Part shown: positions 1 through 64,000 of the stretch, piece after piece | Numbering within the stretch: position 1 is the stretch's first letter | Layout: each line of letters begins with the position of its first letter | Source: a virus | DNA length: 64,000 bases | Direction: 5' to 3' (one strand) | IMG/VR virus record: IMGVR_UViG_3300037346_000668 | Location: 1 to 64,000 of that record | Notes under the pieces: model-generated | What the model was told of the DNA's origin: nothing | Database searches by the model: none | The model's input: only the letters and a program-made list of their open reading frames with translations | Position numbers and translations under genes: made by a program

Positions 1-62
1 CTAATTTTTTAGCCTCCCCTAGTAAATCATCATCATTTCCAATGTTTCCCAAAATAGGTAAA

Positions 63-980
63 TTATTTATCTATATATAATTTATGATTCATAGAAATTG
101 AGTTAATTATATCATCATGAATATCATCTACACCTGTTACCAAATCACCAAGGAATGAATCCTCAACGTCCTGGCTCCTCTTAATATCATTTTTAAATCC
201 CCATACATGAAAGAATCCCATATCAGCAATTATATCAACATTAGAATCCTCGAATGACGGTAGGCCTAAAGAATGATTGGTTGGAACATAATTTCCACTA
301 ATTAAACAATTTATAATCTTTCCCCTGCTCATTGCCAGATCATAAAGAAACCTTTGCTCTATTAGAACAATATATGACACATTACTAAATGAAGGATTAA
401 GCTCATATAAATCATCAATAAATTTTAAAGCCATACTTGCATATTCCCTAGCAAAATCAATGTCATTAAAAGCAAGTAAACAAGTGTTACACGCTTGGTC
501 GCTCCATGTTATATTAAAATTATTTGCTATATAATTTTCAGGATCGAGATATTCAGGATTTGGGTAGAATTTAAGATCATCGGAAATAGCTTTCTCCAGA
601 TGTGTACAATAAATATCGCAATCGCCAAAATCTATTTTAAATCTAACCTCTGCATCAAGATCTATCAGAATGAAAGGTTCATCACAGTCTAATATAGCAT
701 AAAATTTTCCAGCTGCCCAAAATATGGACGTGTCGAAATTTGTATTAGCCGGAAGTATTGATTTAACCTCGTCGAAATGATTTAATAACCCAATCTCATC
801 GTAATATGAATATGTATCGGGGTCGCAATAGAGAATAGGTGATAGATCGTTATATTTTCTTGCAAAATGTGTTGAGCGTATAATCATAGCAATCTCCCAT
901 GGTCTCTTCTCAGGAACCATTTTTCCAGCATCCCTTTTAGGCATGTGCCAATCAACATATATTGCTTTAGTTGGTTTCAT
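63..980 (-). CDS. Putative nucleotide-sugar transferase-like protein (DUF6734-like)
   Basis: 305 aa; FWAAGK..EPFILIDLD (DxD-like), C-terminal FFHVWG; layout resembles GT-A-like DUF6734 proteins. Confidence 0.5.
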   Translation of the reverse strand: MKPTKAIYVDWHMPKRDAGKMVPEKRPWEIAMIIRSTHFARKYNDLSPILYCDPDTYSYYDEIGLLNHFDEVKSILPANTNFDTSIFWAAGKFYAILDCDEPFILIDLDAEVRFKIDFGDCDIYCTHLEKAISDDLKFYPNPEYLDPENYIANNFNITWSDQACNTCLLAFNDIDFAREYASMALKFIDDLYELNPSFSNVSYIVLIEQRFLYDLAMSRGKIINCLISGNYVPTNHSLGLPSFEDSNVDIIADMGFFHVWGFKNDIKRSQDVEDSFLGDLVTGVDDIHDDIINSISMNHKLYIDK

Positions 981-998
981 TTGTTTTTAATTATATCG

Positions 999-1021
999 CA
1001 AATATATGAATATCATGCGAA
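999..1021 (-). promoter_or_regulatory. Putative early promoter (Bacteroidota-type TAnnTTTG -7 box)
   Basis: Minus strand TTCG-N11-TATATTTG upstream of ATG 980; same layout upstream of uvsE. Confidence 0.5.
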
Positions 1022-1045
1022 TTTAAAAAATTATTTATGAAAAAT

Positions 1046-1357
1046 TTACCAAAATCTTGTTAATTGATCAATGTCTCTAGATTGAAATTGCGCATCGGGA
1101 GCCATAACAACGGATAAGCCATCACCCAATAGATATAATTCCTCAAGATATTTAATAACAGAATTTGTTTTAGATTCATCTATTCCTGTTTGCTCCATGA
1201 CATCAGAGGAAAGTTGATCGATCAAGGATTCAAAATTATCACCGTTATGAAAATTAAAATATTTTTCATATTTTTTAATCCAATCCTTAATTTGATTCAT
1301 TTCTTCCACACTAAGATCATCCTCAATAAACTCGGAAAATTCCAATATAATAGACAT
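1046..1357 (-). CDS. Hypothetical protein with capsid-targeting-like N-terminus
   Basis: 103 aa; starts MSIILEFSEFIED. Confidence 0.6.
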   Translation of the reverse strand: MSIILEFSEFIEDDLSVEEMNQIKDWIKKYEKYFNFHNGDNFESLIDQLSSDVMEQTGIDESKTNSVIKYLEELYLLGDGLSVVMAPDAQFQSRDIDQLTRFW

Positions 1358-1380
1358 AATAATTACTTTTTTTTATCGTA

Positions 1381-1388
1381 GATATATA
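1381..1388 (+). promoter_or_regulatory. Putative late promoter GATATATA
   Basis: Octamer recurs on the coding strand upstream of 12 gene starts in this window. Confidence 0.6.
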
Positions 1389-1413
1389 TATTCTAATTAT
1401 AAAAATTAAATCT

Positions 1414-1761
1414 ATGAAGCATTTAAAAGAAGAAGACGAGTTTATTAATGATGATTCTTATCTTACTAATCAGGAACAAGAATCGGAAGGTTATGATGAT
1501 GACTATGATCAGGAGGTTGATTCAGAATATGATGAGGATGGGGACAACTCAGACTATGAAGATTCCGATGAAATTGAAAATCCAGACGAGGAATATGATG
1601 AGGATGACGAAGTTGAAAATCCAGATGAGGAATATGATGAAGATGATGAAAATTTATCGGAGCCAGCTGACTCAGAAATAGAATCTGATAATCAAGAAGA
1701 AACCCCACAATCTAATGATCGCAGGGTTTTATCATATACTGATTTCTTTACTAAGAATTAA
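1414..1761 (+). CDS. Highly acidic protein, possible prohead core/internal protein
   Basis: 115 aa, D/E-dominated; starts MKHLKE, ends VLSYTDFFTKN; preceded by GATATATA. Confidence 0.6.
   Translation: MKHLKEEDEFINDDSYLTNQEQESEGYDDDYDQEVDSEYDEDGDNSDYEDSDEIENPDEEYDEDDEVENPDEEYDEDDENLSEPADSEIESDNQEETPQSNDRRVLSYTDFFTKN
1567..1644 (+). repeat. 39-bp in-frame tandem duplication (2 copies)
   Basis: Encodes DEIENPDEEYDED / DEVENPDEEYDED. Confidence 0.85.
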
Positions 1762-1985
1762 TCCTTAGTAGTTTTACCAAGATCTCTTCTAATTAGTGAT
1801 CTAACATAATGAGATACAGATTCAGGGGCTTCGCCTTTAGATAAAGCTTTTTTCGCTATCTTTCTTGTTAGATCACTTAAATCTTCACCAGAAAGTAAAA
1901 CTTGTATTTTCTCATCTTTTTCTGCTTTTTCTTCAGATTCAATTAGCTTAGAGCTAACCTTACCGAATTCTTTCAAATTTTCCAT
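1758..1985 (-). CDS. Ribbon-helix-helix-like DNA-binding protein
   Basis: 75 aa; KIQVLLS strand, helix, then SVSHYVRSLIRRDL helix. Confidence 0.5.
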   Translation of the reverse strand: MENLKEFGKVSSKLIESEEKAEKDEKIQVLLSGEDLSDLTRKIAKKALSKGEAPESVSHYVRSLIRRDLGKTTKD

Positions 1986-1990
1986 TCTAT

Positions 1991-3466
1991 TTATTTATTT
2001 TTATTTTTAAATTTTATTCCTGCATGAGGATTACCTTTTGCATTTTTTAAGCTAAATTTATTTTCCGGATTTTTAGTTACTACAAAAGCTTGATCTGCAT
2101 TAACAGATAATCCAGCTCTTCTCATAAATTCACGATTTACTAAAAATGGTGTGCTCTTATCTGTTCTATCATCAGGAGAAATCCTTACCTTTGGTATCAA
2201 AATCCCATTAAATTCAACATCAAGTTCTATAATAGGTCTTTTATGTTTTTTGGTTCCAATTTCAGCCTCAGAATGGTCAACTATTGGATCTATAAACTTT
2301 TTACCGCCTAGAGTCCAGTGAACCTTTCCACCTTTTTCCTCAACTTTATCTGCATGTAATGTACATGATTTAGATCCATTGCCAGTGTCAAATTTTGATA
2401 TAATTTCGCCAATTTTAGATATGCTTAATGTTTCTAGATACCCAACTTCCATATTAGAATAGCTCCAGCTATTTTTATCCAATATATAATCGATAACATC
2501 ATCAACAATAGGTTTACCTATTGCTTTTGATATACCTTCCGTTCCTGGAGACGAGTTAACCTCTAGTATATATGGCTTTTTAGTTTTTGCATCTATCATT
2601 ATATCAACTCCACACCAGTGACAACCAACAGCATTAGCTGCTTTTATTGCTATGTCGGAAAGCTCCTTAGTTATCTTAAATTTATTTACTGTTCCACCCA
2701 GTGAGTAATTAGTTCTAAAATCTTTTTTAACAGCTCCTCTTTTCATAGTTCCAAGTATAAAGGAATTATTATTGGCAACTTTTCTTGGATCTGGATTGAA
2801 TTTTTTGATAATCACCTGTATTCTAAGATCATAATTGGAATCAATTTTTTCCTGTATTAATATCTCGTTGGCTGAATCAAGTTTTCTTATTGTTTGATAA
2901 ACAGATTTAAGAGATGCGTATGAATCTATTATAGAAACTCCGATTCCCTGTGTTCCCGAAAGAAGTTTCATTATAACAGGAAATTTCCCACCTACCGCTT
3001 CCAATGCCCTATCCAGTGAATTTTCATCAGGTACTAATGCAGATTTAGGAACAGGAAGATTATTAGCTTCCATTATTTGTGATGTTATAAATTTGTTCTC
3101 GCAAGCTTCCATAGAAGCTATTGTATTAACGGTAAAATATCTGGCGGCTTCCAAGTTTAAAAGAATCTGTCTGGTGTGTGAATTTTCTAGTACACCTCTT
3201 CTTGGTATTATAACGGTGGAATTTGGATCTATTAATATTTTTTCCTTGCCAGTCTTAAGTAAATGTCCATTATATACTTTCTCAAGAACAACATCATTTA
3301 CATCTATTATATAGCATTTAATGCCTCTTTTTTTACATTCCTTTGTGAATGATTCTGAAGTTTTACTTCCTGTAACGTTACCAGTAAGAACCACAACCTT
3401 CGTTGTTTCAGTTTTAGCTTCATTAAGGAAGGAAGAAAAATCCAGCACATTGTTTGATATCATCAT
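1991..3466 (-). CDS. rimK: RimK-family ATP-grasp ligase fused to C-terminal RimB-like (retropepsin-like) protease
   Basis: CENK, PVIMKLLSGTQGIGV, IQEKI, DLRI, FRTNYSLGG, GVDIM, LEVNSSPG; C-domain KFDTGNG..LH, RP, DR..PFLVNREF. Confidence 0.85.
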   Translation of the reverse strand: MMISNNVLDFSSFLNEAKTETTKVVVLTGNVTGSKTSESFTKECKKRGIKCYIIDVNDVVLEKVYNGHLLKTGKEKILIDPNSTVIIPRRGVLENSHTRQILLNLEAARYFTVNTIASMEACENKFITSQIMEANNLPVPKSALVPDENSLDRALEAVGGKFPVIMKLLSGTQGIGVSIIDSYASLKSVYQTIRKLDSANEILIQEKIDSNYDLRIQVIIKKFNPDPRKVANNNSFILGTMKRGAVKKDFRTNYSLGGTVNKFKITKELSDIAIKAANAVGCHWCGVDIMIDAKTKKPYILEVNSSPGTEGISKAIGKPIVDDVIDYILDKNSWSYSNMEVGYLETLSISKIGEIISKFDTGNGSKSCTLHADKVEEKGGKVHWTLGGKKFIDPIVDHSEAEIGTKKHKRPIIELDVEFNGILIPKVRISPDDRTDKSTPFLVNREFMRRAGLSVNADQAFVVTKNPENKFSLKNAKGNPHAGIKFKNKNK

Positions 3467-3485
3467 TCTTGATTATTTTATTATG

Positions 3486-3493
3486 TATATATC
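3486..3493 (-). promoter_or_regulatory. Putative late promoter GATATATA
   Basis: About 20 nt upstream of rimK start. Confidence 0.6.
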
Positions 3494-3511
3494 TCAATGT
3501 TAGTAGTAATT

Positions 3512-3700
3512 CTAAACAGAACCTAATGGCAATTCGCATTTTTTACACCAATCATATCCTCCATCGCCTAAATTTGGTGGATATACTTCTTTGTCTTCAC
3601 ATTTACAAGTGATGAAATTAGTTTCAAAGTCAAAAGCACTACTACTAACATCGGTTTTGTTCAATTCCTCGTTTTCGGTAATAACAAATTCTGTTTTCAT
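3512..3700 (-). CDS. Small hypothetical protein, possible zinc ribbon
   Basis: 62 aa; CKC...WCKKC. Confidence 0.5.
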   Translation of the reverse strand: MKTEFVITENEELNKTDVSSSAFDFETNFITCKCEDKEVYPPNLGDGGYDWCKKCELPLGSV

Positions 3701-3774
3701 AATTACTTTATTTTAAGTTAAAAGTCTAGTTTTCAAAAGTCGGCACTAAACAAAGCCTATAAACGATAATACAA

Positions 3775-4044
3775 TTATATAAGATCAGATGCGCTACATT
3801 CTATATATTTTTTGAGAAGTATCATATTACTTATGTTCCAAAGATCATCATATATTACCATATGATCCTCAAGAATGAAAAAATCCATTAGCTCACTAAT
3901 TCTATCGATCTTTTCATCCTCAGACATTGTTCTATCCCTAAGATATTCCATCCTATTATTAATTATATAATCGGCTTCTTCTATCAGAAGGATAGCATAA
4001 TCAGCAAAATCCTCAGAATCAAGATTATCAAAAAATGAATTCAT
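3775..4044 (-). CDS. Hypothetical protein
   Basis: 89 aa; starts immediately after the polymerase B-half stop. Confidence 0.55.
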   Translation of the reverse strand: MNSFFDNLDSEDFADYAILLIEEADYIINNRMEYLRDRTMSEDEKIDRISELMDFFILEDHMVIYDDLWNISNMILLKKYIECSASDLI

Positions 4045-4045
4045 A

Positions 4046-5200
4046 TTAAAATAAAGCGTTAACCATAAATAGATTTGGACTTATCTGATTGTATCCCATT
4101 ACCTCAATGAACCTATTTATTGGATCAAGAATTGTTTTCGTGAATTGCTCATCATAGTCCAACGGGGGAGCAAATTCATAGGGAAATGTCCCCTGTGGGT
4201 AAGCAAAGATGTTACTATCATTAATATTTTTAGTTTTAACAAAATATAAATTTACTTTGTCACCCGCTCTGATAAGGGAATATTTTGTTTTATATGTTGA
4301 ATTATTTAAAAGGTAGTTATGATAGCCAGATGCTCTAACGTGTATAGGACATGCCTTAGCAACTTCAAATCCGGTAGTATCATTTAATATCTTATCATAA
4401 TTATTAATATTTATTGATGCGGATATGTTTTGTGGCTCCTGTAATTTGAATTCCCTCTTTATTGATTTTAATTCCTTCACAAATTCCCTTATGTCAAAGG
4501 CCCTACCTTTAGTAAAAATAAGCTTCGTTAGATATACCAATTTTTCTCTAACAAAAGGAGGTGTTCCGCCCTTTATCATCTCAACTCCGGTAAATTTAAG
4601 TTGGGTCAGAGGTTCCATATGTAGTCCTGAATCGTAAACGAGATTTGCTACATATTTTTTCTTTCCAAGAAATATAGCATTTATAGCAAGTGTTTCTAGC
4701 TCAAAATCCTGATAGTTTTCGGTTCCCCATTTTTTTGAATAGATATCAAAGCATTTTCTAAGATAATCATTTAATCTATATTCGTTTATTTTTATGATGA
4801 GATCCTTGGCATCCCCTGCATAATCGCAGGAGTCAACAACTTCCTGAAAAGTAACATAATTAGAATCGGTATCACCATAAACAACCAGAGGATTAGTTAC
4901 CCTTTTAACGTGTTTCAATCCTAGCTTCTCATGAAGCTCTGTGTCGAGATGCCAATGTTCATGAAAATATTTATGCAATATCTTCTCAGAATATTTAATA
5001 AGATCCTGACCCTGCAGAGTTACTGCTTCAGCAACATCCGGGTTGAAGCAAACAAAGTAGTTATTTCCGATAGCTCCATAGATAGAGTTCATTGTTAATT
5101 TTACTGCTTGCTCCTCATTCTTATATTCATTCTTAAGAGCGGTAAGTCTCTCTATTTTTTCTTCAATCCCTTTAATTTCTTCCTGTGTCATTAATATCAT
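4046..5200 (-). CDS. gp43B: Family B DNA polymerase, C-terminal half (gp43B-like)
   Basis: Motif B KLTMNSIYG, motif C YGDTDS, KKKY, GVE; C-terminal hydrophobic clamp-binding-like tail MVNALF; lacks exonuclease and motif A. Confidence 0.92.
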   Translation of the reverse strand: MILMTQEEIKGIEEKIERLTALKNEYKNEEQAVKLTMNSIYGAIGNNYFVCFNPDVAEAVTLQGQDLIKYSEKILHKYFHEHWHLDTELHEKLGLKHVKRVTNPLVVYGDTDSNYVTFQEVVDSCDYAGDAKDLIIKINEYRLNDYLRKCFDIYSKKWGTENYQDFELETLAINAIFLGKKKYVANLVYDSGLHMEPLTQLKFTGVEMIKGGTPPFVREKLVYLTKLIFTKGRAFDIREFVKELKSIKREFKLQEPQNISASININNYDKILNDTTGFEVAKACPIHVRASGYHNYLLNNSTYKTKYSLIRAGDKVNLYFVKTKNINDSNIFAYPQGTFPYEFAPPLDYDEQFTKTILDPINRFIEVMGYNQISPNLFMVNALF

Positions 5201-5208
5201 ATTTGAAT

Positions 5209-5236
5209 ATTATATGGCAATAAAATGAAAGATTTC
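5209..5236 (-). promoter_or_regulatory. Putative middle promoter GAAAT-N17-TATAAT
   Basis: Same bipartite motif with 17-nt spacer upstream of six genes. Confidence 0.55.
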
Positions 5237-5306
5237 ATGGATTTTCTGTATAATATATGAAAGATATATATGGGGCAATAATAAAGTTAACTTTTAAGAT
5301 TCAAAG

Positions 5307-6959
5307 ATGAATATAGATAATTTCATAGGAAATAATGGAAATGTTTCTTCAGCAAAAACAACAGAAAAATACGTTAAAAAACATTTTGTTGAGGAATACA
5401 TAAAAATAGATGAACATGCAAACAGAATAGGACTCACTAATTGCATATACTCGGAAAAAATATATCATTATCTAAATGATCTGAAAGAAGTTGTTGCCTG
5501 TAGAAATTGCAAAATCGTAAAGACGAAATTTAAGGGGCTCGTTCGGGGATACCAAGATTATTGCAGTTCCATCTGTTCGAATTCTTCAGACGAGGTTAAA
5601 AAATTAAAGGAAGCCTCATATATTGATAAATTCGGAGTAAATAATCCATCCAAATCAGAGGAAATAATTCAAAAAATTCAAAAAACCTTCGATGAAAAAT
5701 ACGGTGGAAATCCATTTACACTAGATTCGTTTAAAACGAAAATCAAGGCTACCAATATTTTAAAATACTCAGCTGAGTATCCGATGCAGAAAAATAGCAC
5801 ACTCAGAAAATCAATCGACGAGAAAAATATAAAAAAAGCAATTTTTAAGTATAAGGAGCTTAAAATTATAGGCATTGAAAGTAAAAAATACGGAGACGTA
5901 AAAATAGAATGTGATAAATGCAATTCGATTTTTACTATAAGCAAATGGAATCTTCATCAGAGAACAAATAGCAAATTAAACCAATCACCTTGTACAATAT
6001 GTTACCCAATAGGTGATAAGCAAAATTCAATGCAAGAAAGATTCATAGAAAAATTACTAATTGATAATAACATTCCCTACAAAAAAGGAGATAGAAAAAT
6101 ACTTAAAGGTACTGAAATTGATTTCTATATAGAAAAATATAGAATAGGAATAGAAATAGATGGTCTATATTGGCACTCTGATAAATTTAAGGATAACGAA
6201 TATCACCTAAGAAAAACGGAAGAAAGTAAAGAATCAAATATAAATCTAATTCATATTTTTGAAGATGAGATAAACAATAAGCCCAATATTGTTTCATCCA
6301 GGCTTCTATCAATATTTGGAAAATATGAAAATACTATATTTGCCAGAAAATGTAAAATAATCCCGCTAAACAGCAAGGATAGCAACGATTTTTTGGATAA
6401 AAATCACATGCAAGGTAAATGTGGGGCTTCCTTCAGATATGGTCTCGAATACAATGGCGAATTAATTTCAGTAATGACCTTTGGAGAATTAAGGAAAAAT
6501 CTTGGTAATAAGAAAGAAGAGGGATCTTACGAACTTATTAGATTCTGTACAAAAACTAATACAAGTGTAATAGGTGGAGCTTCTAAATTATTGAAACATT
6601 TCATCAATAAAAATTCACCAAAAAAAATAATATCATATTGTGACAGAAGATGGTCTAATGGTGAATTTTACGAAAAAATAGGATTCAATACTGATCATGT
6701 AACAAAACCAAACTACTGGTACACTAAAAATGGATTTAGAGAAAATAGGTTTAAATACAGAAAAGACATTCTAGTAAAAGAAGGATATGATACAAACAAA
6801 ACAGAATCCTCAATCATGAAAGATAGAGGATTCCTAAGAATATATGACTGCGGAAGTTATAAATATACTATGCAGCCCTCTTATTTTTCAACTAACCCTA
6901 TTGCTATTGATGTTGCTGACTGCTCAGAAAATAGAACTAGCCTATTATCATGTACATAA
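5307..6959 (+). CDS. Hef-like free-standing homing endonuclease (zinc motifs, PD-(D/E)XK/Vsr-like nuclease, GNAT-like C-domain)
   Basis: CxxC pairs, KFGVNNP-type repeats, EIDFYI..IGIEIDGLYWHS, YELIRFC..GGASKL..SYCDRRWS..IYDCG; opposite strand to neighbours; GATATATA at 5263-5270. Confidence 0.7.
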   Translation: MNIDNFIGNNGNVSSAKTTEKYVKKHFVEEYIKIDEHANRIGLTNCIYSEKIYHYLNDLKEVVACRNCKIVKTKFKGLVRGYQDYCSSICSNSSDEVKKLKEASYIDKFGVNNPSKSEEIIQKIQKTFDEKYGGNPFTLDSFKTKIKATNILKYSAEYPMQKNSTLRKSIDEKNIKKAIFKYKELKIIGIESKKYGDVKIECDKCNSIFTISKWNLHQRTNSKLNQSPCTICYPIGDKQNSMQERFIEKLLIDNNIPYKKGDRKILKGTEIDFYIEKYRIGIEIDGLYWHSDKFKDNEYHLRKTEESKESNINLIHIFEDEINNKPNIVSSRLLSIFGKYENTIFARKCKIIPLNSKDSNDFLDKNHMQGKCGASFRYGLEYNGELISVMTFGELRKNLGNKKEEGSYELIRFCTKTNTSVIGGASKLLKHFINKNSPKKIISYCDRRWSNGEFYEKIGFNTDHVTKPNYWYTKNGFRENRFKYRKDILVKEGYDTNKTESSIMKDRGFLRIYDCGSYKYTMQPSYFSTNPIAIDVADCSENRTSLLSCT

Positions 6960-7648
6960 ACGTCACAAGACTCAGATTCCATATAGCCTAACTGACTCTT
7001 ATAAATATTAGCAATTTCTTTCTCACTGTCATCAAGTATAATTTCGCTTGATCCTATATTCAGTTTATAATTGAAAGAATTACCTACTGCATGAGCAGTT
7101 TTCTCTTCAATTTCAAAACAAAGTATTTCTTGATTATCACTTTCCATACCACAAAGAGAAGCTATTGTAGTAAAATCGGACTGATACATTTTAAAATTAA
7201 CCAGACAATCTTCCTTGCAATGTACCATCGATAATATTTTATCCTCTACATAGGAAAGCATCGTAAGATCTGAGCATCTTAATCTAATTGTCAGGGAGGG
7301 AGAAACCAATCTCAATTCAGTAGAAACACTTGAATCATCAACATTTGCAACATCAAGCTCCAAATTAACCTCCTCCTCGGGTCTAAAGTGTTTAAAAGCC
7401 TCCATTAATCTAGTAACGTCATTTAATCCAATCTTAACACGATCGTGCTTTATTGAATCCCATTTGAAATCAGTTTCAAAAACTTTATCCAATTCAACAT
7501 TTGAATATTTCATGGTAGCCTTATCCGGCGTATGAACCTTACAGAAAATACGATCTCTGGTTATTTCTAATATTACACTCTTCTCGACTGCTTTTAGTCT
7601 TTTCAAAAAGACAATTAAATTGGGTATGCTTGTTATTCTTAACCTCAT
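6881..7648 (-). CDS. gp45: Probable sliding clamp (gp45-like)
   Basis: 255 aa, two-repeat alpha/beta pattern, acidic; lies between topoisomerase and polymerase genes. Confidence 0.55.
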   Translation of the reverse strand: MRLRITSIPNLIVFLKRLKAVEKSVILEITRDRIFCKVHTPDKATMKYSNVELDKVFETDFKWDSIKHDRVKIGLNDVTRLMEAFKHFRPEEEVNLELDVANVDDSSVSTELRLVSPSLTIRLRCSDLTMLSYVEDKILSMVHCKEDCLVNFKMYQSDFTTIASLCGMESDNQEILCFEIEEKTAHAVGNSFNYKLNIGSSEIILDDSEKEIANIYKSQLGYMESESCDVYVHDNRLVLFSEQSATSIAIGLVEK

Positions 7649-7666
7649 TATTAAAATATTTAATTA

Positions 7667-9070
7667 TTAAAATTCTTCATTTTCTTCCACTTTTGTTTCC
7701 TCGAATTCTTCGTCACCGACCTGAAATATTTCTATTCCATCATCATGCTGTGTTTCAAATAAACTATTTTGTATTTTCTTCGATGCGCCGTCTCCTAACT
7801 TTTCAACCTCAATCGATGCTTTATTATACACTTTCTCTTGTATAGATATGGTCTTCTTAACTTTTTCTATCTCTTTTTTTATAGAGTCGATGGCATTTTT
7901 GGTTTCCTTGATATATTCAGGTGAGAGCTTAACTATCTCTATTCTCTGCAACCTCGGGGATATCCAGCTTGAAAAATCGGAGAGAAATTTGATAATCTCG
8001 TCATTCTTTCTTTTTTTCTCTATCATAAAATTAAGAAATAGAAATTTAGCTTCTAGAAATTCTAATTCCTTTAAATTGTCATCATTGTCTCTAACCAGTC
8101 TTTTAAGCTTTACTAATTCTAAATGCTGCTTGAAATGATCAAGGTATTCTCTAACAGATCCAAATTCCATAACATTACCATCCCTCACGAATATAACATC
8201 CTCTTTAACGATGATCTTGGTAAGTTTAGAAATATGATCCGCAATATAAATAAATGATTCTGGTGTTACGTTACCTTTTATCTGAACAGCTAATTCACAT
8301 TTACTTTGTGATTTATTCTCTATTCTATAATCATATCCGGATCTCTCCAATTTAGACTCCAGCTTATTAATAAAGCTATCATATCTCATCACCGGAGGGA
8401 GGTCGAATATTCTTATTATTTTTCTGTTTGGATCTACCTCTAAACCGCTCTCTAAAAGCCATGAATTATCCTCATTCATATATTTGCTTATCTTTCCACT
8501 AAAGTCCTTAAAATACGGCTTTAAAAGCTTCGTAGAGCCCTGCAAATATTCAACAACGTCCTCGAACTTTCTGGGAAGTATATTACTTCTATAGCCAACA
8601 GCTATACCAACTATATGTGTAAGTAAACCAACAGGGACTTCAACATGGATCCAATTATGTCCACCCTCCTCATTCTTCTCGTTGAGATCGGAATTTTTTG
8701 TTATAATGTCACGTATTTTTGAGTTTATCTTAACAGCGGTATATCTAGGTGCTGATGGGGAAGGGTTCACTGGAGATCCAAAAAAACCATCTCCCTCGAG
8801 TATTCCGTACGAACAGCCGAACGGCCTTGCCAATTTAGAAATAGCTCCTGCAAGAGATGAATCGCCATGATGATATAAACCGGTTTTTATTACCTCACCA
8901 ACAAGACCAACGGTCTTACTGAATCTGCTTGGGGAATTTTCCAATATCAGTCTCTGTACCGGTGTTAATGAATCATAAAAGTTGGGTATACCCCTGCTCT
9001 GTAAAACATAAAGAGCATAGGACCTATACTGGGTGTTTATCTGATCCGTGATGGTTAAATGCTTGTTCAT
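7667..9070 (-). CDS. gp52: DNA topoisomerase II, GyrA/ParC-like subunit (gp52-like)
   Basis: DSLTPVQR, YHHGDSS, GFFGS, catalytic SAPRYT. Confidence 0.92.
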   Translation of the reverse strand: MNKHLTITDQINTQYRSYALYVLQSRGIPNFYDSLTPVQRLILENSPSRFSKTVGLVGEVIKTGLYHHGDSSLAGAISKLARPFGCSYGILEGDGFFGSPVNPSPSAPRYTAVKINSKIRDIITKNSDLNEKNEEGGHNWIHVEVPVGLLTHIVGIAVGYRSNILPRKFEDVVEYLQGSTKLLKPYFKDFSGKISKYMNEDNSWLLESGLEVDPNRKIIRIFDLPPVMRYDSFINKLESKLERSGYDYRIENKSQSKCELAVQIKGNVTPESFIYIADHISKLTKIIVKEDVIFVRDGNVMEFGSVREYLDHFKQHLELVKLKRLVRDNDDNLKELEFLEAKFLFLNFMIEKKRKNDEIIKFLSDFSSWISPRLQRIEIVKLSPEYIKETKNAIDSIKKEIEKVKKTISIQEKVYNKASIEVEKLGDGASKKIQNSLFETQHDDGIEIFQVGDEEFEETKVEENEEF

Positions 9071-9084
9071 TTAAGTATTTTATT

Positions 9085-9112
9085 ATTTTATGTTCATTTT
9101 TGATATTGTTTC
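9085..9112 (-). promoter_or_regulatory. Putative middle promoter GAAAC-N17-TAAAAT
   Basis: Upstream of gp52 start; shared motif. Confidence 0.5.
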
Positions 9113-9126
9113 TTAAGTTTTTGATA

Positions 9127-9468
9127 TTATTGAGAATCTTTATTATTGTTTAAAATAACAGTATTTCTACTATGGAGAAATACTACAAAGGATTCAATCA
9201 TAACACCGCCTGAACTTTGAACAAACGGGAATATAAAATAATTAACCCATAGAGGAAGTCCAAAAAATTGATTAAGCTCACCATTATAGTTTATGACACC
9301 AAAAATTAAAAAACCAACCCAGAAGCCAAGGCACCTAACGCATGTCATTAGCTTAGATAGCTTTGGTGTTTTTACTAATAGATAGTTTCTGATAGGATCC
9401 AGGATGTCGGAATTTACAATAGTTGATGTTATACACCATCCGACAAATATTATTAAGAGTATATTCAT
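9127..9468 (-). CDS. Membrane protein, DUF1360-like
   Basis: 113 aa, hydrophobic helices, LMTCVRCLGFW. Confidence 0.55.
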   Translation of the reverse strand: MNILLIIFVGWCITSTIVNSDILDPIRNYLLVKTPKLSKLMTCVRCLGFWVGFLIFGVINYNGELNQFFGLPLWVNYFIFPFVQSSGGVMIESFVVFLHSRNTVILNNNKDSQ

Positions 9469-10502
9469 TATGAAAAGTATTCGAGAGCATTTATTTGCTC
9501 TTCCGTTAATTCAGTTGGTATTTTTATATTGGCTTTAACTAGTATGTCTCCATTTCCAAATCCATTAAATTCAGGTATTCCCTTACCAGGTAATCTAAAT
9601 ATCTTACCAGCTGAAGTTCCTGCAGGTATCCTTATTCTATATGCGGATCCCCTCAAATTTGTTAGTTCTATTTCTGTTCCTAAGCAAGCATCCTTGAATG
9701 ATATGTTTGCCTCATGAACCAGATTATTCCCATCCCTGGTATATGTTGAATGAACATATTCATTAATATTGACTATAAGATCACCAGGATTGCATGGGGA
9801 TTTAACCCAATCTCCCTTTCCTATAACCATATACGAAACCCCGGATATAGATCCTTTTGGTATATTTATATCCATTTCTTCCTCTCTTCTGATAGTTCCA
9901 TCGCCATAGCAAACCGGACATTTGACCTCAGCAATTTTTCCACTGCCTGTACATTTAAAACAATCCTCAACAACAGACATATCGCCAAAAGCATGTCTTA
10001 CTGTCCTGGTTTTTTTACCAAGCCCGTGACATTCGTCACAATCCTTGGAGTGTCCAAATTCTGCGCCTGACCCACTACAATCAATACATTGTGCTGCCCT
10101 ATTTACTTTAACTTTCTTTGCTACCCCAGTCATCATCTCCTCCAAGGTAATAGTAACATAAACATTTATATTATTACCTTTTCTTATTGTCTGATTTGGT
10201 ACATTTCCTCTACCTGGGCTCCAAAAGTTTCCGAAGTCAGCATTCTGGAATGGATTTCCCTGGTTTGTTCCTCCCCAGTTAAAACTTCCGCTGAATACAT
10301 TTGGATTATCATATTTTTCTCTCTTCTTCTGATCTGAAAGTGTCTCATATGCCTCGTTTATCTCCTTGAATTTTCCTTCCAGTATCGGATCGTTACCTGT
10401 CTTATCCGGATGATACTGGACAGCTAATTTCCTATATGCTTTCTTTATCTCTTCCGGTGTTGCATTTTTTGACACACCTAGAGTTTTATAGTGATCCGCC
10501 AT
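9468..10502 (-). CDS. dnaJ: DnaJ chaperone (type I)
   Basis: J-domain with HPD, G/F region, four CxxCxGxG repeats, C-terminal domain. Confidence 0.95.
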
Positions 10503-10839
10503 TATTCAAAGTTGATTTAAAAATATCCTTTATTTTTATTGAGGCCTCACCCGGATCAATAGCTCCACGAGTTCTTAATTTATTTCTAAGAGGTAAAGAA
10601 AGATTTTTTATTTCCATACAAGTTTCATATTTTTCTATACCTTCCCAATATTTTAGCATCCTATTTATAAACAAATCTATTTGTTCATCATTATCAAAAA
10701 CATATACAAGATCATCAGATCTCTCTCTCAGGGAATTAAGAAATATGTCCTGTATGCATCTTTCAATATGTTTTTTTAATATACTATGCTGTGGGTGTGT
10801 GGGTAATCCACTCATTCCAGATCCATTGAGACTAATCAT
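10486..10839 (-). CDS. Hypothetical protein with UVR-like motif
   Basis: 117 aa; [15 protein letters not shown]. Confidence 0.5.
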
Positions 10840-11065
10840 TTTTCTCTTCGTGTAATTTTTCTTTTATCGTGGTGAAGAAATCAAAATCTGCTAAAAATAG
10901 GAAATCTGATACTAATACATCAACTTTAGCCTTCCCGAAAATTTCAACTAAATATCCATATTTAACTTCACCGTCTATAAGCTTATCTAGGCTATATTTT
11001 ATATCCGGGTTTTTTATATTGTCAGATAATGAATCTTCAAATTCTTCTACTACATTATTATTCAT
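10832..11065 (-). CDS. Hypothetical protein
   Basis: 77 aa; first gene after promoter at 11088-11115. Confidence 0.55.
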   Translation of the reverse strand: MNNNVVEEFEDSLSDNIKNPDIKYSLDKLIDGEVKYGYLVEIFGKAKVDVLVSDFLFLADFDFFTTIKEKLHEEKND

Positions 11066-11087
11066 TCTATATTAATTATGATTTAAT

Positions 11088-11115
11088 ATTATACACTGAT
11101 ATATTCTATGGTTTC
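11088..11115 (-). promoter_or_regulatory. Putative middle promoter GAAAC-N17-TATAAT
   Basis: Shared bipartite motif. Confidence 0.55.
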
Positions 11116-11144
11116 ATTATTAATATTTTTGACACCAATCTTCA

Positions 11145-12077
11145 TCAATCACATATTAACCCAGATTTAATATCATTAATATATTTTAGAAGTGCTTTCT
11201 CCTTCATCTTTACTTCAAATTCTATAGAAAAATCAAGACCATAAGTTTTAGGTCCTCTCCAGATCCAATCAGAGTGAGCAACCTCCTTCACTGATGAATC
11301 CTCAAATAATTTTTTAGAATCGGAATAATGTGTTATTGCAGGTATTCCATCGGGCCATGTGGACAGGCAAACCTCAAGTGATTCTTTCTCGCTTAACTTG
11401 GGTGGATTACATTCATTGTGAAGATAATCGAAAGTGACAGGTATACAGATTTTTTGATAAACCATAGAATATAGATCAAGCGAGGTATATTGTGATTTTT
11501 TATCATCAACCTCCACAACTAATCTACTCTTAACAGATTCTGGTAACAAAAAGAAATTTTCACAGAATCTATTTGCTGCGGTTTCTTTATCTGGTTTTGT
11601 CGTGTTGATGTGTATATTTATTGGATAATAAACGGATCTATCTAATCCCATCATATCCATTATCTCTCCGTGCTGCGATAATTCCTTTATTGCCTTAACG
11701 ACAACATCGGGTCTCTCCGATGCAAGAACTCCATATGGGGAAGGGTGGAATGTTATTCTCTGATCAACAGATTTAGCAAAATCACCACACTCCTTAAGTA
11801 TCTCGCATATCTCTGCATAATCATTAAGATCCGATATTTCATACTCGGAGCACCAAGGGAAAATATCACTTGACATTCTGTACATCTTTATAGAATTAGA
11901 TTCGTTCCATTCTAGTATCGTTTTAAGATCCTTAACATTTTGTAAAGAAAGTTCAGAAACATAATTAAGTCCCCTCTCAAGAAATGTTTTCTTAACCATT
12001 CCCCTATTCGTAGTGACCTTATTCTTACCCTCAGAAAGAGTCATGTTGATGCAGCAGTAACCTAATTTTCTATCCAT
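11145..12077 (-). CDS. uvsE: UV damage endonuclease (UVDE)
   Basis: LGYCCIN, MYRMSSDIFP, RITFHP, INIH, FDYLH, HYS, AHSD, EVKMKE. Confidence 0.92.
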   Translation of the reverse strand: MDRKLGYCCINMTLSEGKNKVTTNRGMVKKTFLERGLNYVSELSLQNVKDLKTILEWNESNSIKMYRMSSDIFPWCSEYEISDLNDYAEICEILKECGDFAKSVDQRITFHPSPYGVLASERPDVVVKAIKELSQHGEIMDMMGLDRSVYYPINIHINTTKPDKETAANRFCENFFLLPESVKSRLVVEVDDKKSQYTSLDLYSMVYQKICIPVTFDYLHNECNPPKLSEKESLEVCLSTWPDGIPAITHYSDSKKLFEDSSVKEVAHSDWIWRGPKTYGLDFSIEFEVKMKEKALLKYINDIKSGLICD

Positions 12078-12090
12078 GTTATTTTTTATG

Positions 12091-12113
12091 CAAATATAAA
12101 ATATTTATTCGAG
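12091..12113 (-). promoter_or_regulatory. Putative early promoter CTCG-N11-TATATTTG
   Basis: TAnnTTTG box 13 nt upstream of uvsE start. Confidence 0.5.
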
Positions 12114-12125
12114 ATTAAAAAATAA

Positions 12126-13910
12126 TTACATTGAACTTAGCCACTTTTTTCTCTCGCTTGCCAATTTACCAAATGCCATCTCTAAATGCTTTTTAGTTCC
12201 AGGATCTTCACGAAGTACTGTTACCCTCCTATTAGACATAACGTGATCCCAGTCTTCCAATGATAATGAACCGAGACCCTTAAGATACCTAACATTATTT
12301 TTGTCGCCTTTAGCTTTCTTAAATTCATCCATTGAGTAGTAATATTTTTTAACTCTATCGCCCACAGTAACTAAAGGGGTATCAAGAAAATGGATTCTAT
12401 TCTGTTTTATCATCCAAGGGAACCAGGTATAAAAAAGATTTATCAGAAGGGATGTGATATGTGCTCCGTCGGGATCCTGATCAGTAGCAATAACGACCTT
12501 CTCAAAGGGGCATGTTAAATTTTGTCCCTCCGGATCCAGATTTAATATTTGCATAAGTTCTAATATCTCTCTATTATCGGATAGATCAGAAAGACTCCTT
12601 GCATTTTTAATTTTTCCCTTCAGTGCATAAACACCATCCTTTTTAGGATCCCTCTTCTGTAATATAGATCCCATCGCGCTTAATCCCTCGACTATAAATA
12701 GATTCTCCGCTCTCATGGCTGTTGGTGGAAAATATTTATTAGAATTCTTTATTCTAATTCCTTTCTTCTCCTTTCTTATTTTTTTTAATTCTGACTCTTT
12801 TCTTCTATCATCTACCGACTTCTTAATTTTTTTATAAACATCGCTCTTAAAGAATTTATTGAGGACTGAATCAAAATGTCTCATTATAGTAGGCTCCACC
12901 TCCTCCCTTTTGGAAACAAATTTAGTTTTATTCTGATCACCAAATCTAACTATACTAGGAGACATATTTAGAATAATAAGGGTATCATAAAAGTGATGTC
13001 CTAGTGTATCATCAAGCTCTATGTTTATTTTGTCTTGTATAATTTTCTGATGTATCCCCGTACAAATGGCACTATTAACGAAAGAGAAAGTCCCGGATTC
13101 TGGTCTTTTCTCCCATATTAGTATTTCGCCAATGTTTGCTTTTGCTGACCAATCAGGATTAAGTCCAGATTGTATAGTTTCACTTTTGCCATTCCATATA
13201 AATTCTATTTTAAGAGATGCAGTTTTTTCCTCAGTTTCGAGAACTCTCTTCTTTAAACAAAGATATGATATTATTGTTGAATAATCCCATTTCGAATTGT
13301 CAAAGACCAATGAATTTGGTATAAATGAAACTCTAGTCCCAGTTTTTGTTCCCCTCTTCTTTGTAGTTATTGTTGGTTTATTGGACTTAAAAGAAATCCA
13401 TGTTTGTAAATAGGTCTCAGATGGATTCGTAGTTTCAATCTCAAACTTGTTTGAAAGTGCATTAACTAAAGAAACACCCATACCATTTGTACCAACTATA
13501 GATTCAGCTATATCATCATTATCGAAATTAGATCCGGCTCTAAGCATGGATACCGCGGTCTCAATATTAGTAAGCTTACTCTTCTTGTTTATGGTTGATC
13601 CGTTAGTGAATCCATCACCAGTATCTGTTATAGAAACAAGATTTTCTTTACTATCAACTTCAACTATTATGGTCTTCATCGGCGTAGACATCCTTTTCGC
13701 TTCGTCTACTGAATTTGCAAACACCTCATCGAACAATTTATACATTCCTATAGAATGTTCCTTATTCACAGCCTTAATGAAGCCATCACCGATTATTGGC
13801 AATGTCTCCTCACTCTTCTTTACTGATCCAACATACATAGTTGGTCTTTTTATGATGTGCTCAAAATCAGTAAGTACCTCTATGGTTTTATTGACCTTCT
13901 TATTATCCAT
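12126..13910 (-). CDS. gp39: DNA topoisomerase II, GyrB/ParE-like subunit (gp39+60 fused)
   Basis: HIIKRPTMYVGS, EVFANSVDE, GTNGMG, VEGLSA, LKGKIKN, TDQDPDGAHI, YLKGLG. Confidence 0.93.
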   Translation of the reverse strand: MDNKKVNKTIEVLTDFEHIIKRPTMYVGSVKKSEETLPIIGDGFIKAVNKEHSIGMYKLFDEVFANSVDEAKRMSTPMKTIIVEVDSKENLVSITDTGDGFTNGSTINKKSKLTNIETAVSMLRAGSNFDNDDIAESIVGTNGMGVSLVNALSNKFEIETTNPSETYLQTWISFKSNKPTITTKKRGTKTGTRVSFIPNSLVFDNSKWDYSTIISYLCLKKRVLETEEKTASLKIEFIWNGKSETIQSGLNPDWSAKANIGEILIWEKRPESGTFSFVNSAICTGIHQKIIQDKINIELDDTLGHHFYDTLIILNMSPSIVRFGDQNKTKFVSKREEVEPTIMRHFDSVLNKFFKSDVYKKIKKSVDDRRKESELKKIRKEKKGIRIKNSNKYFPPTAMRAENLFIVEGLSAMGSILQKRDPKKDGVYALKGKIKNARSLSDLSDNREILELMQILNLDPEGQNLTCPFEKVVIATDQDPDGAHITSLLINLFYTWFPWMIKQNRIHFLDTPLVTVGDRVKKYYYSMDEFKKAKGDKNNVRYLKGLGSLSLEDWDHVMSNRRVTVLREDPGTKKHLEMAFGKLASERKKWLSSM

Positions 13911-13930
13911 ATTTAATTTTTATGTTTATT

Positions 13931-13958
13931 ATTATATGCTCTTTCAAAAATTAATTTC
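13931..13958 (-). promoter_or_regulatory. Putative middle promoter GAAAT-N17-TATAAT
   Basis: Shared bipartite motif, just downstream of a terminator. Confidence 0.55.
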
Positions 13959-13961
13959 AAT

Positions 13962-13992
13962 AAAAAACCCTCAATGTTTAATTGAGGGTTTT
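13962..13992 (-). terminator. Intrinsic terminator
   Basis: Perfect 12-bp stem AAAACCCTCAAT/ATTGAGGGTTTT, 5-nt loop, T-run on minus strand. Confidence 0.85.
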
Positions 13993-14009
13993 AATTTATA
14001 TGTTTTATA

Positions 14010-14543
14010 TTAAGAATAAAATACTTCTTCTATTTGTCTAGGTTCAATAAATGTAGAAAAATAAGCAACTGACTCAGGTGTTGCAAAAGCTTCTTTTTTC
14101 TTGGAAACGGGAAGACCTATGATAAAATCAACGCCATCCAGATTGGTAATACCAGTAACTATATACTCGCTATCTATGAAAAGATTTCTACCTTCACCAC
14201 CATAGATATTATCCCCAGGAGCTACATCAGCAGCTTCTACTCTGCTTCCTCTTATGCTATGTTGCTCTTTTTCTATTCTTTTTCTTTCGATATCAAGCGT
14301 ATCAAGAACATGTTGAGGAGCTTTTTTCCCCTGCATCGGAAGATCAACAGTCATTGTTATTTCCTGGACCTGGCCAGTTTTTTGCTGATCTAAAAGGTCG
14401 CTTATATAAGAGAATATTTTTGTAGTAGATACCTCATCCTCCGGTTCAGCAGAAGGGCTCCTTCTAAAATCATCCATATTATAGACAGGAACTCCAGATT
14501 CGTTCAAACCCTCATAGGATTCAAATTCTAAAAGATGTTTCAT
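14010..14543 (-). CDS. Hypothetical protein with capsid-targeting-like N-terminus
   Basis: 177 aa; MKHLLEFESYEGLNES; GATATATA at 14561-14568. Confidence 0.65.
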   Translation of the reverse strand: MKHLLEFESYEGLNESGVPVYNMDDFRRSPSAEPEDEVSTTKIFSYISDLLDQQKTGQVQEITMTVDLPMQGKKAPQHVLDTLDIERKRIEKEQHSIRGSRVEAADVAPGDNIYGGEGRNLFIDSEYIVTGITNLDGVDFIIGLPVSKKKEAFATPESVAYFSTFIEPRQIEEVFYS

Positions 14544-14577
14544 TTATTAAATTTTTATTCTATATATCCGATAAAGA

Positions 14578-15837
14578 TTACTTTCTTTTATTCTTATCTG
14601 TCCCCATTTTAGCTAGCTGCGATTGCTTTGCTTTTTCCTGTGCACCTTTCTTATAGAAGTCCATGTTCTTAAGAAGTCTATTTTGTTCATCGCTAGGTAA
14701 GCTCTCGAAGAAAGGGGCGTTCAAGATAGCATTGGTTTTTTCCATAGCTATTTCTGGATTTCCTATATAATGTGCTGCTAGTGAATATTCATCCAATAAT
14801 CTCCATTGCCATATCTCAGCCTCTATGAACAGTATATCCTGAGTACCTCTGGTTTTTATTGCTATATCACCATATGAAAAAGCAATCAGATGCCTTTTCT
14901 GCTCCCTATATTTTCTCATTGTATGAAAAACAGCTTCAAGTCTTGATGGTCTATATTCCCATGCTCTAGAATAAAGCTCAGTAACCTCCGATATAGGTGC
15001 TCCTAATCTTTCCTTCATCTTAGCAATCATATACATGGAGTAATAAACTTCCTCCTCCCATCCACCCATTGCAATTCTTTTACCATAGGCTTCTATCGAT
15101 TTTTCAAGCTGGTTTGAATCCCTATAACTCTGAGCAAGATAGAACATATATCTTTCATTACCTGGTTCCTTCAAAAGTGCTTCCTCCAGGATCTTAGCAT
15201 CATTCGAATATTTTTCCTCCAATGAATCCGCTCTCTTAAGTGGAGAGATGTCAGCTATAACAAAGGAATTTGGAACAGGAGCTTGAAAAATTTGCTCCTT
15301 CTCTTCGTCCAAATGTAGGAATTCGTGTAATACCCCCTTATAAACCCAATTCTGTTCAGATTTAACGATCTGTGCCCTGTGATATTGAAGATTATTCAGT
15401 TTGTATAATATCTGATAACAATCTGGTCCTTTATCTAATCCAGCAAAAGGATTGATATTAGGATTCTCAGGGACAAAAGTGTCATCCGCATCTATAATCC
15501 ATCTATAATCACACTTTCCTTTAGCAAGATTTAAACTTTCGGTTCTATTAACCTCAAAATTTACCCAAGGTCTCTCGTGTAATTCGCCAGGAATGCCTAG
15601 GGATTCCATTGTTTTATTTATCACACTAATTGTGTTATCTGTAGATCCAGTATCTACTATTACCCAATATTTAATATACGGAGCAACAGCTCTAATACAT
15701 CTTTCCATTGTGTCCTCTTCGTCCTTAACGATCATAACCAAACAAAGATCTATCATCTGAACGTTATTAGGAACAGGTCTAGCAACATTAATTGGAGCTG
15801 CAACCTTTTTTTGTTTCTTTTTATTCTTAATACTCAT
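14578..15837 (-). CDS. GT2-family glycosyltransferase with TPR repeats
   Basis: LVMIVKDE, VDTGSTD, IDADD, GVLHE; TPR-like helices (FYLAQSYRD...). Confidence 0.88.
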   Translation of the reverse strand: MSIKNKKKQKKVAAPINVARPVPNNVQMIDLCLVMIVKDEEDTMERCIRAVAPYIKYWVIVDTGSTDNTISVINKTMESLGIPGELHERPWVNFEVNRTESLNLAKGKCDYRWIIDADDTFVPENPNINPFAGLDKGPDCYQILYKLNNLQYHRAQIVKSEQNWVYKGVLHEFLHLDEEKEQIFQAPVPNSFVIADISPLKRADSLEEKYSNDAKILEEALLKEPGNERYMFYLAQSYRDSNQLEKSIEAYGKRIAMGGWEEEVYYSMYMIAKMKERLGAPISEVTELYSRAWEYRPSRLEAVFHTMRKYREQKRHLIAFSYGDIAIKTRGTQDILFIEAEIWQWRLLDEYSLAAHYIGNPEIAMEKTNAILNAPFFESLPSDEQNRLLKNMDFYKKGAQEKAKQSQLAKMGTDKNKRK

Positions 15838-15854
15838 TTAAAACTTTTTAAATA

Positions 15855-16508
15855 TTATAGTTTAGTTACTAGTTTTGCTCCTCTTTTTTTAGAGATTTTT
15901 ATGCATTCAACCTCGCCCACAAGATCAAAGATTATCGATGCCTTATATTTATCATCAAGTTCCCTTGTTATTCCTCTTTTATTTCTGGATATATTTATTA
16001 GTGGTATTTCATACTTATTAAAAATTCCATCCTCGAATATCCATACCTTTATATTGAAATACTTATTCTCATATAATGAGTAATCGATCGGACCAATTTT
16101 TGGCGATATTCTACACTCAAATATATGCTTACCCTTAAAATTAAATTCAAGGAATATTAAATTATCATCATAAGGCGATGATAATATATTTCTACCAAAA
16201 TTAACACAATAGACCATTTTTTTAGCATCAAGCTCTAGAACTTTATACTCTAATTCATTGCTGGTTAGTATCGAATTTATATGGACAGGTATAGAATCAC
16301 TCTCACAATATAATCCTAAAAAACAATTCAATTCACCGGAATCAAATTTTTTCTGATTCCTAACCTCTATTTCACCATCTTTGGATAACATTAAAGAAAA
16401 ATAATCCAGGGAATCATGGAGTAGATTCCTCTGGATTATTTCTATATTTTTCTGTTGTGTTACTTTTTCCTTTATTGATTTTACAAAGTCCTCACTAGAT
16501 TTTTTCAT
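15855..16508 (-). CDS. Hypothetical protein
   Basis: 217 aa ORF overlapping the adk stop. Confidence 0.55.
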   Translation of the reverse strand: MKKSSEDFVKSIKEKVTQQKNIEIIQRNLLHDSLDYFSLMLSKDGEIEVRNQKKFDSGELNCFLGLYCESDSIPVHINSILTSNELEYKVLELDAKKMVYCVNFGRNILSSPYDDNLIFLEFNFKGKHIFECRISPKIGPIDYSLYENKYFNIKVWIFEDGIFNKYEIPLINISRNKRGITRELDDKYKASIIFDLVGEVECIKISKKRGAKLVTKL

Positions 16509-17163
16509 CTTTTTTCTTTTTAACTTCTTTAAGCCCGAGTTTTTTTACTATCGCTTTAAGAACCCCTTCCATCCCCAGATCGGCATCAATTTTTATTAAT
16601 TTTCTGCTTTTCTTATAAAAATCAACTAATGGAAACGTTTTCTCGTTATATTCAGCGAATCTTTTATCTATAACCTCATCACTAGCATCATCCTTTCTAC
16701 CTTCCTTCTTAGCTCTATTTCTTATTCTTTCCTTTGCTTTCTCTTCAGGAAGATCCATAAATATTGCGTGATTTAGACCAAGGCCAAGTTTGCCGAGTAG
16801 GGAATCCAATTTTCTAGCTTGTTTTATTGTTCTTGGATATCCGTCAAATATTATACCCTTATTAAGATCCAATTTTTTCATCTCTTTTCTTAACATCTTA
16901 AGCATCATAACATCAGATATGAATTTTCCTTCCTCTATAATCTTTTTTAAATCAGGATCGTCGGATTTTCTGATTAAATCTCCAGTAGAGATATGATTTA
17001 TACCAAATTTATCATTTAATTGTTTTGATAATGTTCCCTTACCAGATCCGGGTGCTCCTAGCATCACCAGAACATCACCTTGTGAATCTGGTAGCTCTCT
17101 TTCATTTAAAAATTCATCAAATTTTTTAATGACATCATCAGTAAACAGCTTCTTATTATTCAT
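16495..17163 (-). CDS. adk: Adenylate kinase (short LID) with N-terminal capsid-targeting-like extension
   Basis: GAPGSGKGT, HISTGDLIR, FDGYPRT, RKDD; N-terminal VIKKFDEFLNE. Confidence 0.92.
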   Translation of the reverse strand: MNNKKLFTDDVIKKFDEFLNERELPDSQGDVLVMLGAPGSGKGTLSKQLNDKFGINHISTGDLIRKSDDPDLKKIIEEGKFISDVMMLKMLRKEMKKLDLNKGIIFDGYPRTIKQARKLDSLLGKLGLGLNHAIFMDLPEEKAKERIRNRAKKEGRKDDASDEVIDKRFAEYNEKTFPLVDFYKKSRKLIKIDADLGMEGVLKAIVKKLGLKEVKKKKDEKI

Positions 17164-17177
17164 TATATCTTATTTTT

Positions 17178-19670
17178 TTATGATCCACACATATCACATT
17201 CGTCCGGATTGTCCAAACTACATGCAACCCCAGAGAGGACCTCTTCCGCAGCCTTGCTTAATTCCTCGCTGGTCATTCCATTAATTGTAACAGCAACAGA
17301 CTTATTAACTTCAGCAGGTGTTGTTTTTATTTCAGATCCACTCATGGATTTTTTAGTTTTTTCCATATCTATACCGAGTCCTGCAAGAGCATCAACTGCT
17401 GATTTAGTTCTTAGATAGTACATACCAGTCTTAAGACCAGCTTTCCATGAATAGAAGTGAGCAGAAGTTAATTTAGCAGAATTAACATTCTCTATAAATA
17501 AATTGAGAGACTGCGATTGACATATAAATTTACCCCTTCCCGCCGACATATCTATAAGATCCTTCTGTTTTATTTCCCAAACGGTTCTATAAATCTCTCT
17601 AATGTTCTCAGGTATCTGTTCTATGTTCTGGACGGACCCTTTGTGATAAACTATTAGATTTTTCATATCCTCACTCCATAAGCCAAGGGAAATAAGATCT
17701 TTTACTAGATGCTTATTTATTATAATAAATTCACCACTTAGAGTTCTTCTTGTGTATATATTTGAGGTGAATGGTTCAAATGCTTCGTTGTTACCCATAA
17801 TCTGAGCTGTCGAAGCTGTTGGCATCGGAGCTAATAGTAAAGAATTCCTTGCACCGTTCTTCATCACATCCTTTCTAAGTTTATTCCAATCCCATCTTCC
17901 TGATAACTGGTCATCATTAAATCCCCACATATTGAATTGGAATTCACCATTAGATAGAGGTGATCCTTGGAATGTCTCATAAGCTCCCTCTTTTTTAGCA
18001 AGTGTCATAGAAGAAGTCATTGCAGCAAAATATATCGTTTCGAATACTTCCTCATTGATTCTTTTAGCCTCTGGTGAAGCAAAAGGGATACCAAGAATTG
18101 CAAATAAATCAGCAAGACCCTGAATACCTATACCAATGGGTCTATGTCTCATGTTTGATTTTTTGGTCTCTGCTGTTGGGTAATAATTAACGTCTATAAC
18201 TTTATTAAGATTAAGAGTTGTTTGGTATACAACGTCATAAAGAGCCTGATGATCAACCTCGCATCTTCCTTTTGATATTTTTGAAGTTCTGTTATCTGTA
18301 GATTTAAGGAATTTATTAACCGGGATCGAAGCAAGATTACAAACAGCTTGCTCGTCCTTATCGGTATATTCCATGATTTCAGTACATAAATTGGAGCTTT
18401 TAATTGTACCTAAATTCTTCTGGTTTGATTTTTTATTAGCAGCATCCTTATATAAAATATACGGTGTACCGTTCTCTATTTGAGCATCGAGTATTCTAGT
18501 CCAAAGATCCCTAGCTTTCATAGTCTTTTTAGCTTTACCTGCAGCCTCAGCAGCTTCGTATGCAGCTTCGAATTCATCGCCATATAATTCCCAAAGACCA
18601 TGAACATCAGAGGGTGAAAATAAACTCCATTCTTTATCCTCCTCTACCCTTTTCATAAATAAATCTGGTGTCCATAAAGCTAAGAAAAGATCTCTAGCTC
18701 TAAATTCTTCCTTACCGTGATTTTTTCTAAGTTCTAGAAAATCCTCAATATCAGAGTGCCATGGTTCTATATAAATAGCAAAAGATCCTTTTCTTTTACC
18801 CCCACCCTGATCGACATATCTAGCAGTTTCATTGAAAACTTTAAGCATTGGAATTATACCATTAGAGGTACCATTCGTACCTCTAATATAAGATCCAGTA
18901 CCTCTCACATTATGCACTGCAAGACCTATTCCACCAGCATTTTGAGATATAGCAGCTACATCAGCTAGCGTTTTATAAATTCCAGTAATAGAATCATCTG
19001 ACATCATCAGAAGGAAACAAGAAGATAATTGGGGTTTCTTAGTACCTGCATTAAATAATGTAGGGGTTGCATGTGTCATCATGTGATTTGATAAAAGCTC
19101 GTAAGTTTTAATAACGCTCTTTATATCCTCACCCCATATTCCAGTGGCTACTCGCATGTACATGTGCTGTGGTGATTCGCACACTTCACCATTAGTCTTT
19201 AATAAATAACTTTTCTCAAGTGTTCTAAATCCAAAATATTCGAAATCAAAATCCCTTTCATGTATAATTGCTCCGTCAAGCTTCTGCTTGTTTTTCATAA
19301 CAACCTCATACGTGAGGTCATTTATAATACCAGCAGGTTCATTGGTTTCGGGATTTATATAATCATATAGATCCTGTATGGTCTCAGAGAATTTTTTCTT
19401 GGTCGTTTTATGTAATCTTGATACAGCTATTCTTGATGCTAATATAGAATAATCAGGATGTCTTGGTATTAACGAAGCAGCAGTCTCAGCAGTAAGATTG
19501 TCTAATTCCTGAGTTGTTATTCCATCATAGATACCAGCAATAACTTTCTGCGCTACCTCCATTGCATCAACATAATCGGTGTTTAATCCGTATGTCATTT
19601 TTCTTATTCTATTCGAAATTTTTTCAAACCTAACAGCTTCTTTCGAGCCATCTCTTTTAGTTACAAACAT
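17178..19670 (-). CDS. nrdA: Class Ia ribonucleotide reductase alpha subunit
   Basis: ATP cone (VTKRDG), TPTLFNAG, LSSCF, SNLCTEI, PTAST, GMYYLR, C-terminal CDMCGS. Confidence 0.97.
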   Translation of the reverse strand: MFVTKRDGSKEAVRFEKISNRIRKMTYGLNTDYVDAMEVAQKVIAGIYDGITTQELDNLTAETAASLIPRHPDYSILASRIAVSRLHKTTKKKFSETIQDLYDYINPETNEPAGIINDLTYEVVMKNKQKLDGAIIHERDFDFEYFGFRTLEKSYLLKTNGEVCESPQHMYMRVATGIWGEDIKSVIKTYELLSNHMMTHATPTLFNAGTKKPQLSSCFLLMMSDDSITGIYKTLADVAAISQNAGGIGLAVHNVRGTGSYIRGTNGTSNGIIPMLKVFNETARYVDQGGGKRKGSFAIYIEPWHSDIEDFLELRKNHGKEEFRARDLFLALWTPDLFMKRVEEDKEWSLFSPSDVHGLWELYGDEFEAAYEAAEAAGKAKKTMKARDLWTRILDAQIENGTPYILYKDAANKKSNQKNLGTIKSSNLCTEIMEYTDKDEQAVCNLASIPVNKFLKSTDNRTSKISKGRCEVDHQALYDVVYQTTLNLNKVIDVNYYPTAETKKSNMRHRPIGIGIQGLADLFAILGIPFASPEAKRINEEVFETIYFAAMTSSMTLAKKEGAYETFQGSPLSNGEFQFNMWGFNDDQLSGRWDWNKLRKDVMKNGARNSLLLAPMPTASTAQIMGNNEAFEPFTSNIYTRRTLSGEFIIINKHLVKDLISLGLWSEDMKNLIVYHKGSVQNIEQIPENIREIYRTVWEIKQKDLIDMSAGRGKFICQSQSLNLFIENVNSAKLTSAHFYSWKAGLKTGMYYLRTKSAVDALAGLGIDMEKTKKSMSGSEIKTTPAEVNKSVAVTINGMTSEELSKAAEEVLSGVACSLDNPDECDMCGS

Positions 19671-19686
19671 ATTTTAGATTAATTTT

Positions 19687-20670
19687 TTAGAAATCCTCGC
19701 CAAAAGCAAAGGTATCGGTATTTTTATTCATTATTCCTGACTTTTGGTAGTCACCAACCTTTTTCTCGAAGAAATTAGTTTTTCCCTGCAAAGCTATATT
19801 CTCCATAAAATCGAAAGGACAGGACACATTATAAACCTTAGAACATCCAAGATCAACTAATAATCTATCAGCAACAAATTCAAGGTACTGTTTCATAAGA
19901 TCCTGATTCATTCCTATCAATCTAACAGGAAGAGATTCTGTTATAAATTCCTTTTCTATCTCAAGCGCACTGAGAATTATTTCTTTTATTCTTTCCTCCG
20001 ATACTCTATTAGCTAAGTGCTCGTTATGAAGGAGAACAGCAAAATCACAATGCATTCCCTCATCCCTAGAAATCAATTCATTAGAAAAACAAAGACCAGG
20101 AAGCATACCCCTCTTTTTCATCCAGAAAATAGAACAAAATGACCCACTGAAGAATATACCCTCGACAGCAGCAAAAGCTATAAGTCTTTCCTGAAAACTT
20201 GCATTTCCTATCCAGTTTAATGCCCATTCAGCTTTTTTCTTAACTGCCGGTATATTATCAATAGCATTGAATAATCTATCTTTTTCAACTGGATCCTGAA
20301 TATAGGTATCTATAAGTAGAGAATAGGTCTCGGAATGGACATTCTCCATCATGATTTGGAAACCATAGAAAAATTTAGCCTCAGCATATTGAACCTCAGA
20401 GAGAAAATTTTCGGCAAGGTTCTCATTAACGATACCGTCAGATGCAGCAAAAAACGCCAGAACGTTCTTTATGAAATATCTCTCGTCGTCATTCATTTTA
20501 TTTCTCCAATCGTTAAGATCAGCAGATAGATCAATTTCTTCCGCTGTCCATATTGATGCTTGTTGTTCTTTGTACCTCTCCCAAATATCGTGATGTTCAA
20601 TTGGGAATATTACAAATCTATTGGGATTATCCGTCAGAATTGGTTCTGGTAAAGAGTATACGTCTTTCAT
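19687..20670 (-). CDS. nrdB: Class Ia ribonucleotide reductase beta subunit
   Basis: [33 protein letters not shown]. Confidence 0.97.
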
Positions 20671-20687
20671 TTTTGTTTTGTTTTTTT

Positions 20688-21155
20688 TTAATAATTGTTT
20701 TGTTGTCTTCTTCTATTTTCCTGATTTTTACTCATATACATGTTGTACATTTCGGAAGGTGTCATACCTATAGATATTGCGTAGTTCATGAAGAAATGAA
20801 GCATATCTATAACTTCAAATTTACATTCTAGTTGATCGTCTATAGTAAGATCCGAAAATTTCTTAGATCCATATGTATCATAAGCTAATTTCCATTTTTT
20901 CCATATAGCGTTTCCGTTTCCGTCCTTGATACCGCCAAGTGCATCGGTAGCTTCGTGAATTTCGTCTATCATTGCATGGGTGTTCATATGCCAGAATCCC
21001 ATAACTTCTCTTAGATTCATTTCCTCAAAATTGTAGCCATAAACATTCCTCTGTGTATCAGCTTGTAGATTTAGTATGTCCCCGAGGGTGTCACTACTTT
21101 TTGAATAAAGATCATCAATATTTAACTCAGAGCAACTGTTGTCAATGTTAGCCAT
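20688..21155 (-). CDS. All-alpha dimeric dUTPase/dCTPase (gp56-like)
   Basis: [34 protein letters not shown]; GATATATA at 21217-21224. Confidence 0.8.
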
Positions 21156-21256
21156 TTTATTTAATTTTAGTTAATTTTTAGTTTTTATTACTAGACTCCA
21201 GATCGTTCTTGGATTTTATATATCAACATCAATTCGGATCTATTGAGGGTAATCCG

Positions 21257-22663
21257 TTAATTTTTCTCTTTCTGTAATACCTTTTTCAAACCATCTATTT
21301 CTAGCTCCAATTCAAGCATTTTATCCTTGGTTTTTCTTCTTCTTGCATACAGATCCTTAATTATTATCTTAAGTATTGGGTTTTCATCATCATTACCAAA
21401 ATAAGCTCCAGATGCACACTTAATCCAATTTTCCTTGGGGTTCAGTAGATTCTTTCCCTTATATGATTCAGGGGAAATCCCCCACTGAACCATTGCGTTA
21501 GGATACAGAGAAGCAAAATCATAACATGCTACCCAACCATGTAGACCCTTTATGGGATCCTTAACATACCCACCAGCAAATTTGACATGTACTTCCTCCT
21601 TTCTCTCCGCAGTAAGAACCTGTTTTCTATCTAGAAATTTCTTCATCATAAGAACTTCTGTTGACCAAACGGGTGAAAGACATCTGTTTATTTCAACACC
21701 AGATATCATGGCAATCTTGAAGAAGGTTTGCATAGTTTTAAGCTTTTGATCTATATAGTGAACAAGAGCACAATCGACAGCATTATAATAGATAAAATCT
21801 TCGAAGTTGGATTGATATAAATCTCTAAGAGTTCCGTCGTAAGCAATCTTTTTAAACCCAACAGCTTTATCAGCAACATAATCAAGTCTATTACTTTCCT
21901 TAATCTTTATAACCCGATCCCACTTTTTATAAATCTCCAAGTAATCAAACATTAATAAATGTTGAGGTAATTGGCCTTTACCAATCAGTGTTCTTCCTGG
22001 AGATATAATTTTGGGATCTATACCAAGTCTTTTAGCCCTATTCAGGAGATATGGCCAGTCGTATCCTAACCAGTTCCATCCAGTCATTGTTGCCATTTTC
22101 GGGCCAAGTTCACGGAAGAAAGTGTACATCATATCATATTCGGTTTCGAATTGCTTATACTTAAAGCTCCACTCATCACCGGTTTTTTCGAAGTATTTGT
22201 TTATCTTATTAAATATACTTCCCTGCTGTTCTGGAGTTAGTGGATCTAAACCAAGAATCAATAATTTTCTTTTGTCCGTACCAATCCCTATGGATAGTAC
22301 ACGGTTTTTTGCATTTTCTGTATCAAGTGATGCAGCCTTATCCTCAGTTATCTCAACCTCTATATCGACAAAGTATTTCTTTGGCTCCTGGTACTCCCAT
22401 AATGGCTTTGTTAATTCATCAGGAGCTTCCATTAAAATCTGAGCCATTCTATATTTGTCATATCTCTCGGATTTTACTTTCTTAACAGGTTCTCCCTTCC
22501 AGTTTGTCCATTCTTTATCCCTCTTAGGATCTCCTGGGTTGCACCTTTCCCAATTGAATCTTTCGCTCTCCAGTATGGGCACATGTAGAAATGCAAGTTC
22601 TCCCTCAGGACCAAAGTGAGATACGTTTAAGTAGCTTCCCTTATTCTCTATATCAATAATCAT
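21257..22663 (-). CDS. gp43A: Family B DNA polymerase, N-terminal half (exonuclease + motif A; gp43A-like)
   Basis: ExoI DIE, ExoII GWNWLGYDWPYL, ExoIII YNAVD, GGYV, motif A DFASLYP, ISPE; ends in first fingers helix. Confidence 0.92.
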   Translation of the reverse strand: MIIDIENKGSYLNVSHFGPEGELAFLHVPILESERFNWERCNPGDPKRDKEWTNWKGEPVKKVKSERYDKYRMAQILMEAPDELTKPLWEYQEPKKYFVDIEVEITEDKAASLDTENAKNRVLSIGIGTDKRKLLILGLDPLTPEQQGSIFNKINKYFEKTGDEWSFKYKQFETEYDMMYTFFRELGPKMATMTGWNWLGYDWPYLLNRAKRLGIDPKIISPGRTLIGKGQLPQHLLMFDYLEIYKKWDRVIKIKESNRLDYVADKAVGFKKIAYDGTLRDLYQSNFEDFIYYNAVDCALVHYIDQKLKTMQTFFKIAMISGVEINRCLSPVWSTEVLMMKKFLDRKQVLTAERKEEVHVKFAGGYVKDPIKGLHGWVACYDFASLYPNAMVQWGISPESYKGKNLLNPKENWIKCASGAYFGNDDENPILKIIIKDLYARRRKTKDKMLELELEIDGLKKVLQKEKN

Positions 22664-22685
22664 TCAGAAATATTTTAATGTAGAT

Positions 22686-22713
22686 GTTTTACACCATAAT
22701 AAACATATGTTCC
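22686..22713 (-). promoter_or_regulatory. Putative middle promoter GGAAC-N17-TAAAAC
   Basis: Variant of shared motif upstream of gp43A. Confidence 0.45.
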
Positions 22714-22718
22714 GATTA

Positions 22719-22730
22719 GATATATAAATA
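22719..22730 (+). promoter_or_regulatory. Putative late promoter GATATATA (overlaps TATAAATA)
   Basis: Octamer ends 6 nt before ATG 22733. Confidence 0.6.
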
Positions 22731-22732
22731 AT

Positions 22733-23038
22733 ATGAAAAATTTACAAAAATTCAAAGGTTTCGTTAATGAATGGATCGACTCTCCGGGAAGCGTTGATGT
22801 CCCTGGCCAATCATACGAGACAAAGGTAAACAGGAGAAACTACCAAAGTGCTGATCCAACAATGCCAGAAACAATAGACGCAATGTACGAGTCTTCATAT
22901 TTCCACGACTTCCTAGATGATGCGGGAAGATCTGAGGAATTCAATAAATTCATAGGCGAAGATAAAAAATCGGGGTCAGATATAACTGAATATTTAAAGA
23001 TTTCGTTTCAAGAAAAAAACTCAAAAAAGAAAGAATAA
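22733..23038 (+). CDS. Hypothetical protein with capsid-targeting-like N-terminus
   Basis: 101 aa; MKNLQKFKGFVNE. Confidence 0.65.
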   Translation: MKNLQKFKGFVNEWIDSPGSVDVPGQSYETKVNRRNYQSADPTMPETIDAMYESSYFHDFLDDAGRSEEFNKFIGEDKKSGSDITEYLKISFQEKNSKKKE

Positions 23039-23046
23039 CGGAGAAC

Positions 23047-24012
23047 ATGCAAAATTTTAAAGGGTGGATCAACGAGGCAAGATTGTCAATAAAAGTTGAT
23101 GTAGAGGAGCTAGAAAAAATATATACACCAGAAAACATAGTATTTCCTAACATATTATCAAAATATTTTAATAATATCAGAATAGAGGAAATAAAAAAAG
23201 AATGCTCTAAGTTACTTACAGAGGAGTATGATACTAGGCTAAATGAGAAACTTAAATGGCTAAAATTTTCAGATAAAATAGCAACAGGATATCCAATTAT
23301 GGAGGCACATTTTAGATTCATGGGTAAATTTTATCCATTAAATGTTGACATACCCGCGGATTTAAAATCTAATCAACCATCAAAGGAGGGTAATCAAATA
23401 TACATTCCTATAATTGAAAATATAGCCAGAACGATAAAGATATTCAAGGACGAGGAATCACACGAGGAAATAAACAAATCCATAGAATTTCATGCTGGTA
23501 TAAATAAGGTGAAATATGACGAGGAAAAACTTAAATATGTCGTAACAAAACCTAATGATGATTATGGCTACCGAATAGTTATACAAACCGACGGAACTGT
23601 TTTAACTGAAGAGGAGTCAAAAAAAATACCAAAAGACAAAACTTCAGCATTTGAAGACTCAAAGATACAAAGCTATAATCTAAAAAAAGGTAAGCCTATA
23701 AGATTTACATCAAAACTTGGAAGCGATGGGTTTGTTACAGGAAAGGTATTCAGAATAATTAATAAGAAGTTCAAAAAATTTGGAAGAACAGACAATTGGG
23801 CTATATTCGACGATCATATAGAAATGGATCTTGAGTTTGAAAGAGACGGAAAAACAATGAAGATCCACAAGATGTTCAAACCTAATGATATAATATACCT
23901 GCCATTAGGTGAGGATAAGAAATTTGTAAAGTGCGAGGTTCAAAAGCCCTTCTACGTTTCAAATCCAGTACTTAAGGAACCAATAAATCTAAGGATCAAA
24001 GTTCTAAAATAA
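23047..24012 (+). CDS. Hypothetical protein with capsid-targeting-like N-terminus
   Basis: 321 aa; MQNFKGWINEA. Confidence 0.65.
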   Translation: MQNFKGWINEARLSIKVDVEELEKIYTPENIVFPNILSKYFNNIRIEEIKKECSKLLTEEYDTRLNEKLKWLKFSDKIATGYPIMEAHFRFMGKFYPLNVDIPADLKSNQPSKEGNQIYIPIIENIARTIKIFKDEESHEEINKSIEFHAGINKVKYDEEKLKYVVTKPNDDYGYRIVIQTDGTVLTEEESKKIPKDKTSAFEDSKIQSYNLKKGKPIRFTSKLGSDGFVTGKVFRIINKKFKKFGRTDNWAIFDDHIEMDLEFERDGKTMKIHKMFKPNDIIYLPLGEDKKFVKCEVQKPFYVSNPVLKEPINLRIKVLK

Positions 24013-24393
24013 AACAGCATCTAAGTAGGCTCTAAGCTTACCGTCAGTTGGCTTTATATCGAGATTACCATTAACGAATATTTCCCAGGATTCATTAGCA
24101 TATATGCCTATTCCTGGAAGTTCGGTAACTCGAGTAAAGCCTTCTTTGTATGCTCTGCTCATAGCTATTATTCTTCTGGCCTTGATATTATACAAGCCTG
24201 TTGTTTTTATGATCGCTGCTAGACGTTCGACGTCGCAATTGATTGCAGAATGGTAATCAGGAATAATTTCAAATACGGAGTCTAAAATAGGTCGCACCGA
24301 CCTATTATGGGTCTGGTTCAATAATATACAGCAAACTAACATTTTCCATTTATCATTAGGGTAATCCTCCTGTATTAATATCTCTCTATTCAT
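24004..24393 (-). CDS. HhH-GPD DNA glycosylase, MBD4-like minimal domain
   Basis: WKMLVCCILLNQT, GLYNIKARRI, HhH ELPGIGIYANESWEIF, catalytic PTD. Confidence 0.8.
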   Translation of the reverse strand: MNREILIQEDYPNDKWKMLVCCILLNQTHNRSVRPILDSVFEIIPDYHSAINCDVERLAAIIKTTGLYNIKARRIIAMSRAYKEGFTRVTELPGIGIYANESWEIFVNGNLDIKPTDGKLRAYLDAVLF

Positions 24394-24434
24394 GGTTATA
24401 ATTTTTTATCGCAATTTAAAAAAAAATCACGAAT

Positions 24435-24462
24435 AAAAAAAAATCACCCGATTGAGTGATTT
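24435..24462 (-). terminator. Intrinsic terminator
   Basis: Minus strand AAATCACTC-AATC-GGGTGATTT followed by T-run, right after stop at 24464. Confidence 0.7.
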
Positions 24463-24463
24463 A

Positions 24464-24931
24464 TTATTTCTTTTTCTTTCTATTTTTTTGGACAAATTCC
24501 TTGTATGAAATCATCTTCTTCTTACTCCTGCCTTTTTTATTAGCAGCGTTAGTTCCAGCACTCATCATAGTGAACTTATCACCACTACCAATTTTTGTAG
24601 TATCATAAAATCCAGAATTTGTTCCATCGTTGGTAGGCGCAGTGGGATTTCCCATTCCACCAACGTTTCCTAGTGTAGAAAGACCGGGGGCTGGAGACGC
24701 TCCTCCGTCCATATCCTCATCAATCTTTCGGACATCGGATTTATTACCATTTAGATAGTTTCTCAATTGCCATTTTTCAACACAATAATCATTCTCGCCC
24801 AGCCAATTTTCTATACAATTGCATGACTCGTTACATCTGCATGTTTCAAGACAAGAATCAATATTTTTTCTTTCATCATCAATACAAACTAATTTTCTTC
24901 CGTTTGTACTATTTCCAGTTGGATAAAACAT
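24464..24931 (-). CDS. Hypothetical protein (Cys cluster, Gly-rich, basic tail)
   Basis: 155 aa; C-terminal MISYKEFVQK. Confidence 0.6.
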   Translation of the reverse strand: MFYPTGNSTNGRKLVCIDDERKNIDSCLETCRCNESCNCIENWLGENDYCVEKWQLRNYLNGNKSDVRKIDEDMDGGASPAPGLSTLGNVGGMGNPTAPTNDGTNSGFYDTTKIGSGDKFTMMSAGTNAANKKGRSKKKMISYKEFVQKNRKKKK

Positions 24932-24932
24932 A

Positions 24933-25160
24933 CTATTCCAATATTTCTTTTATATTCTTAGAAAATATTCTTACAACATTTCCAGATTCATTTTTTGTCA
25001 CATACCCTATTATATCATTATAGGCATCATATATTGGACTCTGCACTAACAACTTTCTATTCATATTGTCAATAATCCAAGAATTCAATATTCTACTTGT
25101 TTCCTTGCTATGAGTCATTGTTCTGATCTCGCTAGAATTTACTGATCCGCATCCACACAT
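24933..25160 (-). CDS. Hypothetical protein
   Basis: 75 aa; starts MCGCG. Confidence 0.55.
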   Translation of the reverse strand: MCGCGSVNSSEIRTMTHSKETSRILNSWIIDNMNRKLLVQSPIYDAYNDIIGYVTKNESGNVVRIFSKNIKEILE

Positions 25161-25162
25161 AA

Positions 25163-25588
25163 TTATCTATAATCTCCTCTAGCCTCTTTTCTCTTCAGAT
25201 ATTGCCAAAGAAAATTTAATCCCTTAGCATAATCCTTAGCGGTTTTAAAAGGTTCGCTGAATTTTTTTATATCGTTACCGTTTCCCTCACCAATTTCTTT
25301 AGACTTTAATGGGTTATATCTTCTGACCGTTCCTGATGGATGTATAGTATAAAACACATCACCATGACCGAGTTCTTTTTGCTTTTTAACTCCTCTAACG
25401 AACTTCAACGTGTTGTTTATTTCCTGCTGATGTGAAGTATCATCATCAAAACCAAGAGATAATATTCTTCTATATTCTCTTGATTTTCTTACCCTATCCA
25501 ATTCAATTTCTCTTCTATATTCGGTTTTATATTCATATTCCGGAGAATATGACTTAAAATCAAGAAGATGTTTCATCTGCTTTTTCAT
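25163..25588 (-). CDS. Hypothetical protein with capsid-targeting-like N-terminus
   Basis: 141 aa; MKHLLDFKSY. Confidence 0.6.
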   Translation of the reverse strand: MKKQMKHLLDFKSYSPEYEYKTEYRREIELDRVRKSREYRRILSLGFDDDTSHQQEINNTLKFVRGVKKQKELGHGDVFYTIHPSGTVRRYNPLKSKEIGEGNGNDIKKFSEPFKTAKDYAKGLNFLWQYLKRKEARGDYR

Positions 25589-25589
25589 A

Positions 25590-25970
25590 TTATTTATTGG
25601 AAAGCCAGTCCCTATAATCCTTAAGATTTGATAGGTTCTTTTTACCTTTTTTTAATTTCTTAGAATCAGTATTCAGAAACGGGACAATATTACTAGGTCC
25701 ATTAGGATAAAATTTAGGAATCGTTGAAGATCCAACAGGTTCCAAAATTACAGGTATGTCCATCTCGTCGACATGATCAGGTAGCTTCTTATTCATATTG
25801 CTATATTTCGTAGATGCAAAGGCTTTCAATTCCCTTTCAGTCATCTCTTTAGACAATCTAACTATCTCGTCTTTATACCTAGGATTAAGTTCAGAAGGTT
25901 TCAATTTACCTATCTTAACACCGTAGGCTTGAGCCATTAATCTTTGTTGAGCTATACTTGAGGAAGGCAT
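25590..25970 (-). CDS. DUF3008-like protein
   Basis: MPSSSIAQQRLMAQA..K.G, M...LKAFAST..LP.HV; C-terminal LKDYRDWL. Confidence 0.6.
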   Translation of the reverse strand: MPSSSIAQQRLMAQAYGVKIGKLKPSELNPRYKDEIVRLSKEMTERELKAFASTKYSNMNKKLPDHVDEMDIPVILEPVGSSTIPKFYPNGPSNIVPFLNTDSKKLKKGKKNLSNLKDYRDWLSNK

Positions 25971-25982
25971 ATCCGATTTATT

Positions 25983-26291
25983 TTATTTTAATTTTTCCCA
26001 CTCTGGTGTGAATCTATTAACCATGGCTGAATGTATTAATTGAGGAACACCCGGTTTATACCACATATCTGCAACATAGATACAGTCACCCTCCTTTCCC
26101 CCCTCTATTATCTCAACGACATTATAAGTAGCACTTCCCATACCTGCTATATTACCAGTTTCGATTTCACCAATAATGGGCATTTTTGTTACGTCACCAC
26201 CACTATATCTAAGTACTTTTCCAGGTCTTCTTGGTCCATCCATTAATATATCCTCAGATATAAAATTAGAGAAAGGTTTAACATTTTTCAT
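25983..26291 (-). CDS. Hypothetical protein with capsid-targeting-like N-terminus
   Basis: Start reassigned to ATG 26291 (MKNVKPFSNFISE), 4 nt after GATATATA at 26296-26303. Confidence 0.6.
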   Translation of the reverse strand: MKNVKPFSNFISEDILMDGPRRPGKVLRYSGGDVTKMPIIGEIETGNIAGMGSATYNVVEIIEGGKEGDCIYVADMWYKPGVPQLIHSAMVNRFTPEWEKLK

Positions 26292-26318
26292 AATGTATAT
26301 ATCTAACAAAAAAAAGAC

Positions 26319-26579
26319 TTATAAATATAAGTCTTTTTTTTTCTTCTCCCAGTCAGAGTCTGACGTTGGTTTCTTATTAAGATCCCAATTTGTATCCGGA
26401 TTGATTATCTTCTTTTTCTTCTTTTGCCAATCTCCAAATGTCCATATAAATCTATTATATGCCTTACCTACGGTAGCAAATCCAGTGTCTCCTGGCTGTA
26501 TAGCTATGGGGGATTGAGGCGGAACATAGGAATCGGTATTTGAGGATTTAGATCGAGTCTTCGTATCTTTCTTTGTCAT
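26319..26579 (-). CDS. Basic hypothetical protein
   Basis: 86 aa, Lys-rich. Confidence 0.55.
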   Translation of the reverse strand: MTKKDTKTRSKSSNTDSYVPPQSPIAIQPGDTGFATVGKAYNRFIWTFGDWQKKKKKIINPDTNWDLNKKPTSDSDWEKKKKDLYL

Positions 26580-26781
26580 ATATGACTGTTTCTATTTTTG
26601 TTTTTGTAACCTGGATGGTTTCAAAGTCTCCTAGAGTTCCCTCCATATAAGACGCAACTTTCGTTTCAACGTCCAATACAGATTCTGCTGAAACTAGAAA
26701 TTGTGATATTGTATAAACTGGATCACCATTCTTTTTAACTTCTCCCGATTCGAATCTTACTTTTGCTAAGTAGTAGCTCAT
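26548..26781 (-). CDS. DUF4494-like protein
   Basis: YYLAKVRFE..QFLVSAESVLDVETKV..GDF resembles the Bacteroidota DUF4494 pattern. Confidence 0.55.
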   Translation of the reverse strand: MSYYLAKVRFESGEVKKNGDPVYTISQFLVSAESVLDVETKVASYMEGTLGDFETIQVTKTKIETVIYDKERYEDSI

Positions 26782-26807
26782 GTTATGTTTTTTTTAAAAA
26801 TTAATAA

Positions 26808-26987
26808 TTATGCTGTTTTGTTCTTAGAGTCCTGAACATCCGTTCTTACTTCCTGAGCAAGAGCTTTCAATTCCTGCATAGCTTTTCTAACTCTTGTACC
26901 AGCTGCACTGTTACCTTTACTAAAGAATTTTTCAGCATCACCTTGTGTTTGCTCTAATAGAGCCTTAATTTGTTCGAATTTTTCCAT
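26808..26987 (-). CDS. Histone H1-like (Hc1-family) small protein; absent from the ORF track
   Basis: Translated by hand: MEKFEQIKALLEQTQGDAEKFFSKGNSAAGTRVRKAMQELKALAQEVRTDVQDSKNKTA (59 aa); KGNxAAGTRxRK signature. Confidence 0.85.
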   Translation of the reverse strand: MEKFEQIKALLEQTQGDAEKFFSKGNSAAGTRVRKAMQELKALAQEVRTDVQDSKNKTA

Positions 26988-27010
26988 TTTAAATTTAATT
27001 TTAATTTATT

Positions 27011-27038
27011 ATTATATCAACGATTTTTAAAAAAGTTC
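27011..27038 (-). promoter_or_regulatory. Putative middle promoter GAACT-N17-TATAAT
   Basis: Upstream of the Hc1-like gene. Confidence 0.5.
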
Positions 27039-27040
27039 CC

Positions 27041-27586
27041 TTATCTGCTTATAATTAATGATTTTTCATCCGTACCGTTCTGGACTGCCCAATTTTTACC
27101 AAGTTCTGATATACAAATAGACTTCATATATTCTATATATTCACCCTTTCCTTTATATTCAAGATTGTCCTGGAGCTCGTCATATATTCTTATCACCTTT
27201 GGATTAAGGGAAAGATAATCGAGCACACATCTGAATATGTATTCCATTAAGCGGGAAAGCTCGTTACCATCAACCAGGAATTTACTTTCATCAGGAGATG
27301 GTATATCCTCTTTATTAATAGCGATATCCTCTATAACCTCGTGACCTATTTGATTTATATTAAGTACACAATATGAATTTTTGGCTCCCTCTATAGCTTC
27401 ATTCTCAGAATACTTCCCTATTATAAGATGGTATCCCATTTCTTCCTCCCCGTCCTCGCTATCCAATGTGAAAAAATAATGATGAACATCACTAACTTTC
27501 TTCATTAAAAAGGACGAAGTCCCAAATCCATCATTTTCATTTATCGGATTAGTAAATTGCTCAAATGATTCAATAAACTTTTTCAT
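27041..27586 (-). CDS. Hypothetical protein with capsid-targeting-like N-terminus
   Basis: 181 aa; MKKFIESFEQFTNPINE. Confidence 0.65.
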   Translation of the reverse strand: MKKFIESFEQFTNPINENDGFGTSSFLMKKVSDVHHYFFTLDSEDGEEEMGYHLIIGKYSENEAIEGAKNSYCVLNINQIGHEVIEDIAINKEDIPSPDESKFLVDGNELSRLMEYIFRCVLDYLSLNPKVIRIYDELQDNLEYKGKGEYIEYMKSICISELGKNWAVQNGTDEKSLIISR

Positions 27587-27587
27587 T

Positions 27588-29627
27588 CTATTCTTGATTA
27601 TTTTTTTCTATATTCTGAAAAATTTCACATTCGGCTATAAGATCAGAATCTACAAAAGTAAGATCTTGATTCTCTTTAATACCTGTTCCTCTCTGTGAAT
27701 CTATCAATGAATTATAAACATTTGCAACCGCTTGTGGCACAAGTTTTTTAAATCCAGTATAGTCTTCAGAATCTATTTTTTTCCTAATGTCACTTCCACT
27801 GGAAGATCTCTTAGTTTGAATTATTTTTATATCATCAGGAAAATCCCCTCCTGCTTTCTTAAGGTATTCAACTTGCTTATTATAATCCTCTATCCTATCA
27901 TCACCAGCACCTATTACTTTAGGAAGAAATCCATATTCCTTAGCCTTTCCGTAAATAGGACCAAGTAATCCCCGATTAACTATAAAATAACCAGATATTT
28001 TACCAGGATTATCTCTAACTATTCCTTCCATATATCTCGATATTAATTTTTCATCATATGGTGATTTGCCAGATTTGTTATGTCCATGATGGACAACAGC
28101 TATTATGCTAGGAAGATCGTTTTCCTTATATAATTGATCAACCATCTTAAGGTGGCCATTATGGAAAGGCTGGAATCTACCAACTAATAAATTAACAGGC
28201 TCCAATTTTTTTACGTCATCGGAAGAGTCCTCTTTTATTTCCTTTGTCTTATCTTTCTTTGTGGTATCTATAGTTTCTAATGTTGATATAAACTCATTAT
28301 AGGAATAGAACGGATCGTCAACATCATCAGAGGTGTCATCCAAATTTTCGGATTCAACTGTAACATAATCTATTTTCTTCGAGGATATATTACTTTTCTT
28401 AAAATCCATGAAAGATGGGATAGATTCGGATTCTTGTATAGCTGGCTTAATCTCCTTGGCAACAACACCCTCTATATCACTTACCACTATATTAAATTGA
28501 TCTATTATACCAGCAGTTATTATTCCGCTAGCTCTTTTTCTTATTTTTCTAAATGAGTTAAGCATAAGCTTAAAAAGTGATTCATAAGAATCATCGGTAT
28601 CCAAATACTTAAGTACTCTTTTATCCTTTATCATGTTCAAATTCAATCTGAACTCATCCTTTTTTAAATAATCAGGTTCCTGAAAATCAGCACCTCTATA
28701 TTTATATGCGTATTCTCCAAGGAATTTAACAAAAACGTCGGACATGAAGGAGATATATCTTTCATCGTCGCTATCACCGGCAACGTTAAATGACTCAACA
28801 CCTTCCTCGAGAATATAATTCATTATATCCATTATAGTTAGACCCAGAAAATCGCTAGGCTTTTCCTCAGATCTTTTACTATATTTCTCCTTGGCCATCT
28901 CAGTAAAAACTGGATCAACCATTTTGGATAATATTGGTTCCTTACCATTATCTTCCTCACCAAATCTAAAAACTATTCCTTCTATCGGCTTATCAAGGTC
29001 ATTGTTAAGTGCACTTGTTTTTGAGGAAGGATTAAGAACACCTATTATGTACCTAACAAAGCTCTTTGTCTTATACTCAGCAACCAGCTGATCGAATGGT
29101 GTTCTTAGAAAATCCAATATTTGATTCTTCTGATCATCAGTTAGCATGCCCTGAAATACTATAGGTGGTCTTTCGACACCCAGAAGATCCGCCCAATTAT
29201 TTAATTGTTCCTGATCCTGTATTGTTGATGAGGGGCTTCCGTTTTCGTTCTTTGTATGGATATATGATAATATTAGATTATTCTTAGGTAATCTATCATA
29301 AGCAATCTCAACCGGTTGGTTGTTTGAAAAATACTCAAGACCAAATCTCCAACCCCTAGGTATATCATTAAGAATATGTGGTGGGAGTGACTCTATATAG
29401 TTTATCGGCTTTTCGTAATATTTCATAAGAGTACGATCAACAAGAGTTATTGGGTATCTTTGATCTCTTTTATAAAAATTAAATCTACCAGTTTCAGGGT
29501 CTCTTTCAAAAACAAAAGCAGAGCCATCCATTTTTTCATTAATGGTCACATAAGAGTTAAAGAGATTATCAATAAAATCTTTACCTTTTTTGTTATAAAT
29601 ATCATATAAATGACTAATTCCTGCCAT
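27588..29627 (-). CDS. Fusion: Rnl2-like ligase/adenylyltransferase domain + HxGH (NMNAT/cytidylyltransferase-like) domain
   Basis: Ligase motifs I EKMDG, III GLEYF, IV EGIVFR, V KMVDPVFTE; acidic linker; GRFQPFHNGH, GDDR, SSGSDIRK. Confidence 0.75.
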   Translation of the reverse strand: MAGISHLYDIYNKKGKDFIDNLFNSYVTINEKMDGSAFVFERDPETGRFNFYKRDQRYPITLVDRTLMKYYEKPINYIESLPPHILNDIPRGWRFGLEYFSNNQPVEIAYDRLPKNNLILSYIHTKNENGSPSSTIQDQEQLNNWADLLGVERPPIVFQGMLTDDQKNQILDFLRTPFDQLVAEYKTKSFVRYIIGVLNPSSKTSALNNDLDKPIEGIVFRFGEEDNGKEPILSKMVDPVFTEMAKEKYSKRSEEKPSDFLGLTIMDIMNYILEEGVESFNVAGDSDDERYISFMSDVFVKFLGEYAYKYRGADFQEPDYLKKDEFRLNLNMIKDKRVLKYLDTDDSYESLFKLMLNSFRKIRKRASGIITAGIIDQFNIVVSDIEGVVAKEIKPAIQESESIPSFMDFKKSNISSKKIDYVTVESENLDDTSDDVDDPFYSYNEFISTLETIDTTKKDKTKEIKEDSSDDVKKLEPVNLLVGRFQPFHNGHLKMVDQLYKENDLPSIIAVVHHGHNKSGKSPYDEKLISRYMEGIVRDNPGKISGYFIVNRGLLGPIYGKAKEYGFLPKVIGAGDDRIEDYNKQVEYLKKAGGDFPDDIKIIQTKRSSSGSDIRKKIDSEDYTGFKKLVPQAVANVYNSLIDSQRGTGIKENQDLTFVDSDLIAECEIFQNIEKNNQE

Positions 29628-29650
29628 AAGTAGCTTTTTTTTAATGTTTA

Positions 29651-30583
29651 TTATTGTATTCTATTAATCTCAGTAGGTATTTCTAGTCCAACCCTTTGCA
29701 AAAATTCCAAAAATCTTTCCTTTATTTCTGGTAACTTATCACTTAATTCGAAATCTGACGACATTATTACAGAAAACAGTTGTTCAAAGGTTTTAACATC
29801 GTCTATATTATAACCAGGGCCTAGTGCAAAATTAATAAATTCCTGAGGATTATTAGTAACAAATCTCTCACTTCCTTCTATTTTTTTAGGATTTTTCAAT
29901 CTATCTTTGATTTTTCCCCTGTATGATTTTGTATGCCAATATAAACCATCACTTAAAATAAGGACTGGTGTATTATAATCTAATACCTCGCCTGTATCAC
30001 CAAGCTCAATTATTTCCTTTCTTGAAGATAATATGGCTGCTAATAGCCAATTTCTATGAGCTGATTTATATTTGCTTTCCCTTATTTTGTAATTTGGTGA
30101 ATAGTATATAAAATCTGCCCATTTCATATCTGATAGAGGTATAAGATCAAGCTGAACTATACCTTTATCTATATTACCATCTATTGGCCACCCAATACTA
30201 ACTATATTAAGTCCCTTCAAATAATTTATTTCAGGTCGGAACCCTATAATATCACCAAGATCATTTTTTATCTTATCGTATATAAATCCAGAGCATTCCT
30301 TCATTGTTATGCCATTAGTGTCAGAATACCATTTAGCATCATAGCCAATATCAAGATCACCAGAGGTATCATCAGGATTTTCTTTTTTTCCTATACTTCC
30401 TATTATCACATATTGATCATTGATTCTCGATTGATCTATACCAAGAATCGGAAAAAGCTTTTCTTTTATCGATAATAGGGTTCCTGGAAATTCATCCTCA
30501 CGTATTCGTCTAGATGTTTTTATTGCGGATCCTCCCTCAAACAAGGCTTTAAAATTAGAAAAATTAAGGATACCATTACCCAT
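29651..30583 (-). CDS. Pol-beta superfamily nucleotidyltransferase with capsid-targeting-like N-terminus
   Basis: IGSIGKK...SGDLDI...VQLDL catalytic triad; N-terminal ILNFSNFKALFEGG. Confidence 0.75.
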   Translation of the reverse strand: MGNGILNFSNFKALFEGGSAIKTSRRIREDEFPGTLLSIKEKLFPILGIDQSRINDQYVIIGSIGKKENPDDTSGDLDIGYDAKWYSDTNGITMKECSGFIYDKIKNDLGDIIGFRPEINYLKGLNIVSIGWPIDGNIDKGIVQLDLIPLSDMKWADFIYYSPNYKIRESKYKSAHRNWLLAAILSSRKEIIELGDTGEVLDYNTPVLILSDGLYWHTKSYRGKIKDRLKNPKKIEGSERFVTNNPQEFINFALGPGYNIDDVKTFEQLFSVIMSSDFELSDKLPEIKERFLEFLQRVGLEIPTEINRIQ

Positions 30584-31134
30584 TATGCTCTCTTTTTTGT
30601 TTTTTTATAGTAGGTACCCATTATATCTTTAAGATAATCCCTATAAATTTCTTGCTCCTTATCCTTAGGGTTCTGTGGGGTAAAATCATCACCGAAGTAT
30701 TTTTTACCTCTAAGGACACCCGATTTATAAAATTCCTCAGCATCACCATCAGTAACTCTTCTATTTTCTATATGCTCACCCTCCCACTTTTTGATTATCT
30801 CATCTTTTCTTCTCTTTATCTCTTCCTTATCAAGATCCTTCCACGATTTAGTTTCTTCGCCTGGCGAAAGAAAATCTATAAAAGCAGCAGCTCCCTTAGT
30901 AAGTCCCTTAACTGCTAAACCTATAACGCTAGAAGCACTCTTTATGGTTGACATATTAGGGTCAGCGTCTGTATAATAACTACTATATCCGCCGTCTCCA
31001 ATACCTATATTATTTCCTATTCTTCTAAGCCATCTCGAGAATGAAGTTTTACCCTCCGCTTCGAGATAGTCAGAATTGCGATAGGATTCCTGAATTTTAT
31101 AATTATTAAATTCATCAAAAGATTTTATTGTCAT
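30583..31134 (-). CDS. Hypothetical protein with capsid-targeting-like N-terminus
   Basis: 183 aa; MTIKSFDEFNNYKIQES; GATATATA at 31153-31160; amphipathic segment VIGLAVKGLTKGAAAFIDFL. Confidence 0.65.
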   Translation of the reverse strand: MTIKSFDEFNNYKIQESYRNSDYLEAEGKTSFSRWLRRIGNNIGIGDGGYSSYYTDADPNMSTIKSASSVIGLAVKGLTKGAAAFIDFLSPGEETKSWKDLDKEEIKRRKDEIIKKWEGEHIENRRVTDGDAEEFYKSGVLRGKKYFGDDFTPQNPKDKEQEIYRDYLKDIMGTYYKKTKKRA

Positions 31135-31171
31135 TAGTCGAAAATGTTTTTCTATATATCCTTAATATAAA

Positions 31172-32713
31172 TTAAAGTTTAACGCTATATATTTTATATT
31201 CGAATCCTTCCTTCTTATAAATCTCTATCCTCTCGATGCTATGTTTTGCCAAATAGCTTTTATATTTTTTGGTACTGAAGTCATCAACAAAATCTATAAC
31301 ATTAACCTTCTCCTTACCTTCCATCTTACGCATACCCCTACCCAAACTTTGTTTTATTAAAATCTCACTCTTGTAGGATTCAACAAGAAATATATTATGC
31401 AAATTGTTTATTGATATACCAGTTGAGAATGTTCCGTATGTCGCAATTAGAACCTTATTAGAGCCAATCGACATTCTTCTCTTATATTCCTCTCTTAATG
31501 CCTCACTAGTGTCACCATCAACATAAAACACCTCTCTATCGCCATTTAATTCTCTCAAAAGGTTCCATATCTGTTTACCATATTCCTCTTTAACAGACTG
31601 GAATAAGACAAGTGAATTTTTTGAGGTTTTGTTTATAAAATCAGTAACATAGTTTAATCTTTTTTTGCTTTCTATAACTAGCTTTCTCTCAAGATTGTAT
31701 ATCTCGTTACCTTCCACGTTATTATCACTTAATTTAAGATCAGCTAGTTTTTCCTTATATATAGGATCAAGCCAATCCATAGTAACGACCTTTATAGAAA
31801 CAGGTGTAGCATATCCATTATCGAAAAGAAAACTAGGGGGTATCTCCATAACAAGGGGGCCAAGAAATTGCTGTATAGTTAAATAATCTGCAGTTCCTCT
31901 TTTAGTTAATGTTCCTGTTAATCCAAATCTCCATTTAGAGTGCATACATTGGGCAACTATCTTTTTTATCGATGTGCTATTAGTGTGATGTGCTTCATCT
32001 ATAAATACACAATCCACTTCCTCGAAAAAATCAGATTCTCTTTTAACCAAAGATTGGTATGTGCCTATTATTATATCACACCCATCCTTTATTTTACTTC
32101 CCCCTCCAATTTGCTGTATCTTAACACCATCAAGTTTATCAAGTCCATACTCCTCAAAATCATCATTACCCTGAAATACAAGATTGGAATTAGGAACGAT
32201 CATAAGTATCTTTCTTACCATCCCCCTTGATTTTAAATAAGCAAATATCATAAACGATATGAGGGTTTTGCCTGATGAAGTTGCAACCTCAGAAACAGAA
32301 TATCTATATCTTAGTATCTTCCATGCTGTTTCTATCTGATAATCCCTAGGCATCTTGTCAGGATTTCCTCCTATACCTCCTTCGAAAAATTCATTAACCC
32401 ACACAGTAAACTCGTCTAATTTAACATCATCAGTTATGACTTCATTTAGGCCTTCTATATTAATATCAATTTTATACTTTTCACCTATATCTAGTAGCTC
32501 TCGCCAGAGACCTATTGGTACCTTCCAAAATCCACCTCTCTTCTCTATAAAACATATAGATCCATCCCAGATTTTTTTCTTCACGAGAGGATGGAAAAAA
32601 TGATTATGTATCTTCTGTGTCAAAGAAATTTCAACTTGTTTTTTCTCCACCTCGTCGGCTGCTTCTAATAAAAGCATCCACTGTTGGTCGTCAGTTACTC
32701 TAAATTTTAACAT
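31172..32713 (-). CDS. uvsW: UvsW SF2 helicase
   Basis: WDGSI, PRDYQ, ATSSGKT, DEAH, GLTGT, FSTGISI, QSLGRGMR. Confidence 0.93.
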   Translation of the reverse strand: MLKFRVTDDQQWMLLLEAADEVEKKQVEISLTQKIHNHFFHPLVKKKIWDGSICFIEKRGGFWKVPIGLWRELLDIGEKYKIDINIEGLNEVITDDVKLDEFTVWVNEFFEGGIGGNPDKMPRDYQIETAWKILRYRYSVSEVATSSGKTLISFMIFAYLKSRGMVRKILMIVPNSNLVFQGNDDFEEYGLDKLDGVKIQQIGGGSKIKDGCDIIIGTYQSLVKRESDFFEEVDCVFIDEAHHTNSTSIKKIVAQCMHSKWRFGLTGTLTKRGTADYLTIQQFLGPLVMEIPPSFLFDNGYATPVSIKVVTMDWLDPIYKEKLADLKLSDNNVEGNEIYNLERKLVIESKKRLNYVTDFINKTSKNSLVLFQSVKEEYGKQIWNLLRELNGDREVFYVDGDTSEALREEYKRRMSIGSNKVLIATYGTFSTGISINNLHNIFLVESYKSEILIKQSLGRGMRKMEGKEKVNVIDFVDDFSTKKYKSYLAKHSIERIEIYKKEGFEYKIYSVKL

Positions 32714-32722
32714 TATATAATT

Positions 32723-33166
32723 TTATTTTACAGTAGAACCCCTTAAGTAGTCCTCCAGTGATATTCTTTGTCTGACACCATATAACATATGATCAACAGT
32801 TTGTATTGTTTGGTCTATAAATTTTCTATGATTCTCAACAAGCTCAGTTTTTTCAGATATCTCGATTAGATCCCCTTCTATTAGAATCATTTTTTCCGTT
32901 GCCCCGTATCTGACATTCATTTGCTCTGAATACTCCCTCATTTTCCTAGCTTTATCTGACTTATATTTAGAATTAAGCTTAGACACTATACCAGCTAATT
33001 TATAGCTATATTCCAAAAGTACCTGTCTATAACTAAACATATCTACCTGTGCTTTAGCTAATGTTTTTATATCCTTCATATTAAGAGAAAGAACTTGTAT
33101 CTTTTCTTTCCATTCTTCCCTCTCGGTTTCGAAAACTTTTACGAAATCGGTTTTTTGTTCAGCCAT
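32723..33166 (-). CDS. uvsY: Probable UvsY recombination mediator
   Basis: 147 aa helical protein adjacent to uvsW; IEGD..I and C-terminal RISLEDYLRG. Confidence 0.6.
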   Translation of the reverse strand: MAEQKTDFVKVFETEREEWKEKIQVLSLNMKDIKTLAKAQVDMFSYRQVLLEYSYKLAGIVSKLNSKYKSDKARKMREYSEQMNVRYGATEKMILIEGDLIEISEKTELVENHRKFIDQTIQTVDHMLYGVRQRISLEDYLRGSTVK

Positions 33167-33167
33167 A

Positions 33168-33413
33168 TTAAAATAATTTTGGTTTGTTTTTTGTACCTCT
33201 TTTTTTAGGAAGATCTAATACTTTAATTTCATTTTTATTCTTGGGACTCTGCTTAACCTTTGGCTCATTTATCTTTGGATCCGAAAAATCCAAATTTACA
33301 TGTAGATCATCGTCGCCAGAAACCACAATAGGGAATTTTATTTTGGACTCTTGATTTCTACTTATCTCGCTTTCCCAGTCCTCTATTAGATTTTGTTGAT
33401 CAATCTTAGTCAT
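33168..33413 (-). CDS. Hypothetical protein
   Basis: Start reassigned to MTKIDQQ, overlapping the primase stop. Confidence 0.5.
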   Translation of the reverse strand: MTKIDQQNLIEDWESEISRNQESKIKFPIVVSGDDDLHVNLDFSDPKINEPKVKQSPKNKNEIKVLDLPKKRGTKNKPKLF

Positions 33414-34470
33414 TAATAAAATATCTGAGGTCAAGTACATCATTTGTAAAATAATTATCAAGTCTTTTAACTTTCTTTCCTGTTGCTCTTAGATGTATAA
33501 CGAGATCATTCAAATCCCATTTCCTATTCTTTGTTATTCCGTTATCCTCCAGAAATTTACCCCAATTAAAAACAGTTTCGCCCTTACTTAATAAATCCAT
33601 ACTCTTTCCAATTCCTGCTTTATCCCAGTCATAAAAATATTTCTTATTCTCCACATCAAATGGAAATCTATTTTCTAGTGAACAGAGACCAACGGAATTT
33701 GGCCAAAAAAATGAATCCATGGGCCCTTCAAAAACGGTTATATCATTAGAGAAATCAAGATTACCAATTCCAAAAACATTTGATATCGGATCCACATCCC
33801 TAGCTCTATCAAGGAATTCTTGATCCTTAACGTTAAGCAGCTTCTCGTATATTCCACTAAGTTTATACGTTAGGTATTTTGAACTACCCTTTATTGATTG
33901 CATATTTCTAACCTGCAATCCAATTATTTTCTCATCCGGAGTTAGATTAAATAAGAAAAGCCTCTCCTTTTTTGGATCCCATGCAAACTTTATATCAGGT
34001 TTTTGATGTCTCCTTGTTACATATCTATGTATGGAAGAACCAAACACCTCCTGCAATCTGAGCTTCTGCATAAAATCAGATCTTAATATAAGCAGATCAC
34101 TTATATCATTATCAAAAAAATAGCTTATATCTATTTTACCTATTGCAGATCTTCTCTTTGTTTTATTTGTATCTATTATTGATCTTAATTCCTCCCTTTC
34201 GTCTCCATTGAACTTTCCATAAACTGAAAAATCTCTGAAAAATGAAATTGAATCCTTATAGATACCACATCCACCATTGTAACATTTGTATGCTAGAGTA
34301 TCCATATAGAAGTTACCCCTTTTTTTTCTAGCGTCATTCGAATCTCCACAATAAGGACACGAGAAATTCAAACGATTACCCGCTTTATAAACTATTTGTT
34401 TATTAGGGTCTCTAGCAAATTCCTTTGCTAATACCTCTCTTACTGTTCTTTCGATTTTTTCTAGCTGCAT
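33406..34470 (-). CDS. gp61: DNA primase (gp61-like)
   Basis: NFSCPYCGDS..KKRG..YKCYNGGC zinc finger; KYLT; TOPRIM FEGPMDS, DWD, WDLND. Confidence 0.88.
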   Translation of the reverse strand: MQLEKIERTVREVLAKEFARDPNKQIVYKAGNRLNFSCPYCGDSNDARKKRGNFYMDTLAYKCYNGGCGIYKDSISFFRDFSVYGKFNGDEREELRSIIDTNKTKRRSAIGKIDISYFFDNDISDLLILRSDFMQKLRLQEVFGSSIHRYVTRRHQKPDIKFAWDPKKERLFLFNLTPDEKIIGLQVRNMQSIKGSSKYLTYKLSGIYEKLLNVKDQEFLDRARDVDPISNVFGIGNLDFSNDITVFEGPMDSFFWPNSVGLCSLENRFPFDVENKKYFYDWDKAGIGKSMDLLSKGETVFNWGKFLEDNGITKNRKWDLNDLVIHLRATGKKVKRLDNYFTNDVLDLRYFIND

Positions 34471-34482
34471 CTTTATATAATA

Positions 34483-34516
34483 AAAAAGGACAACCCTTCT
34501 AAGGAGATGTCCCTTT
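34483..34516 (-). terminator. Probable terminator after the SSB gene
   Basis: Imperfect stem GGACA..CCTT/AAGG..TGTCC with T-run on minus strand. Confidence 0.55.
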
Positions 34517-34527
34517 ATTTTTAATTA

Positions 34528-35517
34528 TTATAGGTCGCTATAAAGATCCTCTAATGAATTTGTTGCACTAGGTGTGCTTGGGGAAGAAGCTGTAGCTGTA
34601 TTCTCGTATCCACTTACCTTAGTATTACTAACCTCATTATAAAGATTATTAGATGGATTGCTTGTTTGCGAAGCTTGTTGGCTCGGAGCAGGTCTAGAAG
34701 CCTGTGGTGCTGGTCTAGACGGAGCTGATGCTGAGCTACCAATGATTTCATTAAGAACTCTTTGCTCCGGTACGCTGTTTCTGATTACATTCATGATCTT
34801 ATCAGTAAGATCATCGTCCCAATCTTTATAATCAAAGCTTGTTAGATTCTTAGGTACTGCGTTTAAATATGAAAGAATAACCTCCATATCTTTCTGATTC
34901 TTCTCCATCGATTTACCATCAACTTTGATCGAAGTTTTCTCTCCCACAAAAGAGCATAAATCATAGTTATTCCACTCGCCAACTTTTCTTACACTTACTG
35001 AAAATTCCCTACCCTCGAAAAGATCGAAAGGATTGCACGGAGCTCCGTATTCTGGTTGTAGTTGTGCCTCGATCATATCATTAAGCTTTTTACCAAACTT
35101 AAAGATCATAACCTTTCCTTCCAATTCCGGTTTATTCTTATCCTGTACAATCTGAACAAGAGAATAGAAATCTTCCTTTCTTGCGAAGTTTTTAGATAAC
35201 TCCTGGTCAGCAGCAGAATGTGAATTTTTAAGTTTCCAGAATAAATCCTTTAATATTGATTTTTTACCAACAGTCGAAGGACAATCTGCAGAAAACCCAT
35301 CACCACTTACTGGATCTTTTAAATACACATAATATTTATGTATTTTTGATTTTGCTGGATTCTCTGGATTTGGCAGGAATCTAATTAATGATTTATAAAC
35401 TCCATCCTTACCATCTTCCGGGTATGGCTTATAAAAATCATCCTTGTCCCCACCTGTTGTTGGAACTTTTGTTACGAATGCCTCTGCATCCAAATTGAAA
35501 ATGTCTAAATTACTCAT
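34528..35517 (-). CDS. gp32: Single-stranded DNA-binding protein (gp32-like)
   Basis: IRFLP, EGKVMIFKFGKK, NPFDLFEG, NYD, low-complexity linker, acidic end LEDLYSDL. Confidence 0.88.
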   Translation of the reverse strand: MSNLDIFNLDAEAFVTKVPTTGGDKDDFYKPYPEDGKDGVYKSLIRFLPNPENPAKSKIHKYYVYLKDPVSGDGFSADCPSTVGKKSILKDLFWKLKNSHSAADQELSKNFARKEDFYSLVQIVQDKNKPELEGKVMIFKFGKKLNDMIEAQLQPEYGAPCNPFDLFEGREFSVSVRKVGEWNNYDLCSFVGEKTSIKVDGKSMEKNQKDMEVILSYLNAVPKNLTSFDYKDWDDDLTDKIMNVIRNSVPEQRVLNEIIGSSASAPSRPAPQASRPAPSQQASQTSNPSNNLYNEVSNTKVSGYENTATASSPSTPSATNSLEDLYSDL

Positions 35518-35528
35518 CTTTCTTAAAT

Positions 35529-35562
35529 TTTTTTAATTTGTTTTTTAATTTGTTTTTTAATT
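35529..35562 (-). repeat. A-rich 12-nt tandem repeat in the gp32 leader
   Basis: Plus strand TTTTTTAATTTG x2 plus a partial third copy. Confidence 0.6.
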
Positions 35563-35763
35563 CTTTAAATTTTACTTCCATTTTTACTTTTGTTTCCTCT
35601 AATCTTATAATATTACATTTTTTTTATTTTTATTGACCTATTTCTTTAATACCGTACACTAAAATAACACACGAATATATTTATTGTGTGTTATGTTGTA
35701 TATGTTAAAATTGTGATTGTATGTTCTATGAATTGGGTAGACCCTGATAAGGTCACAAGAAAA

Positions 35764-36480
35764 TTACACCAATTTCTTTGTAGTCTTTTTACTTTTAGAT
35801 TTCCCTTTAATAACTTCATTATTTCCTCTTAATTCCTCTTTTAAATACAAATTAATCCAAGTTGAATCAACAACATCGTCTATTGGCTTATTTATTGCCT
35901 TAGCTCCTGTTATCCATTCGTTTTTATTCTCTTCTAATATCTTACAGAATACATTTAAGTTTGTTTCATTCTCCCTTAAATTATATAATGCGTGGTATAA
36001 TTCATCCTTCTTAAATGTCCCCTTACCAGCAAATTTTTTAATTGTTGTTGGCGAAAAGACATAAAAATTTTCACTACCTATTTTTTCTATTATTCTCTCT
36101 CTTAAAAGCGCCGTTGCCATAGATATATCAACAAGTGAATTACCATTTGAAGAAAAACTTAGACCCTCCATTGCTACGTAAAATGTATCATCCCCCATAA
36201 CATCCAGGATAGAGCTCCAAAGTAATTCAACTATTTCTAGGAAATAACCCATTTTTTCCCTTTCCTTTGCAGAATATTCATCAGAAAATTCCTGCTTCCC
36301 TAATATTTTAATAATAAAATTATCATCAGAATCAAGTATAAAATATGGTTTTTTCTTATTTTTCAATAACGATTCAAATGTTCTATCAGATCTAGAAATT
36401 GATCCCCACACATATCTATTATTTTTCAAACAACAGAAAGAAGGGGAATTTAGTGAAAAATCGATTCCGACTAAATTCAT
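35764..36480 (-). CDS. RuvC-like Holliday junction resolvase
   Basis: GIDFSLNSP, MEGLSF, PTTIKKFAGKG..KD, DDVVDS. Confidence 0.8.
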   Translation of the reverse strand: MNLVGIDFSLNSPSFCCLKNNRYVWGSISRSDRTFESLLKNKKKPYFILDSDDNFIIKILGKQEFSDEYSAKEREKMGYFLEIVELLWSSILDVMGDDTFYVAMEGLSFSSNGNSLVDISMATALLRERIIEKIGSENFYVFSPTTIKKFAGKGTFKKDELYHALYNLRENETNLNVFCKILEENKNEWITGAKAINKPIDDVVDSTWINLYLKEELRGNNEVIKGKSKSKKTTKKLV

Positions 36481-36490
36481 ATATTTAACT

Positions 36491-36727
36491 TTACTGGTTA
36501 ATATCCTGTTTTTGTCCGGTCGAACCGGTTGTTCCGTAAACCTTAGCTAGTTTACTAAAGCATGACTTAACCTGCTCTTCACTAAGACAATCTATAATAT
36601 CATCTAAAACTCTTCTATCGTTACCACAAGCAGCAATTAATAGATTTTTCATATGATCTTTTTCACTATATAGTGGTTGTCCGTATTTTGCCTCGTTTAC
36701 CTCTTTTAAATTTGAGAATGTTTTCAT
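36491..36727 (-). CDS. Hypothetical protein with capsid-targeting-like N-terminus
   Basis: 78 aa; MKTFSNLKEVNEA; GATATATA at 36748-36755. Confidence 0.65.
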   Translation of the reverse strand: MKTFSNLKEVNEAKYGQPLYSEKDHMKNLLIAACGNDRRVLDDIIDCLSEEQVKSCFSKLAKVYGTTGSTGQKQDINQ

Positions 36728-36754
36728 TTTTAATTTGTTTGTTTAAGTATATAT

Positions 36755-37303
36755 CTACTTTGCTTCCAGAACTATATCGATATAGTTACATTTGAATCCA
36801 AGTGTAAATGGTGTAAATTGATTTGTATTTGAAGCATAACTAAGCTGTAATTCGGAATATGACGTCAATATTGTTCCCTGAAATGTAACAGACATCACTA
36901 TATTTCCCTCATTATCCATGATTCTCAATGGGAGATCTTGTAGATGTAGCTGCGGATTTTCGAAATTCAAAAAATGAAGTATTGTATCTAACATTATAAA
37001 ATAGTTTATAAATCCATCAGCATTCTTGAAGCCAACAGTAAAATCTTGTGAAAATAGATCCTGAACAGGCGTTGAACTTTTATATGATATTTTCTTCCCA
37101 AGATTTCTAACTTGCTCAACCGAATCTATATTCATCCCAGGAAATCCGATAGTTTGAATGGTACTGTTCATATAATCATTTATATTATCAAACGGTATGG
37201 GCTGTTTTTTAATATATGGCAGGTATTTATCAACGACAACAGGTGGGAAGAATCCCCTAGGAAAAACAAAATAAAAACTATTACCTTTCGGATTTAATAA
37301 CAT
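36755..37303 (-). CDS. Tail tube-fold protein (gp3/gp19-like)
   Basis: 182 aa; IQTIGFPG, NYFIM, LRIMD..VTFQG, C-terminal FTLGFKCNY pattern. Confidence 0.55.
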   Translation of the reverse strand: MLLNPKGNSFYFVFPRGFFPPVVVDKYLPYIKKQPIPFDNINDYMNSTIQTIGFPGMNIDSVEQVRNLGKKISYKSSTPVQDLFSQDFTVGFKNADGFINYFIMLDTILHFLNFENPQLHLQDLPLRIMDNEGNIVMSVTFQGTILTSYSELQLSYASNTNQFTPFTLGFKCNYIDIVLEAK

Positions 37304-37324
37304 CTTCTAATCAATTTTTTTAAA

Positions 37325-39679
37325 TTAAATACCAAAAATACCTCTTCCACCCAACTTTCTTAGTGTTGCTGGTGCTAATATACCTTTACCTGCTTTAATA
37401 ACATCAGCCTTGGTTATTTTAGGATATTTGATTCTTCCTGGTTTTCCAGGATTAAGGAAATAGTTAGTTATCGTTTGATCTGCCCAACCGATAGCTTTAT
37501 ATCCCCGCATTTCAGCACTAAGAGATGCTATCATAGCACTTCCCATTAGTGTTTGATTTGTTGATACAGATGCTGGAGCTCCTATTCCTTTAATTCCTGA
37601 ACCTGAGGTAGCAGGAAGTATAGATCTTATTGAAGGAATAGGCGCATTTAGGGTTTCTAGAATGTCTACACTAGCTCCGGTAGCTCCAGTCGTAGATAAA
37701 TTAGTAGATCCAGTAGCTCCTGTAGCAAAATCTTCTTCACCATTCTTTTTCCAATATCCCCAATACATAACGGAGTTTGAATTATTGACAGGTGTTAATA
37801 TATTATTATGAGCAGCAGTATTAACATAATTGTTTGCCCCTTTTATATTATTATTTGAATCTCTCCTGTCAGAAATAACATTTTCTATTGTTTTTTCTAA
37901 AACATTATTAGTAACACCACTATTAACAGTTACAGTGCTTTTATCCGTTGCTGAAAGAGATGTTTGGTTTATAGATACACCATTAGTTATAAAGAATCTT
38001 CTATCGCTTAGCTGTAGAATCCTACTGGCAGCAGATTCATCAATCTTAAATGCAATCTCACCTAATGCTGGACTTGCTATATTATTATCCTTCAGAGATG
38101 GCATCTGTATTTTACTTCCACTAAGATATATAAACGAGATATTAAATTCACCAGAACTAGTAAGATCTATTGGTACAGGATCTCCAGAGGGTCCGCTTTT
38201 TATAAATTTGAATTTTATATAGGTGTCAAATGGGGATATAGCTATCGTCAATTTACCAGTGCCAACAGCGGTACTAGTAGAAGCACCTGTATCAACTCTT
38301 AGTGAATTATTAGTAAAAGTGAGACTATCCATACTCGCTGTAACATAGTTCTGATTTATAAAAACGTTAGTATATTTCAATATTTCCCTAGGAGCAGGTG
38401 AATTACTTCCCATGTTTATTGATGGCTGTGAGTATATTCTATTGTATATTTTCTGTACCTGTGGGAATGTGCTCAGCTGTATGGGCTTTATTTTTAATCC
38501 CCATTCGGAGGGATTACTAGATGAATATGATGATATTCTTATAGTTCTACTCTGATCTGCACTGTTAATTAATGTCATAGTATATCTCAAGGTAAAACTT
38601 ACAGCAACACCGGCATTTCTAACTATTGGTCTATAATAATTTGGTGAATCGTATGCAGTTGTTTGAATTGAATCAAAATATGAAGTTCTTATAAGTGAAG
38701 CACCTATCTGTTCAAGTACTTCTATCTGATGACCTATATAATAAGCATTACCAAGTGAATTTTGAAATAATATAAAATCCTCAATAAATCCCTCATTGTC
38801 AGTTGCATAAAATTCAAAGAATTCCCCTCTATCTGAGGGTCTTATCGTTGCACCTATGTTTGAAAATTGATCCTCCTGTTCAAGAGACAATGTTGCTATC
38901 TTTGATGAATCATATTTAGCATAACCTGCATAATCAACAGTACTCTGAATCTGCCATGCTGATATTCTGATTGGTGCATTATAAACAAAACCAAATCCAC
39001 TATGACTTATTAAGCCAGCTAGAGTCTGCGGTTTAAATCCAGGTGATGATGCCTGATATTTATTGTTCATATCCCTAAGATTAGGGATCTTTATTTCTAT
39101 GTACTTATCATAGATATTTGAACCTATAGTAACAGGGTTTGGGTTTAGATTATAATCATCATTAGTTCCCTTTTTTATTAATATTTGGGAAACCGTGACC
39201 AGAGTTGTATCAACATCTTCATAATCAACGGACATTATTAATCCATCAGTATTACCAAGATTATAACCTGCTCTTATGTGATATCTAATAGAATCATAGA
39301 TAACGAGAAGATTTGAAGGAAAGACCGTAGGTAAATTGATACTGTTTGTTAGCTCATCAGAATAGTCATTGAAGGGTATAATAAGATTTGAATCAAGCGT
39401 AACAAATGAATTTTCGCCGATCTTAACAACACTATTTTGTGTCGTGTTATGAGTTATTTGATAATCATTATTAGGATTGAATATCTGAACCGCACCTGAT
39501 CTGAACCCATTTATAAGTTTATCGTAACCAACAGTCGATGGACCACTATTTACGAAATGTGTTTCCGGTTGAGGTTGGTCCGCATACATATACTCCATAA
39601 GTAAATATGGTGTTATCTGAACGAACTTAGAAGATGTGCTAAATGCCATTTTATTTTTTATTTTCCAAATTGAAGCCAC
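37325..39679 (-). CDS. Putative virion structural protein
   Basis: 784 aa, S/T/N-rich beta pattern, in structural cluster; true start probably MAFSTSSK. Confidence 0.6.
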   Translation of the reverse strand: MASIWKIKNKMAFSTSSKFVQITPYLLMEYMYADQPQPETHFVNSGPSTVGYDKLINGFRSGAVQIFNPNNDYQITHNTTQNSVVKIGENSFVTLDSNLIIPFNDYSDELTNSINLPTVFPSNLLVIYDSIRYHIRAGYNLGNTDGLIMSVDYEDVDTTLVTVSQILIKKGTNDDYNLNPNPVTIGSNIYDKYIEIKIPNLRDMNNKYQASSPGFKPQTLAGLISHSGFGFVYNAPIRISAWQIQSTVDYAGYAKYDSSKIATLSLEQEDQFSNIGATIRPSDRGEFFEFYATDNEGFIEDFILFQNSLGNAYYIGHQIEVLEQIGASLIRTSYFDSIQTTAYDSPNYYRPIVRNAGVAVSFTLRYTMTLINSADQSRTIRISSYSSSNPSEWGLKIKPIQLSTFPQVQKIYNRIYSQPSINMGSNSPAPREILKYTNVFINQNYVTASMDSLTFTNNSLRVDTGASTSTAVGTGKLTIAISPFDTYIKFKFIKSGPSGDPVPIDLTSSGEFNISFIYLSGSKIQMPSLKDNNIASPALGEIAFKIDESAASRILQLSDRRFFITNGVSINQTSLSATDKSTVTVNSGVTNNVLEKTIENVISDRRDSNNNIKGANNYVNTAAHNNILTPVNNSNSVMYWGYWKKNGEEDFATGATGSTNLSTTGATGASVDILETLNAPIPSIRSILPATSGSGIKGIGAPASVSTNQTLMGSAMIASLSAEMRGYKAIGWADQTITNYFLNPGKPGRIKYPKITKADVIKAGKGILAPATLRKLGGRGIFGI

Positions 39680-40506
39680 TTAGGGGAGTAGCTTATCCCA
39701 AATCCTACATAATATCCAGGGTATATACCAGTGGTATTTCCATGAAGACCATATCCAACCTGAAGTCCAAGGCCAAAAGGTTTTCTTGCTGCTTTTAAAG
39801 CTGCTCTTGTATCAGGATCGTCAGTAATATCGAAAGAATTAACGTCACTAAAAGTCATGTCTGGAAATGTCGTACTAACTCTAGTCATAAGCCTCTTAGA
39901 CTTTGGCTCTCTATAAATACCAGTAACTATATCAATTTTTTGATTAACCGACAATTCAGTTTCACCTGGAATGACTTTTCCTATATACTTTGTAGAATCC
40001 GAAGGATCCCTATTTATCTCCAATCTGTATCCCGTTTTACCTGCTATTTTAAGCTGATTGTTACCTACTAATTTTGGATTATAAGTAAAAGTTATATATT
40101 CATTCCCATTTGGGTCCTTAACTATAGTAGAAGGTATGGATTTAAAATTTCCATCATATTGTCCTGTTGTCTGTATAACTATATTAGGCGTCGTACCTCT
40201 TCCATTAGACTTCAACCCAAGTTGATGTATAAGTTCTTTCTGATCGTCGCTTAATTCAGCTACAGTGAGCTCGTACGCGGACTTCTCAACTATAGCGTGA
40301 TTAAGATCTCTCTTTATAGTTCTAACAGAATCCTGCGAAGCAAGATAATTATTATGCTGTCTTTTAGCTTCTGCTTTAGCGGCATCAGCAGCTCCGCATT
40401 GTTTCAGCAAAGACATTACAACAATTGCAAGTGTAGCAATAAGAAATATTCTGCTACCCATCACGTCGGTAATTTTTTTAAAATTTCCTCTAGTAAAATA
40501 ATTCAT
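39658..40506 (-). CDS. Membrane-anchored coiled-coil protein, spanin-like candidate
   Basis: N-terminal TM then LLKQC, coiled coil, C-terminal amphipathic beta-hairpin FGLGLQVGYG..YVGFGISY. Confidence 0.45.
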   Translation of the reverse strand: MNYFTRGNFKKITDVMGSRIFLIATLAIVVMSLLKQCGAADAAKAEAKRQHNNYLASQDSVRTIKRDLNHAIVEKSAYELTVAELSDDQKELIHQLGLKSNGRGTTPNIVIQTTGQYDGNFKSIPSTIVKDPNGNEYITFTYNPKLVGNNQLKIAGKTGYRLEINRDPSDSTKYIGKVIPGETELSVNQKIDIVTGIYREPKSKRLMTRVSTTFPDMTFSDVNSFDITDDPDTRAALKAARKPFGLGLQVGYGLHGNTTGIYPGYYVGFGISYSPKWLQFGK

Positions 40507-40512
40507 CTTGAT

Positions 40513-40755
40513 TTATTCTTTTTTCCATGTTAGAGTAAGTGGATCTAATGATCCATTCCCATATTTTTTGGTTAAATCCTTTATAAAAGATTTCTCAGAT
40601 TCTCTGCATTTTTCAAGATCAGATATTAATTTGAATGATCGATCATCCATAATCTTAATAGATTCCTCTATTTTAAAAATTTCCTGGTGGACTTTTATGA
40701 ATTTTTTGGATAATCTTAATAATCTTTCCTTTTCTTGGTCTGTTAGATCTTTCAT
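40513..40755 (-). CDS. Small coiled-coil protein
   Basis: 80 aa, ends KKYGNGSLDP; GATATATA at 40771-40778. Confidence 0.6.
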   Translation of the reverse strand: MKDLTDQEKERLLRLSKKFIKVHQEIFKIEESIKIMDDRSFKLISDLEKCRESEKSFIKDLTKKYGNGSLDPLTLTWKKE

Positions 40756-40799
40756 AATTTATTGTTTTATTATATATCAATTTTTTTATTAATCTATAT

Positions 40800-43700
40800 T
40801 TATGGTTCAGCAATGTATAGTATTTTATTATGGACTAATATACCATTAGCATAATAGGTATGGTTACCTTCTATTTCTAAATTATATACTTTAATTGGTT
40901 TATCATAACTTATTTCAGTAATTCCTTCAATAACTACTTGTTTATCAAATTCGTTTAATGCTATGTCACCTTCAATCAATTGAGATACTTCTAAATCATG
41001 TAATTGTAGTGAAGTACTTGGATCGAATGAGCTCCAACCTTTATCAATTATCCAAAATGGATGTTCTGGCGTACATTGTATAGAAGTTCCATCCGCAAAA
41101 TCTAATAATATAAGATTAACAGCAAATGGTTGTATTAAAGCTTTTACTATGCCAATTTCATTTTCTTCGTATTCTTCATTATAAGTTAAAATTTCATTTT
41201 TAACTTTAACTTCTTCAATTAACATCTTAATTCCATCCGGCAATGTAATGTACGTTCCTTCTACAAAACATCCACCACCATTACTACCGGATGATATAGA
41301 CTTAGATTGGGCCACGCATGATATATCATAGCTAAATCCGCTTTCTATCGTAATAGGATTTGAAAAATTATTAATTGTACCGCTCTCTGTTGTATTACCC
41401 GAAAATAAAACGGCAGTAATGCCGGTAGCCAATGATGTTCTAGTTATTAGAAGAGATGCATAAATACCCATGTATGTTGAACTACTACCGGAAGAAACCG
41501 ATGCATATATTTGATCGCCGACAGAATACGAAAGAGTACCATTACCTGAGATTTCTCTAAGAAGTACCCTATTAATAGTGGAAGTACCATTCTTGAATAT
41601 ATTACAGGATCCAGTTTGATTTCTATTAAATTCCCACGTAACAGTAGCACTTTGGCTTGTATTTGTTACTGGCGGTCCAGCTACTGAATAAACTCCGTTA
41701 CTGCCAAAATCAACATATCCGCTAATACCCTGACAATTTTTATAAAAAAGACGGGGAACAATATTAGCTGTGCTTGTTTTCGAAACCCACATAAGATCCA
41801 CATATTGGCATCCGGTAACACCAGTAGAGAAATTAACATACGATGTTACTGCTGTTGGTAATCCGGTATCAAATACCAATCCACTTATATAGCGAAGTTT
41901 AGGATCATTACCAGGATCATTTAGGAAAACTCTATAATTTGTTGTTGTACCGTCAGTATACACCGGGATATAATCACTGGATAGCGAGGATGGAACCTTA
42001 AGGTATACTCCGCCAATAGCACCAGATCCCGAAAATATAGTATTTAGAAATCCACCAACATAGGTAAATTTATTATTTACACTATCTAGTAACATTTTTT
42101 TGACCAGCCCTATAGGATAGGTATAGCCTGAATTTATAGTTCCGGGGCTTACCGGATTATGATATATCGATGCTGTAGTATCAATCATGCCAGTATTAAA
42201 CAATCTTACATATCCAGGTGTTGTGCTTCCATTATAGGTACTAAATCTACCGCCAACATAAACATAATCGTTTGTAAAATCAGTAGTAAAAATAAGATCA
42301 TTCACAATATCATTAAATCCGGTACCTGTTGAAAATGTAGTATCGAGATAAAAGTTAGATGCATTCTCATAATATCTCGCTATTCTGTTTCTTGGTGTTG
42401 AATTTATGGAGGTGAATGTTCCGCCTATATATACATAATAATCGATAGGGTTATATTTTACAACCGAAATTGCGGCATCGCTACTTATAAATGGTGAGAA
42501 TGTCATGCTACTAAATCCAGTACTAATATATTTGTTTGCAGTTGTTGCATTTATTTGTATTAGATTTATTGTCGGAAATGATGTTCCTGTTGAATTATTA
42601 TAGGTTGAAAAAGTTCCACCTATAATTATATTTCCTGATGGCATTATATCCAAACAGTATGGTATATTTGATCCTCCAATAAATCCCTGTCCGGAAAGCG
42701 AGCAAAATGGGGATATAAGCTGTCCCCTAGTTGCACCTACACCAGTTATTTTTACTAATTTATTTCGTGATGTGGTGTTATATGATGAGAAATTACCAAC
42801 AGCTATTATATTGTTACTTCCATCGAGTATTGCTTTATTAATAATAGCACCAGAATTGAATCCACCGTTTAAATTACTATTAAATGTCGAATCAATTTCA
42901 CCATCAAGATTCATTGATATGATTGACCACTTATTACTACTGTGCAAAAATGATCCATATACAAATATTTTACTTGTTGAATATGTGCCAGTATTATATA
43001 ATAATATACCATTAACGCTTAATACTGTATTTATGCTTATAGCGGAAATATTAGTTCTAAAAGTTGTGTTCAGTGACCCATTAGAATTAATTTTACATAT
43101 ACCTAATACTGTAGTAAGAGAACCGGTTTTAATTGGTTGTTCGTTATAATATTTGAAGTTACCAACACATATGATGCTACCGTCGGATAGTCTCACTGCA
43201 TCATTAACTATAGCATTATATTGATTCAATCCAGTTAAATCCACCTTAAAACCACTACCAAATATATTGAGTGGTGCAGAGTAATTAAAATTCATATCAG
43301 TCTCGCCAATCTTATAACTGTTTATAGAATCGCTTGTTGCACTACCATATGCAGTAGGTGTAGCAATTATATTATCATTTTCCCATGTTGTATTTGATGA
43401 TAGATCAAACACATCAACAAGATTACTGGTTGTTGTGGTTAGATATGCTCTAGCACTCAAACTTGTTGTCGATTGTCTTATTTCTTTAACTTTTTTAACA
43501 TGGTACGAAAAAGGTCCACCGGTTCCACCTGTATAACCTCCTGTTGATCCGATAATAGTTTGTGCAAAATTACCACTAGAAACAGATCCACTTGGTTTAG
43601 CAGATAGTATAGGATTTCCAGTATAATCATTGAATGTAAATGCAGTAGAATTCCCTGATATCACATCAGCAGAAATACCATTTTGATATGAAGGTGATGA

Positions 43701-44627
43701 TGGATTAGAACCCAATATATAGGTCGAACTTAAAGGTGATGTTATAGTTACACCGCCAAGATGACTAACAGATCCATTGGTTATTGCAAAATTAGTGGTT
43801 AATATATTTAAAAATCCACCAACACCAACAGTAATATTACTGGAGAAACCAAAATCTCCATCACCATGAACAGTAAACCCACCAAGATTGCTCCTCATTG
43901 TACAATATTCAGAGGTTATAAGGGTTCTAGCTAAATCGCTATCTATTAGGAAATCAAGATTTGTTGTAATATAGAAAGATCCACCACTATCAAACTTTAA
44001 ATCTGGATTACTGCCAACTGAATTCCAATAAAAAGAAGGGACGTCGGCTGATATTGCACCATTTTTAGAAAATGCCATTATGGGCCTATCAATCTGATCC
44101 AATGTTGACACTAAAACCTTCGAGTTATTTACATTTACCGTCGATGATGGTAAATATGAATCGTTTATAACTAGTGATGTATCAGCAGATCCTGTTATAC
44201 CTCCTGGATATTTAAACCCAATAACATATTTATCAATGGCTCCACCTGGTCCAAGAATATTGGAATACGATTTGAAATATTGTGAATTTAAAAATGTATA
44301 ACCACTATCATTCCACGTATTACTAGGAATTGGATAATTAAAAACTTTTATATTCCCATCCGTTATTGAATTATCAATCCATACATCATTAGTGTTTGGT
44401 GATAATGGCTCTGTTGGCTGCTTATACCAATTCGAGGCTCTAATACCGGATTCACCGGTTACCCCTCTTTTTCCAGCAGGTCCATATATACCAGTCGCTC
44501 CAATAGCTCCCTGATGTCCATCCTGTCCAACAGCAAAAGATAATATCTGATCAAAATTATAATTAATTTTTTCTGCTATATCTTTTTTGGTGTCTCCCTT
44601 AAATATGTATTTAGTATTGAAATGCAT
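40800..44627 (-). CDS. Tail fibre-like protein: collagen segment, beta-propeller (delta-60-like) repeats, C-terminal Hint domain
   Basis: GD..KINYNF, 10 GXY triplets, repeated GGxFxxYN..R..DTTF..GFN, Hint CFVEGT..TPEHPF..VYNLEI..LVHN. Confidence 0.75.
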   Translation of the reverse strand: MHFNTKYIFKGDTKKDIAEKINYNFDQILSFAVGQDGHQGAIGATGIYGPAGKRGVTGESGIRASNWYKQPTEPLSPNTNDVWIDNSITDGNIKVFNYPIPSNTWNDSGYTFLNSQYFKSYSNILGPGGAIDKYVIGFKYPGGITGSADTSLVINDSYLPSSTVNVNNSKVLVSTLDQIDRPIMAFSKNGAISADVPSFYWNSVGSNPDLKFDSGGSFYITTNLDFLIDSDLARTLITSEYCTMRSNLGGFTVHGDGDFGFSSNITVGVGGFLNILTTNFAITNGSVSHLGGVTITSPLSSTYILGSNPSSPSYQNGISADVISGNSTAFTFNDYTGNPILSAKPSGSVSSGNFAQTIIGSTGGYTGGTGGPFSYHVKKVKEIRQSTTSLSARAYLTTTTSNLVDVFDLSSNTTWENDNIIATPTAYGSATSDSINSYKIGETDMNFNYSAPLNIFGSGFKVDLTGLNQYNAIVNDAVRLSDGSIICVGNFKYYNEQPIKTGSLTTVLGICKINSNGSLNTTFRTNISAISINTVLSVNGILLYNTGTYSTSKIFVYGSFLHSSNKWSIISMNLDGEIDSTFNSNLNGGFNSGAIINKAILDGSNNIIAVGNFSSYNTTSRNKLVKITGVGATRGQLISPFCSLSGQGFIGGSNIPYCLDIMPSGNIIIGGTFSTYNNSTGTSFPTINLIQINATTANKYISTGFSSMTFSPFISSDAAISVVKYNPIDYYVYIGGTFTSINSTPRNRIARYYENASNFYLDTTFSTGTGFNDIVNDLIFTTDFTNDYVYVGGRFSTYNGSTTPGYVRLFNTGMIDTTASIYHNPVSPGTINSGYTYPIGLVKKMLLDSVNNKFTYVGGFLNTIFSGSGAIGGVYLKVPSSLSSDYIPVYTDGTTTNYRVFLNDPGNDPKLRYISGLVFDTGLPTAVTSYVNFSTGVTGCQYVDLMWVSKTSTANIVPRLFYKNCQGISGYVDFGSNGVYSVAGPPVTNTSQSATVTWEFNRNQTGSCNIFKNGTSTINRVLLREISGNGTLSYSVGDQIYASVSSGSSSTYMGIYASLLITRTSLATGITAVLFSGNTTESGTINNFSNPITIESGFSYDISCVAQSKSISSGSNGGGCFVEGTYITLPDGIKMLIEEVKVKNEILTYNEEYEENEIGIVKALIQPFAVNLILLDFADGTSIQCTPEHPFWIIDKGWSSFDPSTSLQLHDLEVSQLIEGDIALNEFDKQVVIEGITEISYDKPIKVYNLEIEGNHTYYANGILVHNKILYIAEP
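40827..41270 (-). other. Hint (intein-like) autoprocessing domain, 148 aa
   Basis: Cys1 at 41270, block B TxxH, terminal His-Asn followed by Lys. Confidence 0.85.
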
Positions 44628-44635
44628 GTTTTATA

Positions 44636-46318
44636 TTAATTTGCTATTGAATTATAAGTTGATATAACACCACATTGTGGTGTTATTAATGTTCCGCCCC
44701 AAGCTGAATAATAAACCCTGAACCATCTATTATTTTGTGAGGTTCCTCCTGATCCAGTCATATTTATTATAGTTATATCGATTGTTGATGCATATCCGTT
44801 TAATATAACATCAGATTGATAACCAGAAATAACAGGCGGGGTTTGTTCGTAATAGTCAGTATTTAAACCTATATATTTGAAACAGCTTCCTGTAGCACCA
44901 GGATTGTCGCTATGCACAGTAAAACTTATTGATTCGTAATTTTCCAGAAGATTTAGCCACCCACCGTTTTCACTATTAAGATATCCACCAGTTGCAGGTG
45001 TAAATATAGATATACCTCTATTCCCCGATGCTGCCAATGTGGATTTTCCTATAATGTGGTTTGATCCATTATTAACATAGTAGCAGCCATTAATAAACCC
45101 AGTTGTTGTTATTGATGGTATTACAGATACCCAATTAACAACACCGAATGGCGTTGGACTACTTCCACTTTCAGTAAGACTTTGAGATTCCTGGACAGAT
45201 CTTACTATCTTATCGCTATATGTTATACCATCTCCAGTTACAGTAAACAATTGGTAATAGGGGGAGCTTTGATAGAAATTCATCAGTACAGCATCGCTCA
45301 CCCCAGGTGAATTATAAAGGTATCTAAGATTTCCTGAATTTGTATCGCTGGAAATTAATTTTAATGCATATTCTGTTTCTGTATTTAATGTCTCTATATT
45401 TAATGAAGAATTAAAATAAAACTTATCAATATTCCATGATGCATTTTTGGTTGAAAATATAACTTTACCAGATCCGAGATTAAAAATTATATCACCACCA
45501 GAAACAAACTTTGCTATCTGTGAGGAATTTGAGAAGTAATTAAAACCCTCGCAATTTACTAGAAAATTGCCGACATTTGATTTTATACTAAAATATCCAT
45601 CTGAACCAGTGCCTCTCAGATTTACATTCAGTACTGAATTTTTCCATAATAATCCATAATCACCTCTTTCCGCAGTTGGACCAGGATTCCAAAAAATTCT
45701 TGGAGTTCTGCCAGTAAAATTTAGATCGTTTGTATGTTCATATTTACTAAATTCTAACAGATTTTTATCGGTTATGTTGCTGCCAGTCGCTATTACAAAT
45801 TTTGAATACTGCGGATTAACCGCTACGTTTGGTACAGTTGAGGAAGTCCCGCTTGAAAGTTGGGCATCACTTATAACTACAGTATAATTTAGAGGGGTCT
45901 GTGACGATATGAAATATCCGCTATATAAACTTGGTCCACTAAGAGTTGATAATGGGCTAAAGACATCAAACAAATCGGTTGATTTTATATTAAATCCATA
46001 ATATCCCCATCCGCTCGTTGTTGAAAATTGATAAACTAGATTTTCGGAATTTGTATCCAGCCAATAATCTCCATTAATAGACGATGCTAATGATGGCTGA
46101 CAAACGCCAACTGTCCATTTAGTTCCTCTGTATCCAGCACCACCATATGATCCAATAGGACCAGTTAGTCCTTTCGGTCCAATGGGACCTTTAGATCCTC
46201 TTCTGCCATAAGGTCCACCATCAAAACTAATAACTCTTTCAAAGTTATAATTTACCTTGTCAGTTAGATTTTTTTGAGAGTCGCCGTCCTCTATTCTTAG
46301 TAATTTTATAAGAGCCAT
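44636..46318 (-). CDS. Tail fibre/baseplate-like protein with collagen segment
   Basis: GD..KVNYNF + 10 GXY + GDYWLD; paralogue of both neighbours; GATATATA at 46343-46350. Confidence 0.65.
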   Translation of the reverse strand: MALIKLLRIEDGDSQKNLTDKVNYNFERVISFDGGPYGRRGSKGPIGPKGLTGPIGSYGGAGYRGTKWTVGVCQPSLASSINGDYWLDTNSENLVYQFSTTSGWGYYGFNIKSTDLFDVFSPLSTLSGPSLYSGYFISSQTPLNYTVVISDAQLSSGTSSTVPNVAVNPQYSKFVIATGSNITDKNLLEFSKYEHTNDLNFTGRTPRIFWNPGPTAERGDYGLLWKNSVLNVNLRGTGSDGYFSIKSNVGNFLVNCEGFNYFSNSSQIAKFVSGGDIIFNLGSGKVIFSTKNASWNIDKFYFNSSLNIETLNTETEYALKLISSDTNSGNLRYLYNSPGVSDAVLMNFYQSSPYYQLFTVTGDGITYSDKIVRSVQESQSLTESGSSPTPFGVVNWVSVIPSITTTGFINGCYYVNNGSNHIIGKSTLAASGNRGISIFTPATGGYLNSENGGWLNLLENYESISFTVHSDNPGATGSCFKYIGLNTDYYEQTPPVISGYQSDVILNGYASTIDITIINMTGSGGTSQNNRWFRVYYSAWGGTLITPQCGVISTYNSIAN

Positions 46319-46348
46319 TTATATAGTTTAATTATCTTAGACTATATA

Positions 46349-47878
46349 TCAAACTACAAAAGATCCTCCAGATCCTCCCGCATTTGTATATGCCTTATAA
46401 TAAACTGTGGTGTTTCCACCAGTTACTCCTTTTGTTATGGTAAAATCAACAGCAACAGCGGGAGATGGGAGGGTTGCCTTCAGAGATACGCCTGAGGTTG
46501 TTCCTACCCCTATGTATTTAAAGAGACTTTTAGACTCTGTTGGTAGATCGGGGCTGCAATATACACTTATGTCTATGGATTGACCTGGCTCAATTGAACC
46601 TGGGCCCCACCAAGAATACAGGGGATCATCATAGAGGCCAATTCCTATAAAATTTCCAGGACCTGGCTCGATCGGTGTTACTATTACTGTATTACCATTC
46701 CTAATAACGGTAGATTGTATTGGTGCTCCGTTTCTTGATATAAAATACCAATTTCCAGACATTGCATTAACTAATGGTGACTGGTAACTCTGGTACGTTA
46801 CGCCAGATCTTGTTTTTTTGGTTCTTATCTTACCCTTTGTATTTATATAAAATTCTTTGCTACCTAATGTTTCTAGCGAAACGTTATAAACTGAATTTGA
46901 TAATGTATTAAATGTATCAGCGGTTCTTTCCGTTCTTAATCCAGCAGTTCCCCCTATTTTCAATGAGATCGACGGAACAGTTCCTGAAGGGCTACCGTTT
47001 AATCCGACATTACTCTTAAATGTTGCATGCCCACCAGTAATACTTAAATTATCACTAAGTATCGAAAAAGTTCCTGACGGTGAACTTGTAGCTATCTGTA
47101 TACCGCCGGTAGCTGATATTCCAGATCCTGCGGTTACACCATAATTTATATCAACAATATTACCACCTGATGCTTCAAAAGATTGTGAATTTGAATTAAA
47201 TCCACCAGATGCACCTATCAATAGTGATCCGTCGGGAATATCAAACTTCAAGGTATTATCAGTAGGCAGACTACTTGCCCATGTTATTATAGGATGTTTA
47301 GCATAATCAACGCCAATATTAAGATCACTCTTCATAAATTCCAATATCGGTGCCGGATTACCTGAGGTATCTGTTGAGATGAGGAATTTTGCTAATTTTT
47401 CATTTATTATCCCAGATTGTGGTGATTTGTCAGATATTATGAATGTATAATTTTCTGGTGAAATCTGATTAAATCTAACGGATACACCGGTCCCCCCATT
47501 TGTAAAATTTGATTCAATATCAGAAAAAAGACTCCCCGATGCAGATAGATTATATCCGGTGTCTGTCCACCCGGAAGGGCCAAATATATTTATTGTACCA
47601 TCATTGCTATCAACCCAATAATCACCATATATTACAGAATCACCAGATCCAGAAGGTAACACTGTCTGTATAAACCATCTGGTTCCTCTCTGACCCTGGT
47701 TACCAGTCGGACCTATTTGTCCATTAGCCCCTATCGGACCTCTATCACCGCTAGGACCAGTTTCACCTATCGATCCACCGTGATATTCAACAACCTCGTC
47801 AAAATTATGATTTAGCTTATCAATGGAAAGATCCTGACCATCGCTGTAATTTATAAATTCTATATTAGTTATTGGCAT
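46349..47878 (-). CDS. Tail fibre/baseplate-like protein with collagen segment
   Basis: KLNHNF + 10 GXY + GDYWVD; paralogue of both downstream genes. Confidence 0.65.
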   Translation of the reverse strand: MPITNIEFINYSDGQDLSIDKLNHNFDEVVEYHGGSIGETGPSGDRGPIGANGQIGPTGNQGQRGTRWFIQTVLPSGSGDSVIYGDYWVDSNDGTINIFGPSGWTDTGYNLSASGSLFSDIESNFTNGGTGVSVRFNQISPENYTFIISDKSPQSGIINEKLAKFLISTDTSGNPAPILEFMKSDLNIGVDYAKHPIITWASSLPTDNTLKFDIPDGSLLIGASGGFNSNSQSFEASGGNIVDINYGVTAGSGISATGGIQIATSSPSGTFSILSDNLSITGGHATFKSNVGLNGSPSGTVPSISLKIGGTAGLRTERTADTFNTLSNSVYNVSLETLGSKEFYINTKGKIRTKKTRSGVTYQSYQSPLVNAMSGNWYFISRNGAPIQSTVIRNGNTVIVTPIEPGPGNFIGIGLYDDPLYSWWGPGSIEPGQSIDISVYCSPDLPTESKSLFKYIGVGTTSGVSLKATLPSPAVAVDFTITKGVTGGNTTVYYKAYTNAGGSGGSFVV

Positions 47879-47880
47879 AA

Positions 47881-50800
47881 TTATATTTTAGTTATTCCTA
47901 AATTGAACAATAATGAATACTCGTAATTATTATCGAGATTATATTCAAATGTATATATTAGATTAGTTACTTTTGTTAATTTAAAGTCGGATTCATTATA
48001 ATAACCAAGCTGATATTTATCGGAAGTAACTAAGTCACCTCTAACAAGTATATAGTTATTACTAGAATTTAGATTCGGTACAGCAGTTTTTTTGACATAT
48101 AAATCAGTAATATCACCCATATAAAGGGGTGCTACGTTATTTTTAACATATTCGGAAACATCATCCTCTATAGAATCTGGGTTACCAACGCCAAATTCAG
48201 TTATTATATTATCAATAAAAACCTGTTTTATACCATCATTAAGGAGATATCTACTAAGCATTCTATCAAGTCTTATTATACCTCTAACCTTATTCACATC
48301 GGAAAAATATTGCCATACTAATTCAAGATTAGGAAATAGGCCAAGATCCAATTTATCATAATCAACCCCCGAATTATATGGTTCAGATCTTCCTATTCCT
48401 GTACCAGAATTTGCGGTATCTATATTCTGTATAGGTTTAACGAATGAATTTATCTGTGAATTTATAACAGAAACATCTGATGTTCCATAAGTGGTATTAC
48501 CCCTGATTACCTGCATAGTTATATAATTATCAAATTCAAGAGGATCCGGGGTTTTCATAATTTTAGAACCTAGAAATCCCCTGTATTCTTTCATAGATCT
48601 GGTTCCTGCAACCTTATCATAGACAAGGGGACCAGTGAATCTATAATAATAACCAGGATCCCAAGAGGAGGAAAATACATTAAAGTCCTTTCTCCATATG
48701 GGTGACTGTCCAACGAGAGGATAAACAGGACCCTCTGGTAAATCATGACTTAATGAAAGTATATTTTTATCCGGTGAAACCTTAGTGAATGATAAATTCC
48801 TTGATATTCCAAAATATCTTTTATCCGGTGAAAAGTTACAATTTCTAAACGATAAATCAAATAAAGGGTATTGAGATATGGAATCATTTTTATCCCTATC
48901 GAAATGTAATATTTTTCTAAATATCGGTTCATATCCTCCCGAATATCTAAGAAGTGTGGAAGGTAGATTCAAATCACTATCTATAGTATAAGCAGTAGGT
49001 ACCGATTCACCCAAAGTTTGTGGACCTCCATAATACTTATCAGATTTAGATCCTCTAGATTTTACTATTCTGGAAGGTCTATCCATATGTAGTTCAAAAT
49101 CATTAACAATCACATCAGAATCCTTATACGTTTCATATATAATATACTTTGAACCAACATTAACTCTATCAGAAATACCGGATAGAGATATTCTCTGTAA
49201 AATTGAGCTATAATAACTAAATCCTCCGGATTTTTGGAAAACTGGTTTATTTCTATAAACTGATTGAGGCCCAGCAGGTACAACGACAGGATTAGCTGTA
49301 GAAAAGGGTATAGAGAAACTATATTCAGGTCTAGGTGAAAGATCGACTATCGTTCCAGATGGAACTATTTTAGCAAAATCTAAATAGTCGGGACCAACCC
49401 CTATAGGCCAAGGATATGTTACCAACGAAGAAAACTGGTTAATATAAAAACTTCCCGGACCTGTTGCAGAAGGTCCAGATGTTGCACCGCTTGAATTCTG
49501 ACTAAAAAACGTATGTACTTCCTCTCTAAGATCGGTGTCGTATAATGAGCTAGATATTATTCCGATTTTTCCTCCCGTATTTGTATTAACAACAGACCCA
49601 GATCCAACAGAAATATCTAATGCTGCACTTAATTTAATATCAGATATCTCATAAAGAAATGATTCGTCTACTAAAGGATATCTTAATTTCTCCTTGCTAT
49701 TAACTGAATATAATAGTGTATAATCCAATATAGGATCTCCGCCGGTTCCTCCTGTATATCCAACACCCAATGATTTATAATCTCTCATCACGACATCACA
49801 AACAAATAATATGAATCTTTGATTCTGATTTTCTATTATTCTATATTTAACTGGCTCCTGTATATAGGAATCGTCCTCCGCAACAGGTCTTAATATTGCA
49901 GCAAATTTATAATCCTCATAATTTCTATATTTAGGTATATACTTATCTAGTGAATTTTCGACACTATTTGAGAGATTTGATCTTTTTTTAAGTACAACCT
50001 TAGCACCTCTAAAAAGAGTCTCGTAGAAGCCACTAGATTTGTTATACGTAAAAGTAGTAAACAATTCTTTAGTATATGCACTATCATCCCTAAATTCAGG
50101 ACTATAATCAGATGGTTCGACAGTAAAATATGATGCAAGGTAATTCCCACTCGTATCTATAGCAGAAGATAAATTTATTTTCCCAGAGAGGTAACTATTT
50201 TGATCCTTCATCGAGTCAATAGGGAAATCCCTAGGTGGTTGTTCCAGAAGAAACCATTCATGGGTAAGATATCTTGAATCCGAGCTATTTTTATCAAAGC
50301 TAGGAGAAAAATTAGTTGGTGTGAATGCAGGACTTGAATTTAATCTATATTGATTTCCTCTTGCATCGGTACCGTCAGTGTATCCCCATTTATTTATAAA
50401 TGGTACAATTCTAGAAACATTTGCAACATCAGCATTATAATTCTCATTTAGGTATTCATATTCAGTTGACAGCTTGCCTCTATTAAATATTTCTATTTTG
50501 GATGCATTAGCGGAAACTGGATTAGGAGATAAATCCTGGATCCCTATAAATCCATTAAATGTATCCAAATCGTTATTATATCCTATCTGAAATTGGGAGG
50601 GACCTGTAGTTCCACCGTATATAACATTAGGAAGCATACTATAATAAATATCAGAATATTCAGCAGGCATAACTACAAGCTCCTTAAAAAGATCCGGGCT
50701 TGCGTTTTTTATAGATGTTGATCCGCTAACGCCATAAAAAAGATTTGATGTTATTGCAATAGATGCTGAGACCTGTGGATATACAACGCCGTTATATTCA

Positions 50801-53439
50801 GCCTGTCCCTGCTTAACTATATATGGCACATTCTCATGTATCACCCCAGTTACATCGGTTGGTATCTGAAAATATTTATATGTTTCTGGTGTCGGTGTAT
50901 ATGCATAATCGGAGCTCCAAAAATCAAAATCAAATTCTTTAACATCAAAGAAACTAAAAACCCCAATTGACATTTTCGCTGACTTATATACATTAAACGA
51001 TCTATCATATCCTAAATCAATAACTATATTATCGTCTATATTTAGAACCGCACTATATGTAAAATTTTCAAATCCTGTAATTTTTGAACTTATTGGATCT
51101 ATCTGTGGACTGTCCACATATTTTGTTAATGAATTTATCTTAGTATACCCAGACTTAGTATTTATAAAATCACCAGGCTTTATAAAATCAAGATATTCTA
51201 CAGGAAAAATTAATCTACTATCAGCTTTTTTTGTACCGCCTATAAATTTGGCAGGTCCATCAAGAGATGATGCATCAGTACCATTAATTTTCAGATATCC
51301 ATCATTAACAAATGTAGCATATATCACCCAATTTGTAGATGATGTAGCATCATTGGGTGGATAATATGAAGGGGAAGACGTATTAATAGCAGAATAATAT
51401 ATTCCCATATACATAACGACATCGGAAGTATTATATGTCTTGCTATTTGACCATTCGCCTCTAAATTTAGATACAAAGTATTCATAGTCATCAAATACAC
51501 CAATCGAATATACATTATTTCCATATTCGCCATAATTCCTAAGTCTTATTATAGTAGAATTCAGATTTACACCAGCATCCCATGTTACCGTATCAACTTC
51601 ACCAAGTACACCAGAAAAAGCTGTAGCAATGTCACTATTCTGCCCAGCAGCAGCATTAAAATAAAAGGAAGACCCAGTTGAATAATACGAACCGTTAATC
51701 CAAACTAGCACAGCAGAGAGATCAGCAGAAGATATTATATCATATTTCTTTGTCCCCTCACTATTATTACCATTTGGCCAGTAAAGTTTAAATACTAGCG
51801 GTTTAGGTTTATCGTAATTTTTAAGAAACTCTATCTCAACATATGCTCTACCAGGAGTAGTTGCACGGGTTGCAGGAACTGTTGATATCTTTTCAGTTAT
51901 ACCTGTAAAATTAAGAAGATCAACTTTTGTATCATGAAGTACAAGACTACCCTTAGCCGATACGAAATTGGATCCAGTTGTTCCAAACGCTCCTGATGTT
52001 TCATCGTATGGCCCATATGTATATTTTGGCGAGTTACCGCCAAATTCAGTGTATCCTTCATCTCTTTTAAGACTATAGAAATTGTCATTCTTGTCAGTTA
52101 TATAATAAAGCTTTTCCGAATCTAATATATTGACATTATCAGATCCCGGTAACAATCCAGGGCTAGCTCCATCTGCAATATTCTTCTCATAAAATAATCT
52201 AACACCAGAATCAGCTGTTATACCATAGCTATCATTACTATAATAATATCCAACTGAATCTCTAGTAGGTTTAGGCAGATTTTCATTTCCATCAAGATCC
52301 CTAAATTTATAATAAAATTCACCATTAGATCTAAATTCGTTTATATCATTTCTGGAAACATACATACCGAAATATCTGTTTATTGAATACATTTCAGCAT
52401 CCTCATCATCAAAAAGAAATTCAAGATTCAATATATTAGGAGGAATTATACCATTTCTTGAGAATCCACCAGTCATATAGGATTCGAAGTCCAACATTCT
52501 ATCAGATGCATCACTAGAAAAATAGCCTGAAAGTATTTCCCCCTTTTTGGTGTATATTCCTTCAGCTACAGAAACCCCGTTATAATATGTGTATGAATCC
52601 GGACCCCAATTTACATCAACCGGTGAATTTGTAAAGTTTTTATCAGCTACTATATTTCTTATGTATTTACCAATTTTAGATTTCTCAGTAAGGTTAAAGG
52701 TTTTTACTACTGAGCAATTAGGTAATATTTTATTTTTGAATGTTGTCGAAACGTCATCAACTAAATCTATGTTATATAGCTCATCAAATACGCAAACTAT
52801 ACCAGATCCACTAATAATATCATATGATGAATATTCACTGCTTCCAATAAATACAGATCCGGAATTTATAAATATAGGCTCGCCAGATCCGGTTTTTCCG
52901 TAGGATATTATAAAATCGGAATCGCTATCATAATACTTAACAATCTTATAGTTTACACCAGGGTTTATAATTGTTTCGTTTTTTGAATATACATAACTAA
53001 GAGGTCCGGGAACTCTGAATATAACAAAATAGTCAGGTATCTCATTTTTTATCCATAGCGGTGCAAAATAACTGAAAGATTCGCTATAATTTTTATCAAC
53101 CAAAGCCGATGCTCCGCTTCCATAGAAAAAATCATACTGATCGGAAAATATTCTGGATACTTCCCTATCACCTCTAGTAAATCTTACAGTATCAAATATT
53201 ATATTACTTGCTAATTTACCCTTATCGAAAAAATTAAATACGTCAAGTGCAAATGAATTCTCACCAGTTATATTAAAATTTTTAAATCTGTCGTTACTAA
53301 GAGTTTGATTAGCATCCATAGAATTAAAAGAAACCTTACTTTCCGAATCCACGGTTATCCTCAGATTTCCAGTTATTTTAGGATTTGTTCTTATAACAGA
53401 AAAGGAAGAATTATAATCAAAAAGTTTTGATTGAGACAT
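47881..53439 (-). CDS. Large putative baseplate/tail structural protein
   Basis: 1852 aa; short CBM5/12-like motif (WSNSKTYNTSDVVMYMGIYY); structural cluster. Confidence 0.6.
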   Translation of the reverse strand: MSQSKLFDYNSSFSVIRTNPKITGNLRITVDSESKVSFNSMDANQTLSNDRFKNFNITGENSFALDVFNFFDKGKLASNIIFDTVRFTRGDREVSRIFSDQYDFFYGSGASALVDKNYSESFSYFAPLWIKNEIPDYFVIFRVPGPLSYVYSKNETIINPGVNYKIVKYYDSDSDFIISYGKTGSGEPIFINSGSVFIGSSEYSSYDIISGSGIVCVFDELYNIDLVDDVSTTFKNKILPNCSVVKTFNLTEKSKIGKYIRNIVADKNFTNSPVDVNWGPDSYTYYNGVSVAEGIYTKKGEILSGYFSSDASDRMLDFESYMTGGFSRNGIIPPNILNLEFLFDDEDAEMYSINRYFGMYVSRNDINEFRSNGEFYYKFRDLDGNENLPKPTRDSVGYYYSNDSYGITADSGVRLFYEKNIADGASPGLLPGSDNVNILDSEKLYYITDKNDNFYSLKRDEGYTEFGGNSPKYTYGPYDETSGAFGTTGSNFVSAKGSLVLHDTKVDLLNFTGITEKISTVPATRATTPGRAYVEIEFLKNYDKPKPLVFKLYWPNGNNSEGTKKYDIISSADLSAVLVWINGSYYSTGSSFYFNAAAGQNSDIATAFSGVLGEVDTVTWDAGVNLNSTIIRLRNYGEYGNNVYSIGVFDDYEYFVSKFRGEWSNSKTYNTSDVVMYMGIYYSAINTSSPSYYPPNDATSSTNWVIYATFVNDGYLKINGTDASSLDGPAKFIGGTKKADSRLIFPVEYLDFIKPGDFINTKSGYTKINSLTKYVDSPQIDPISSKITGFENFTYSAVLNIDDNIVIDLGYDRSFNVYKSAKMSIGVFSFFDVKEFDFDFWSSDYAYTPTPETYKYFQIPTDVTGVIHENVPYIVKQGQAEYNGVVYPQVSASIAITSNLFYGVSGSTSIKNASPDLFKELVVMPAEYSDIYYSMLPNVIYGGTTGPSQFQIGYNNDLDTFNGFIGIQDLSPNPVSANASKIEIFNRGKLSTEYEYLNENYNADVANVSRIVPFINKWGYTDGTDARGNQYRLNSSPAFTPTNFSPSFDKNSSDSRYLTHEWFLLEQPPRDFPIDSMKDQNSYLSGKINLSSAIDTSGNYLASYFTVEPSDYSPEFRDDSAYTKELFTTFTYNKSSGFYETLFRGAKVVLKKRSNLSNSVENSLDKYIPKYRNYEDYKFAAILRPVAEDDSYIQEPVKYRIIENQNQRFILFVCDVVMRDYKSLGVGYTGGTGGDPILDYTLLYSVNSKEKLRYPLVDESFLYEISDIKLSAALDISVGSGSVVNTNTGGKIGIISSSLYDTDLREEVHTFFSQNSSGATSGPSATGPGSFYINQFSSLVTYPWPIGVGPDYLDFAKIVPSGTIVDLSPRPEYSFSIPFSTANPVVVPAGPQSVYRNKPVFQKSGGFSYYSSILQRISLSGISDRVNVGSKYIIYETYKDSDVIVNDFELHMDRPSRIVKSRGSKSDKYYGGPQTLGESVPTAYTIDSDLNLPSTLLRYSGGYEPIFRKILHFDRDKNDSISQYPLFDLSFRNCNFSPDKRYFGISRNLSFTKVSPDKNILSLSHDLPEGPVYPLVGQSPIWRKDFNVFSSSWDPGYYYRFTGPLVYDKVAGTRSMKEYRGFLGSKIMKTPDPLEFDNYITMQVIRGNTTYGTSDVSVINSQINSFVKPIQNIDTANSGTGIGRSEPYNSGVDYDKLDLGLFPNLELVWQYFSDVNKVRGIIRLDRMLSRYLLNDGIKQVFIDNIITEFGVGNPDSIEDDVSEYVKNNVAPLYMGDITDLYVKKTAVPNLNSSNNYILVRGDLVTSDKYQLGYYNESDFKLTKVTNLIYTFEYNLDNNYEYSLLFNLGITKI

Positions 53440-53459
53440 ATGCCATTTATTATTTATTA

Positions 53460-56400
53460 TTAATTGGTACTAAGACCGCTATCGAAATTAGGAGCTACTA
53501 GAGTGTCATTTTTATAAGATCCTGTAACCTGTATATCAAATGAGAATGTATCCTCATTTTGTACCTGTATATCAACACCGATTTTTTTAGTGTATGTTAT
53601 ATTTGATAAATTTCCGGATTTTCTCCACCCCCCAATATATCCAAGTTTATCTACTGCTCTAAATTGAAATATTATAGGAACATTTATAGCGTTAGTTTCT
53701 CCAGTTCCCAGTGATAATGTTGATAGTGCTGTTGATCCCGATACTTGTAGGGATGAGGCTGATTGTGGTGCAAGATATAAATATGCTCCACATGAATACT
53801 TGCCTATAAGAAATTGATCATTAACGGTAAATCCTAATTTATCAGAATACATCATATCAGTTCTAGCGTCGGTTGAGGTCTGAGCAAAATTAACAGGTTC
53901 CCTATATGATTGTTGAACCCAATAATAATTCAGTGTTGTATCTCCCCAGAAAGTTTGGGTGTGTCTGAATGGAGGATAAACCTTACCGCCAGAAACGAAA
54001 GGTTTAACCATTTTAGAATAGCCAATATAACCGAAAGTATTACCGATATTAATCAGATATGGATGGTCTTTATGTATACAGAATTCAGTTATATACCCAC
54101 CACCATTAGGTGCTCCTCCAGTACCAGATGAATATGTCCCGTCCCAGATTGCACTATTTACCGGTCCAGATTCTGGAGGTGGTTGATTAGAGGTTGGGTC
54201 ATACGGTATCATACAAGATCCACTCTGTGGATAAGTTGCTGCCGGTGTACTTTTAGTAACACCAAAATTTGTTGCAGAAACACCGCTGTATGAATCGTTC
54301 TGTCCTGGATTTGAAAATAATGTTGCTATATTAGGATCACTCTGATATAGCGGCTGGTCGTAACCAACTGTTTTATATCTAGGATATACATACTGGGAAA
54401 ATGCATTGGCGGAAGCAAATGGAGGAGCTTGTCTGAAAGATTTGTTGTTTACTATTGAAGGATCCGCTAATGTTAATGCAGTTATTGAGATTGGACAATC
54501 ACCATATTTAAGATTATCGTTATATCCAACAGGATAAGCTGCGCTTGTAGTTGAAGGAGCTCTCTGTGCTAGTCCACCAGGTATAATTGAAGCAAGTTCA
54601 ACGCTGGATGCCTGTTGATTAAAAAGCTGCAAATTATAGGTGAATGAAGCAGTTTTACCTGCATCAAACCCAAGCGAATCTGAAAATATATCGGCATAGA
54701 ATCCAGCAGTTATTTTAACAGTTGATCCCTTAGAAACTTTAATTTTATTATTATTGGAATCAAGTATATAAACCTCCAAAACCCCCTTGGCTTTAGATAT
54801 CTGAGATGTTAGAAGTGTTATTTGATTCTGTAGATCTGTTATCTTATCAAATAGACTTATTACCGTACCTGCACTAGTAAAAAACCCACTGGCTATACCA
54901 GTAGTATCATGATAATATGTGTTATCTCCAGCAGTAAACTGCTGCGAAAGATGCGAAGGTAAACCTTGTGAATCAAGACTTCTTTGCATTTTAACTACTG
55001 CAGCGTCCTGTGTATTTGCATTAAGTGTAGCTGCAACGCCAGTAACGCTTAGACTATCTGGGAATTGTATGATAACGGACTCCGAATAATCAGAGACAAG
55101 TGGATTTTCTGGCCAACCAGCCTCGGATATGGATGATATTTGAATTTCAACCCTTTCACCCTTTGTTATTGCTATGTCTAACTGATTGACGTTCTGAATA
55201 TTAGCATCCGATGTTACTTCAGCAGACCAAACGTATATTCCTCTTGTTTCATCATATACTTTTTTTCTAATGTCAGTTTTAAACTCAGTCCAGTTTGAGA
55301 ATGCAGCATTCTTTTTTGCACCGTCATTATCAACAAATTCTATCTGTTCAGCTGGCTGAGATGCTCCGCCATTACTAAGATATCTATATTTAATATTGAA
55401 TTGTATAACCTCCTGTGGTCCCGTTGTTTGATCTACCTTAGGAGCAGGGAATGGCCAAAAACCTCTAACCCTATATTTTGGTGCTTCTATTATCTGCGGA
55501 ACGTCCTTTACAAGGACATTAACCTCATCAACGAGAGAAGCATACAATTGTGATTTTTTTGTTCTTTCGTCAATTAGACTGTTTAGATTAGCTTTTATGG
55601 AAGAAACATCAACGCCAGGTGGTGTTGTTATATTGCTATTATTTATAATATAATCAAAATTTCTATTAGGTACATTTATACCATTATCCGACGAATTACC
55701 ATAATCACTGGAAGATTCTAATCTAGGTCTTTTTCTGTTACCGGTAACACGTCTGGATAGACCAGCATTAAGTTCAAGTCTAGTTTCTGCTATGGCCTGA
55801 TCTAATGCATCAATTTCGCTTTTTAGAGTGGTTTTAAGGTTCAATTTATCCTCAACCACTTTAACCGATGTTGAATCAGTAACCTGTTTGTTTATCTGAA
55901 CGACCTTGAAGCTATTAGCAGTAACAAGCGGAGCATCCGGACTGAGTCCTTGTATTGCTGGTATTTTATTTTCCTTAGCAGTACCAAGAAAAACCTTACC
56001 TAGATCAGAAACTTCGTTTAAATAATAGGTTTCAAGAGTTACTAATTCACCATTTGAATTTTTAGTTTTTAGCTCATTACTCCAGAATACAATTCCAGTT
56101 GACCAATCAGCGCTAACTATATTAAAATTATCGTCTATAGTTTTGAAAAATATACCTTGTCTCTCATTATAACCAACATTAACCTGAACATATCTAGGAC
56201 CAAAATCAGTAGATGATATCGATATACTATTTGCTCCAATCTGTATTGGCTGATAACCAGAAACTCTTTTAGCCTGTATAGAAGCCTGATCTTTATTAAC
56301 AGAGGTTATCTGATATAAACTACCATCTTGTGTTGCTATCTTATCATTAAGATCTAATGTTCTACCATTCTTAATATTGGTTAATGTGTCTGTATATGCT

Positions 56401-57137
56401 AACTTATCAAGTTTATAATTTCTTCTAGTCTCCTGGAAAGAGTTACCGTTTTGATCGGTCGTTGTAACAGAATCATCATAATAGCTTATAACACCAAAAT
56501 TACCAATATATCTTATACTTCTCAGAGGCAGTTGAACTATATCCTCATCAACAAAATATCCTATACCATTATCGCCTAATATTTTTAAATATTGGTTATA
56601 TGTTAGGTCATTTCTTCCCTTTATATTTGCGTCGAAATATGCTTTCTGATCATCAGTCTGAGTATTTGCTATTACTCTTTTAACTACAATTCTATCAGCA
56701 GAATCAGATATTTGGCCAGTTACATTTATGTTTATATAAAGCAGTGGACTTAGAAAACTTTCAAAGAACCAATTATCCTTAACTGAAAACGTGCTAGGTA
56801 TTGCAAGATTAGACAAGCTAGGTGGATTTTTCAAGGTCTCAACTTTAAAAACCTGAGAATAAGTACCATCTGGATTTCTGACCGTCGATGATGAATCACC
56901 TATACCTGCAAGTGATTTTATATTGGTGTCAAGTCTATCTATTTCGCCTCTAAGAAACCCATATGATGGTATATTTGCGATTTTTGGTAATCCCTGCTCG
57001 TCAAGTACTTCTATTGATACAGTATTATTTGTAGATACAGCAACCTGATTTAAGCCATTGATGATCTCGAGTGAATTCTTTTGGAGTCTTAAAAACTGAG
57101 CTACTAAAGAACTTATTGTATTTTGTGTTCCTGCCAT
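53460..57137 (-). CDS. Large putative structural protein with coiled coils
   Basis: 1225 aa; heptad segments; structural cluster. Confidence 0.6.
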   Translation of the reverse strand: MAGTQNTISSLVAQFLRLQKNSLEIINGLNQVAVSTNNTVSIEVLDEQGLPKIANIPSYGFLRGEIDRLDTNIKSLAGIGDSSSTVRNPDGTYSQVFKVETLKNPPSLSNLAIPSTFSVKDNWFFESFLSPLLYININVTGQISDSADRIVVKRVIANTQTDDQKAYFDANIKGRNDLTYNQYLKILGDNGIGYFVDEDIVQLPLRSIRYIGNFGVISYYDDSVTTTDQNGNSFQETRRNYKLDKLAYTDTLTNIKNGRTLDLNDKIATQDGSLYQITSVNKDQASIQAKRVSGYQPIQIGANSISISSTDFGPRYVQVNVGYNERQGIFFKTIDDNFNIVSADWSTGIVFWSNELKTKNSNGELVTLETYYLNEVSDLGKVFLGTAKENKIPAIQGLSPDAPLVTANSFKVVQINKQVTDSTSVKVVEDKLNLKTTLKSEIDALDQAIAETRLELNAGLSRRVTGNRKRPRLESSSDYGNSSDNGINVPNRNFDYIINNSNITTPPGVDVSSIKANLNSLIDERTKKSQLYASLVDEVNVLVKDVPQIIEAPKYRVRGFWPFPAPKVDQTTGPQEVIQFNIKYRYLSNGGASQPAEQIEFVDNDGAKKNAAFSNWTEFKTDIRKKVYDETRGIYVWSAEVTSDANIQNVNQLDIAITKGERVEIQISSISEAGWPENPLVSDYSESVIIQFPDSLSVTGVAATLNANTQDAAVVKMQRSLDSQGLPSHLSQQFTAGDNTYYHDTTGIASGFFTSAGTVISLFDKITDLQNQITLLTSQISKAKGVLEVYILDSNNNKIKVSKGSTVKITAGFYADIFSDSLGFDAGKTASFTYNLQLFNQQASSVELASIIPGGLAQRAPSTTSAAYPVGYNDNLKYGDCPISITALTLADPSIVNNKSFRQAPPFASANAFSQYVYPRYKTVGYDQPLYQSDPNIATLFSNPGQNDSYSGVSATNFGVTKSTPAATYPQSGSCMIPYDPTSNQPPPESGPVNSAIWDGTYSSGTGGAPNGGGYITEFCIHKDHPYLINIGNTFGYIGYSKMVKPFVSGGKVYPPFRHTQTFWGDTTLNYYWVQQSYREPVNFAQTSTDARTDMMYSDKLGFTVNDQFLIGKYSCGAYLYLAPQSASSLQVSGSTALSTLSLGTGETNAINVPIIFQFRAVDKLGYIGGWRKSGNLSNITYTKKIGVDIQVQNEDTFSFDIQVTGSYKNDTLVAPNFDSGLSTN

Positions 57138-57150
57138 TTTTGGTTATTTT

Positions 57151-59367
57151 TTATTGATTATTTGTTAAACTCTTTCCTATTACATCAACCTGGAATTTAA
57201 GATTATTTGCATCTATGCAAACTATATCGAAAACAGGTTCATATTCATGGGAAGCAAATATAGCATCGTCAAAAGATATTATAGTTGTTGAATATGGGGA
57301 CATTGTTGGATTTGAAATAGGATATTTACCAAGTGAATTAGTAAGAACCTTCATTATATAACTTCCAGGATATATCTTATCGCCAAATGATAATCTAAAT
57401 CTTTGTCCGTTTTTCCAATTAATAACACCATCACTGATTCTTATTGTCAAATCCCCAGTTAGTGTTAATGGGGTTGAATTATTTACGTGCTTATAATAAT
57501 TGGAAAAATCCAAAAGGTTTATTATATTGTCGCCATTCTGTGTAAATGTACCAACACCTAATGTGTCCAGCATATTAAAGTCCTGGCTAGAATTAACAAT
57601 AGTAACCTGATTCGGTGTCGATCTATCTAATATAACTCCAGATCCTTGTTTTAGAAGATCCAAATTATAGGAAACTTCCACGCTTGTTTCGTTATTAATA
57701 ACAGCTCTTATTAAATCATAATTTTGATTTATAAGACCCATAACTGCTTGTGTATTATTAAAAAGAGCCTGATTAGCTGCAAATGCTTGTTCTAGCTGGA
57801 ATATTCTTCTATCTATATTTGTTGTGGTCGAAGACGATAATGTTATATTTTCCAGATTAGTAACTCTATTACTAAGATCTATAAATTCGGTTGCAGCATT
57901 ATTCAATGTTGAGCTTGCATCTTGTAGCACATTCATGGAGTCCATAAACATCGATAAAGAGAATGGAGAATAATCATTTATTGCTTGCTCGACACCAGTC
58001 TGATCTATGTCTGTATCGAATTTAAGATTTATTTTAAATCCATATGAATTACCATTCAGTTTGGTTACTGGATTAGGCCTATATTTATCAAGTCTCGGTA
58101 TAAATACATCACCACTGGAGCTGTTAACATCATCAAGGAATAATACACCATATAAATTCGTTGCTGCTGTTGCCGGTGTTGCTGGATCATATACATCATA
58201 ATATATAAGGATAGCGTTAAATTCAAAGTCAGTAGAATCTGCTGTTGCGTTAAATTCTTCGAGTGTAGATATATTAGGATTACTGATTATACCTTGATAT
58301 GAGCTTGGATCAAAATCTATACCAATCGAATCAAGCTTACTTCTAACATATGTTACATCTATAAGACCAGTGGATTTATTTATAATATAATTTGATGGAT
58401 CGGTAAAAGCTGATTGCGAGTCAGTAAAATATGTATTTGCGGTATCCCTTGGTGAATACCAATTACCTGCATATCCTGTTCCTGTATATGTGTCAATATA
58501 TGATGAGGTTGGTGAACCAAGTACATCATCATCAAATATAGCAAGATTAGTAAGTCCGCTAGGATTAGTTTCATCATAGTTTCTACCAAATAAATACTCA
58601 TCATTTAAAGGATTTGATGGATTGTTTGTCCATTGATAATCCGGGTAATAGTTTGTATCGACCACATTTTTAAATAATACTGTTGGTGAATTACCATCCT
58701 TGGTTGGTATATACACATAAACTTCCGAATATGTATTGGTTGAATTTTTTACTGAATTCACAATATCGAGACTACCGACATATTGTACAACCCTATTATA
58801 TCCAGCACCAGTCATACCATAAGATCCAGTTGTTCCCGCGGGAGCATCACCTTCAACATACCTTTTCTGCGTTACTGGTAATCCTGCAGAATCATAGGTT
58901 ACATTCGTCTGATTCAATGATCCGGAAACCTCGGTTGGATTTGCATTTCTCCATCTGATAGCTCCAATCTCCTTTAGCCATTTAAAGAATATTCTTTCCG
59001 ATACATTTTGCTTAAGAGTGGAATCGTATTCATCAGTTCCTGTTATGGTAGATTCTACATTCAAACAATAGCTTTGAAAACTCTGGGAAAAATCTATATT
59101 TCCATTTCCTGTTATAATTATACCGGTAGTATTTGCATAATCAAGGAATGCACTATCCGGTGCATTCAATTTAACATAATTAGAAAATCCACCAGTAGTA
59201 CCAGTACCGTCATCAAAGTTAGGTATATTTAGAAGTGCAAACTTAGAAAATCTAAATTTATTGGATGTATTATTAAACGTGAAAGAAAGATCCTCAGCAG
59301 AGGAAGAAAAACTGTAAAATGTACCACCCTGTACCTGGAGTGGTCTGATAAATGGGGTTTTTGCCAT
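57151..59367 (-). CDS. Putative structural protein
   Basis: 738 aa; coiled coil LSNRVTNLE..RIFQLE; structural cluster. Confidence 0.6.
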   Translation of the reverse strand: MAKTPFIRPLQVQGGTFYSFSSSAEDLSFTFNNTSNKFRFSKFALLNIPNFDDGTGTTGGFSNYVKLNAPDSAFLDYANTTGIIITGNGNIDFSQSFQSYCLNVESTITGTDEYDSTLKQNVSERIFFKWLKEIGAIRWRNANPTEVSGSLNQTNVTYDSAGLPVTQKRYVEGDAPAGTTGSYGMTGAGYNRVVQYVGSLDIVNSVKNSTNTYSEVYVYIPTKDGNSPTVLFKNVVDTNYYPDYQWTNNPSNPLNDEYLFGRNYDETNPSGLTNLAIFDDDVLGSPTSSYIDTYTGTGYAGNWYSPRDTANTYFTDSQSAFTDPSNYIINKSTGLIDVTYVRSKLDSIGIDFDPSSYQGIISNPNISTLEEFNATADSTDFEFNAILIYYDVYDPATPATAATNLYGVLFLDDVNSSSGDVFIPRLDKYRPNPVTKLNGNSYGFKINLKFDTDIDQTGVEQAINDYSPFSLSMFMDSMNVLQDASSTLNNAATEFIDLSNRVTNLENITLSSSTTTNIDRRIFQLEQAFAANQALFNNTQAVMGLINQNYDLIRAVINNETSVEVSYNLDLLKQGSGVILDRSTPNQVTIVNSSQDFNMLDTLGVGTFTQNGDNIINLLDFSNYYKHVNNSTPLTLTGDLTIRISDGVINWKNGQRFRLSFGDKIYPGSYIMKVLTNSLGKYPISNPTMSPYSTTIISFDDAIFASHEYEPVFDIVCIDANNLKFQVDVIGKSLTNNQ

Positions 59368-59384
59368 TTTGTTTTTTTATTTTA

Positions 59385-60290
59385 TTATGCTGTTATATTA
59401 CTAGATCCAAGAACTATCCAAGATCCATTTTGCGACGTTTGTCCTTTACCAACTCTAGGCTCCCATTGAAGAGATATAGAAGATCTATATGCCTTACCGG
59501 CAGGAGAAGTTATACCAAGTGAATTAAATCCACCATATAGAGCGGACGTATTAAATCCTGTATAATAACTAGTAGATCCAGTAACACCAGTTACAATATA
59601 TCCAGCGGATGCTGATGTGTTAATAATCGTTATTCTTGTTCCTGCAGCTATATTAGGAACTGTTCCGCCTACAGGCGAAACACCATCACAAACTTTCATA
59701 TAAAACCCAGGGGAAGCGCAATTAGCATATATAACGTCCTCCAATCCGGTTATTGCATAAGGCGCATTCACACTGGAAACTACACCACCGCCACCTGACG
59801 CGTTATTAGGAAATAACTGACCAACAGTAGCACCATTAACAAAGGTTGTATTTTGGCTTGTTATTCTACCTTGTGGACCTAATAAAAGAGCACTATTTAC
59901 TCCTAATTGACCATTATAAGATGCAGTTCCCCCAATAATAAAAACTGAGCCAGATCCAAATGTAACAGTTCCGTTTGCGACTAAAGTCCCCGATGCTGTA
60001 AATGTTGTTGTTTGAATGCTTGCAAATGATGCCGCTCCTGTGCTATTAATAGAAGCTGTTGCTGTTCCACTCGCAGGTAACGATAATGAATCAAATCTTC
60101 CTATCTTTGCTTGTACTTTACCAGTAGATGCAGCGGAAAGATCCAATATTCCATTCGTTGTGTCTATACCAAAAACACTAACATATCCGTTTATCCAATT
60201 TTGGAGTGTAAGAAAGTTAGAATTTAGGGTTACTCTTGATCCCGAAATAGCATCGGATCCTAAGATTTCATTAATGTTTACTGTTGCCAT
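59385..60290 (-). CDS. Putative fibre/structural protein
   Basis: 301 aa, G/S/T/A-rich; N-terminal GSD..SRVTLNSNF related to fibre N-termini; GATATATA at 60319-60326. Confidence 0.6.
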   Translation of the reverse strand: MATVNINEILGSDAISGSRVTLNSNFLTLQNWINGYVSVFGIDTTNGILDLSAASTGKVQAKIGRFDSLSLPASGTATASINSTGAASFASIQTTTFTASGTLVANGTVTFGSGSVFIIGGTASYNGQLGVNSALLLGPQGRITSQNTTFVNGATVGQLFPNNASGGGGVVSSVNAPYAITGLEDVIYANCASPGFYMKVCDGVSPVGGTVPNIAAGTRITIINTSASAGYIVTGVTGSTSYYTGFNTSALYGGFNSLGITSPAGKAYRSSISLQWEPRVGKGQTSQNGSWIVLGSSNITA

Positions 60291-60403
60291 TTTTTTTTTA
60301 TTTGTTTTTTAAGTGAAATATATATCTATATTCAAATCAACACTGCAATTAAACTTCGATGTTATTTGAAAAAGTTCTTATTAAACAAAAAAACAAGAAA
60401 AAG

Positions 60404-61177
60404 ATGCCAAGAAAAAAAGCAAAAAATGAACAGATCCAGGTTAAAGTTGAGAAAAACCAAGCTAAATCAACAAAGGTTGTAAAAGCAGAGGGTTTACCAA
60501 AAGGACCAATTCTTCAGAAGGATGATTTCAATCACATTAAATTCACAGATTCTCAGCTAAAGTTTTTTAGGACAATAGAGAATAACTTTCTAACAGTTTG
60601 CACAGGTCCAGCAGGGACAGCAAAAACATTTGTGGCATGTTATGCAGCTCTTGATCTAATAAGAAAGGGTGAGCATTCAAAAATAATTCTGGCAAGACCA
60701 GCTGTTGAATCTGGTGAGAATTTAGGGTTTCTACCAGGATCCGTTGACGAGAAAATAGCTCCATATATGGAGGGTTATATTTCCAATATGGAAAAAATAC
60801 TTAAAACTAAGGAAAAAATAAAGTTGATGACAGACACGAAAACTATCGATATGCAGCCCTTAGCCTTTATGAGAAGTAGAACATTTGATGATACGATATT
60901 AATCCTGGACGAAGCACAAAATGCAGATCTTAGACAAATAATGCTTGTATTAACAAGGATGGGACACAATTCACGTATAATTATATGTGGTGATATAACA
61001 CAATGGGATTTAAAAGCAAGAAAAAAGGACCTACTTACATTTTCAGAAAAGGTAGCAAAAGGAGTAGGTCAATGTGATTCTTTTGTTTTCACCAGGGAAG
61101 ATATAGTTAGAAATCCAATACTTATAGAGCTTACTGATAATTATGAAAAATACAAGGAGGAAAACAATTTGGATTAA
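60404..61177 (+). CDS. phoH: PhoH-family ATPase
   Basis: GPAGTAKT, RPAVE, LGFLPG, AFMRSRTF, DEAQN, GDITQ, DIVRN; start taken at ATG 60404. Confidence 0.93.
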   Translation: MPRKKAKNEQIQVKVEKNQAKSTKVVKAEGLPKGPILQKDDFNHIKFTDSQLKFFRTIENNFLTVCTGPAGTAKTFVACYAALDLIRKGEHSKIILARPAVESGENLGFLPGSVDEKIAPYMEGYISNMEKILKTKEKIKLMTDTKTIDMQPLAFMRSRTFDDTILILDEAQNADLRQIMLVLTRMGHNSRIIICGDITQWDLKARKKDLLTFSEKVAKGVGQCDSFVFTREDIVRNPILIELTDNYEKYKEENNLD

Positions 61178-64000
61178 TTATTTATCATCTCTAAATGTTG
61201 CATCAGGATTATTATATACAGTAAATTCAGCTCCAAAAGGAATAACCCCATCTCTAAGTATGGCAGCTTGCTCAGCAGCAAGATCCTTGGATAATTTATG
61301 AACCTGATAATCTCTTCCAGGAAAAACTTCTGGCTCACCATAATCAAAAGAATTAACAAAATCCGGACGTCTATCGTCCGGATTTTTTTGTTTATGATCT
61401 ATAACTTCTATATAGCCAGGATTTGTCTGTATGTACACGTTACCTGCCGCGTCCTCAACGCTATTATAAATTGTATAGTTACCAGGGGTTGTGAAAGTAT
61501 AGATGAAATAAGGTGTGTTCTTTACGTTTAAAATCTCATCCCCTGTTATAGAATTACTAAGTATCCACTTATTATTTTGTTTTCCATAAATGTTTGAAGC
61601 ATAATTATTAAAAACCACAGTGGTCATAAGAGGTATTTGCATCCCACTGTCCGTTGAATGAACATCGCACCATGTCCATGCCCCCGATCCAGGTCTGGAT
61701 ATGATTTGTCCCATATTGAGTCCAAGCTCAGCTTTATATTTTTTACTTAATAAACTAAAACCAGTATTTGATGGTAAAAAGATATAGCTATCACCCTGAA
61801 CATCCTCATAATTAGCATAATAACCAGACATAAAAAGATTTCCACCCTCATCAGAAGATAGCGTAAATGATGTAACATCGGCTTCACCAAAATTAATAGC
61901 ATTTAATATTATTCCATTCAAATCAGTTTTTATAACATGTCTATATGCGTCTATGAATTGAGGGGCATCAGACCTTCTATATGCTATATAATATTGATCA
62001 TCACCAGATAGAGCAACATCGGTAAGATATGTGGTTGATGATGGGATATCAATAAATGTAGTATAGAATGTTTTTGGTGTTCCCTGCTCTGTTATACCTG
62101 ACGTTAAAAAATAAGTTCCTTCTGTTGACGTATCTGCAACGAAATTGTTTCCGAAATAACTACCTGATGCACCAAATTCAGTAGTTATATAATATATTGA
62201 TTGATTATTGGAAACTTTTGGTAGATACAAAGATCCGGTTTTACCGTTCAGATACCCACCGGTTAAACCAGTTCCTGTACTGTCAACTATTAAATAAAAC
62301 TGTGTATAAGTATTCTCAGTAGCAATGAAATCAACACCACACATATTAAAGGATCTATTAGAGTTCCCGGTTATTAATGTACTCGAATCATTATGCATCG
62401 ATTTGGTACTGCTTATATTTTTAATCGATTGTATAGAAGCTCCTGTCTGATAGGTTGTTGAATCGGCAGTGGTCATTAGTGATAGATCCTCAGCCGACAA
62501 ACGAACATAGGATAAAACGCTGTCACCAGACCAGGTTTGTGATATATTATAAGGGACACCTAATATTTTTTCAGATGTATAATAGTCATCATTACTTCTT
62601 TTCCATAAATTCTTCAGTGTAGAAACATCCGCAGTTTGTATGGCTGGCCTACTGGCTGATAAGTTGATGTACGATTTGATGATGAGGTTTATTGAATACT
62701 TAGTTATATCAATTTTTGTTTCCTTCAAATCGGTTCTTCTTGATTCATATTTTGCTGGAAAATGACGAAATCCTAATCCTCTATATGATTTTCTAATATC
62801 GCTAAGATAATTAGAATTAATTCCTAGACCTGTAAACGATGTAGTATTCCCAAGATCTCTACCAATTTTAGCAACAAATGGACTGTTACAAATTATCAAA
62901 CTGGTATCCCAGTATTGTGTTCTTGTATTTAATAAACTAACGCTCGGAAAAACACCGCTCTTTGTAGAATAGAAAAGAAAATCTGAAACATCACCAATAG
63001 TGGGTATAAATGATCCTGTTGCACCTGATGCATAACTAACATTGAATTTAAGTCCAGAAATACCAATAATACTCTCAATAGATTCTATAATATAGGAAAC
63101 CCCACCAACAACACTTGTTATACTTATAACGTTTCCAGTAACAAAATTCTGGAGTTGTAATGCTTGATTGCCATTAATGTCGATATAATTGAATGTTATT
63201 GAAGCAACATCCTCAAATGTTTGATTTGGACCCTGAGCTATAGAAAAACCTGCTGATATAGGTGGATATGCGGTTCCAAATTCCCACGAGCCACCTGTTA
63301 TCACACTATCCAAAGATACCCACGGGAATTCAGAGGCATATTGATTATAATAATTGACATTTGTTAGCCCAGCTGGAGCTCCGGTCGGGCCACCTCTTGA
63401 TATATTTTCACTCTCTAATGAATCCCAAATATATGGGCCATCCTCGATAAATCTTGAGAAATATCCAGAAACCGCTACAAAATTATCATTCTCAGAAGGA
63501 GCTATATCTTGTACATAAGTTCTATATCCTCTAAATGGTAGCATAGTATCAACCGCTCCATATTCATTATAACAAACAACAAATCCCATTACACCATAAT
63601 CAAGAGAGCTTAACCCAGCACTCGAATAATATGTCTTACCTCCCAGAGTTGGATTTAGATTTTTTAAACTTGCTGGATTCCCATTATAATCATATCCAAA
63701 TATTGCTTCAACATTTCCAGTTAAATTACCACCAATATAATATTTTATTCCATGTCTCGTTTTAATAGTAGTCGAGCATGTTATGGACATACTCCCTGGA
63801 CTAATCCCGGTAAATGGATTAGGCGGAGAAAATTTATTTAATTGTATCTGTTCATTAAAATATGGAGAATCTATATTATCAGAAAGTTGCTTTTCCTCAA
63901 AAGTTTCAATTGGCCAATTGTTCCAATATGGTTGCTTTCCTGCGCTACCGTCAGCTATATCGCTAAGCTTAGTTGTAAGGAAAAGGTTTCTTTCATCCAA
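61178..64000 (-). CDS. Large putative structural protein (5' end beyond window), PKD/Ig-like C-terminal motif
   Basis: Open frame to the window edge; beta-rich; YTFTTPGNYTI. Confidence 0.6.
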   Translation of the reverse strand: MDERNLFLTTKLSDIADGSAGKQPYWNNWPIETFEEKQLSDNIDSPYFNEQIQLNKFSPPNPFTGISPGSMSITCSTTIKTRHGIKYYIGGNLTGNVEAIFGYDYNGNPASLKNLNPTLGGKTYYSSAGLSSLDYGVMGFVVCYNEYGAVDTMLPFRGYRTYVQDIAPSENDNFVAVSGYFSRFIEDGPYIWDSLESENISRGGPTGAPAGLTNVNYYNQYASEFPWVSLDSVITGGSWEFGTAYPPISAGFSIAQGPNQTFEDVASITFNYIDINGNQALQLQNFVTGNVISITSVVGGVSYIIESIESIIGISGLKFNVSYASGATGSFIPTIGDVSDFLFYSTKSGVFPSVSLLNTRTQYWDTSLIICNSPFVAKIGRDLGNTTSFTGLGINSNYLSDIRKSYRGLGFRHFPAKYESRRTDLKETKIDITKYSINLIIKSYINLSASRPAIQTADVSTLKNLWKRSNDDYYTSEKILGVPYNISQTWSGDSVLSYVRLSAEDLSLMTTADSTTYQTGASIQSIKNISSTKSMHNDSSTLITGNSNRSFNMCGVDFIATENTYTQFYLIVDSTGTGLTGGYLNGKTGSLYLPKVSNNQSIYYITTEFGASGSYFGNNFVADTSTEGTYFLTSGITEQGTPKTFYTTFIDIPSSTTYLTDVALSGDDQYYIAYRRSDAPQFIDAYRHVIKTDLNGIILNAINFGEADVTSFTLSSDEGGNLFMSGYYANYEDVQGDSYIFLPSNTGFSLLSKKYKAELGLNMGQIISRPGSGAWTWCDVHSTDSGMQIPLMTTVVFNNYASNIYGKQNNKWILSNSITGDEILNVKNTPYFIYTFTTPGNYTIYNSVEDAAGNVYIQTNPGYIEVIDHKQKNPDDRRPDFVNSFDYGEPEVFPGRDYQVHKLSKDLAAEQAAILRDGVIPFGAEFTVYNNPDATFRDDK

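Follow-up and report, generated by a model that had tools for sequence, protein, structure and literature searches.

A short N-terminal tag on unrelated megaphage proteins resembles the T4 capsid-targeting propeptide and probably loads enzymes into the phage head

The window analysed here, 64,000 nucleotides long, is part of an 83-kb viral contig (G0), which is a fragment of a megaphage of about 430 kb; Lak-type phages are among its closest relatives by capsid protein, and its host is probably a member of the Bacteroidota. The contig is collinear over its whole length with a relative (G1), at 88.6% DNA identity. We observed that 10-11 unrelated proteins encoded on the contig, including an adenylate kinase (Adk), a RimK-like ligase and a Pol-beta-like nucleotidyltransferase, carry an N-terminal peptide with the consensus h-x-x-F-x-x-(F/Y/W)-(0-4 aa)-(L/I/V)-N-E. 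The predicted cleavage point falls after residues 10-22, with 13 as the most frequent position. An earlier note on this DNA had listed 14 such peptides and counted about 14 tagged proteins. All 14 peptides were found in the sequence at the N-termini of the ORFs to which they had been assigned; the count held for 10-11 of them, and 3-4 are weak (1414, 1985 and 25588, together with 1357 on score only). When the tag was removed, no mutual similarity was detected among the 14 proteins by BLASTP (best E = 0.057).

The tags were ranked by a position-weight score trained on the 430-kb relative (G2). Nine proteins of the window reached at least 18 bits, with a chance expectation of at most 0.01 each (ORF starts at 23047, 3466, 17163, 27586, 31134, 36727, 22733, 14543 and 30583). 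The highest score, 24.7, was obtained for MQNFKGWINE (23047-23076, plus strand), which opens a 321-aa protein with no assigned function (ORF 23047-24012) and no match in Pfam, PHROG or Atlas. This tag is equal in length and spacing to the T4 capsid-targeting sequence (CTS), MKTYQEFIAE (PMC8442874), and appears as ..QKFKGWINE and ..QKFNGWVNE in orthologues. The tag of the RimK-like ATP-grasp protein (491 aa, ORF 1991-3466, minus strand; score 23.7) ends in VLDFSSFLNE followed by A (3419-3466); the protein matches Pfam RimK at 3e-34 over residues 123-328, and a copy of the late-type promoter element GATATATA lies at 3486-3493, 27 nt upstream of the ORF. In adenylate kinase (ORF 16495-17163, minus strand) the tag includes IKKFDEFLNE followed by RELPD (17101-17163) and belongs to an extension in which roughly 30 aa precede the P-loop. 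The Pol-beta-like nucleotidyltransferase (310 aa, ORF 29651-30583, minus strand), whose Foldseek matches to Pol lambda, TdT, Pol beta and Cid1 are weak but consistent, has a tag ending in ILNFSNFKALFE followed by GG (30536-30583).

The remaining high-scoring tags are found on smaller proteins. On the plus strand, MKNLQKFKGFVNE followed by W (22733-22771; score 18.6) starts a 101-aa protein (ORF 22733-23038), with GATATATA 14 nt upstream at 22719. On the minus strand are MKHLLEFESYEGLNE followed by S (14499-14543; 177 aa, ORF 14010-14543; score 18.4), which has GATATATA 25 nt upstream and is kept in both relatives; MKKFIESFEQFTNPINE followed by N (27536-27586; 181 aa, ORF 27041-27586; score 20.0), also kept in both relatives; MTIKSFDEFNNYKIQE followed by S (31087-31134; 183 aa, ORF 30583-31134; score 19.2), with GATATATA 26 nt upstream at 31160, in the first gene of an operon shared with the nucleotidyltransferase and a ligase; and MKTFSNLKEVNE followed by A (36692-36727; 78 aa, ORF 36491-36727; score 19.0), with GATATATA 28 nt upstream at 36755. 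One further tag, MKNVKPFSNFISE followed by D (26253-26291, minus strand; 102 aa, ORF 25983-26291), was left out of the scoring, as the ORF caller had placed a spurious opposite-strand ORF there. By direct reading it is as good as the top nine; it is identical in the G1 orthologue, and GATATATA starts 12 nt before its ATG. The peptide MSIILEFSEFIE followed by D (1322-1357, minus strand; 103 aa, ORF 1046-1357) has, again by direct reading, both aromatics and F-I-E; its FSEFIE looks good by eye and scores low, and in G2 it reads FSEFED...

Three candidates are weak, being individually indistinguishable from chance by the position-weight score. These are MENLKEFGKVSSKLIE followed by S (1938-1985, minus strand, ORF 1758-1985), with a single aromatic and a score of 5.3, of which about 3 are expected by chance; MKHLKEEDEFINDD on an acidic 115-aa protein (1414-1455, plus strand, ORF 1414-1761; score 3.7), with Asp at the expected Glu position and GATATATA 33 nt upstream; and a peptide ending in LLDFKSYSPEYE (25532-25588, minus strand, ORF 25163-25588; score 2.8), in which the aromatic pair is present and the aliphatic-x-Glu site is absent. 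The string FNSYVTINE-KMDG on the 679-aa ligase was also considered as a tag and rejected, because the regular-expression match is the ligase KxDG active-site motif.

The frequency of the motif was compared with that in composition-preserving shuffles, in which each N-terminus was shuffled separately. The degenerate form [FYW]xx[FYWL]x(0-4)[LIVMF][NSQATDG]E occurs within the first 34 residues of 9 genes, as compared to 1.2 ± 1.0 after shuffling (z = 7.7), so that the motif exceeds shuffled N-termini, as the earlier reading requires; in two relatives the observed and shuffled counts were 21 vs. 3.7 and 34 vs. 11.4, and over the three genomes z ranged from 7 to 29. For [FYW]xx[FYW][LIVM]NE the density in N-termini exceeded that inside proteins 19-44 times (p from 2e-4 to 4e-7). 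Motif discovery on the N-termini, carried out on a 208-kb relative with a crude seed-and-refine search, recovered ..F..F[LI]NE, while the interior control segments gave generic Lys/Glu-rich patterns only. The motif is absent from the replisome proteins, as the earlier note had remarked, and this was borne out across the split DNA polymerase, primase, gp32-like SSB, helicase, topoisomerase subunits and RNR. The tag is real, N-terminal and not a product of composition. In the mature parts of the cargo, [LIVM][NSQ]E[ASGND] sites number 1 against about 6 expected, a difference that was found post hoc and is not seen for plain [LIVM]NE.

Conservation was followed in 115-120 orthologue clusters per protein; apart from the aromatic pair, the aliphatic position and the Glu, nothing in the tag is fixed. 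In three different tagged proteins the pair, spaced three residues apart, shows little or no variation. For adenylate kinase 116 of the 120 clusters could be anchored; Glu at P1 and Leu/Ile at P3 occur in all 116, Asn at P2 in 108, and Phe is found at P4 and P7. All 119 orthologues of the nucleotidyltransferase have E16 and an aliphatic residue at position 14, and F8 and F11 hardly vary, if at all, with positions 2-5, 7, 9, 10, 12 and 13 left free (2.2-3.5 bits of entropy). Between G0 and G2 the tags differ by 52 synonymous and 36 nonsynonymous changes in 184 codons, with the key residues retained, and the codons used for Phe, Asn and Glu vary from tag to tag. Selection on the tag acts at the protein level. 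The tag is a disordered add-on in front of the enzyme folds, as indicated by two of the proteins: in adenylate kinase the Pfam ADK match begins at residue 34 and phage Adk homologues align from residue 32 only, and in the AF2 model of the nucleotidyltransferase (pLDDT 89) residues 1-20 average 42-54, with the remainder above 90. No hydrophobic core of at least 10 residues, twin-arginine (RR) or lipobox Cys was found in the tags by direct reading, so they do not have the features of Sec, Tat or SAR signal peptides; charged and polar residues alternate with two or three hydrophobic ones.

The element GATATATA is present in 17 copies in the contig, 15 of which are in sense orientation 12-70 nt upstream of ORF starts, those of tail genes among them. 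One example of several is the plus-strand copy at 1381-1388; other plus-strand copies start at 5263 and 22719, and on the minus strand 5' ends lie at 3493, 14568, 21224, 26303, 31160, 36755, 40778, 46350 and 60326. Tagged genes had been described as lying behind this element directly or via an operon, and we found seven directly behind it and the rest linked to it through tightly spaced genes of the same strand. In G2, GATATATA precedes portal, protease, tail and baseplate genes; the association of tag and element has an odds ratio of 6.3 (p = 9e-6), and no tag was found on tail and baseplate proteins. The element further stands at the head of the MazG-RNR-Adk operon and in front of GIY-YIG homing-endonuclease genes. 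It is therefore not a marker of virion genes only, nor does it prove that all tagged genes are expressed late and in connection with the virion.

Head genes are absent from the 83-kb contig, which stops some 6 kb short of where the head module would lie; the window's phage would carry them, judging from its collinear relatives. A Peptidase_S77 (gp21-family) protease is encoded in G1, G2 and a third relative, G3 (PHROG 207, 1e-38), a Gp23-family capsid protein in G1 and G2 (1e-40), two gp20-like portals in each of G1 and G2, and a gp55-like late sigma factor in G2. The capsid protein aligns to T4 gp23, N-terminal region included (phmmer E = 8e-9); it starts with MKLINE and has HSLNE followed by SAG at residues 41-44, and in the capsid proteins of distant relatives an h-x-E site followed by S, N or D is kept at the same place. 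In the HMMER alignment, the point at which the T4 capsid protein is cut falls some 20 residues C-terminal to the LNE site, within a low-confidence stretch. The protease itself has KNLNE near its N-terminus (residues 9-12), as T4 gp21 has L-I-E at residue 9 (PMC9026906). The tag is also found beside the capsid gene. A 300-aa neighbour, predicted to consist almost entirely of long helices in the manner of a scaffold, begins with MTLKFKEWDxLNE followed by A, which is conserved in 115 orthologues down to 44% identity with E13 invariant; another neighbour, of 86 aa, starts with MITFNSFRLLE followed by A, and further tagged proteins of 384, 320, 218 and 148 aa are encoded nearby. In Tenacibaculum phage PTm1 the protease is of the same type and the capsid protein has I-N-E followed by S, yet no tag family appears in the 75 kb of this phage that were sampled, which means that the protease alone is no predictor of tags.

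In T4, mutagenesis of the CTS assigned residues 4 and 7 to targeting and residues 8 and 10 to processing (PMC9026906). The T4 pattern Ar-x-x-Ar-h-x-E is a compact form of the megaphage tag: two aromatics lie three positions apart, the second is followed directly by an aliphatic residue, and Glu comes two positions after that, giving an (L/I)-x-E-type site. In both systems N-terminal peptides of 10-20 aa stand on otherwise unrelated proteins. T4 has them alongside a gp21-family protease, a gp23-family capsid protein, a gp20-family portal and late transcription of the gp55 type, and counterparts of all four are encoded among the relatives of the megaphage. T4 Alt is a precedent for enzyme cargo. 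The two systems differ in that P2 is nearly always Asn in the megaphage tag, whose commonest form has 13 aa and places the first aromatic at position 7, and which often has 1-4 residues inserted before the cleavage site; in the number of tagged proteins, which we estimate at 27 or more per 430-kb genome as compared to a handful in T4; and in the cargo, which spans nucleotide-metabolism, ATP-grasp, nucleotidyltransferase and cell-wall enzymes and not just small basic anti-restriction proteins. The megaphage belongs to an uncultured lineage that is only distantly related to T4. We consider it likely that the tag is a T4-type capsid-targeting propeptide with a prohead-protease cleavage site, expanded to about 30 cargo proteins per genome. 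As regards the earlier reading, its core of T4-like targeting and prohead proteolysis is supported: the four constrained positions match CTS residues 4, 7, 8 and 10 in sequence pattern, and further support comes from the head genes of the relatives, the h-N-E sites, the tagged scaffold-like neighbours and the disordered nature of the tag. The support is partial, with 3-4 of the listed examples weak and GATATATA not confined to virion genes.

Other explanations of the tag were weighed against this one. The i, i+3, i+4 spacing of its hydrophobic residues would fit an N-terminal amphipathic helix that sends late proteins to a destination other than the head, such as a membrane, a replication or assembly compartment, or a chaperone like the DnaJ homologue encoded at 9468-10502; cleavage would then be unneeded, and the mixed cargo, cell-wall enzymes included, could be accommodated. 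We regard this as unlikely, since it leaves unexplained the invariant Glu and near-invariant Asn, the h-N-E in the N-terminal regions of capsid protein and protease, the one-to-one match to the T4 CTS determinants and the tags on the scaffold-like neighbours of the capsid gene, and since the tag has no hydrophobic core of the signal-peptide or SAR type. Removal of the tag by the prohead protease, or by some different late protease, might serve the timed activation or turnover of enzymes in the infected cell, as in a zymogen or degron, and not packaging. This would account for the invariance of the Glu and of the aliphatic position, and the h-N-E in capsid protein and protease indicates a shared protease site rather than packaging as such. 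A cytoplasmic role also suits adenylate kinase and the ligase better than injection does, and the RNR operon is likewise behind GATATATA. Nevertheless, gp21-type proteases are known as a family to act inside proheads, and head-module scaffold-like proteins bear the complete tag. The aromatic pair, moreover, is conserved as strongly as the cleavage site, and its T4 equivalents direct targeting, not cutting (PMC9026906). For these reasons this alternative appears improbable.

A signal at the nucleotide level, in which the 5' coding region would serve initiation on late leaderless or very-short-leader mRNAs in a non-Shine-Dalgarno host, is suggested by the several copies of GATATATA that begin just 12-14 nt before the ATG, by the AT-rich codons of the MK.IK start and by G2 N-termini, which are broadly K.IK.F-rich. 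It is very unlikely, considering that the residues are kept under free synonymous change, both from tag to tag and from one orthologue to the next, that shuffles of the N-termini which keep their composition abolish the motif, that the motif is missing from tail, baseplate and portal genes with this promoter, that the constrained residues lie 4-16 codons past the start, and that no enrichment is seen in PTm1, which is likewise AT-rich and has a Bacteroidota host. A chance or compositional resemblance of AT-rich N-termini, which the 3-4 listed examples that do not differ individually from chance might recall, is hardly credible: it was rejected by the shuffles and the interior controls, and the same positions are conserved over hundreds of orthologues.

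If the tag is a capsid-targeting propeptide, the tagged genes would be expressed late, alongside the head genes, from GATATATA, which a gp55-like sigma factor would recognise. If the analogy with T4 holds, the amphipathic h-x-x-Ar-x-x-Ar would bind the scaffolding core of the assembling prohead, which would include the helical scaffold-like proteins bearing the same tag. On closure of the shell, the gp21-family protease would cut after the Glu of (L/I/V)-N-E and would also cut the N-terminal region of the capsid protein. In the least certain step, the mature cargo would remain with the DNA and be ejected at the next infection, where it may act before phage transcription, as the earlier reading proposed; in the window this cargo would comprise adenylate kinase, the RimK-like ATP-grasp ligase, the Pol-beta-like nucleotidyltransferase and several small proteins with no assigned function. 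Against delivery, an injected adenylate kinase has no obvious role, and part of the tagged set may share the fate of a scaffold, being degraded or expelled rather than retained.

Comparable strategies occur in other phages. In giant myoviruses such as phiKZ, 201phi2-1 and SPN3US (gp175/gp245 processing), a gp21-related protease cuts after Glu, 8-19 head proteins have N-terminal propeptides that are believed to direct them into the prohead, and the virion RNA polymerase shows that enzymes, too, can be packaged and ejected (PMC5694885, PMC9026906). Their site, however, is (S/A/G)-x-E, and their propeptides are mostly longer than 100 aa, with no short consensus. The megaphage tags, at 10-22 aa with Leu/Ile/Val at P3 and Asn at P2, do not belong to that type and, unlike it, are short, sharply conserved and legible in the sequence. 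Encapsulin cargo-loading peptides, which send diverse enzymes into an HK97-fold shell, offer an analogy only, as they are usually C-terminal, bind the shell directly and remain uncleaved, with no scaffold, protease or DNA involved. Virion-carried proteins, enzymes and cell-wall hydrolases among them, are delivered with the DNA in the case of P1 Dar, the T7 gp14-16 internal core, the N4 virion RNA polymerase and the crAss001 cargo. To our knowledge, none of these has a common short N-terminal cargo consensus removed by a gp21-type protease.

Taken by analogy with T4, the tag probably loads enzymes into the phage head, from which they may be injected together with the genome. In G2, the tagged proteins that act on peptidoglycan (CHAP, glucosaminidase, YkuD/Tlde1-like and OmpA-like) have no signal peptide, and this fits their delivery by ejection from the virion.

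The earlier note had listed 14 peptides on unrelated proteins, and all of them were found at the N-termini of ORFs; 10-11 fit h-x-x-F-x-x-(F/Y/W)-(0-4 aa)-(L/I/V)-N-E (hereafter the tag). When a two-block position-weight score was applied, nine window proteins reached at least 18 bits, with a chance expectation of at most 0.01 each. The tag at 26291, which is outside the scored set, equals these nine by eye, and that at 1357 looks good but scores low; the peptides at 1985, 1414 and 25588, in contrast, are weak. The gene at 25983-26291 (-) should start at ATG 26291 and not at the listed TTG 26309, and ORF 26176-26517 (+), which overlaps this tagged, promoter-preceded gene, is probably spurious. 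Composition-preserving shuffles of each N-terminus gave 1.2 ± 1.0 matching genes in the contig, as compared to 9 observed; in two IMG/VR relatives, G1 and G2, the same shuffles gave 3.7 vs. 21 observed and 11.4 vs. 34 observed, respectively. The density of the compact form Ar-x-x-Ar-[LIVM]-N-E was 19-44 times higher at N-termini than in protein interiors. A crude de novo seed search for motifs in the N-termini of G1 returned ..F..F[LI]NE, as compared to only generic Lys/Glu-rich patterns from interior control segments. The shuffles within N-termini and the interior controls rule out a composition artifact, and a shared domain or paralogy is rejected because BLASTP among the 14 tag-stripped proteins found nothing (best E = 0.057). 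A common N-terminal peptide on unrelated proteins is therefore confirmed, and the replisome proteins are devoid of it, as the note had claimed. A regular-expression match on the 679-aa ligase-nucleotidyltransferase fusion (27588-29627) was discarded as a false positive due to the KxDG adenylation motif.

The contig whose first 64 kb form the window is 82,935 bp long (34% G+C) and probably comes from a salt-lake metagenome; minor DNA matches in freshwater, estuary and subsurface runs are, with the exception of one freshwater run, left out of the evidence on habitat. It carries a T4-style split DNA polymerase (two genes), a primase, a gp32-like SSB and topoisomerase II subunits, together with nucleotide-metabolism genes (class I RNR, MazG, adenylate kinase) and structural genes for a tail tube, baseplate proteins resembling gp6, gp25 and gp5, and very large structural proteins; no head genes were found on its 82,935 bp. 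Since it is collinear over its whole length with G1 (207,751 bp, 88.6% DNA identity), and since the relatives G2 (430,120 bp) and G3 (434,509 bp) have direct terminal repeats and are rated complete, the contig is, as judged by these comparisons, a fragment of a megaphage of about 430 kb. Among named phages, comparison of capsid proteins places an uncultured 462-kb phage (45% identity) and the Lak megaphages (43%) closest, ahead of the jumbo phages that infect Tenacibaculum, Flavobacterium and Chryseobacterium (about 32%). The two pieces of the family-B DNA polymerase, 4046-5200 (-) and 21257-22663 (-), lie about 16 kb apart and match positions 491-840 and 64-497 of PHROG 262, respectively. The C-terminal fragment is adjoined by ORF 5307-6959 (+), a 550-aa HNH homing endonuclease (PHROG 3339, 9e-110) with its own GATATATA, the late-type promoter element; the segment 5214-6881 is a 1.7-kb insertion that is absent from the collinear G1. 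At 9468-10502 (-) there is a full-length DnaJ homologue with the J-domain HPD motif near its N-terminus; phage-encoded DnaJ and DnaK have been described in aquatic 'moraphages' of Bacteroidota (PMC12619734).

The tag precedes the folded part of the enzymes that bear it. In adenylate kinase (Adk, 17163), the Pfam domain match starts at residue 34, and phage homologues align only from residue 32 onward. The AlphaFold2 model of the nucleotidyltransferase-like protein (30583) has a mean pLDDT of 89.4, with averages of 42 and 54 in the first two ten-residue blocks, and its fold starts at about residue 21. Foldseek gave weak (E about 5e-3) and consistent matches of this model to Pol lambda, TdT, Pol beta, Cid1 and CCA-adding enzymes, and the Atlas search a single 33% NTP_transf_2 lead; the invariant G-S ... 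D-x-D ... D residues are compatible with a Pol-beta-type nucleotidyltransferase. Pfam and PHROGs gave no match for 8 of the 10 window cargo proteins queried, and the Atlas no usable match for the 23047-24012 protein.

Between the window and G2, the 184 tag codons show 52 synonymous and 36 nonsynonymous differences, a divergence similar to that of the following 30 codons, with no loss of the key residues. Codons also differ among tags (TTT or TTC, AAT or AAC, GAA or GAG), and this free synonymous variation rules out a DNA-level element. In 119 orthologues of the nucleotidyltransferase-like protein (61-100% identity), F8 is present in 117, F11 and E16 in all 119, and position 14 is aliphatic; positions 2-5, 7, 9, 10, 12 and 13 have entropies of 2.2-3.5 bits. 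With P1 denoting the Glu before the putative cut, the 116 anchorable clusters of adenylate kinase have Glu at P1 in all 116, Asn at P2 in 108 and Leu or Ile at P3 in all 116, with Phe at P4 and P7 or displaced by one residue. In these alignments, fixed key residues amid free positions mark the tag as a short linear motif of the protein.

The capsid targeting sequence (CTS) of phage T4 is MKTYQEFIAE (PMC8442874). Amber-suppressor mutagenesis assigned its residues 4 and 7 to targeting and 8 and 10 to processing, and L-I-E also occurs at residue 9 of the T4 prohead protease gp21 (PMC9026906). The compact tag of the clade has the identical Ar-x-x-Ar-h-x-E pattern, most clearly in MQNFKGWINE at 23047, likewise of 10 residues; the commonest tag is 13 residues long and has Asn at P2, and in many cases the cut site is preceded by an insertion of 1-4 residues. 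The relatives encode the matching head machinery. G1, G2 and G3 have a protein of about 655 aa with an N-terminal Peptidase_S77 (gp21 family) domain (1e-38 against the PHROG head maturation protease), G1 and G2 a Gp23-family capsid protein (1e-40) whose alignment to T4 gp23 includes the N-terminal region, as well as two tandem gp20-like portal paralogues (G1 116117-119375; G2 271968-275238, stretch L034; Pfam Portal_T4 2e-69 and 1e-57), and G2 a gp55-like late sigma factor. In G2 the protease gene lies at 286176-288140 (L035:6176-8140), with a protease domain (residues 20-180) to which some 430 aa of C-terminal extension are fused; its counterpart in Tenacibaculum phage PTm1 is annotated as prohead core scaffolding protein and protease.

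Cut-site-like sequences also occur in the head proteins themselves (a slash marks the putative cut). The capsid protein starts with MKLINE and has HSLNE/SAG at residues 41-44, and the protease has KNLNE at residues 9-12. In distant capsid proteins, the corresponding position ahead of a conserved G-M-G motif keeps an aliphatic-x-Glu followed by a small or polar residue (INE/S in PTm1, ILE/S in pT24, LYE/N in LR756500, IYE/S in MaF61); Lak-A2 has LNE/D near an N-terminus whose start may be mis-called, and G-M-G is not evident there. The full tag is found on neighbors of the capsid gene, namely proteins of 384, 300, 86, 218, 148 and 320 aa, such as MTLKFKEWDxLNE/A in the 300-aa and MITFNSFRLLE/A in the 86-aa protein. 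In 115 orthologues of the 300-aa protein, down to 44% identity, W8 and E13 are invariant and F5 and N12 are kept in at least 90%. Its predicted structure consists almost entirely of long helices with low pTM, and a fold search against viral models gave non-specific long-helix matches (e.g., to tape-measure proteins), none at E ≤0.001; because this search was unspecific, its resemblance to a scaffolding protein is suggested by position, composition and predicted helices. Outside the clade, the tag family gave 1 match vs. 1.2 expected in 75 kb of PTm1, and in LR756500, Lak-A2, MaF61 and pT24 the 17 kb surrounding the capsid gene contained no tagged neighbors. Because of these negative results, the tag family is, as far as sampled, confined to the clade of the contig and G1-G3, which to the same extent is without a cultured model for it.

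The contig holds 17 copies of GATATATA, of which 15 stand in the sense orientation 12-70 nt ahead of ORFs, tail genes among them; in G2, the element lies upstream of portal, protease, tail and baseplate genes. The association with the tag proposed earlier stands (odds ratio 6.3, p = 9e-6), but the element is not exclusive to virion genes, since the MazG-RNR-Adk operon and GIY-YIG endonuclease genes carry it as well. It begins exactly 12 nt before the ATG in 11 G2 genes (L021-L042) and at window 26291 (GATATATA at 26303), and this spacing would imply late mRNAs with almost no leader or none; the window copy at 22719 is similarly close, 14 nt upstream of the start at 22733. The divergent genes 1046-1357 (-) and 1414-1761 (+) have in common a palindromic TAGATATATATATTC element (1358-1413), which could act as a bidirectional promoter. 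In one riverine metatranscriptome, contigs from a 90-95% identical relative span most of 22.7-31.2 kb, which indicates neither transcript starts nor timing and may include DNA carry-over. One of them covers ORFs 26319-26579 and 26548-26781 at 26352-26816 with a word depth of 143 vs. about 6 in its neighbors, and may represent a very highly expressed small gene or RNA.

We consider it probable that the tag acts as a capsid-targeting and cleavage propeptide of the T4 type, and that many cargo proteins have come to carry it. Three other explanations are less likely: a propeptide serving activation only, a helix for localization elsewhere, and a feature needed for translation. The last is disfavored because untagged tail and baseplate genes lie behind the same GATATATA. 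Internal cleavage-like [LIVM][NSQ]E[ASGND] sites are depleted in the cargo, whereas [LIVM]NE sites are not, a post hoc observation that lends slight support. That the tagged proteins are retained in the mature head and injected is less certain than the propeptide reading, and we lean only a little towards it. From the excess over shuffles, the contig is estimated to carry about 9 tags and the complete G2 genome about 27, or more if x-F-E/A variants are included. Beyond the window's counterpart, tagged G2 proteins (L026, L030, L031) contain CHAP, glucosaminidase, YkuD/Tlde1-like and OmpA-like peptidoglycan-binding domains; since all these cell-wall proteins are without signal peptides, their arrival at the wall by ejection from the virion would fit.

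No phage factors act in the host earlier than the proteins injected along with the DNA, and finding these normally takes virion proteomics of a cultured phage. We regard as evenly balanced the wider proposal that a megaphage clade of about 430 kb, from salt-lake and other aquatic samples, uses a T4-like CTS with an (L/I/V)-N-E cut to pack and inject some 30 or more proteins per genome as a starter kit, including adenylate kinase, an ATP-grasp ligase, a Pol-beta-type nucleotidyltransferase and several cell-wall enzymes. T4 already provides the mechanism. New are the lineage and the consensus, as well as how many proteins are tagged and which kinds of enzymes are among them; in the literature searched, capsid targeting does not come up in any paper mentioning megaphages, huge phages or jumbo phages. 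If true, the T4 determinants (residues 4, 7, 8 and 10) would be conserved despite a capsid protein distant from T4 gp23, natural tag variants would be available for protein-packaging engineering, and the starter kit would exceed every natural CTS cargo set known so far. If the tag works as in T4, metagenomes alone would suffice to predict which proteins this uncultured megaphage clade packages and ejects, and these would include metabolic and nucleic-acid-modifying enzymes, beyond anti-restriction proteins.

Follow-up and report, generated by a model that had tools for sequence, protein, structure and literature searches.

A jumbo-phage cassette, probably late and partly virion-loaded, that may fill and seal broken nucleic-acid ends and rebuild NAD+

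Why would an uncultured jumbo phage set three different nucleotidyltransferase folds side by side in one cassette? The locus lies in a 64,000-nt stretch of viral DNA (the window), and a preliminary description made from the letters alone had placed there a late operon of four tightly spaced genes. The ORF coordinates agree with it (Table 1): all four are minus-strand, the 183- and 310-aa genes overlap by 1 nt, the 310- and 679-aa genes are separated by 23 nt, the largest gap, and the 679- and 181-aa genes by 1 nt. In an RNA library, contigs from a ~93% identical relative span all four genes and bridge two of the gene junctions. We explain the cassette, with a probability of about 0.55, as a fill-and-seal kit that is expressed late, travels partly in the virion, mends broken nucleic-acid ends and also rebuilds NAD+. 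The original observation is confirmed, and its interpretation holds in part.

Table 1. Positions of the cassette features in the window.
Feature	Position	Strand	Description
Promoter-like element GATATATA	31153..31160	minus	19 nt upstream of the first ATG (183-aa gene)
183-aa ORF	30583..31134	minus	T4 capsid-targeting (CTS)-like leader MTIKSFDEFNNYKIQE, followed by S
310-aa ORF	29651..30583	minus	CTS-like leader ..NFSNFKALFE, followed by GG; predicted minimal Pol X-like palm and thumb
679-aa ORF	27588..29627	minus	
679-aa residues 1-255	28863..29627	minus	Predicted RNA-ligase-type adenylyltransferase (K32-M-D-G, E98, E216-G217, K235)
679-aa residues 256-393	28449..28862	minus	Predicted helices following the ligase core, arranged in two domains as in Rnl2
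679-aa residues 394-470	28218..28448	minus	Acidic linker, predicted to be disordered, that carries PSFMDF and YNEFIS, both conserved aromatic motifs of CTS-like type
679-aa residues 471-650	27678..28217	minus	Predicted HIGH-family nucleotidyltransferase, nearest to archaeal and NadM-type NMN adenylyltransferases
181-aa ORF	27041..27586	minus	CTS-like leader MKKFIESFEQFTNPINE, followed by ND

The 310-aa protein had been read as a Pol-beta nucleotidyltransferase. Its AF2 model (pLDDT 94.7; residues 1-20 of low confidence) matches solely Pol-beta superfamily chains in Foldseek, and structural comparison by VIA agrees and refines the assignment to a minimal Pol X type. ASFV Pol X is the best match (Z 9.3, 164/176 residues aligned), with Pol beta, TdT and Pol lambda at Z 8.7-9.2, and these Pol X matches cover palm and thumb over 164-180 residues, whereas RNA-specific terminal transferases align within the palm alone (~100 residues, Z 7-8 or below). 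On this model the protein is a minimal family-X-polymerase-like member of the Pol-beta superfamily, with palm and thumb. Its catalytic residues G62-S63, D76-x-D78 and D146 are each at least 90% conserved across 60 members of a phage family of 492 clusters, which no Pfam model covers. An identity as RlaP was rejected, as the RlaP model matches 0/60 family members and 0/5 related genomes. Could the enzyme instead be a packaged, MenT-like effector that modifies host RNA 3' ends and shuts off host translation? MenT1 and terminal uridylyltransferases are among the palm-domain matches (Z 6.5-8), and the leader here and a virion-associated family enzyme in the cultured phage Atu_ph07 would suit such a role. 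However, the thumb is of Pol X type, and the adjacency or fusion of the family to ligase, kinase, HD and CCA-adding enzymes described below suits repair better than damage, which makes an effector of this kind highly improbable.

The 679-aa protein is, as modelled, an Rnl2-like RNA ligase joined by a disordered linker to an NMNAT-like HIGH nucleotidyltransferase. In agreement with the earlier Rnl2-like call, T4 Rnl2 (gp24.1) is the best VIA match (1s68, Z 11.5, 195 residues aligned), followed by Rnl5, Trl1, REL1 and Rnl1 (Z 10-10.7), with DNA ligases at Z 7-9; Foldseek matches it as well (E 2.8e-7). Motifs I, III, IV and V are shared with T4 Rnl2, as is a helical domain that follows the adenylyltransferase core: the AF2 model places helices at 259-390, and Foldseek alignments to full-length Rnl2 extend over 351-374 columns. 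However, sequence identity is only ~13%, the domain scores under the Pfam RNA_ligase cut-off (24.7 versus 27 bits), and the linker and HIGH domain add 285 residues that T4 Rnl2 lacks. Megaphage records contain the ligase and helical unit without a HIGH domain. The linker has pLDDT <50 except for short helices at 406-413 and 441-451; F406, F409 and F446 do not change among 20 orthologues, unlike the rest of the linker. The C-terminal domain carries GRFQPFHNGH at residues 483-492 and a second SxxxR motif; all catalytic motifs named earlier in the 310- and 679-aa proteins are intact. The proposed HxGH assignment is backed by Pfam CTP_transf_like, which scores above its cut-off, by a PDB match to archaeal NMNAT 1ej2 (E 1e-3, residues 479-641) and by a profile search (MJ0541 and NadM, E 2e-4). 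In NCBIfam the best matches are likewise NMNAT models, but far under their cut-offs. In two basal lineages the 679-aa protein persists although its ligase or HIGH motifs are dead, a point against the fill-and-seal reading that suggests an additional role beyond catalysis.

The missed equivalog cut-offs count against the fill-and-seal and NAD+ reading, and they favour a nucleotide relay, the second option of the preliminary description. In a relay the HIGH domain would not act as an NMNAT of the housekeeping type; it would produce or consume an adenylylated donor that serves the ligase or the Pol X-like enzyme (such as local NAD+ where the ligase is NAD+-using, AppN, or end adenylylation). In keeping with this, at least nine different architectures fuse a HIGH domain to a Pol X-like one, an unrelated phage encodes the two as neighbours, both lineages without the 310-aa gene have degenerate HIGH motifs, and PgVPolX of Phaeocystis globosa virus ties a Pol X-ligase pair to NAD+, on which it can run (PMC5537341). 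Yet all significant sequence matches of the domain are NMNATs, 4/5 complete relatives encode a NadV-like enzyme (561 bits), and in 3/5 complete relatives the 679-aa orthologue is the sole HIGH nucleotidyltransferase and the sole candidate NMNAT. The decay of the HIGH motifs may also be a single evolutionary event, and the fusions may mean co-delivery and not joint action in one pathway, an argument made for polyvalent proteins (PMC5512222). We consider a relay unlikely.

Do the genes belong together at all? The cassette block is syntenic in at least 67/79 IMG/VR loci; 63/64 loci with intact motifs retain the 310-aa gene, and every locus with this gene has intact motifs. The expectation that the genes co-occur in relatives is thus borne out. 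However, primase, helicase, cassette block, Hc1 and DUF4494 keep one common order in most of the 79 loci, and one or two events on the tree account for where the 310-aa gene is present or absent, so that plain synteny explains much of the clade's co-occurrence. This is a point against the fill-and-seal reading and in favour of four unrelated genes held together merely by region-wide synteny. What makes such a chance assembly very unlikely is that enzymes of these types stand side by side or fused in distant lineages whose gene orders differ: the trio of Pol X-like protein, ligase and HIGH nucleotidyltransferase recurs as neighbours and fusions in other phage lineages. The 310-aa family is fused to RNA_ligase in P0325, to HIGH nucleotidyltransferases in P0244, P0256, P0294, P0306, P0308, P0331, P0381 and P0285, and to a CCA-adding enzyme, a kinase and an HD domain in P0295 and P0327. 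In Atu_ph07 and Phosso an RNA-ligase-like gene lies directly upstream of the family member, and in a 294-kb phage a stand-alone HIGH nucleotidyltransferase and a family member, both tagged, lie 3 kb apart.

Which ends would such enzymes mend? The candidates are tRNA or other RNA after cleavage, the kind mended in RlaP-ligase repair, and phage DNA with nicks or gaps; the balance leans slightly to RNA. T4 Rnl2 seals duplex nicks, which counts towards DNA repair, in which a virion-borne Pol X-like enzyme fills gaps or nicks of the phage DNA and the Rnl2-like ligase seals them; the nicks are perhaps ribonucleotide-ended, and such patch repair, of a BER- or NHEJ-like kind, would be linked to replication. 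The best structural matches being DNA polymerases X over palm and thumb agree with this, as does the setting: the cassette sits inside the replication module here (primase, UvsW-like helicase and SSB), the family locus adjoins primase/helicase in Atu_ph07 and Phosso, and an HhH-GPD glycosylase lies 3 kb from the cassette. Fill-and-seal by Pol X and ligase is characterised in ASFV and PgVPolX (PMC5537341). On the other hand, the ligase fold is nearer RNA ligases than DNA ligases and has no OB domain in the AF2 model, 5/5 complete relatives encode a canonical DNA ligase elsewhere, and the fusions of the 310-aa family include the tRNA-specific CCA-adding enzyme. DNA repair of this kind is a tentative possibility. 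The relatives also have a canonical Rnl2 and a ligase-kinase locus elsewhere, and these, like the DNA ligase, are a point against the fill-and-seal reading, since they make the cassette's ligase seem less needed.

The label 'late' is backed by a promoter-like motif common to the cassette and to tail-fibre and baseplate genes of the record. By raw count GATATATA shows no enrichment in the window (13 seen versus 10.4 expected), but its placement does: 14/17 copies fall in the 3.8% of the 83-kb record that is non-coding (P ~8e-18), and these 14 lie 7-62 nt upstream of a same-strand start. It is retained upstream of the 183-aa orthologue in 46/50 distinct related loci. Judged from sequence, the element is probably of the late class, T4-type (-10 only).

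The 183-, 310- and 181-aa proteins open with a CTS-like leader ending in hydrophobic-x-Glu. In T4, gp21 cleaves after L/I-x-E, and leader residues 4 and 7 serve targeting while residues 8 and 10 control processing (PMC9026906); IPII and IPIII begin with MKTYQEFIAE. The N-terminal aromatic-x-x-aromatic...hydrophobic-x-E motif occurs in 12/70 genes of the record versus ~2 expected (P 6e-7); three of the four cassette genes have it, in agreement with the earlier call of the 183- and 181-aa proteins as tagged. The 183-aa protein has no match in Pfam, PHROG or Atlas; its leader is the best conserved part of the orthologue alignment (A5; F6 and F9 invariant, E16 at least 90% conserved). The 181-aa protein matches no family searched and none in Atlas; it is kept in 73/79 loci, with F11 and E17 invariant (A4). 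Within the 310-aa family, 13 members fit the T4 10-residue pattern exactly, followed by GG, 21 leaderless members start at MGG, and hydrophobic-x-E/GG also precedes internal copies of the domain within polyproteins; the leader and EGG junction are conserved, yet of low confidence in the AF2 model. A gp21-type protease is encoded in 5/5 complete relatives. By their sequences, the cassette's leaders obey the capsid-targeting logic of T4.

The likeness to T4 IPI-III and Alt covers the N-terminal leader (two aromatics three apart, then L/I-x-E), the gp21-type protease of the relatives and the late-type promoter; that the cargo enters the host with the DNA, as in T4 (PMC9026906), would be an analogy here. 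The T4 leader has 10 residues versus 16-17 in the present clade, where processing is predicted, and T4 cargo comprises small basic proteins or an ADP-ribosyltransferase, whereas the present cargo would be nucleic-acid enzymes. With three of the four proteins bearing T4-style head-loading tags, the phage probably ships part of its repair and NAD-rebuilding kit with its DNA. The earlier term 'injected' is supported for the Pol X-like enzyme, which has the leader and a homologue in the proteome of purified Atu_ph07 virions (gp65, 32.16 kDa, 10 unique peptides, 36.8% coverage; PMC6102473, Table S5), identified as AUZ94877 by exact mass. It is not supported for the ligase-HIGH fusion, which is untagged, has no canonical L/I-x-E directly after its linker motifs, and whose Atu_ph07 counterpart (gp66, ligase-like, adjoining gp65) is absent from the published virion proteome list (PMC6102473); 'kit' may therefore overstate co-delivery. 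As gp65 is leaderless and still in virions, the tag is not proven as a loading signal.

In the fill-and-seal reading, the promoter-like element would drive late transcription of all four genes, and the leaders would dock the three tagged proteins into the prohead core, to be removed by the gp21-type protease after hydrophobic-x-Glu before the enzymes exit the capsid with the DNA. The Pol X-like enzyme would extend or fill 3'-OH ends, possibly with ribonucleotides, and the Rnl2-like domain would seal the resulting 3'-OH/5'-phosphate nick, using ATP via Lys32. The HIGH domain would make NAD+ from ATP and NMN, the latter supplied by the NadV-like enzyme encoded elsewhere in complete relatives. 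NAD+ rebuilding, if true, would offset NAD+-depleting defences.

The claim that no characterised pathway has this combination is only half true: the pairing of a ligase with a Pol-beta enzyme is an established theme, as is NAD salvage, and the 310-aa family, the ligase-HIGH fusion and the tagging are new forms of them. RlaP, common in jumbo phages, extends damaged RNA 3' ends by one or two nucleotides ahead of sealing, and its gene likewise adjoins an RNA ligase gene (PMC7824862, PMC12776372); unlike RlaP, the 310-aa protein is Pol X-like with a thumb and a CTS-like leader, and it is partnered by a ligase that carries a fused HIGH nucleotidyltransferase. ASFV Pol X with ASFV ligase, and PgVPolX, are viral pairs of a minimal palm-and-thumb Pol X with, or fused to, a ligase, but these enzymes act in DNA base excision, belong to eukaryotic viruses and contain DNA-ligase-type domains (PMC5537341). 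Here the ligase is of Rnl2 type, NAD+ would come in solely via the NMNAT-like domain, and the polymerase-like protein is probably virion cargo. NARP2 combines NadV with NadM/NMNAT (10.1101/2024.02.11.579819; PMC9503650), as the complete relatives may do; its enzyme has a Nudix or kinase partner domain, whereas the present HIGH domain is fused to an RNA ligase and NadV is not adjacent. At one locus (L022), the 181- and 679-aa genes themselves read as a single ORF.

The record from which the window is taken (82.9 kb, of which the window is the first 64 kb) is rated ~30% complete. The window has a G+C content of 33%, carries 0 tRNA genes and has a T4-type gene content, including a primase, a UvsW-like helicase, a gp32-like SSB, a ribonucleotide reductase, topoisomerase II, a DNA polymerase and tail-fibre-like proteins. 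Related contigs have terminal repeats and reach lengths of up to 320-435 kb, and the window phage is therefore an uncultured jumbo phage. The cassette, a block of four minus-strand ORFs encoding proteins of 183, 310, 679 and 181 aa, had no match among GenBank phages when its DNA was used as the query, nor was a cultured phage with the cassette found at the DNA level. The junctions between successive genes are an overlap of 1 nt and gaps of 23 nt (the largest) and 1 nt, and all the catalytic motifs listed with this layout in the preliminary description were found present and conserved. The ESM Atlas returned nothing for the 181-aa or the 183-aa protein. Elsewhere in the window, a 468-aa ORF would be consistent with a split DNA polymerase gene, judging from its profile matches.

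Cassette and other features of the window (CTS, T4 capsid targeting sequence)
Feature	Position	Strand	Remarks
RimK-like ATP-grasp enzyme, 491 aa	1991-3466	-	CTS-like leader; GATATATA 20 nt upstream
Adenylate kinase, 222 aa	16495-17163	-	CTS-like leader; ADK domain from residue 34
468-aa ORF	21257-22663	-	Partial match only to DNA polymerase PHROG profiles
HhH-GPD base-excision glycosylase-like protein, 129 aa	24004-24393	-	3 kb downstream of Pol X-like gene; bears on a DNA-repair alternative
Hc1-type histone H1-like protein, 59 aa	26808-26987	-	Pfam E 4e-25; just downstream of cassette
Cassette, four ORFs	27041-31134	-	
GATATATA, promoter-like motif before 183-aa gene	31153-31160	-	19 nt to first cassette ATG

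Sequence searches of Pfam, PHROGs, NCBIfam and PDB were all blank for the 310-aa protein, and its family profile likewise found no meaningful match in PDB. An exhaustive HMMER search showed that it belongs to a family of at least 492 representative clusters at 50% identity (306 at E <= 1e-10), including members from Lak phages and Agrobacterium phage Atu_ph07. The Pol-beta superfamily motif, sought as hG[GS]-x9-13-Dh[DE]h plus a third carboxylate on a neighbouring strand, is present as G62-S63, G75-D76-x-D78 and D146; across 60 members, G62-S63, D76-x-D78 and D146 are at least 90% conserved. The AlphaFold model has a pLDDT of 94.7, with uncertainty limited to residues 1-20. Foldseek matched it exclusively to Pol-beta superfamily chains, and the top matches in VIA, a structure search that does not lean on Foldseek, were likewise superfamily members. 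The best VIA match was ASFV Pol X (Z 9.3, rmsd 3.6, 164/176 residues aligned), followed by Pol beta palm-thumb, TdT, Leishmania Pol beta, Thermus Pol X and Pol lambda (Z 8.7-9.2, model residues 21-267), while RNA-specific terminal transferases, CD-NTases and MenT aligned to the palm alone (Z <=8.0, ~100 residues). The 8-kDa and fingers (helix-hairpin-helix) domains are absent from the model, in which only ~20 flexible residues precede the palm; ASFV Pol X also lacks both domains. With the DNA_pol_B_palm profile, weak matches were obtained in 4 of 60 members, all below cut-off (best E 0.009). The initial assignment as a Pol-beta NTase is confirmed by the fold comparisons and can be refined, since the predicted structure is that of a minimal Pol X-like palm plus thumb.

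RlaP, whose defining activity is the addition of 1-2 NMP to RNA 3'-OH ends, shares one trait with this family, namely the company of an RNA ligase: the family gene lies beside one in the window, Atu_ph07 and Sinorhizobium phage Phosso, and the Pol X-like domain is fused to RNA_ligase in the family member P0325. Identity with RlaP itself (PF10127) was rejected, as 0 of 60 members match at E up to 1 and 0 of the 5 complete related genomes contain a match, while control genomes do match.

In the 679-aa protein, ligase motifs I (KxDG, K32), III (E98), IV (E216-G217) and V (K235) lie within residues 1-255 and are kept in all loci except one lineage (L064-L072). As modelled, this region folds like RNA ligases: VIA gave Z 11.5 for T4 Rnl2 (1s68), 10.5-10.7 for Rnl5, Trl1 and REL1, 10.1 for Rnl1 and 7-9 for DNA ligases. 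The cut-off of Pfam PF09414 (RNA_ligase) was missed, at 24.7 bits vs 27, with orthologues at 18-26 bits. Residues 256-393 are predicted to be helical, as in two-domain Rnl2, and alignments to full-length Rnl2 are long but have a high rmsd; megaphage records contain the ligase and helical unit without the C-terminal HIGH domain. A linker that is disordered and acidic in the AF2 model (residues 394-470) leads to the HIGH domain (residues 471-650), in which, by alignment to 1ej2, the GxFxPxHxGH motif reads GRFQPFHNGH (483-492) and the SxxxR (ISSTxxR-like) motif SSGSDIRK (near 610). All significant matches of this domain are archaeal or NadM-type NMN adenylyltransferases. It falls far below the NMNAT equivalog cut-offs (TIGR01527, 28 bits vs 181; NF002243, 35 vs 127) and passes only the generic TIGR00125. 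Domain by domain, fold and profile comparisons bear out the Rnl2-like ligase and the HxGH nucleotidyltransferase proposed earlier, the latter being closest to NMNATs. A role of the 679-aa protein as the replicative DNA ligase of the phage was rejected because the complete relatives contain a canonical PF01068 ligase; they also carry a canonical Rnl2 and a further ligase-kinase locus.

Most of the 79 related loci share the collinear gene order primase, helicase, cassette, Hc1, DUF4494, and since this holds for the whole region, adjacency within the cassette alone says little on function. The proposed neighbourhood comparison nevertheless came out positive, as the enzymes are also adjacent or fused in other lineages. 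Besides the fusion to RNA_ligase, the Pol X-like domain is fused to HIGH NTases in P0256, P0294, P0306, P0308, P0331, P0381, P0285 and P0244 (together with Nudix in the last), and to a HIGH NTase plus a CCA-adding enzyme in P0295 and P0327, of which P0295 also has an AAA_33 kinase and an HD domain. The HMM of the cassette ligase domain found no match among the fusion proteins of the family, and the DUF6267 part of P0285 does not align to the ligase profile. In a 294-kb phage, one of a run of tagged genes (starting MKNIPTFEDFxNE) encodes a HIGH NTase on its own (E 1e-26 against the domain of the 679-aa protein) and lies 3 kb from a tagged family member. The fusions, the second lineage and the decay of catalytic motifs go further than mere adjacency as evidence for a functional unit.

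Such decay was found where the 310-aa gene is missing. The ligase and HIGH motifs are intact in 63/63 loci keeping this gene. Of two lineages without it, one (L057-L059) has a dead HIGH motif (GKFQPFDNLD), and the other (L064-L072) has lost Lys32, E98 and the EG of motif IV in the ligase and has NNGH in place of HNGH. We rejected a reading of this co-loss as strong covariation because it reduces to one or two tree events on long branches; the decay, on two basal long branches and maybe a single event, appears suggestive only. Retention of a full-length 679-aa protein without catalytic residues implies an additional non-catalytic role, and the orthologues of both lineages look like pseudo-enzymes retained for another role. 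T4 Rnl1 (gp63), for comparison, has a second function in tail-fibre attachment. The 276-aa ORF that occupies the 310-aa position in L064-type loci was considered as a diverged homologue, a reading rejected because hhalign showed no relationship. An extra gene of ~135-150 aa lies between the 310-aa position and the 679-aa gene in L032, L043, L044, L051, L062 and L064-L072 (~4550-5000 per locus).

Indirect evidence on the virion comes from Atu_ph07 (490 kb), which has been cultured. Its family member AUZ94877 directly follows the RNA-ligase-like AUZ94878 (EKLDGS; Pfam RNA_ligase E 2e-3; hhalign to the ligase profile E 7e-4), and the pair adjoins primase/helicase. Phage Phosso has the same ligase-like and 310-family pair beside its primase and helicase; in Lak-B2, no ligase or HIGH gene could be recognised within 7 kb of the family member. 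The virion proteome of Atu_ph07 contains gp65, a 32.16-kDa protein identified by 10 unique peptides with 36.8% coverage (PMC6102473, Supplementary Table S5). The mass computed for AUZ94877 is also 32.16 kDa, and agreement to two decimals between its neighbours and gp58-gp64, gp67-gp69 and gp72 identifies gp65 as the Pol X-like protein. A member of the 310-aa family is thus virion-associated in a real phage, while its ligase-like partner gp66 (38.04 kDa) is missing from the virion list (PMC6102473). Of the earlier proposal of an injected module, the part concerning the Pol X-like enzyme gains support from gp65, whereas the undetected gp66 and the 679-aa protein, which has no N-terminal leader, speak against extending it to the ligase. 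Since gp65 starts with MGG and lacks a leader, entry into the head must also be possible without the tag. In the same genome (44.9-52 kb), tandem 29-31-kDa paralogues (gp58-gp62 examined) start with another type of CTS-like leader, M(R/K)WxQLxE, and the published virion proteome lists gp55-gp64, which with one exception have a mass of ~30 kDa.

The leaders of the 183-, 310- and 181-aa proteins consist of aromatic-x-x-aromatic, a few residues and then hydrophobic-x-Glu. T4 IPII and IPIII begin with MKTYQEFIAE, and in the T4 CTS capsid targeting depends on residues 4 and 7 and cutting on residues 8 and 10, with gp21 as the protease that cleaves after L/I-x-E (PMC9026906). The three leaders contain the same elements, but with a spacing 2-5 residues longer. 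Tagged genes make up 12 of 70 in the record (~2 expected, P 6e-7). Two of these encode an adenylate kinase and a RimK-like ATP-grasp enzyme, and metabolic enzymes would thus belong to the cargo should the tag signal head loading. The exact 10-residue T4 pattern (aromatic at 4 and 7, L/I at 8, E at 10) followed by GG occurs in 13 representatives of the 310-aa family, 21 members begin with MGG without a leader, and domain copies inside polyproteins of 400-1800 residues are still preceded by hydrophobic-x-E and then GG. The leader and EGG junction are strongly conserved yet flexible in the model, and look like a linear targeting-and-cleavage motif. A gp21-type prohead protease (PF03420, above cut-off) is found in 5/5 complete relatives. 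The linker of the 679-aa protein contains the aromatic motifs PSFMDF and YNEFIS, with F406, F409 and F446 invariant in 20 orthologues and no canonical cleavage site after either motif. In a related locus (L022:5001-7568), the 679-aa and 181-aa genes form one 855-aa ORF, either a real fusion or an assembly error; if real, the 181-aa leader falls at an internal domain border. At L098:309-6915 and L099:692-8473, from a 294-kb phage different from that of the window, at least 8 consecutive genes start with MKNIPTFE(D/E)FxNE or a close variant, and one tagged gene begins with ..KKLPTYEEFIAEA, almost identical to the T4 CTS.

The block had also been described as a late operon. The count of GATATATA in the window is at chance level; 14 of its 17 copies in the 83-kb record fall in the 3.8% of non-coding DNA and precede a start on the same strand by 7-62 nt (P ~8e-18), and it is kept in 46 of 50 distinct related loci despite a diverged surrounding spacer. 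This placement and survival indicate that it is a real promoter-like element. Lateness is less direct: the genes behind its copies include tail-fibre-like and other structural genes and many tagged genes, and by this company the element is probably late-class. Consensus scans for sigma-70 promoters and terminators gave chance level only. In one riverine metatranscriptome, contigs of a ~93% identical relative cover 27150-31204 and bridge the 181/679 and 679/310 junctions; they represent presence in an RNA library only, and DNA carry-over is possible. The same library has no contig on the helicase gene or on 26922-27132, an absence that is no evidence for a transcript boundary, and its depth is 143 for a contig at 26500-26816 (mainly a DUF4494-like gene, just downstream of Hc1) vs 5-9 for the cassette.

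From the folds, motifs, conservation and recurrence, together with the Atu_ph07 virion datum, we propose that the cassette is a fill-and-seal kit for broken nucleic-acid ends, and infer its timing, processing, substrates and NMNAT reaction. It would be transcribed from a late-type promoter, and the T4-type leader would load the Pol X-like enzyme and the two small proteins into the head for release in the next host. The Rnl2-like domain would seal ends extended by the polymerase-like enzyme, and the fused HIGH domain would rebuild NAD+ from NadV-made NMN. The ends may be of RNA or of DNA. RNA would suit the type of the ligase, the parallel to RlaP and the fusions to CCA-adding enzyme, kinase and HD domains; DNA would suit the thumb of Pol X type, the location of the cassette in the replication module, the HhH-GPD glycosylase close by and the pairs characterised for ASFV and PgVPolX (PMC5537341). 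As for NAD+, a NadV-like phosphoribosyltransferase is found in 4/5 complete relatives (the single orthologue that was scored reached 561 bits against NF006629), a count that refers to these five genomes, the window's own record being ~30% complete, and in 3/5 the 679-aa orthologue is the sole HIGH NTase. Phage NadM-type enzymes accompany NadV (PMC9503650), and the pattern of NadV with a lone HIGH NTase fits both this rule and the NARP2 pathway (10.1101/2024.02.11.579819). Use of the NAD+ for KptA/Tpt1-type 2'-phosphate removal was rejected, with KptA/Tpt1 in 0/5 complete relatives.

The most far-reaching version of the fill-and-seal proposal is that the head-loaded Pol X-like family works in one complex with the Rnl2-like ligase and HIGH NTase, the HIGH domain being mechanistically coupled to end repair, e.g. 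by providing on-the-spot NAD+ or another adenylylated donor for sealing or end-tagging. The cassette would then amount to a nucleotide relay delivered by the virion rather than to two separate counter-defences. We regard this as unlikely, with a probability of roughly 0.15. The earlier statement that no characterised pathway has this combination needs qualification, as RNA ligase with Pol-beta NTase, Pol X with ligase, NadV with NMNAT and CTS-mediated packaging are each known separately; it stands insofar as PMC7824862, PMC9503650, PMC5512222 and PMC12776372 describe neither the Pol X-like family nor an RNA ligase-NMNAT fusion, nor such enzymes as CTS cargo.

If the proposal is true, many jumbo phages and megaphages inject nucleic-acid enzymes, beyond DNA and small internal proteins, and the known cargo range of T4-type capsid targeting would be wider. 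A function could be assigned to a large set of phage proteins annotated as 'hypothetical', and RNA/DNA end repair would be tied to NAD+ rebuilding, both being themes of phage counter-defence. Direct tests of the cassette are feasible, since the cultured Atu_ph07 has the polymerase-like protein in its virion and encodes it beside a ligase-like gene. Both the minimal Pol X-like enzyme and the ligase-NMNAT fusion might also serve as reagents. One metagenomic protein of 589 aa (P0254) contains a 310-aa family member fused to a region matching Druantia DruA (PF14236, E 3e-9), which, by these matches, would be an odd link of a phage cargo enzyme with a defence-system protein.
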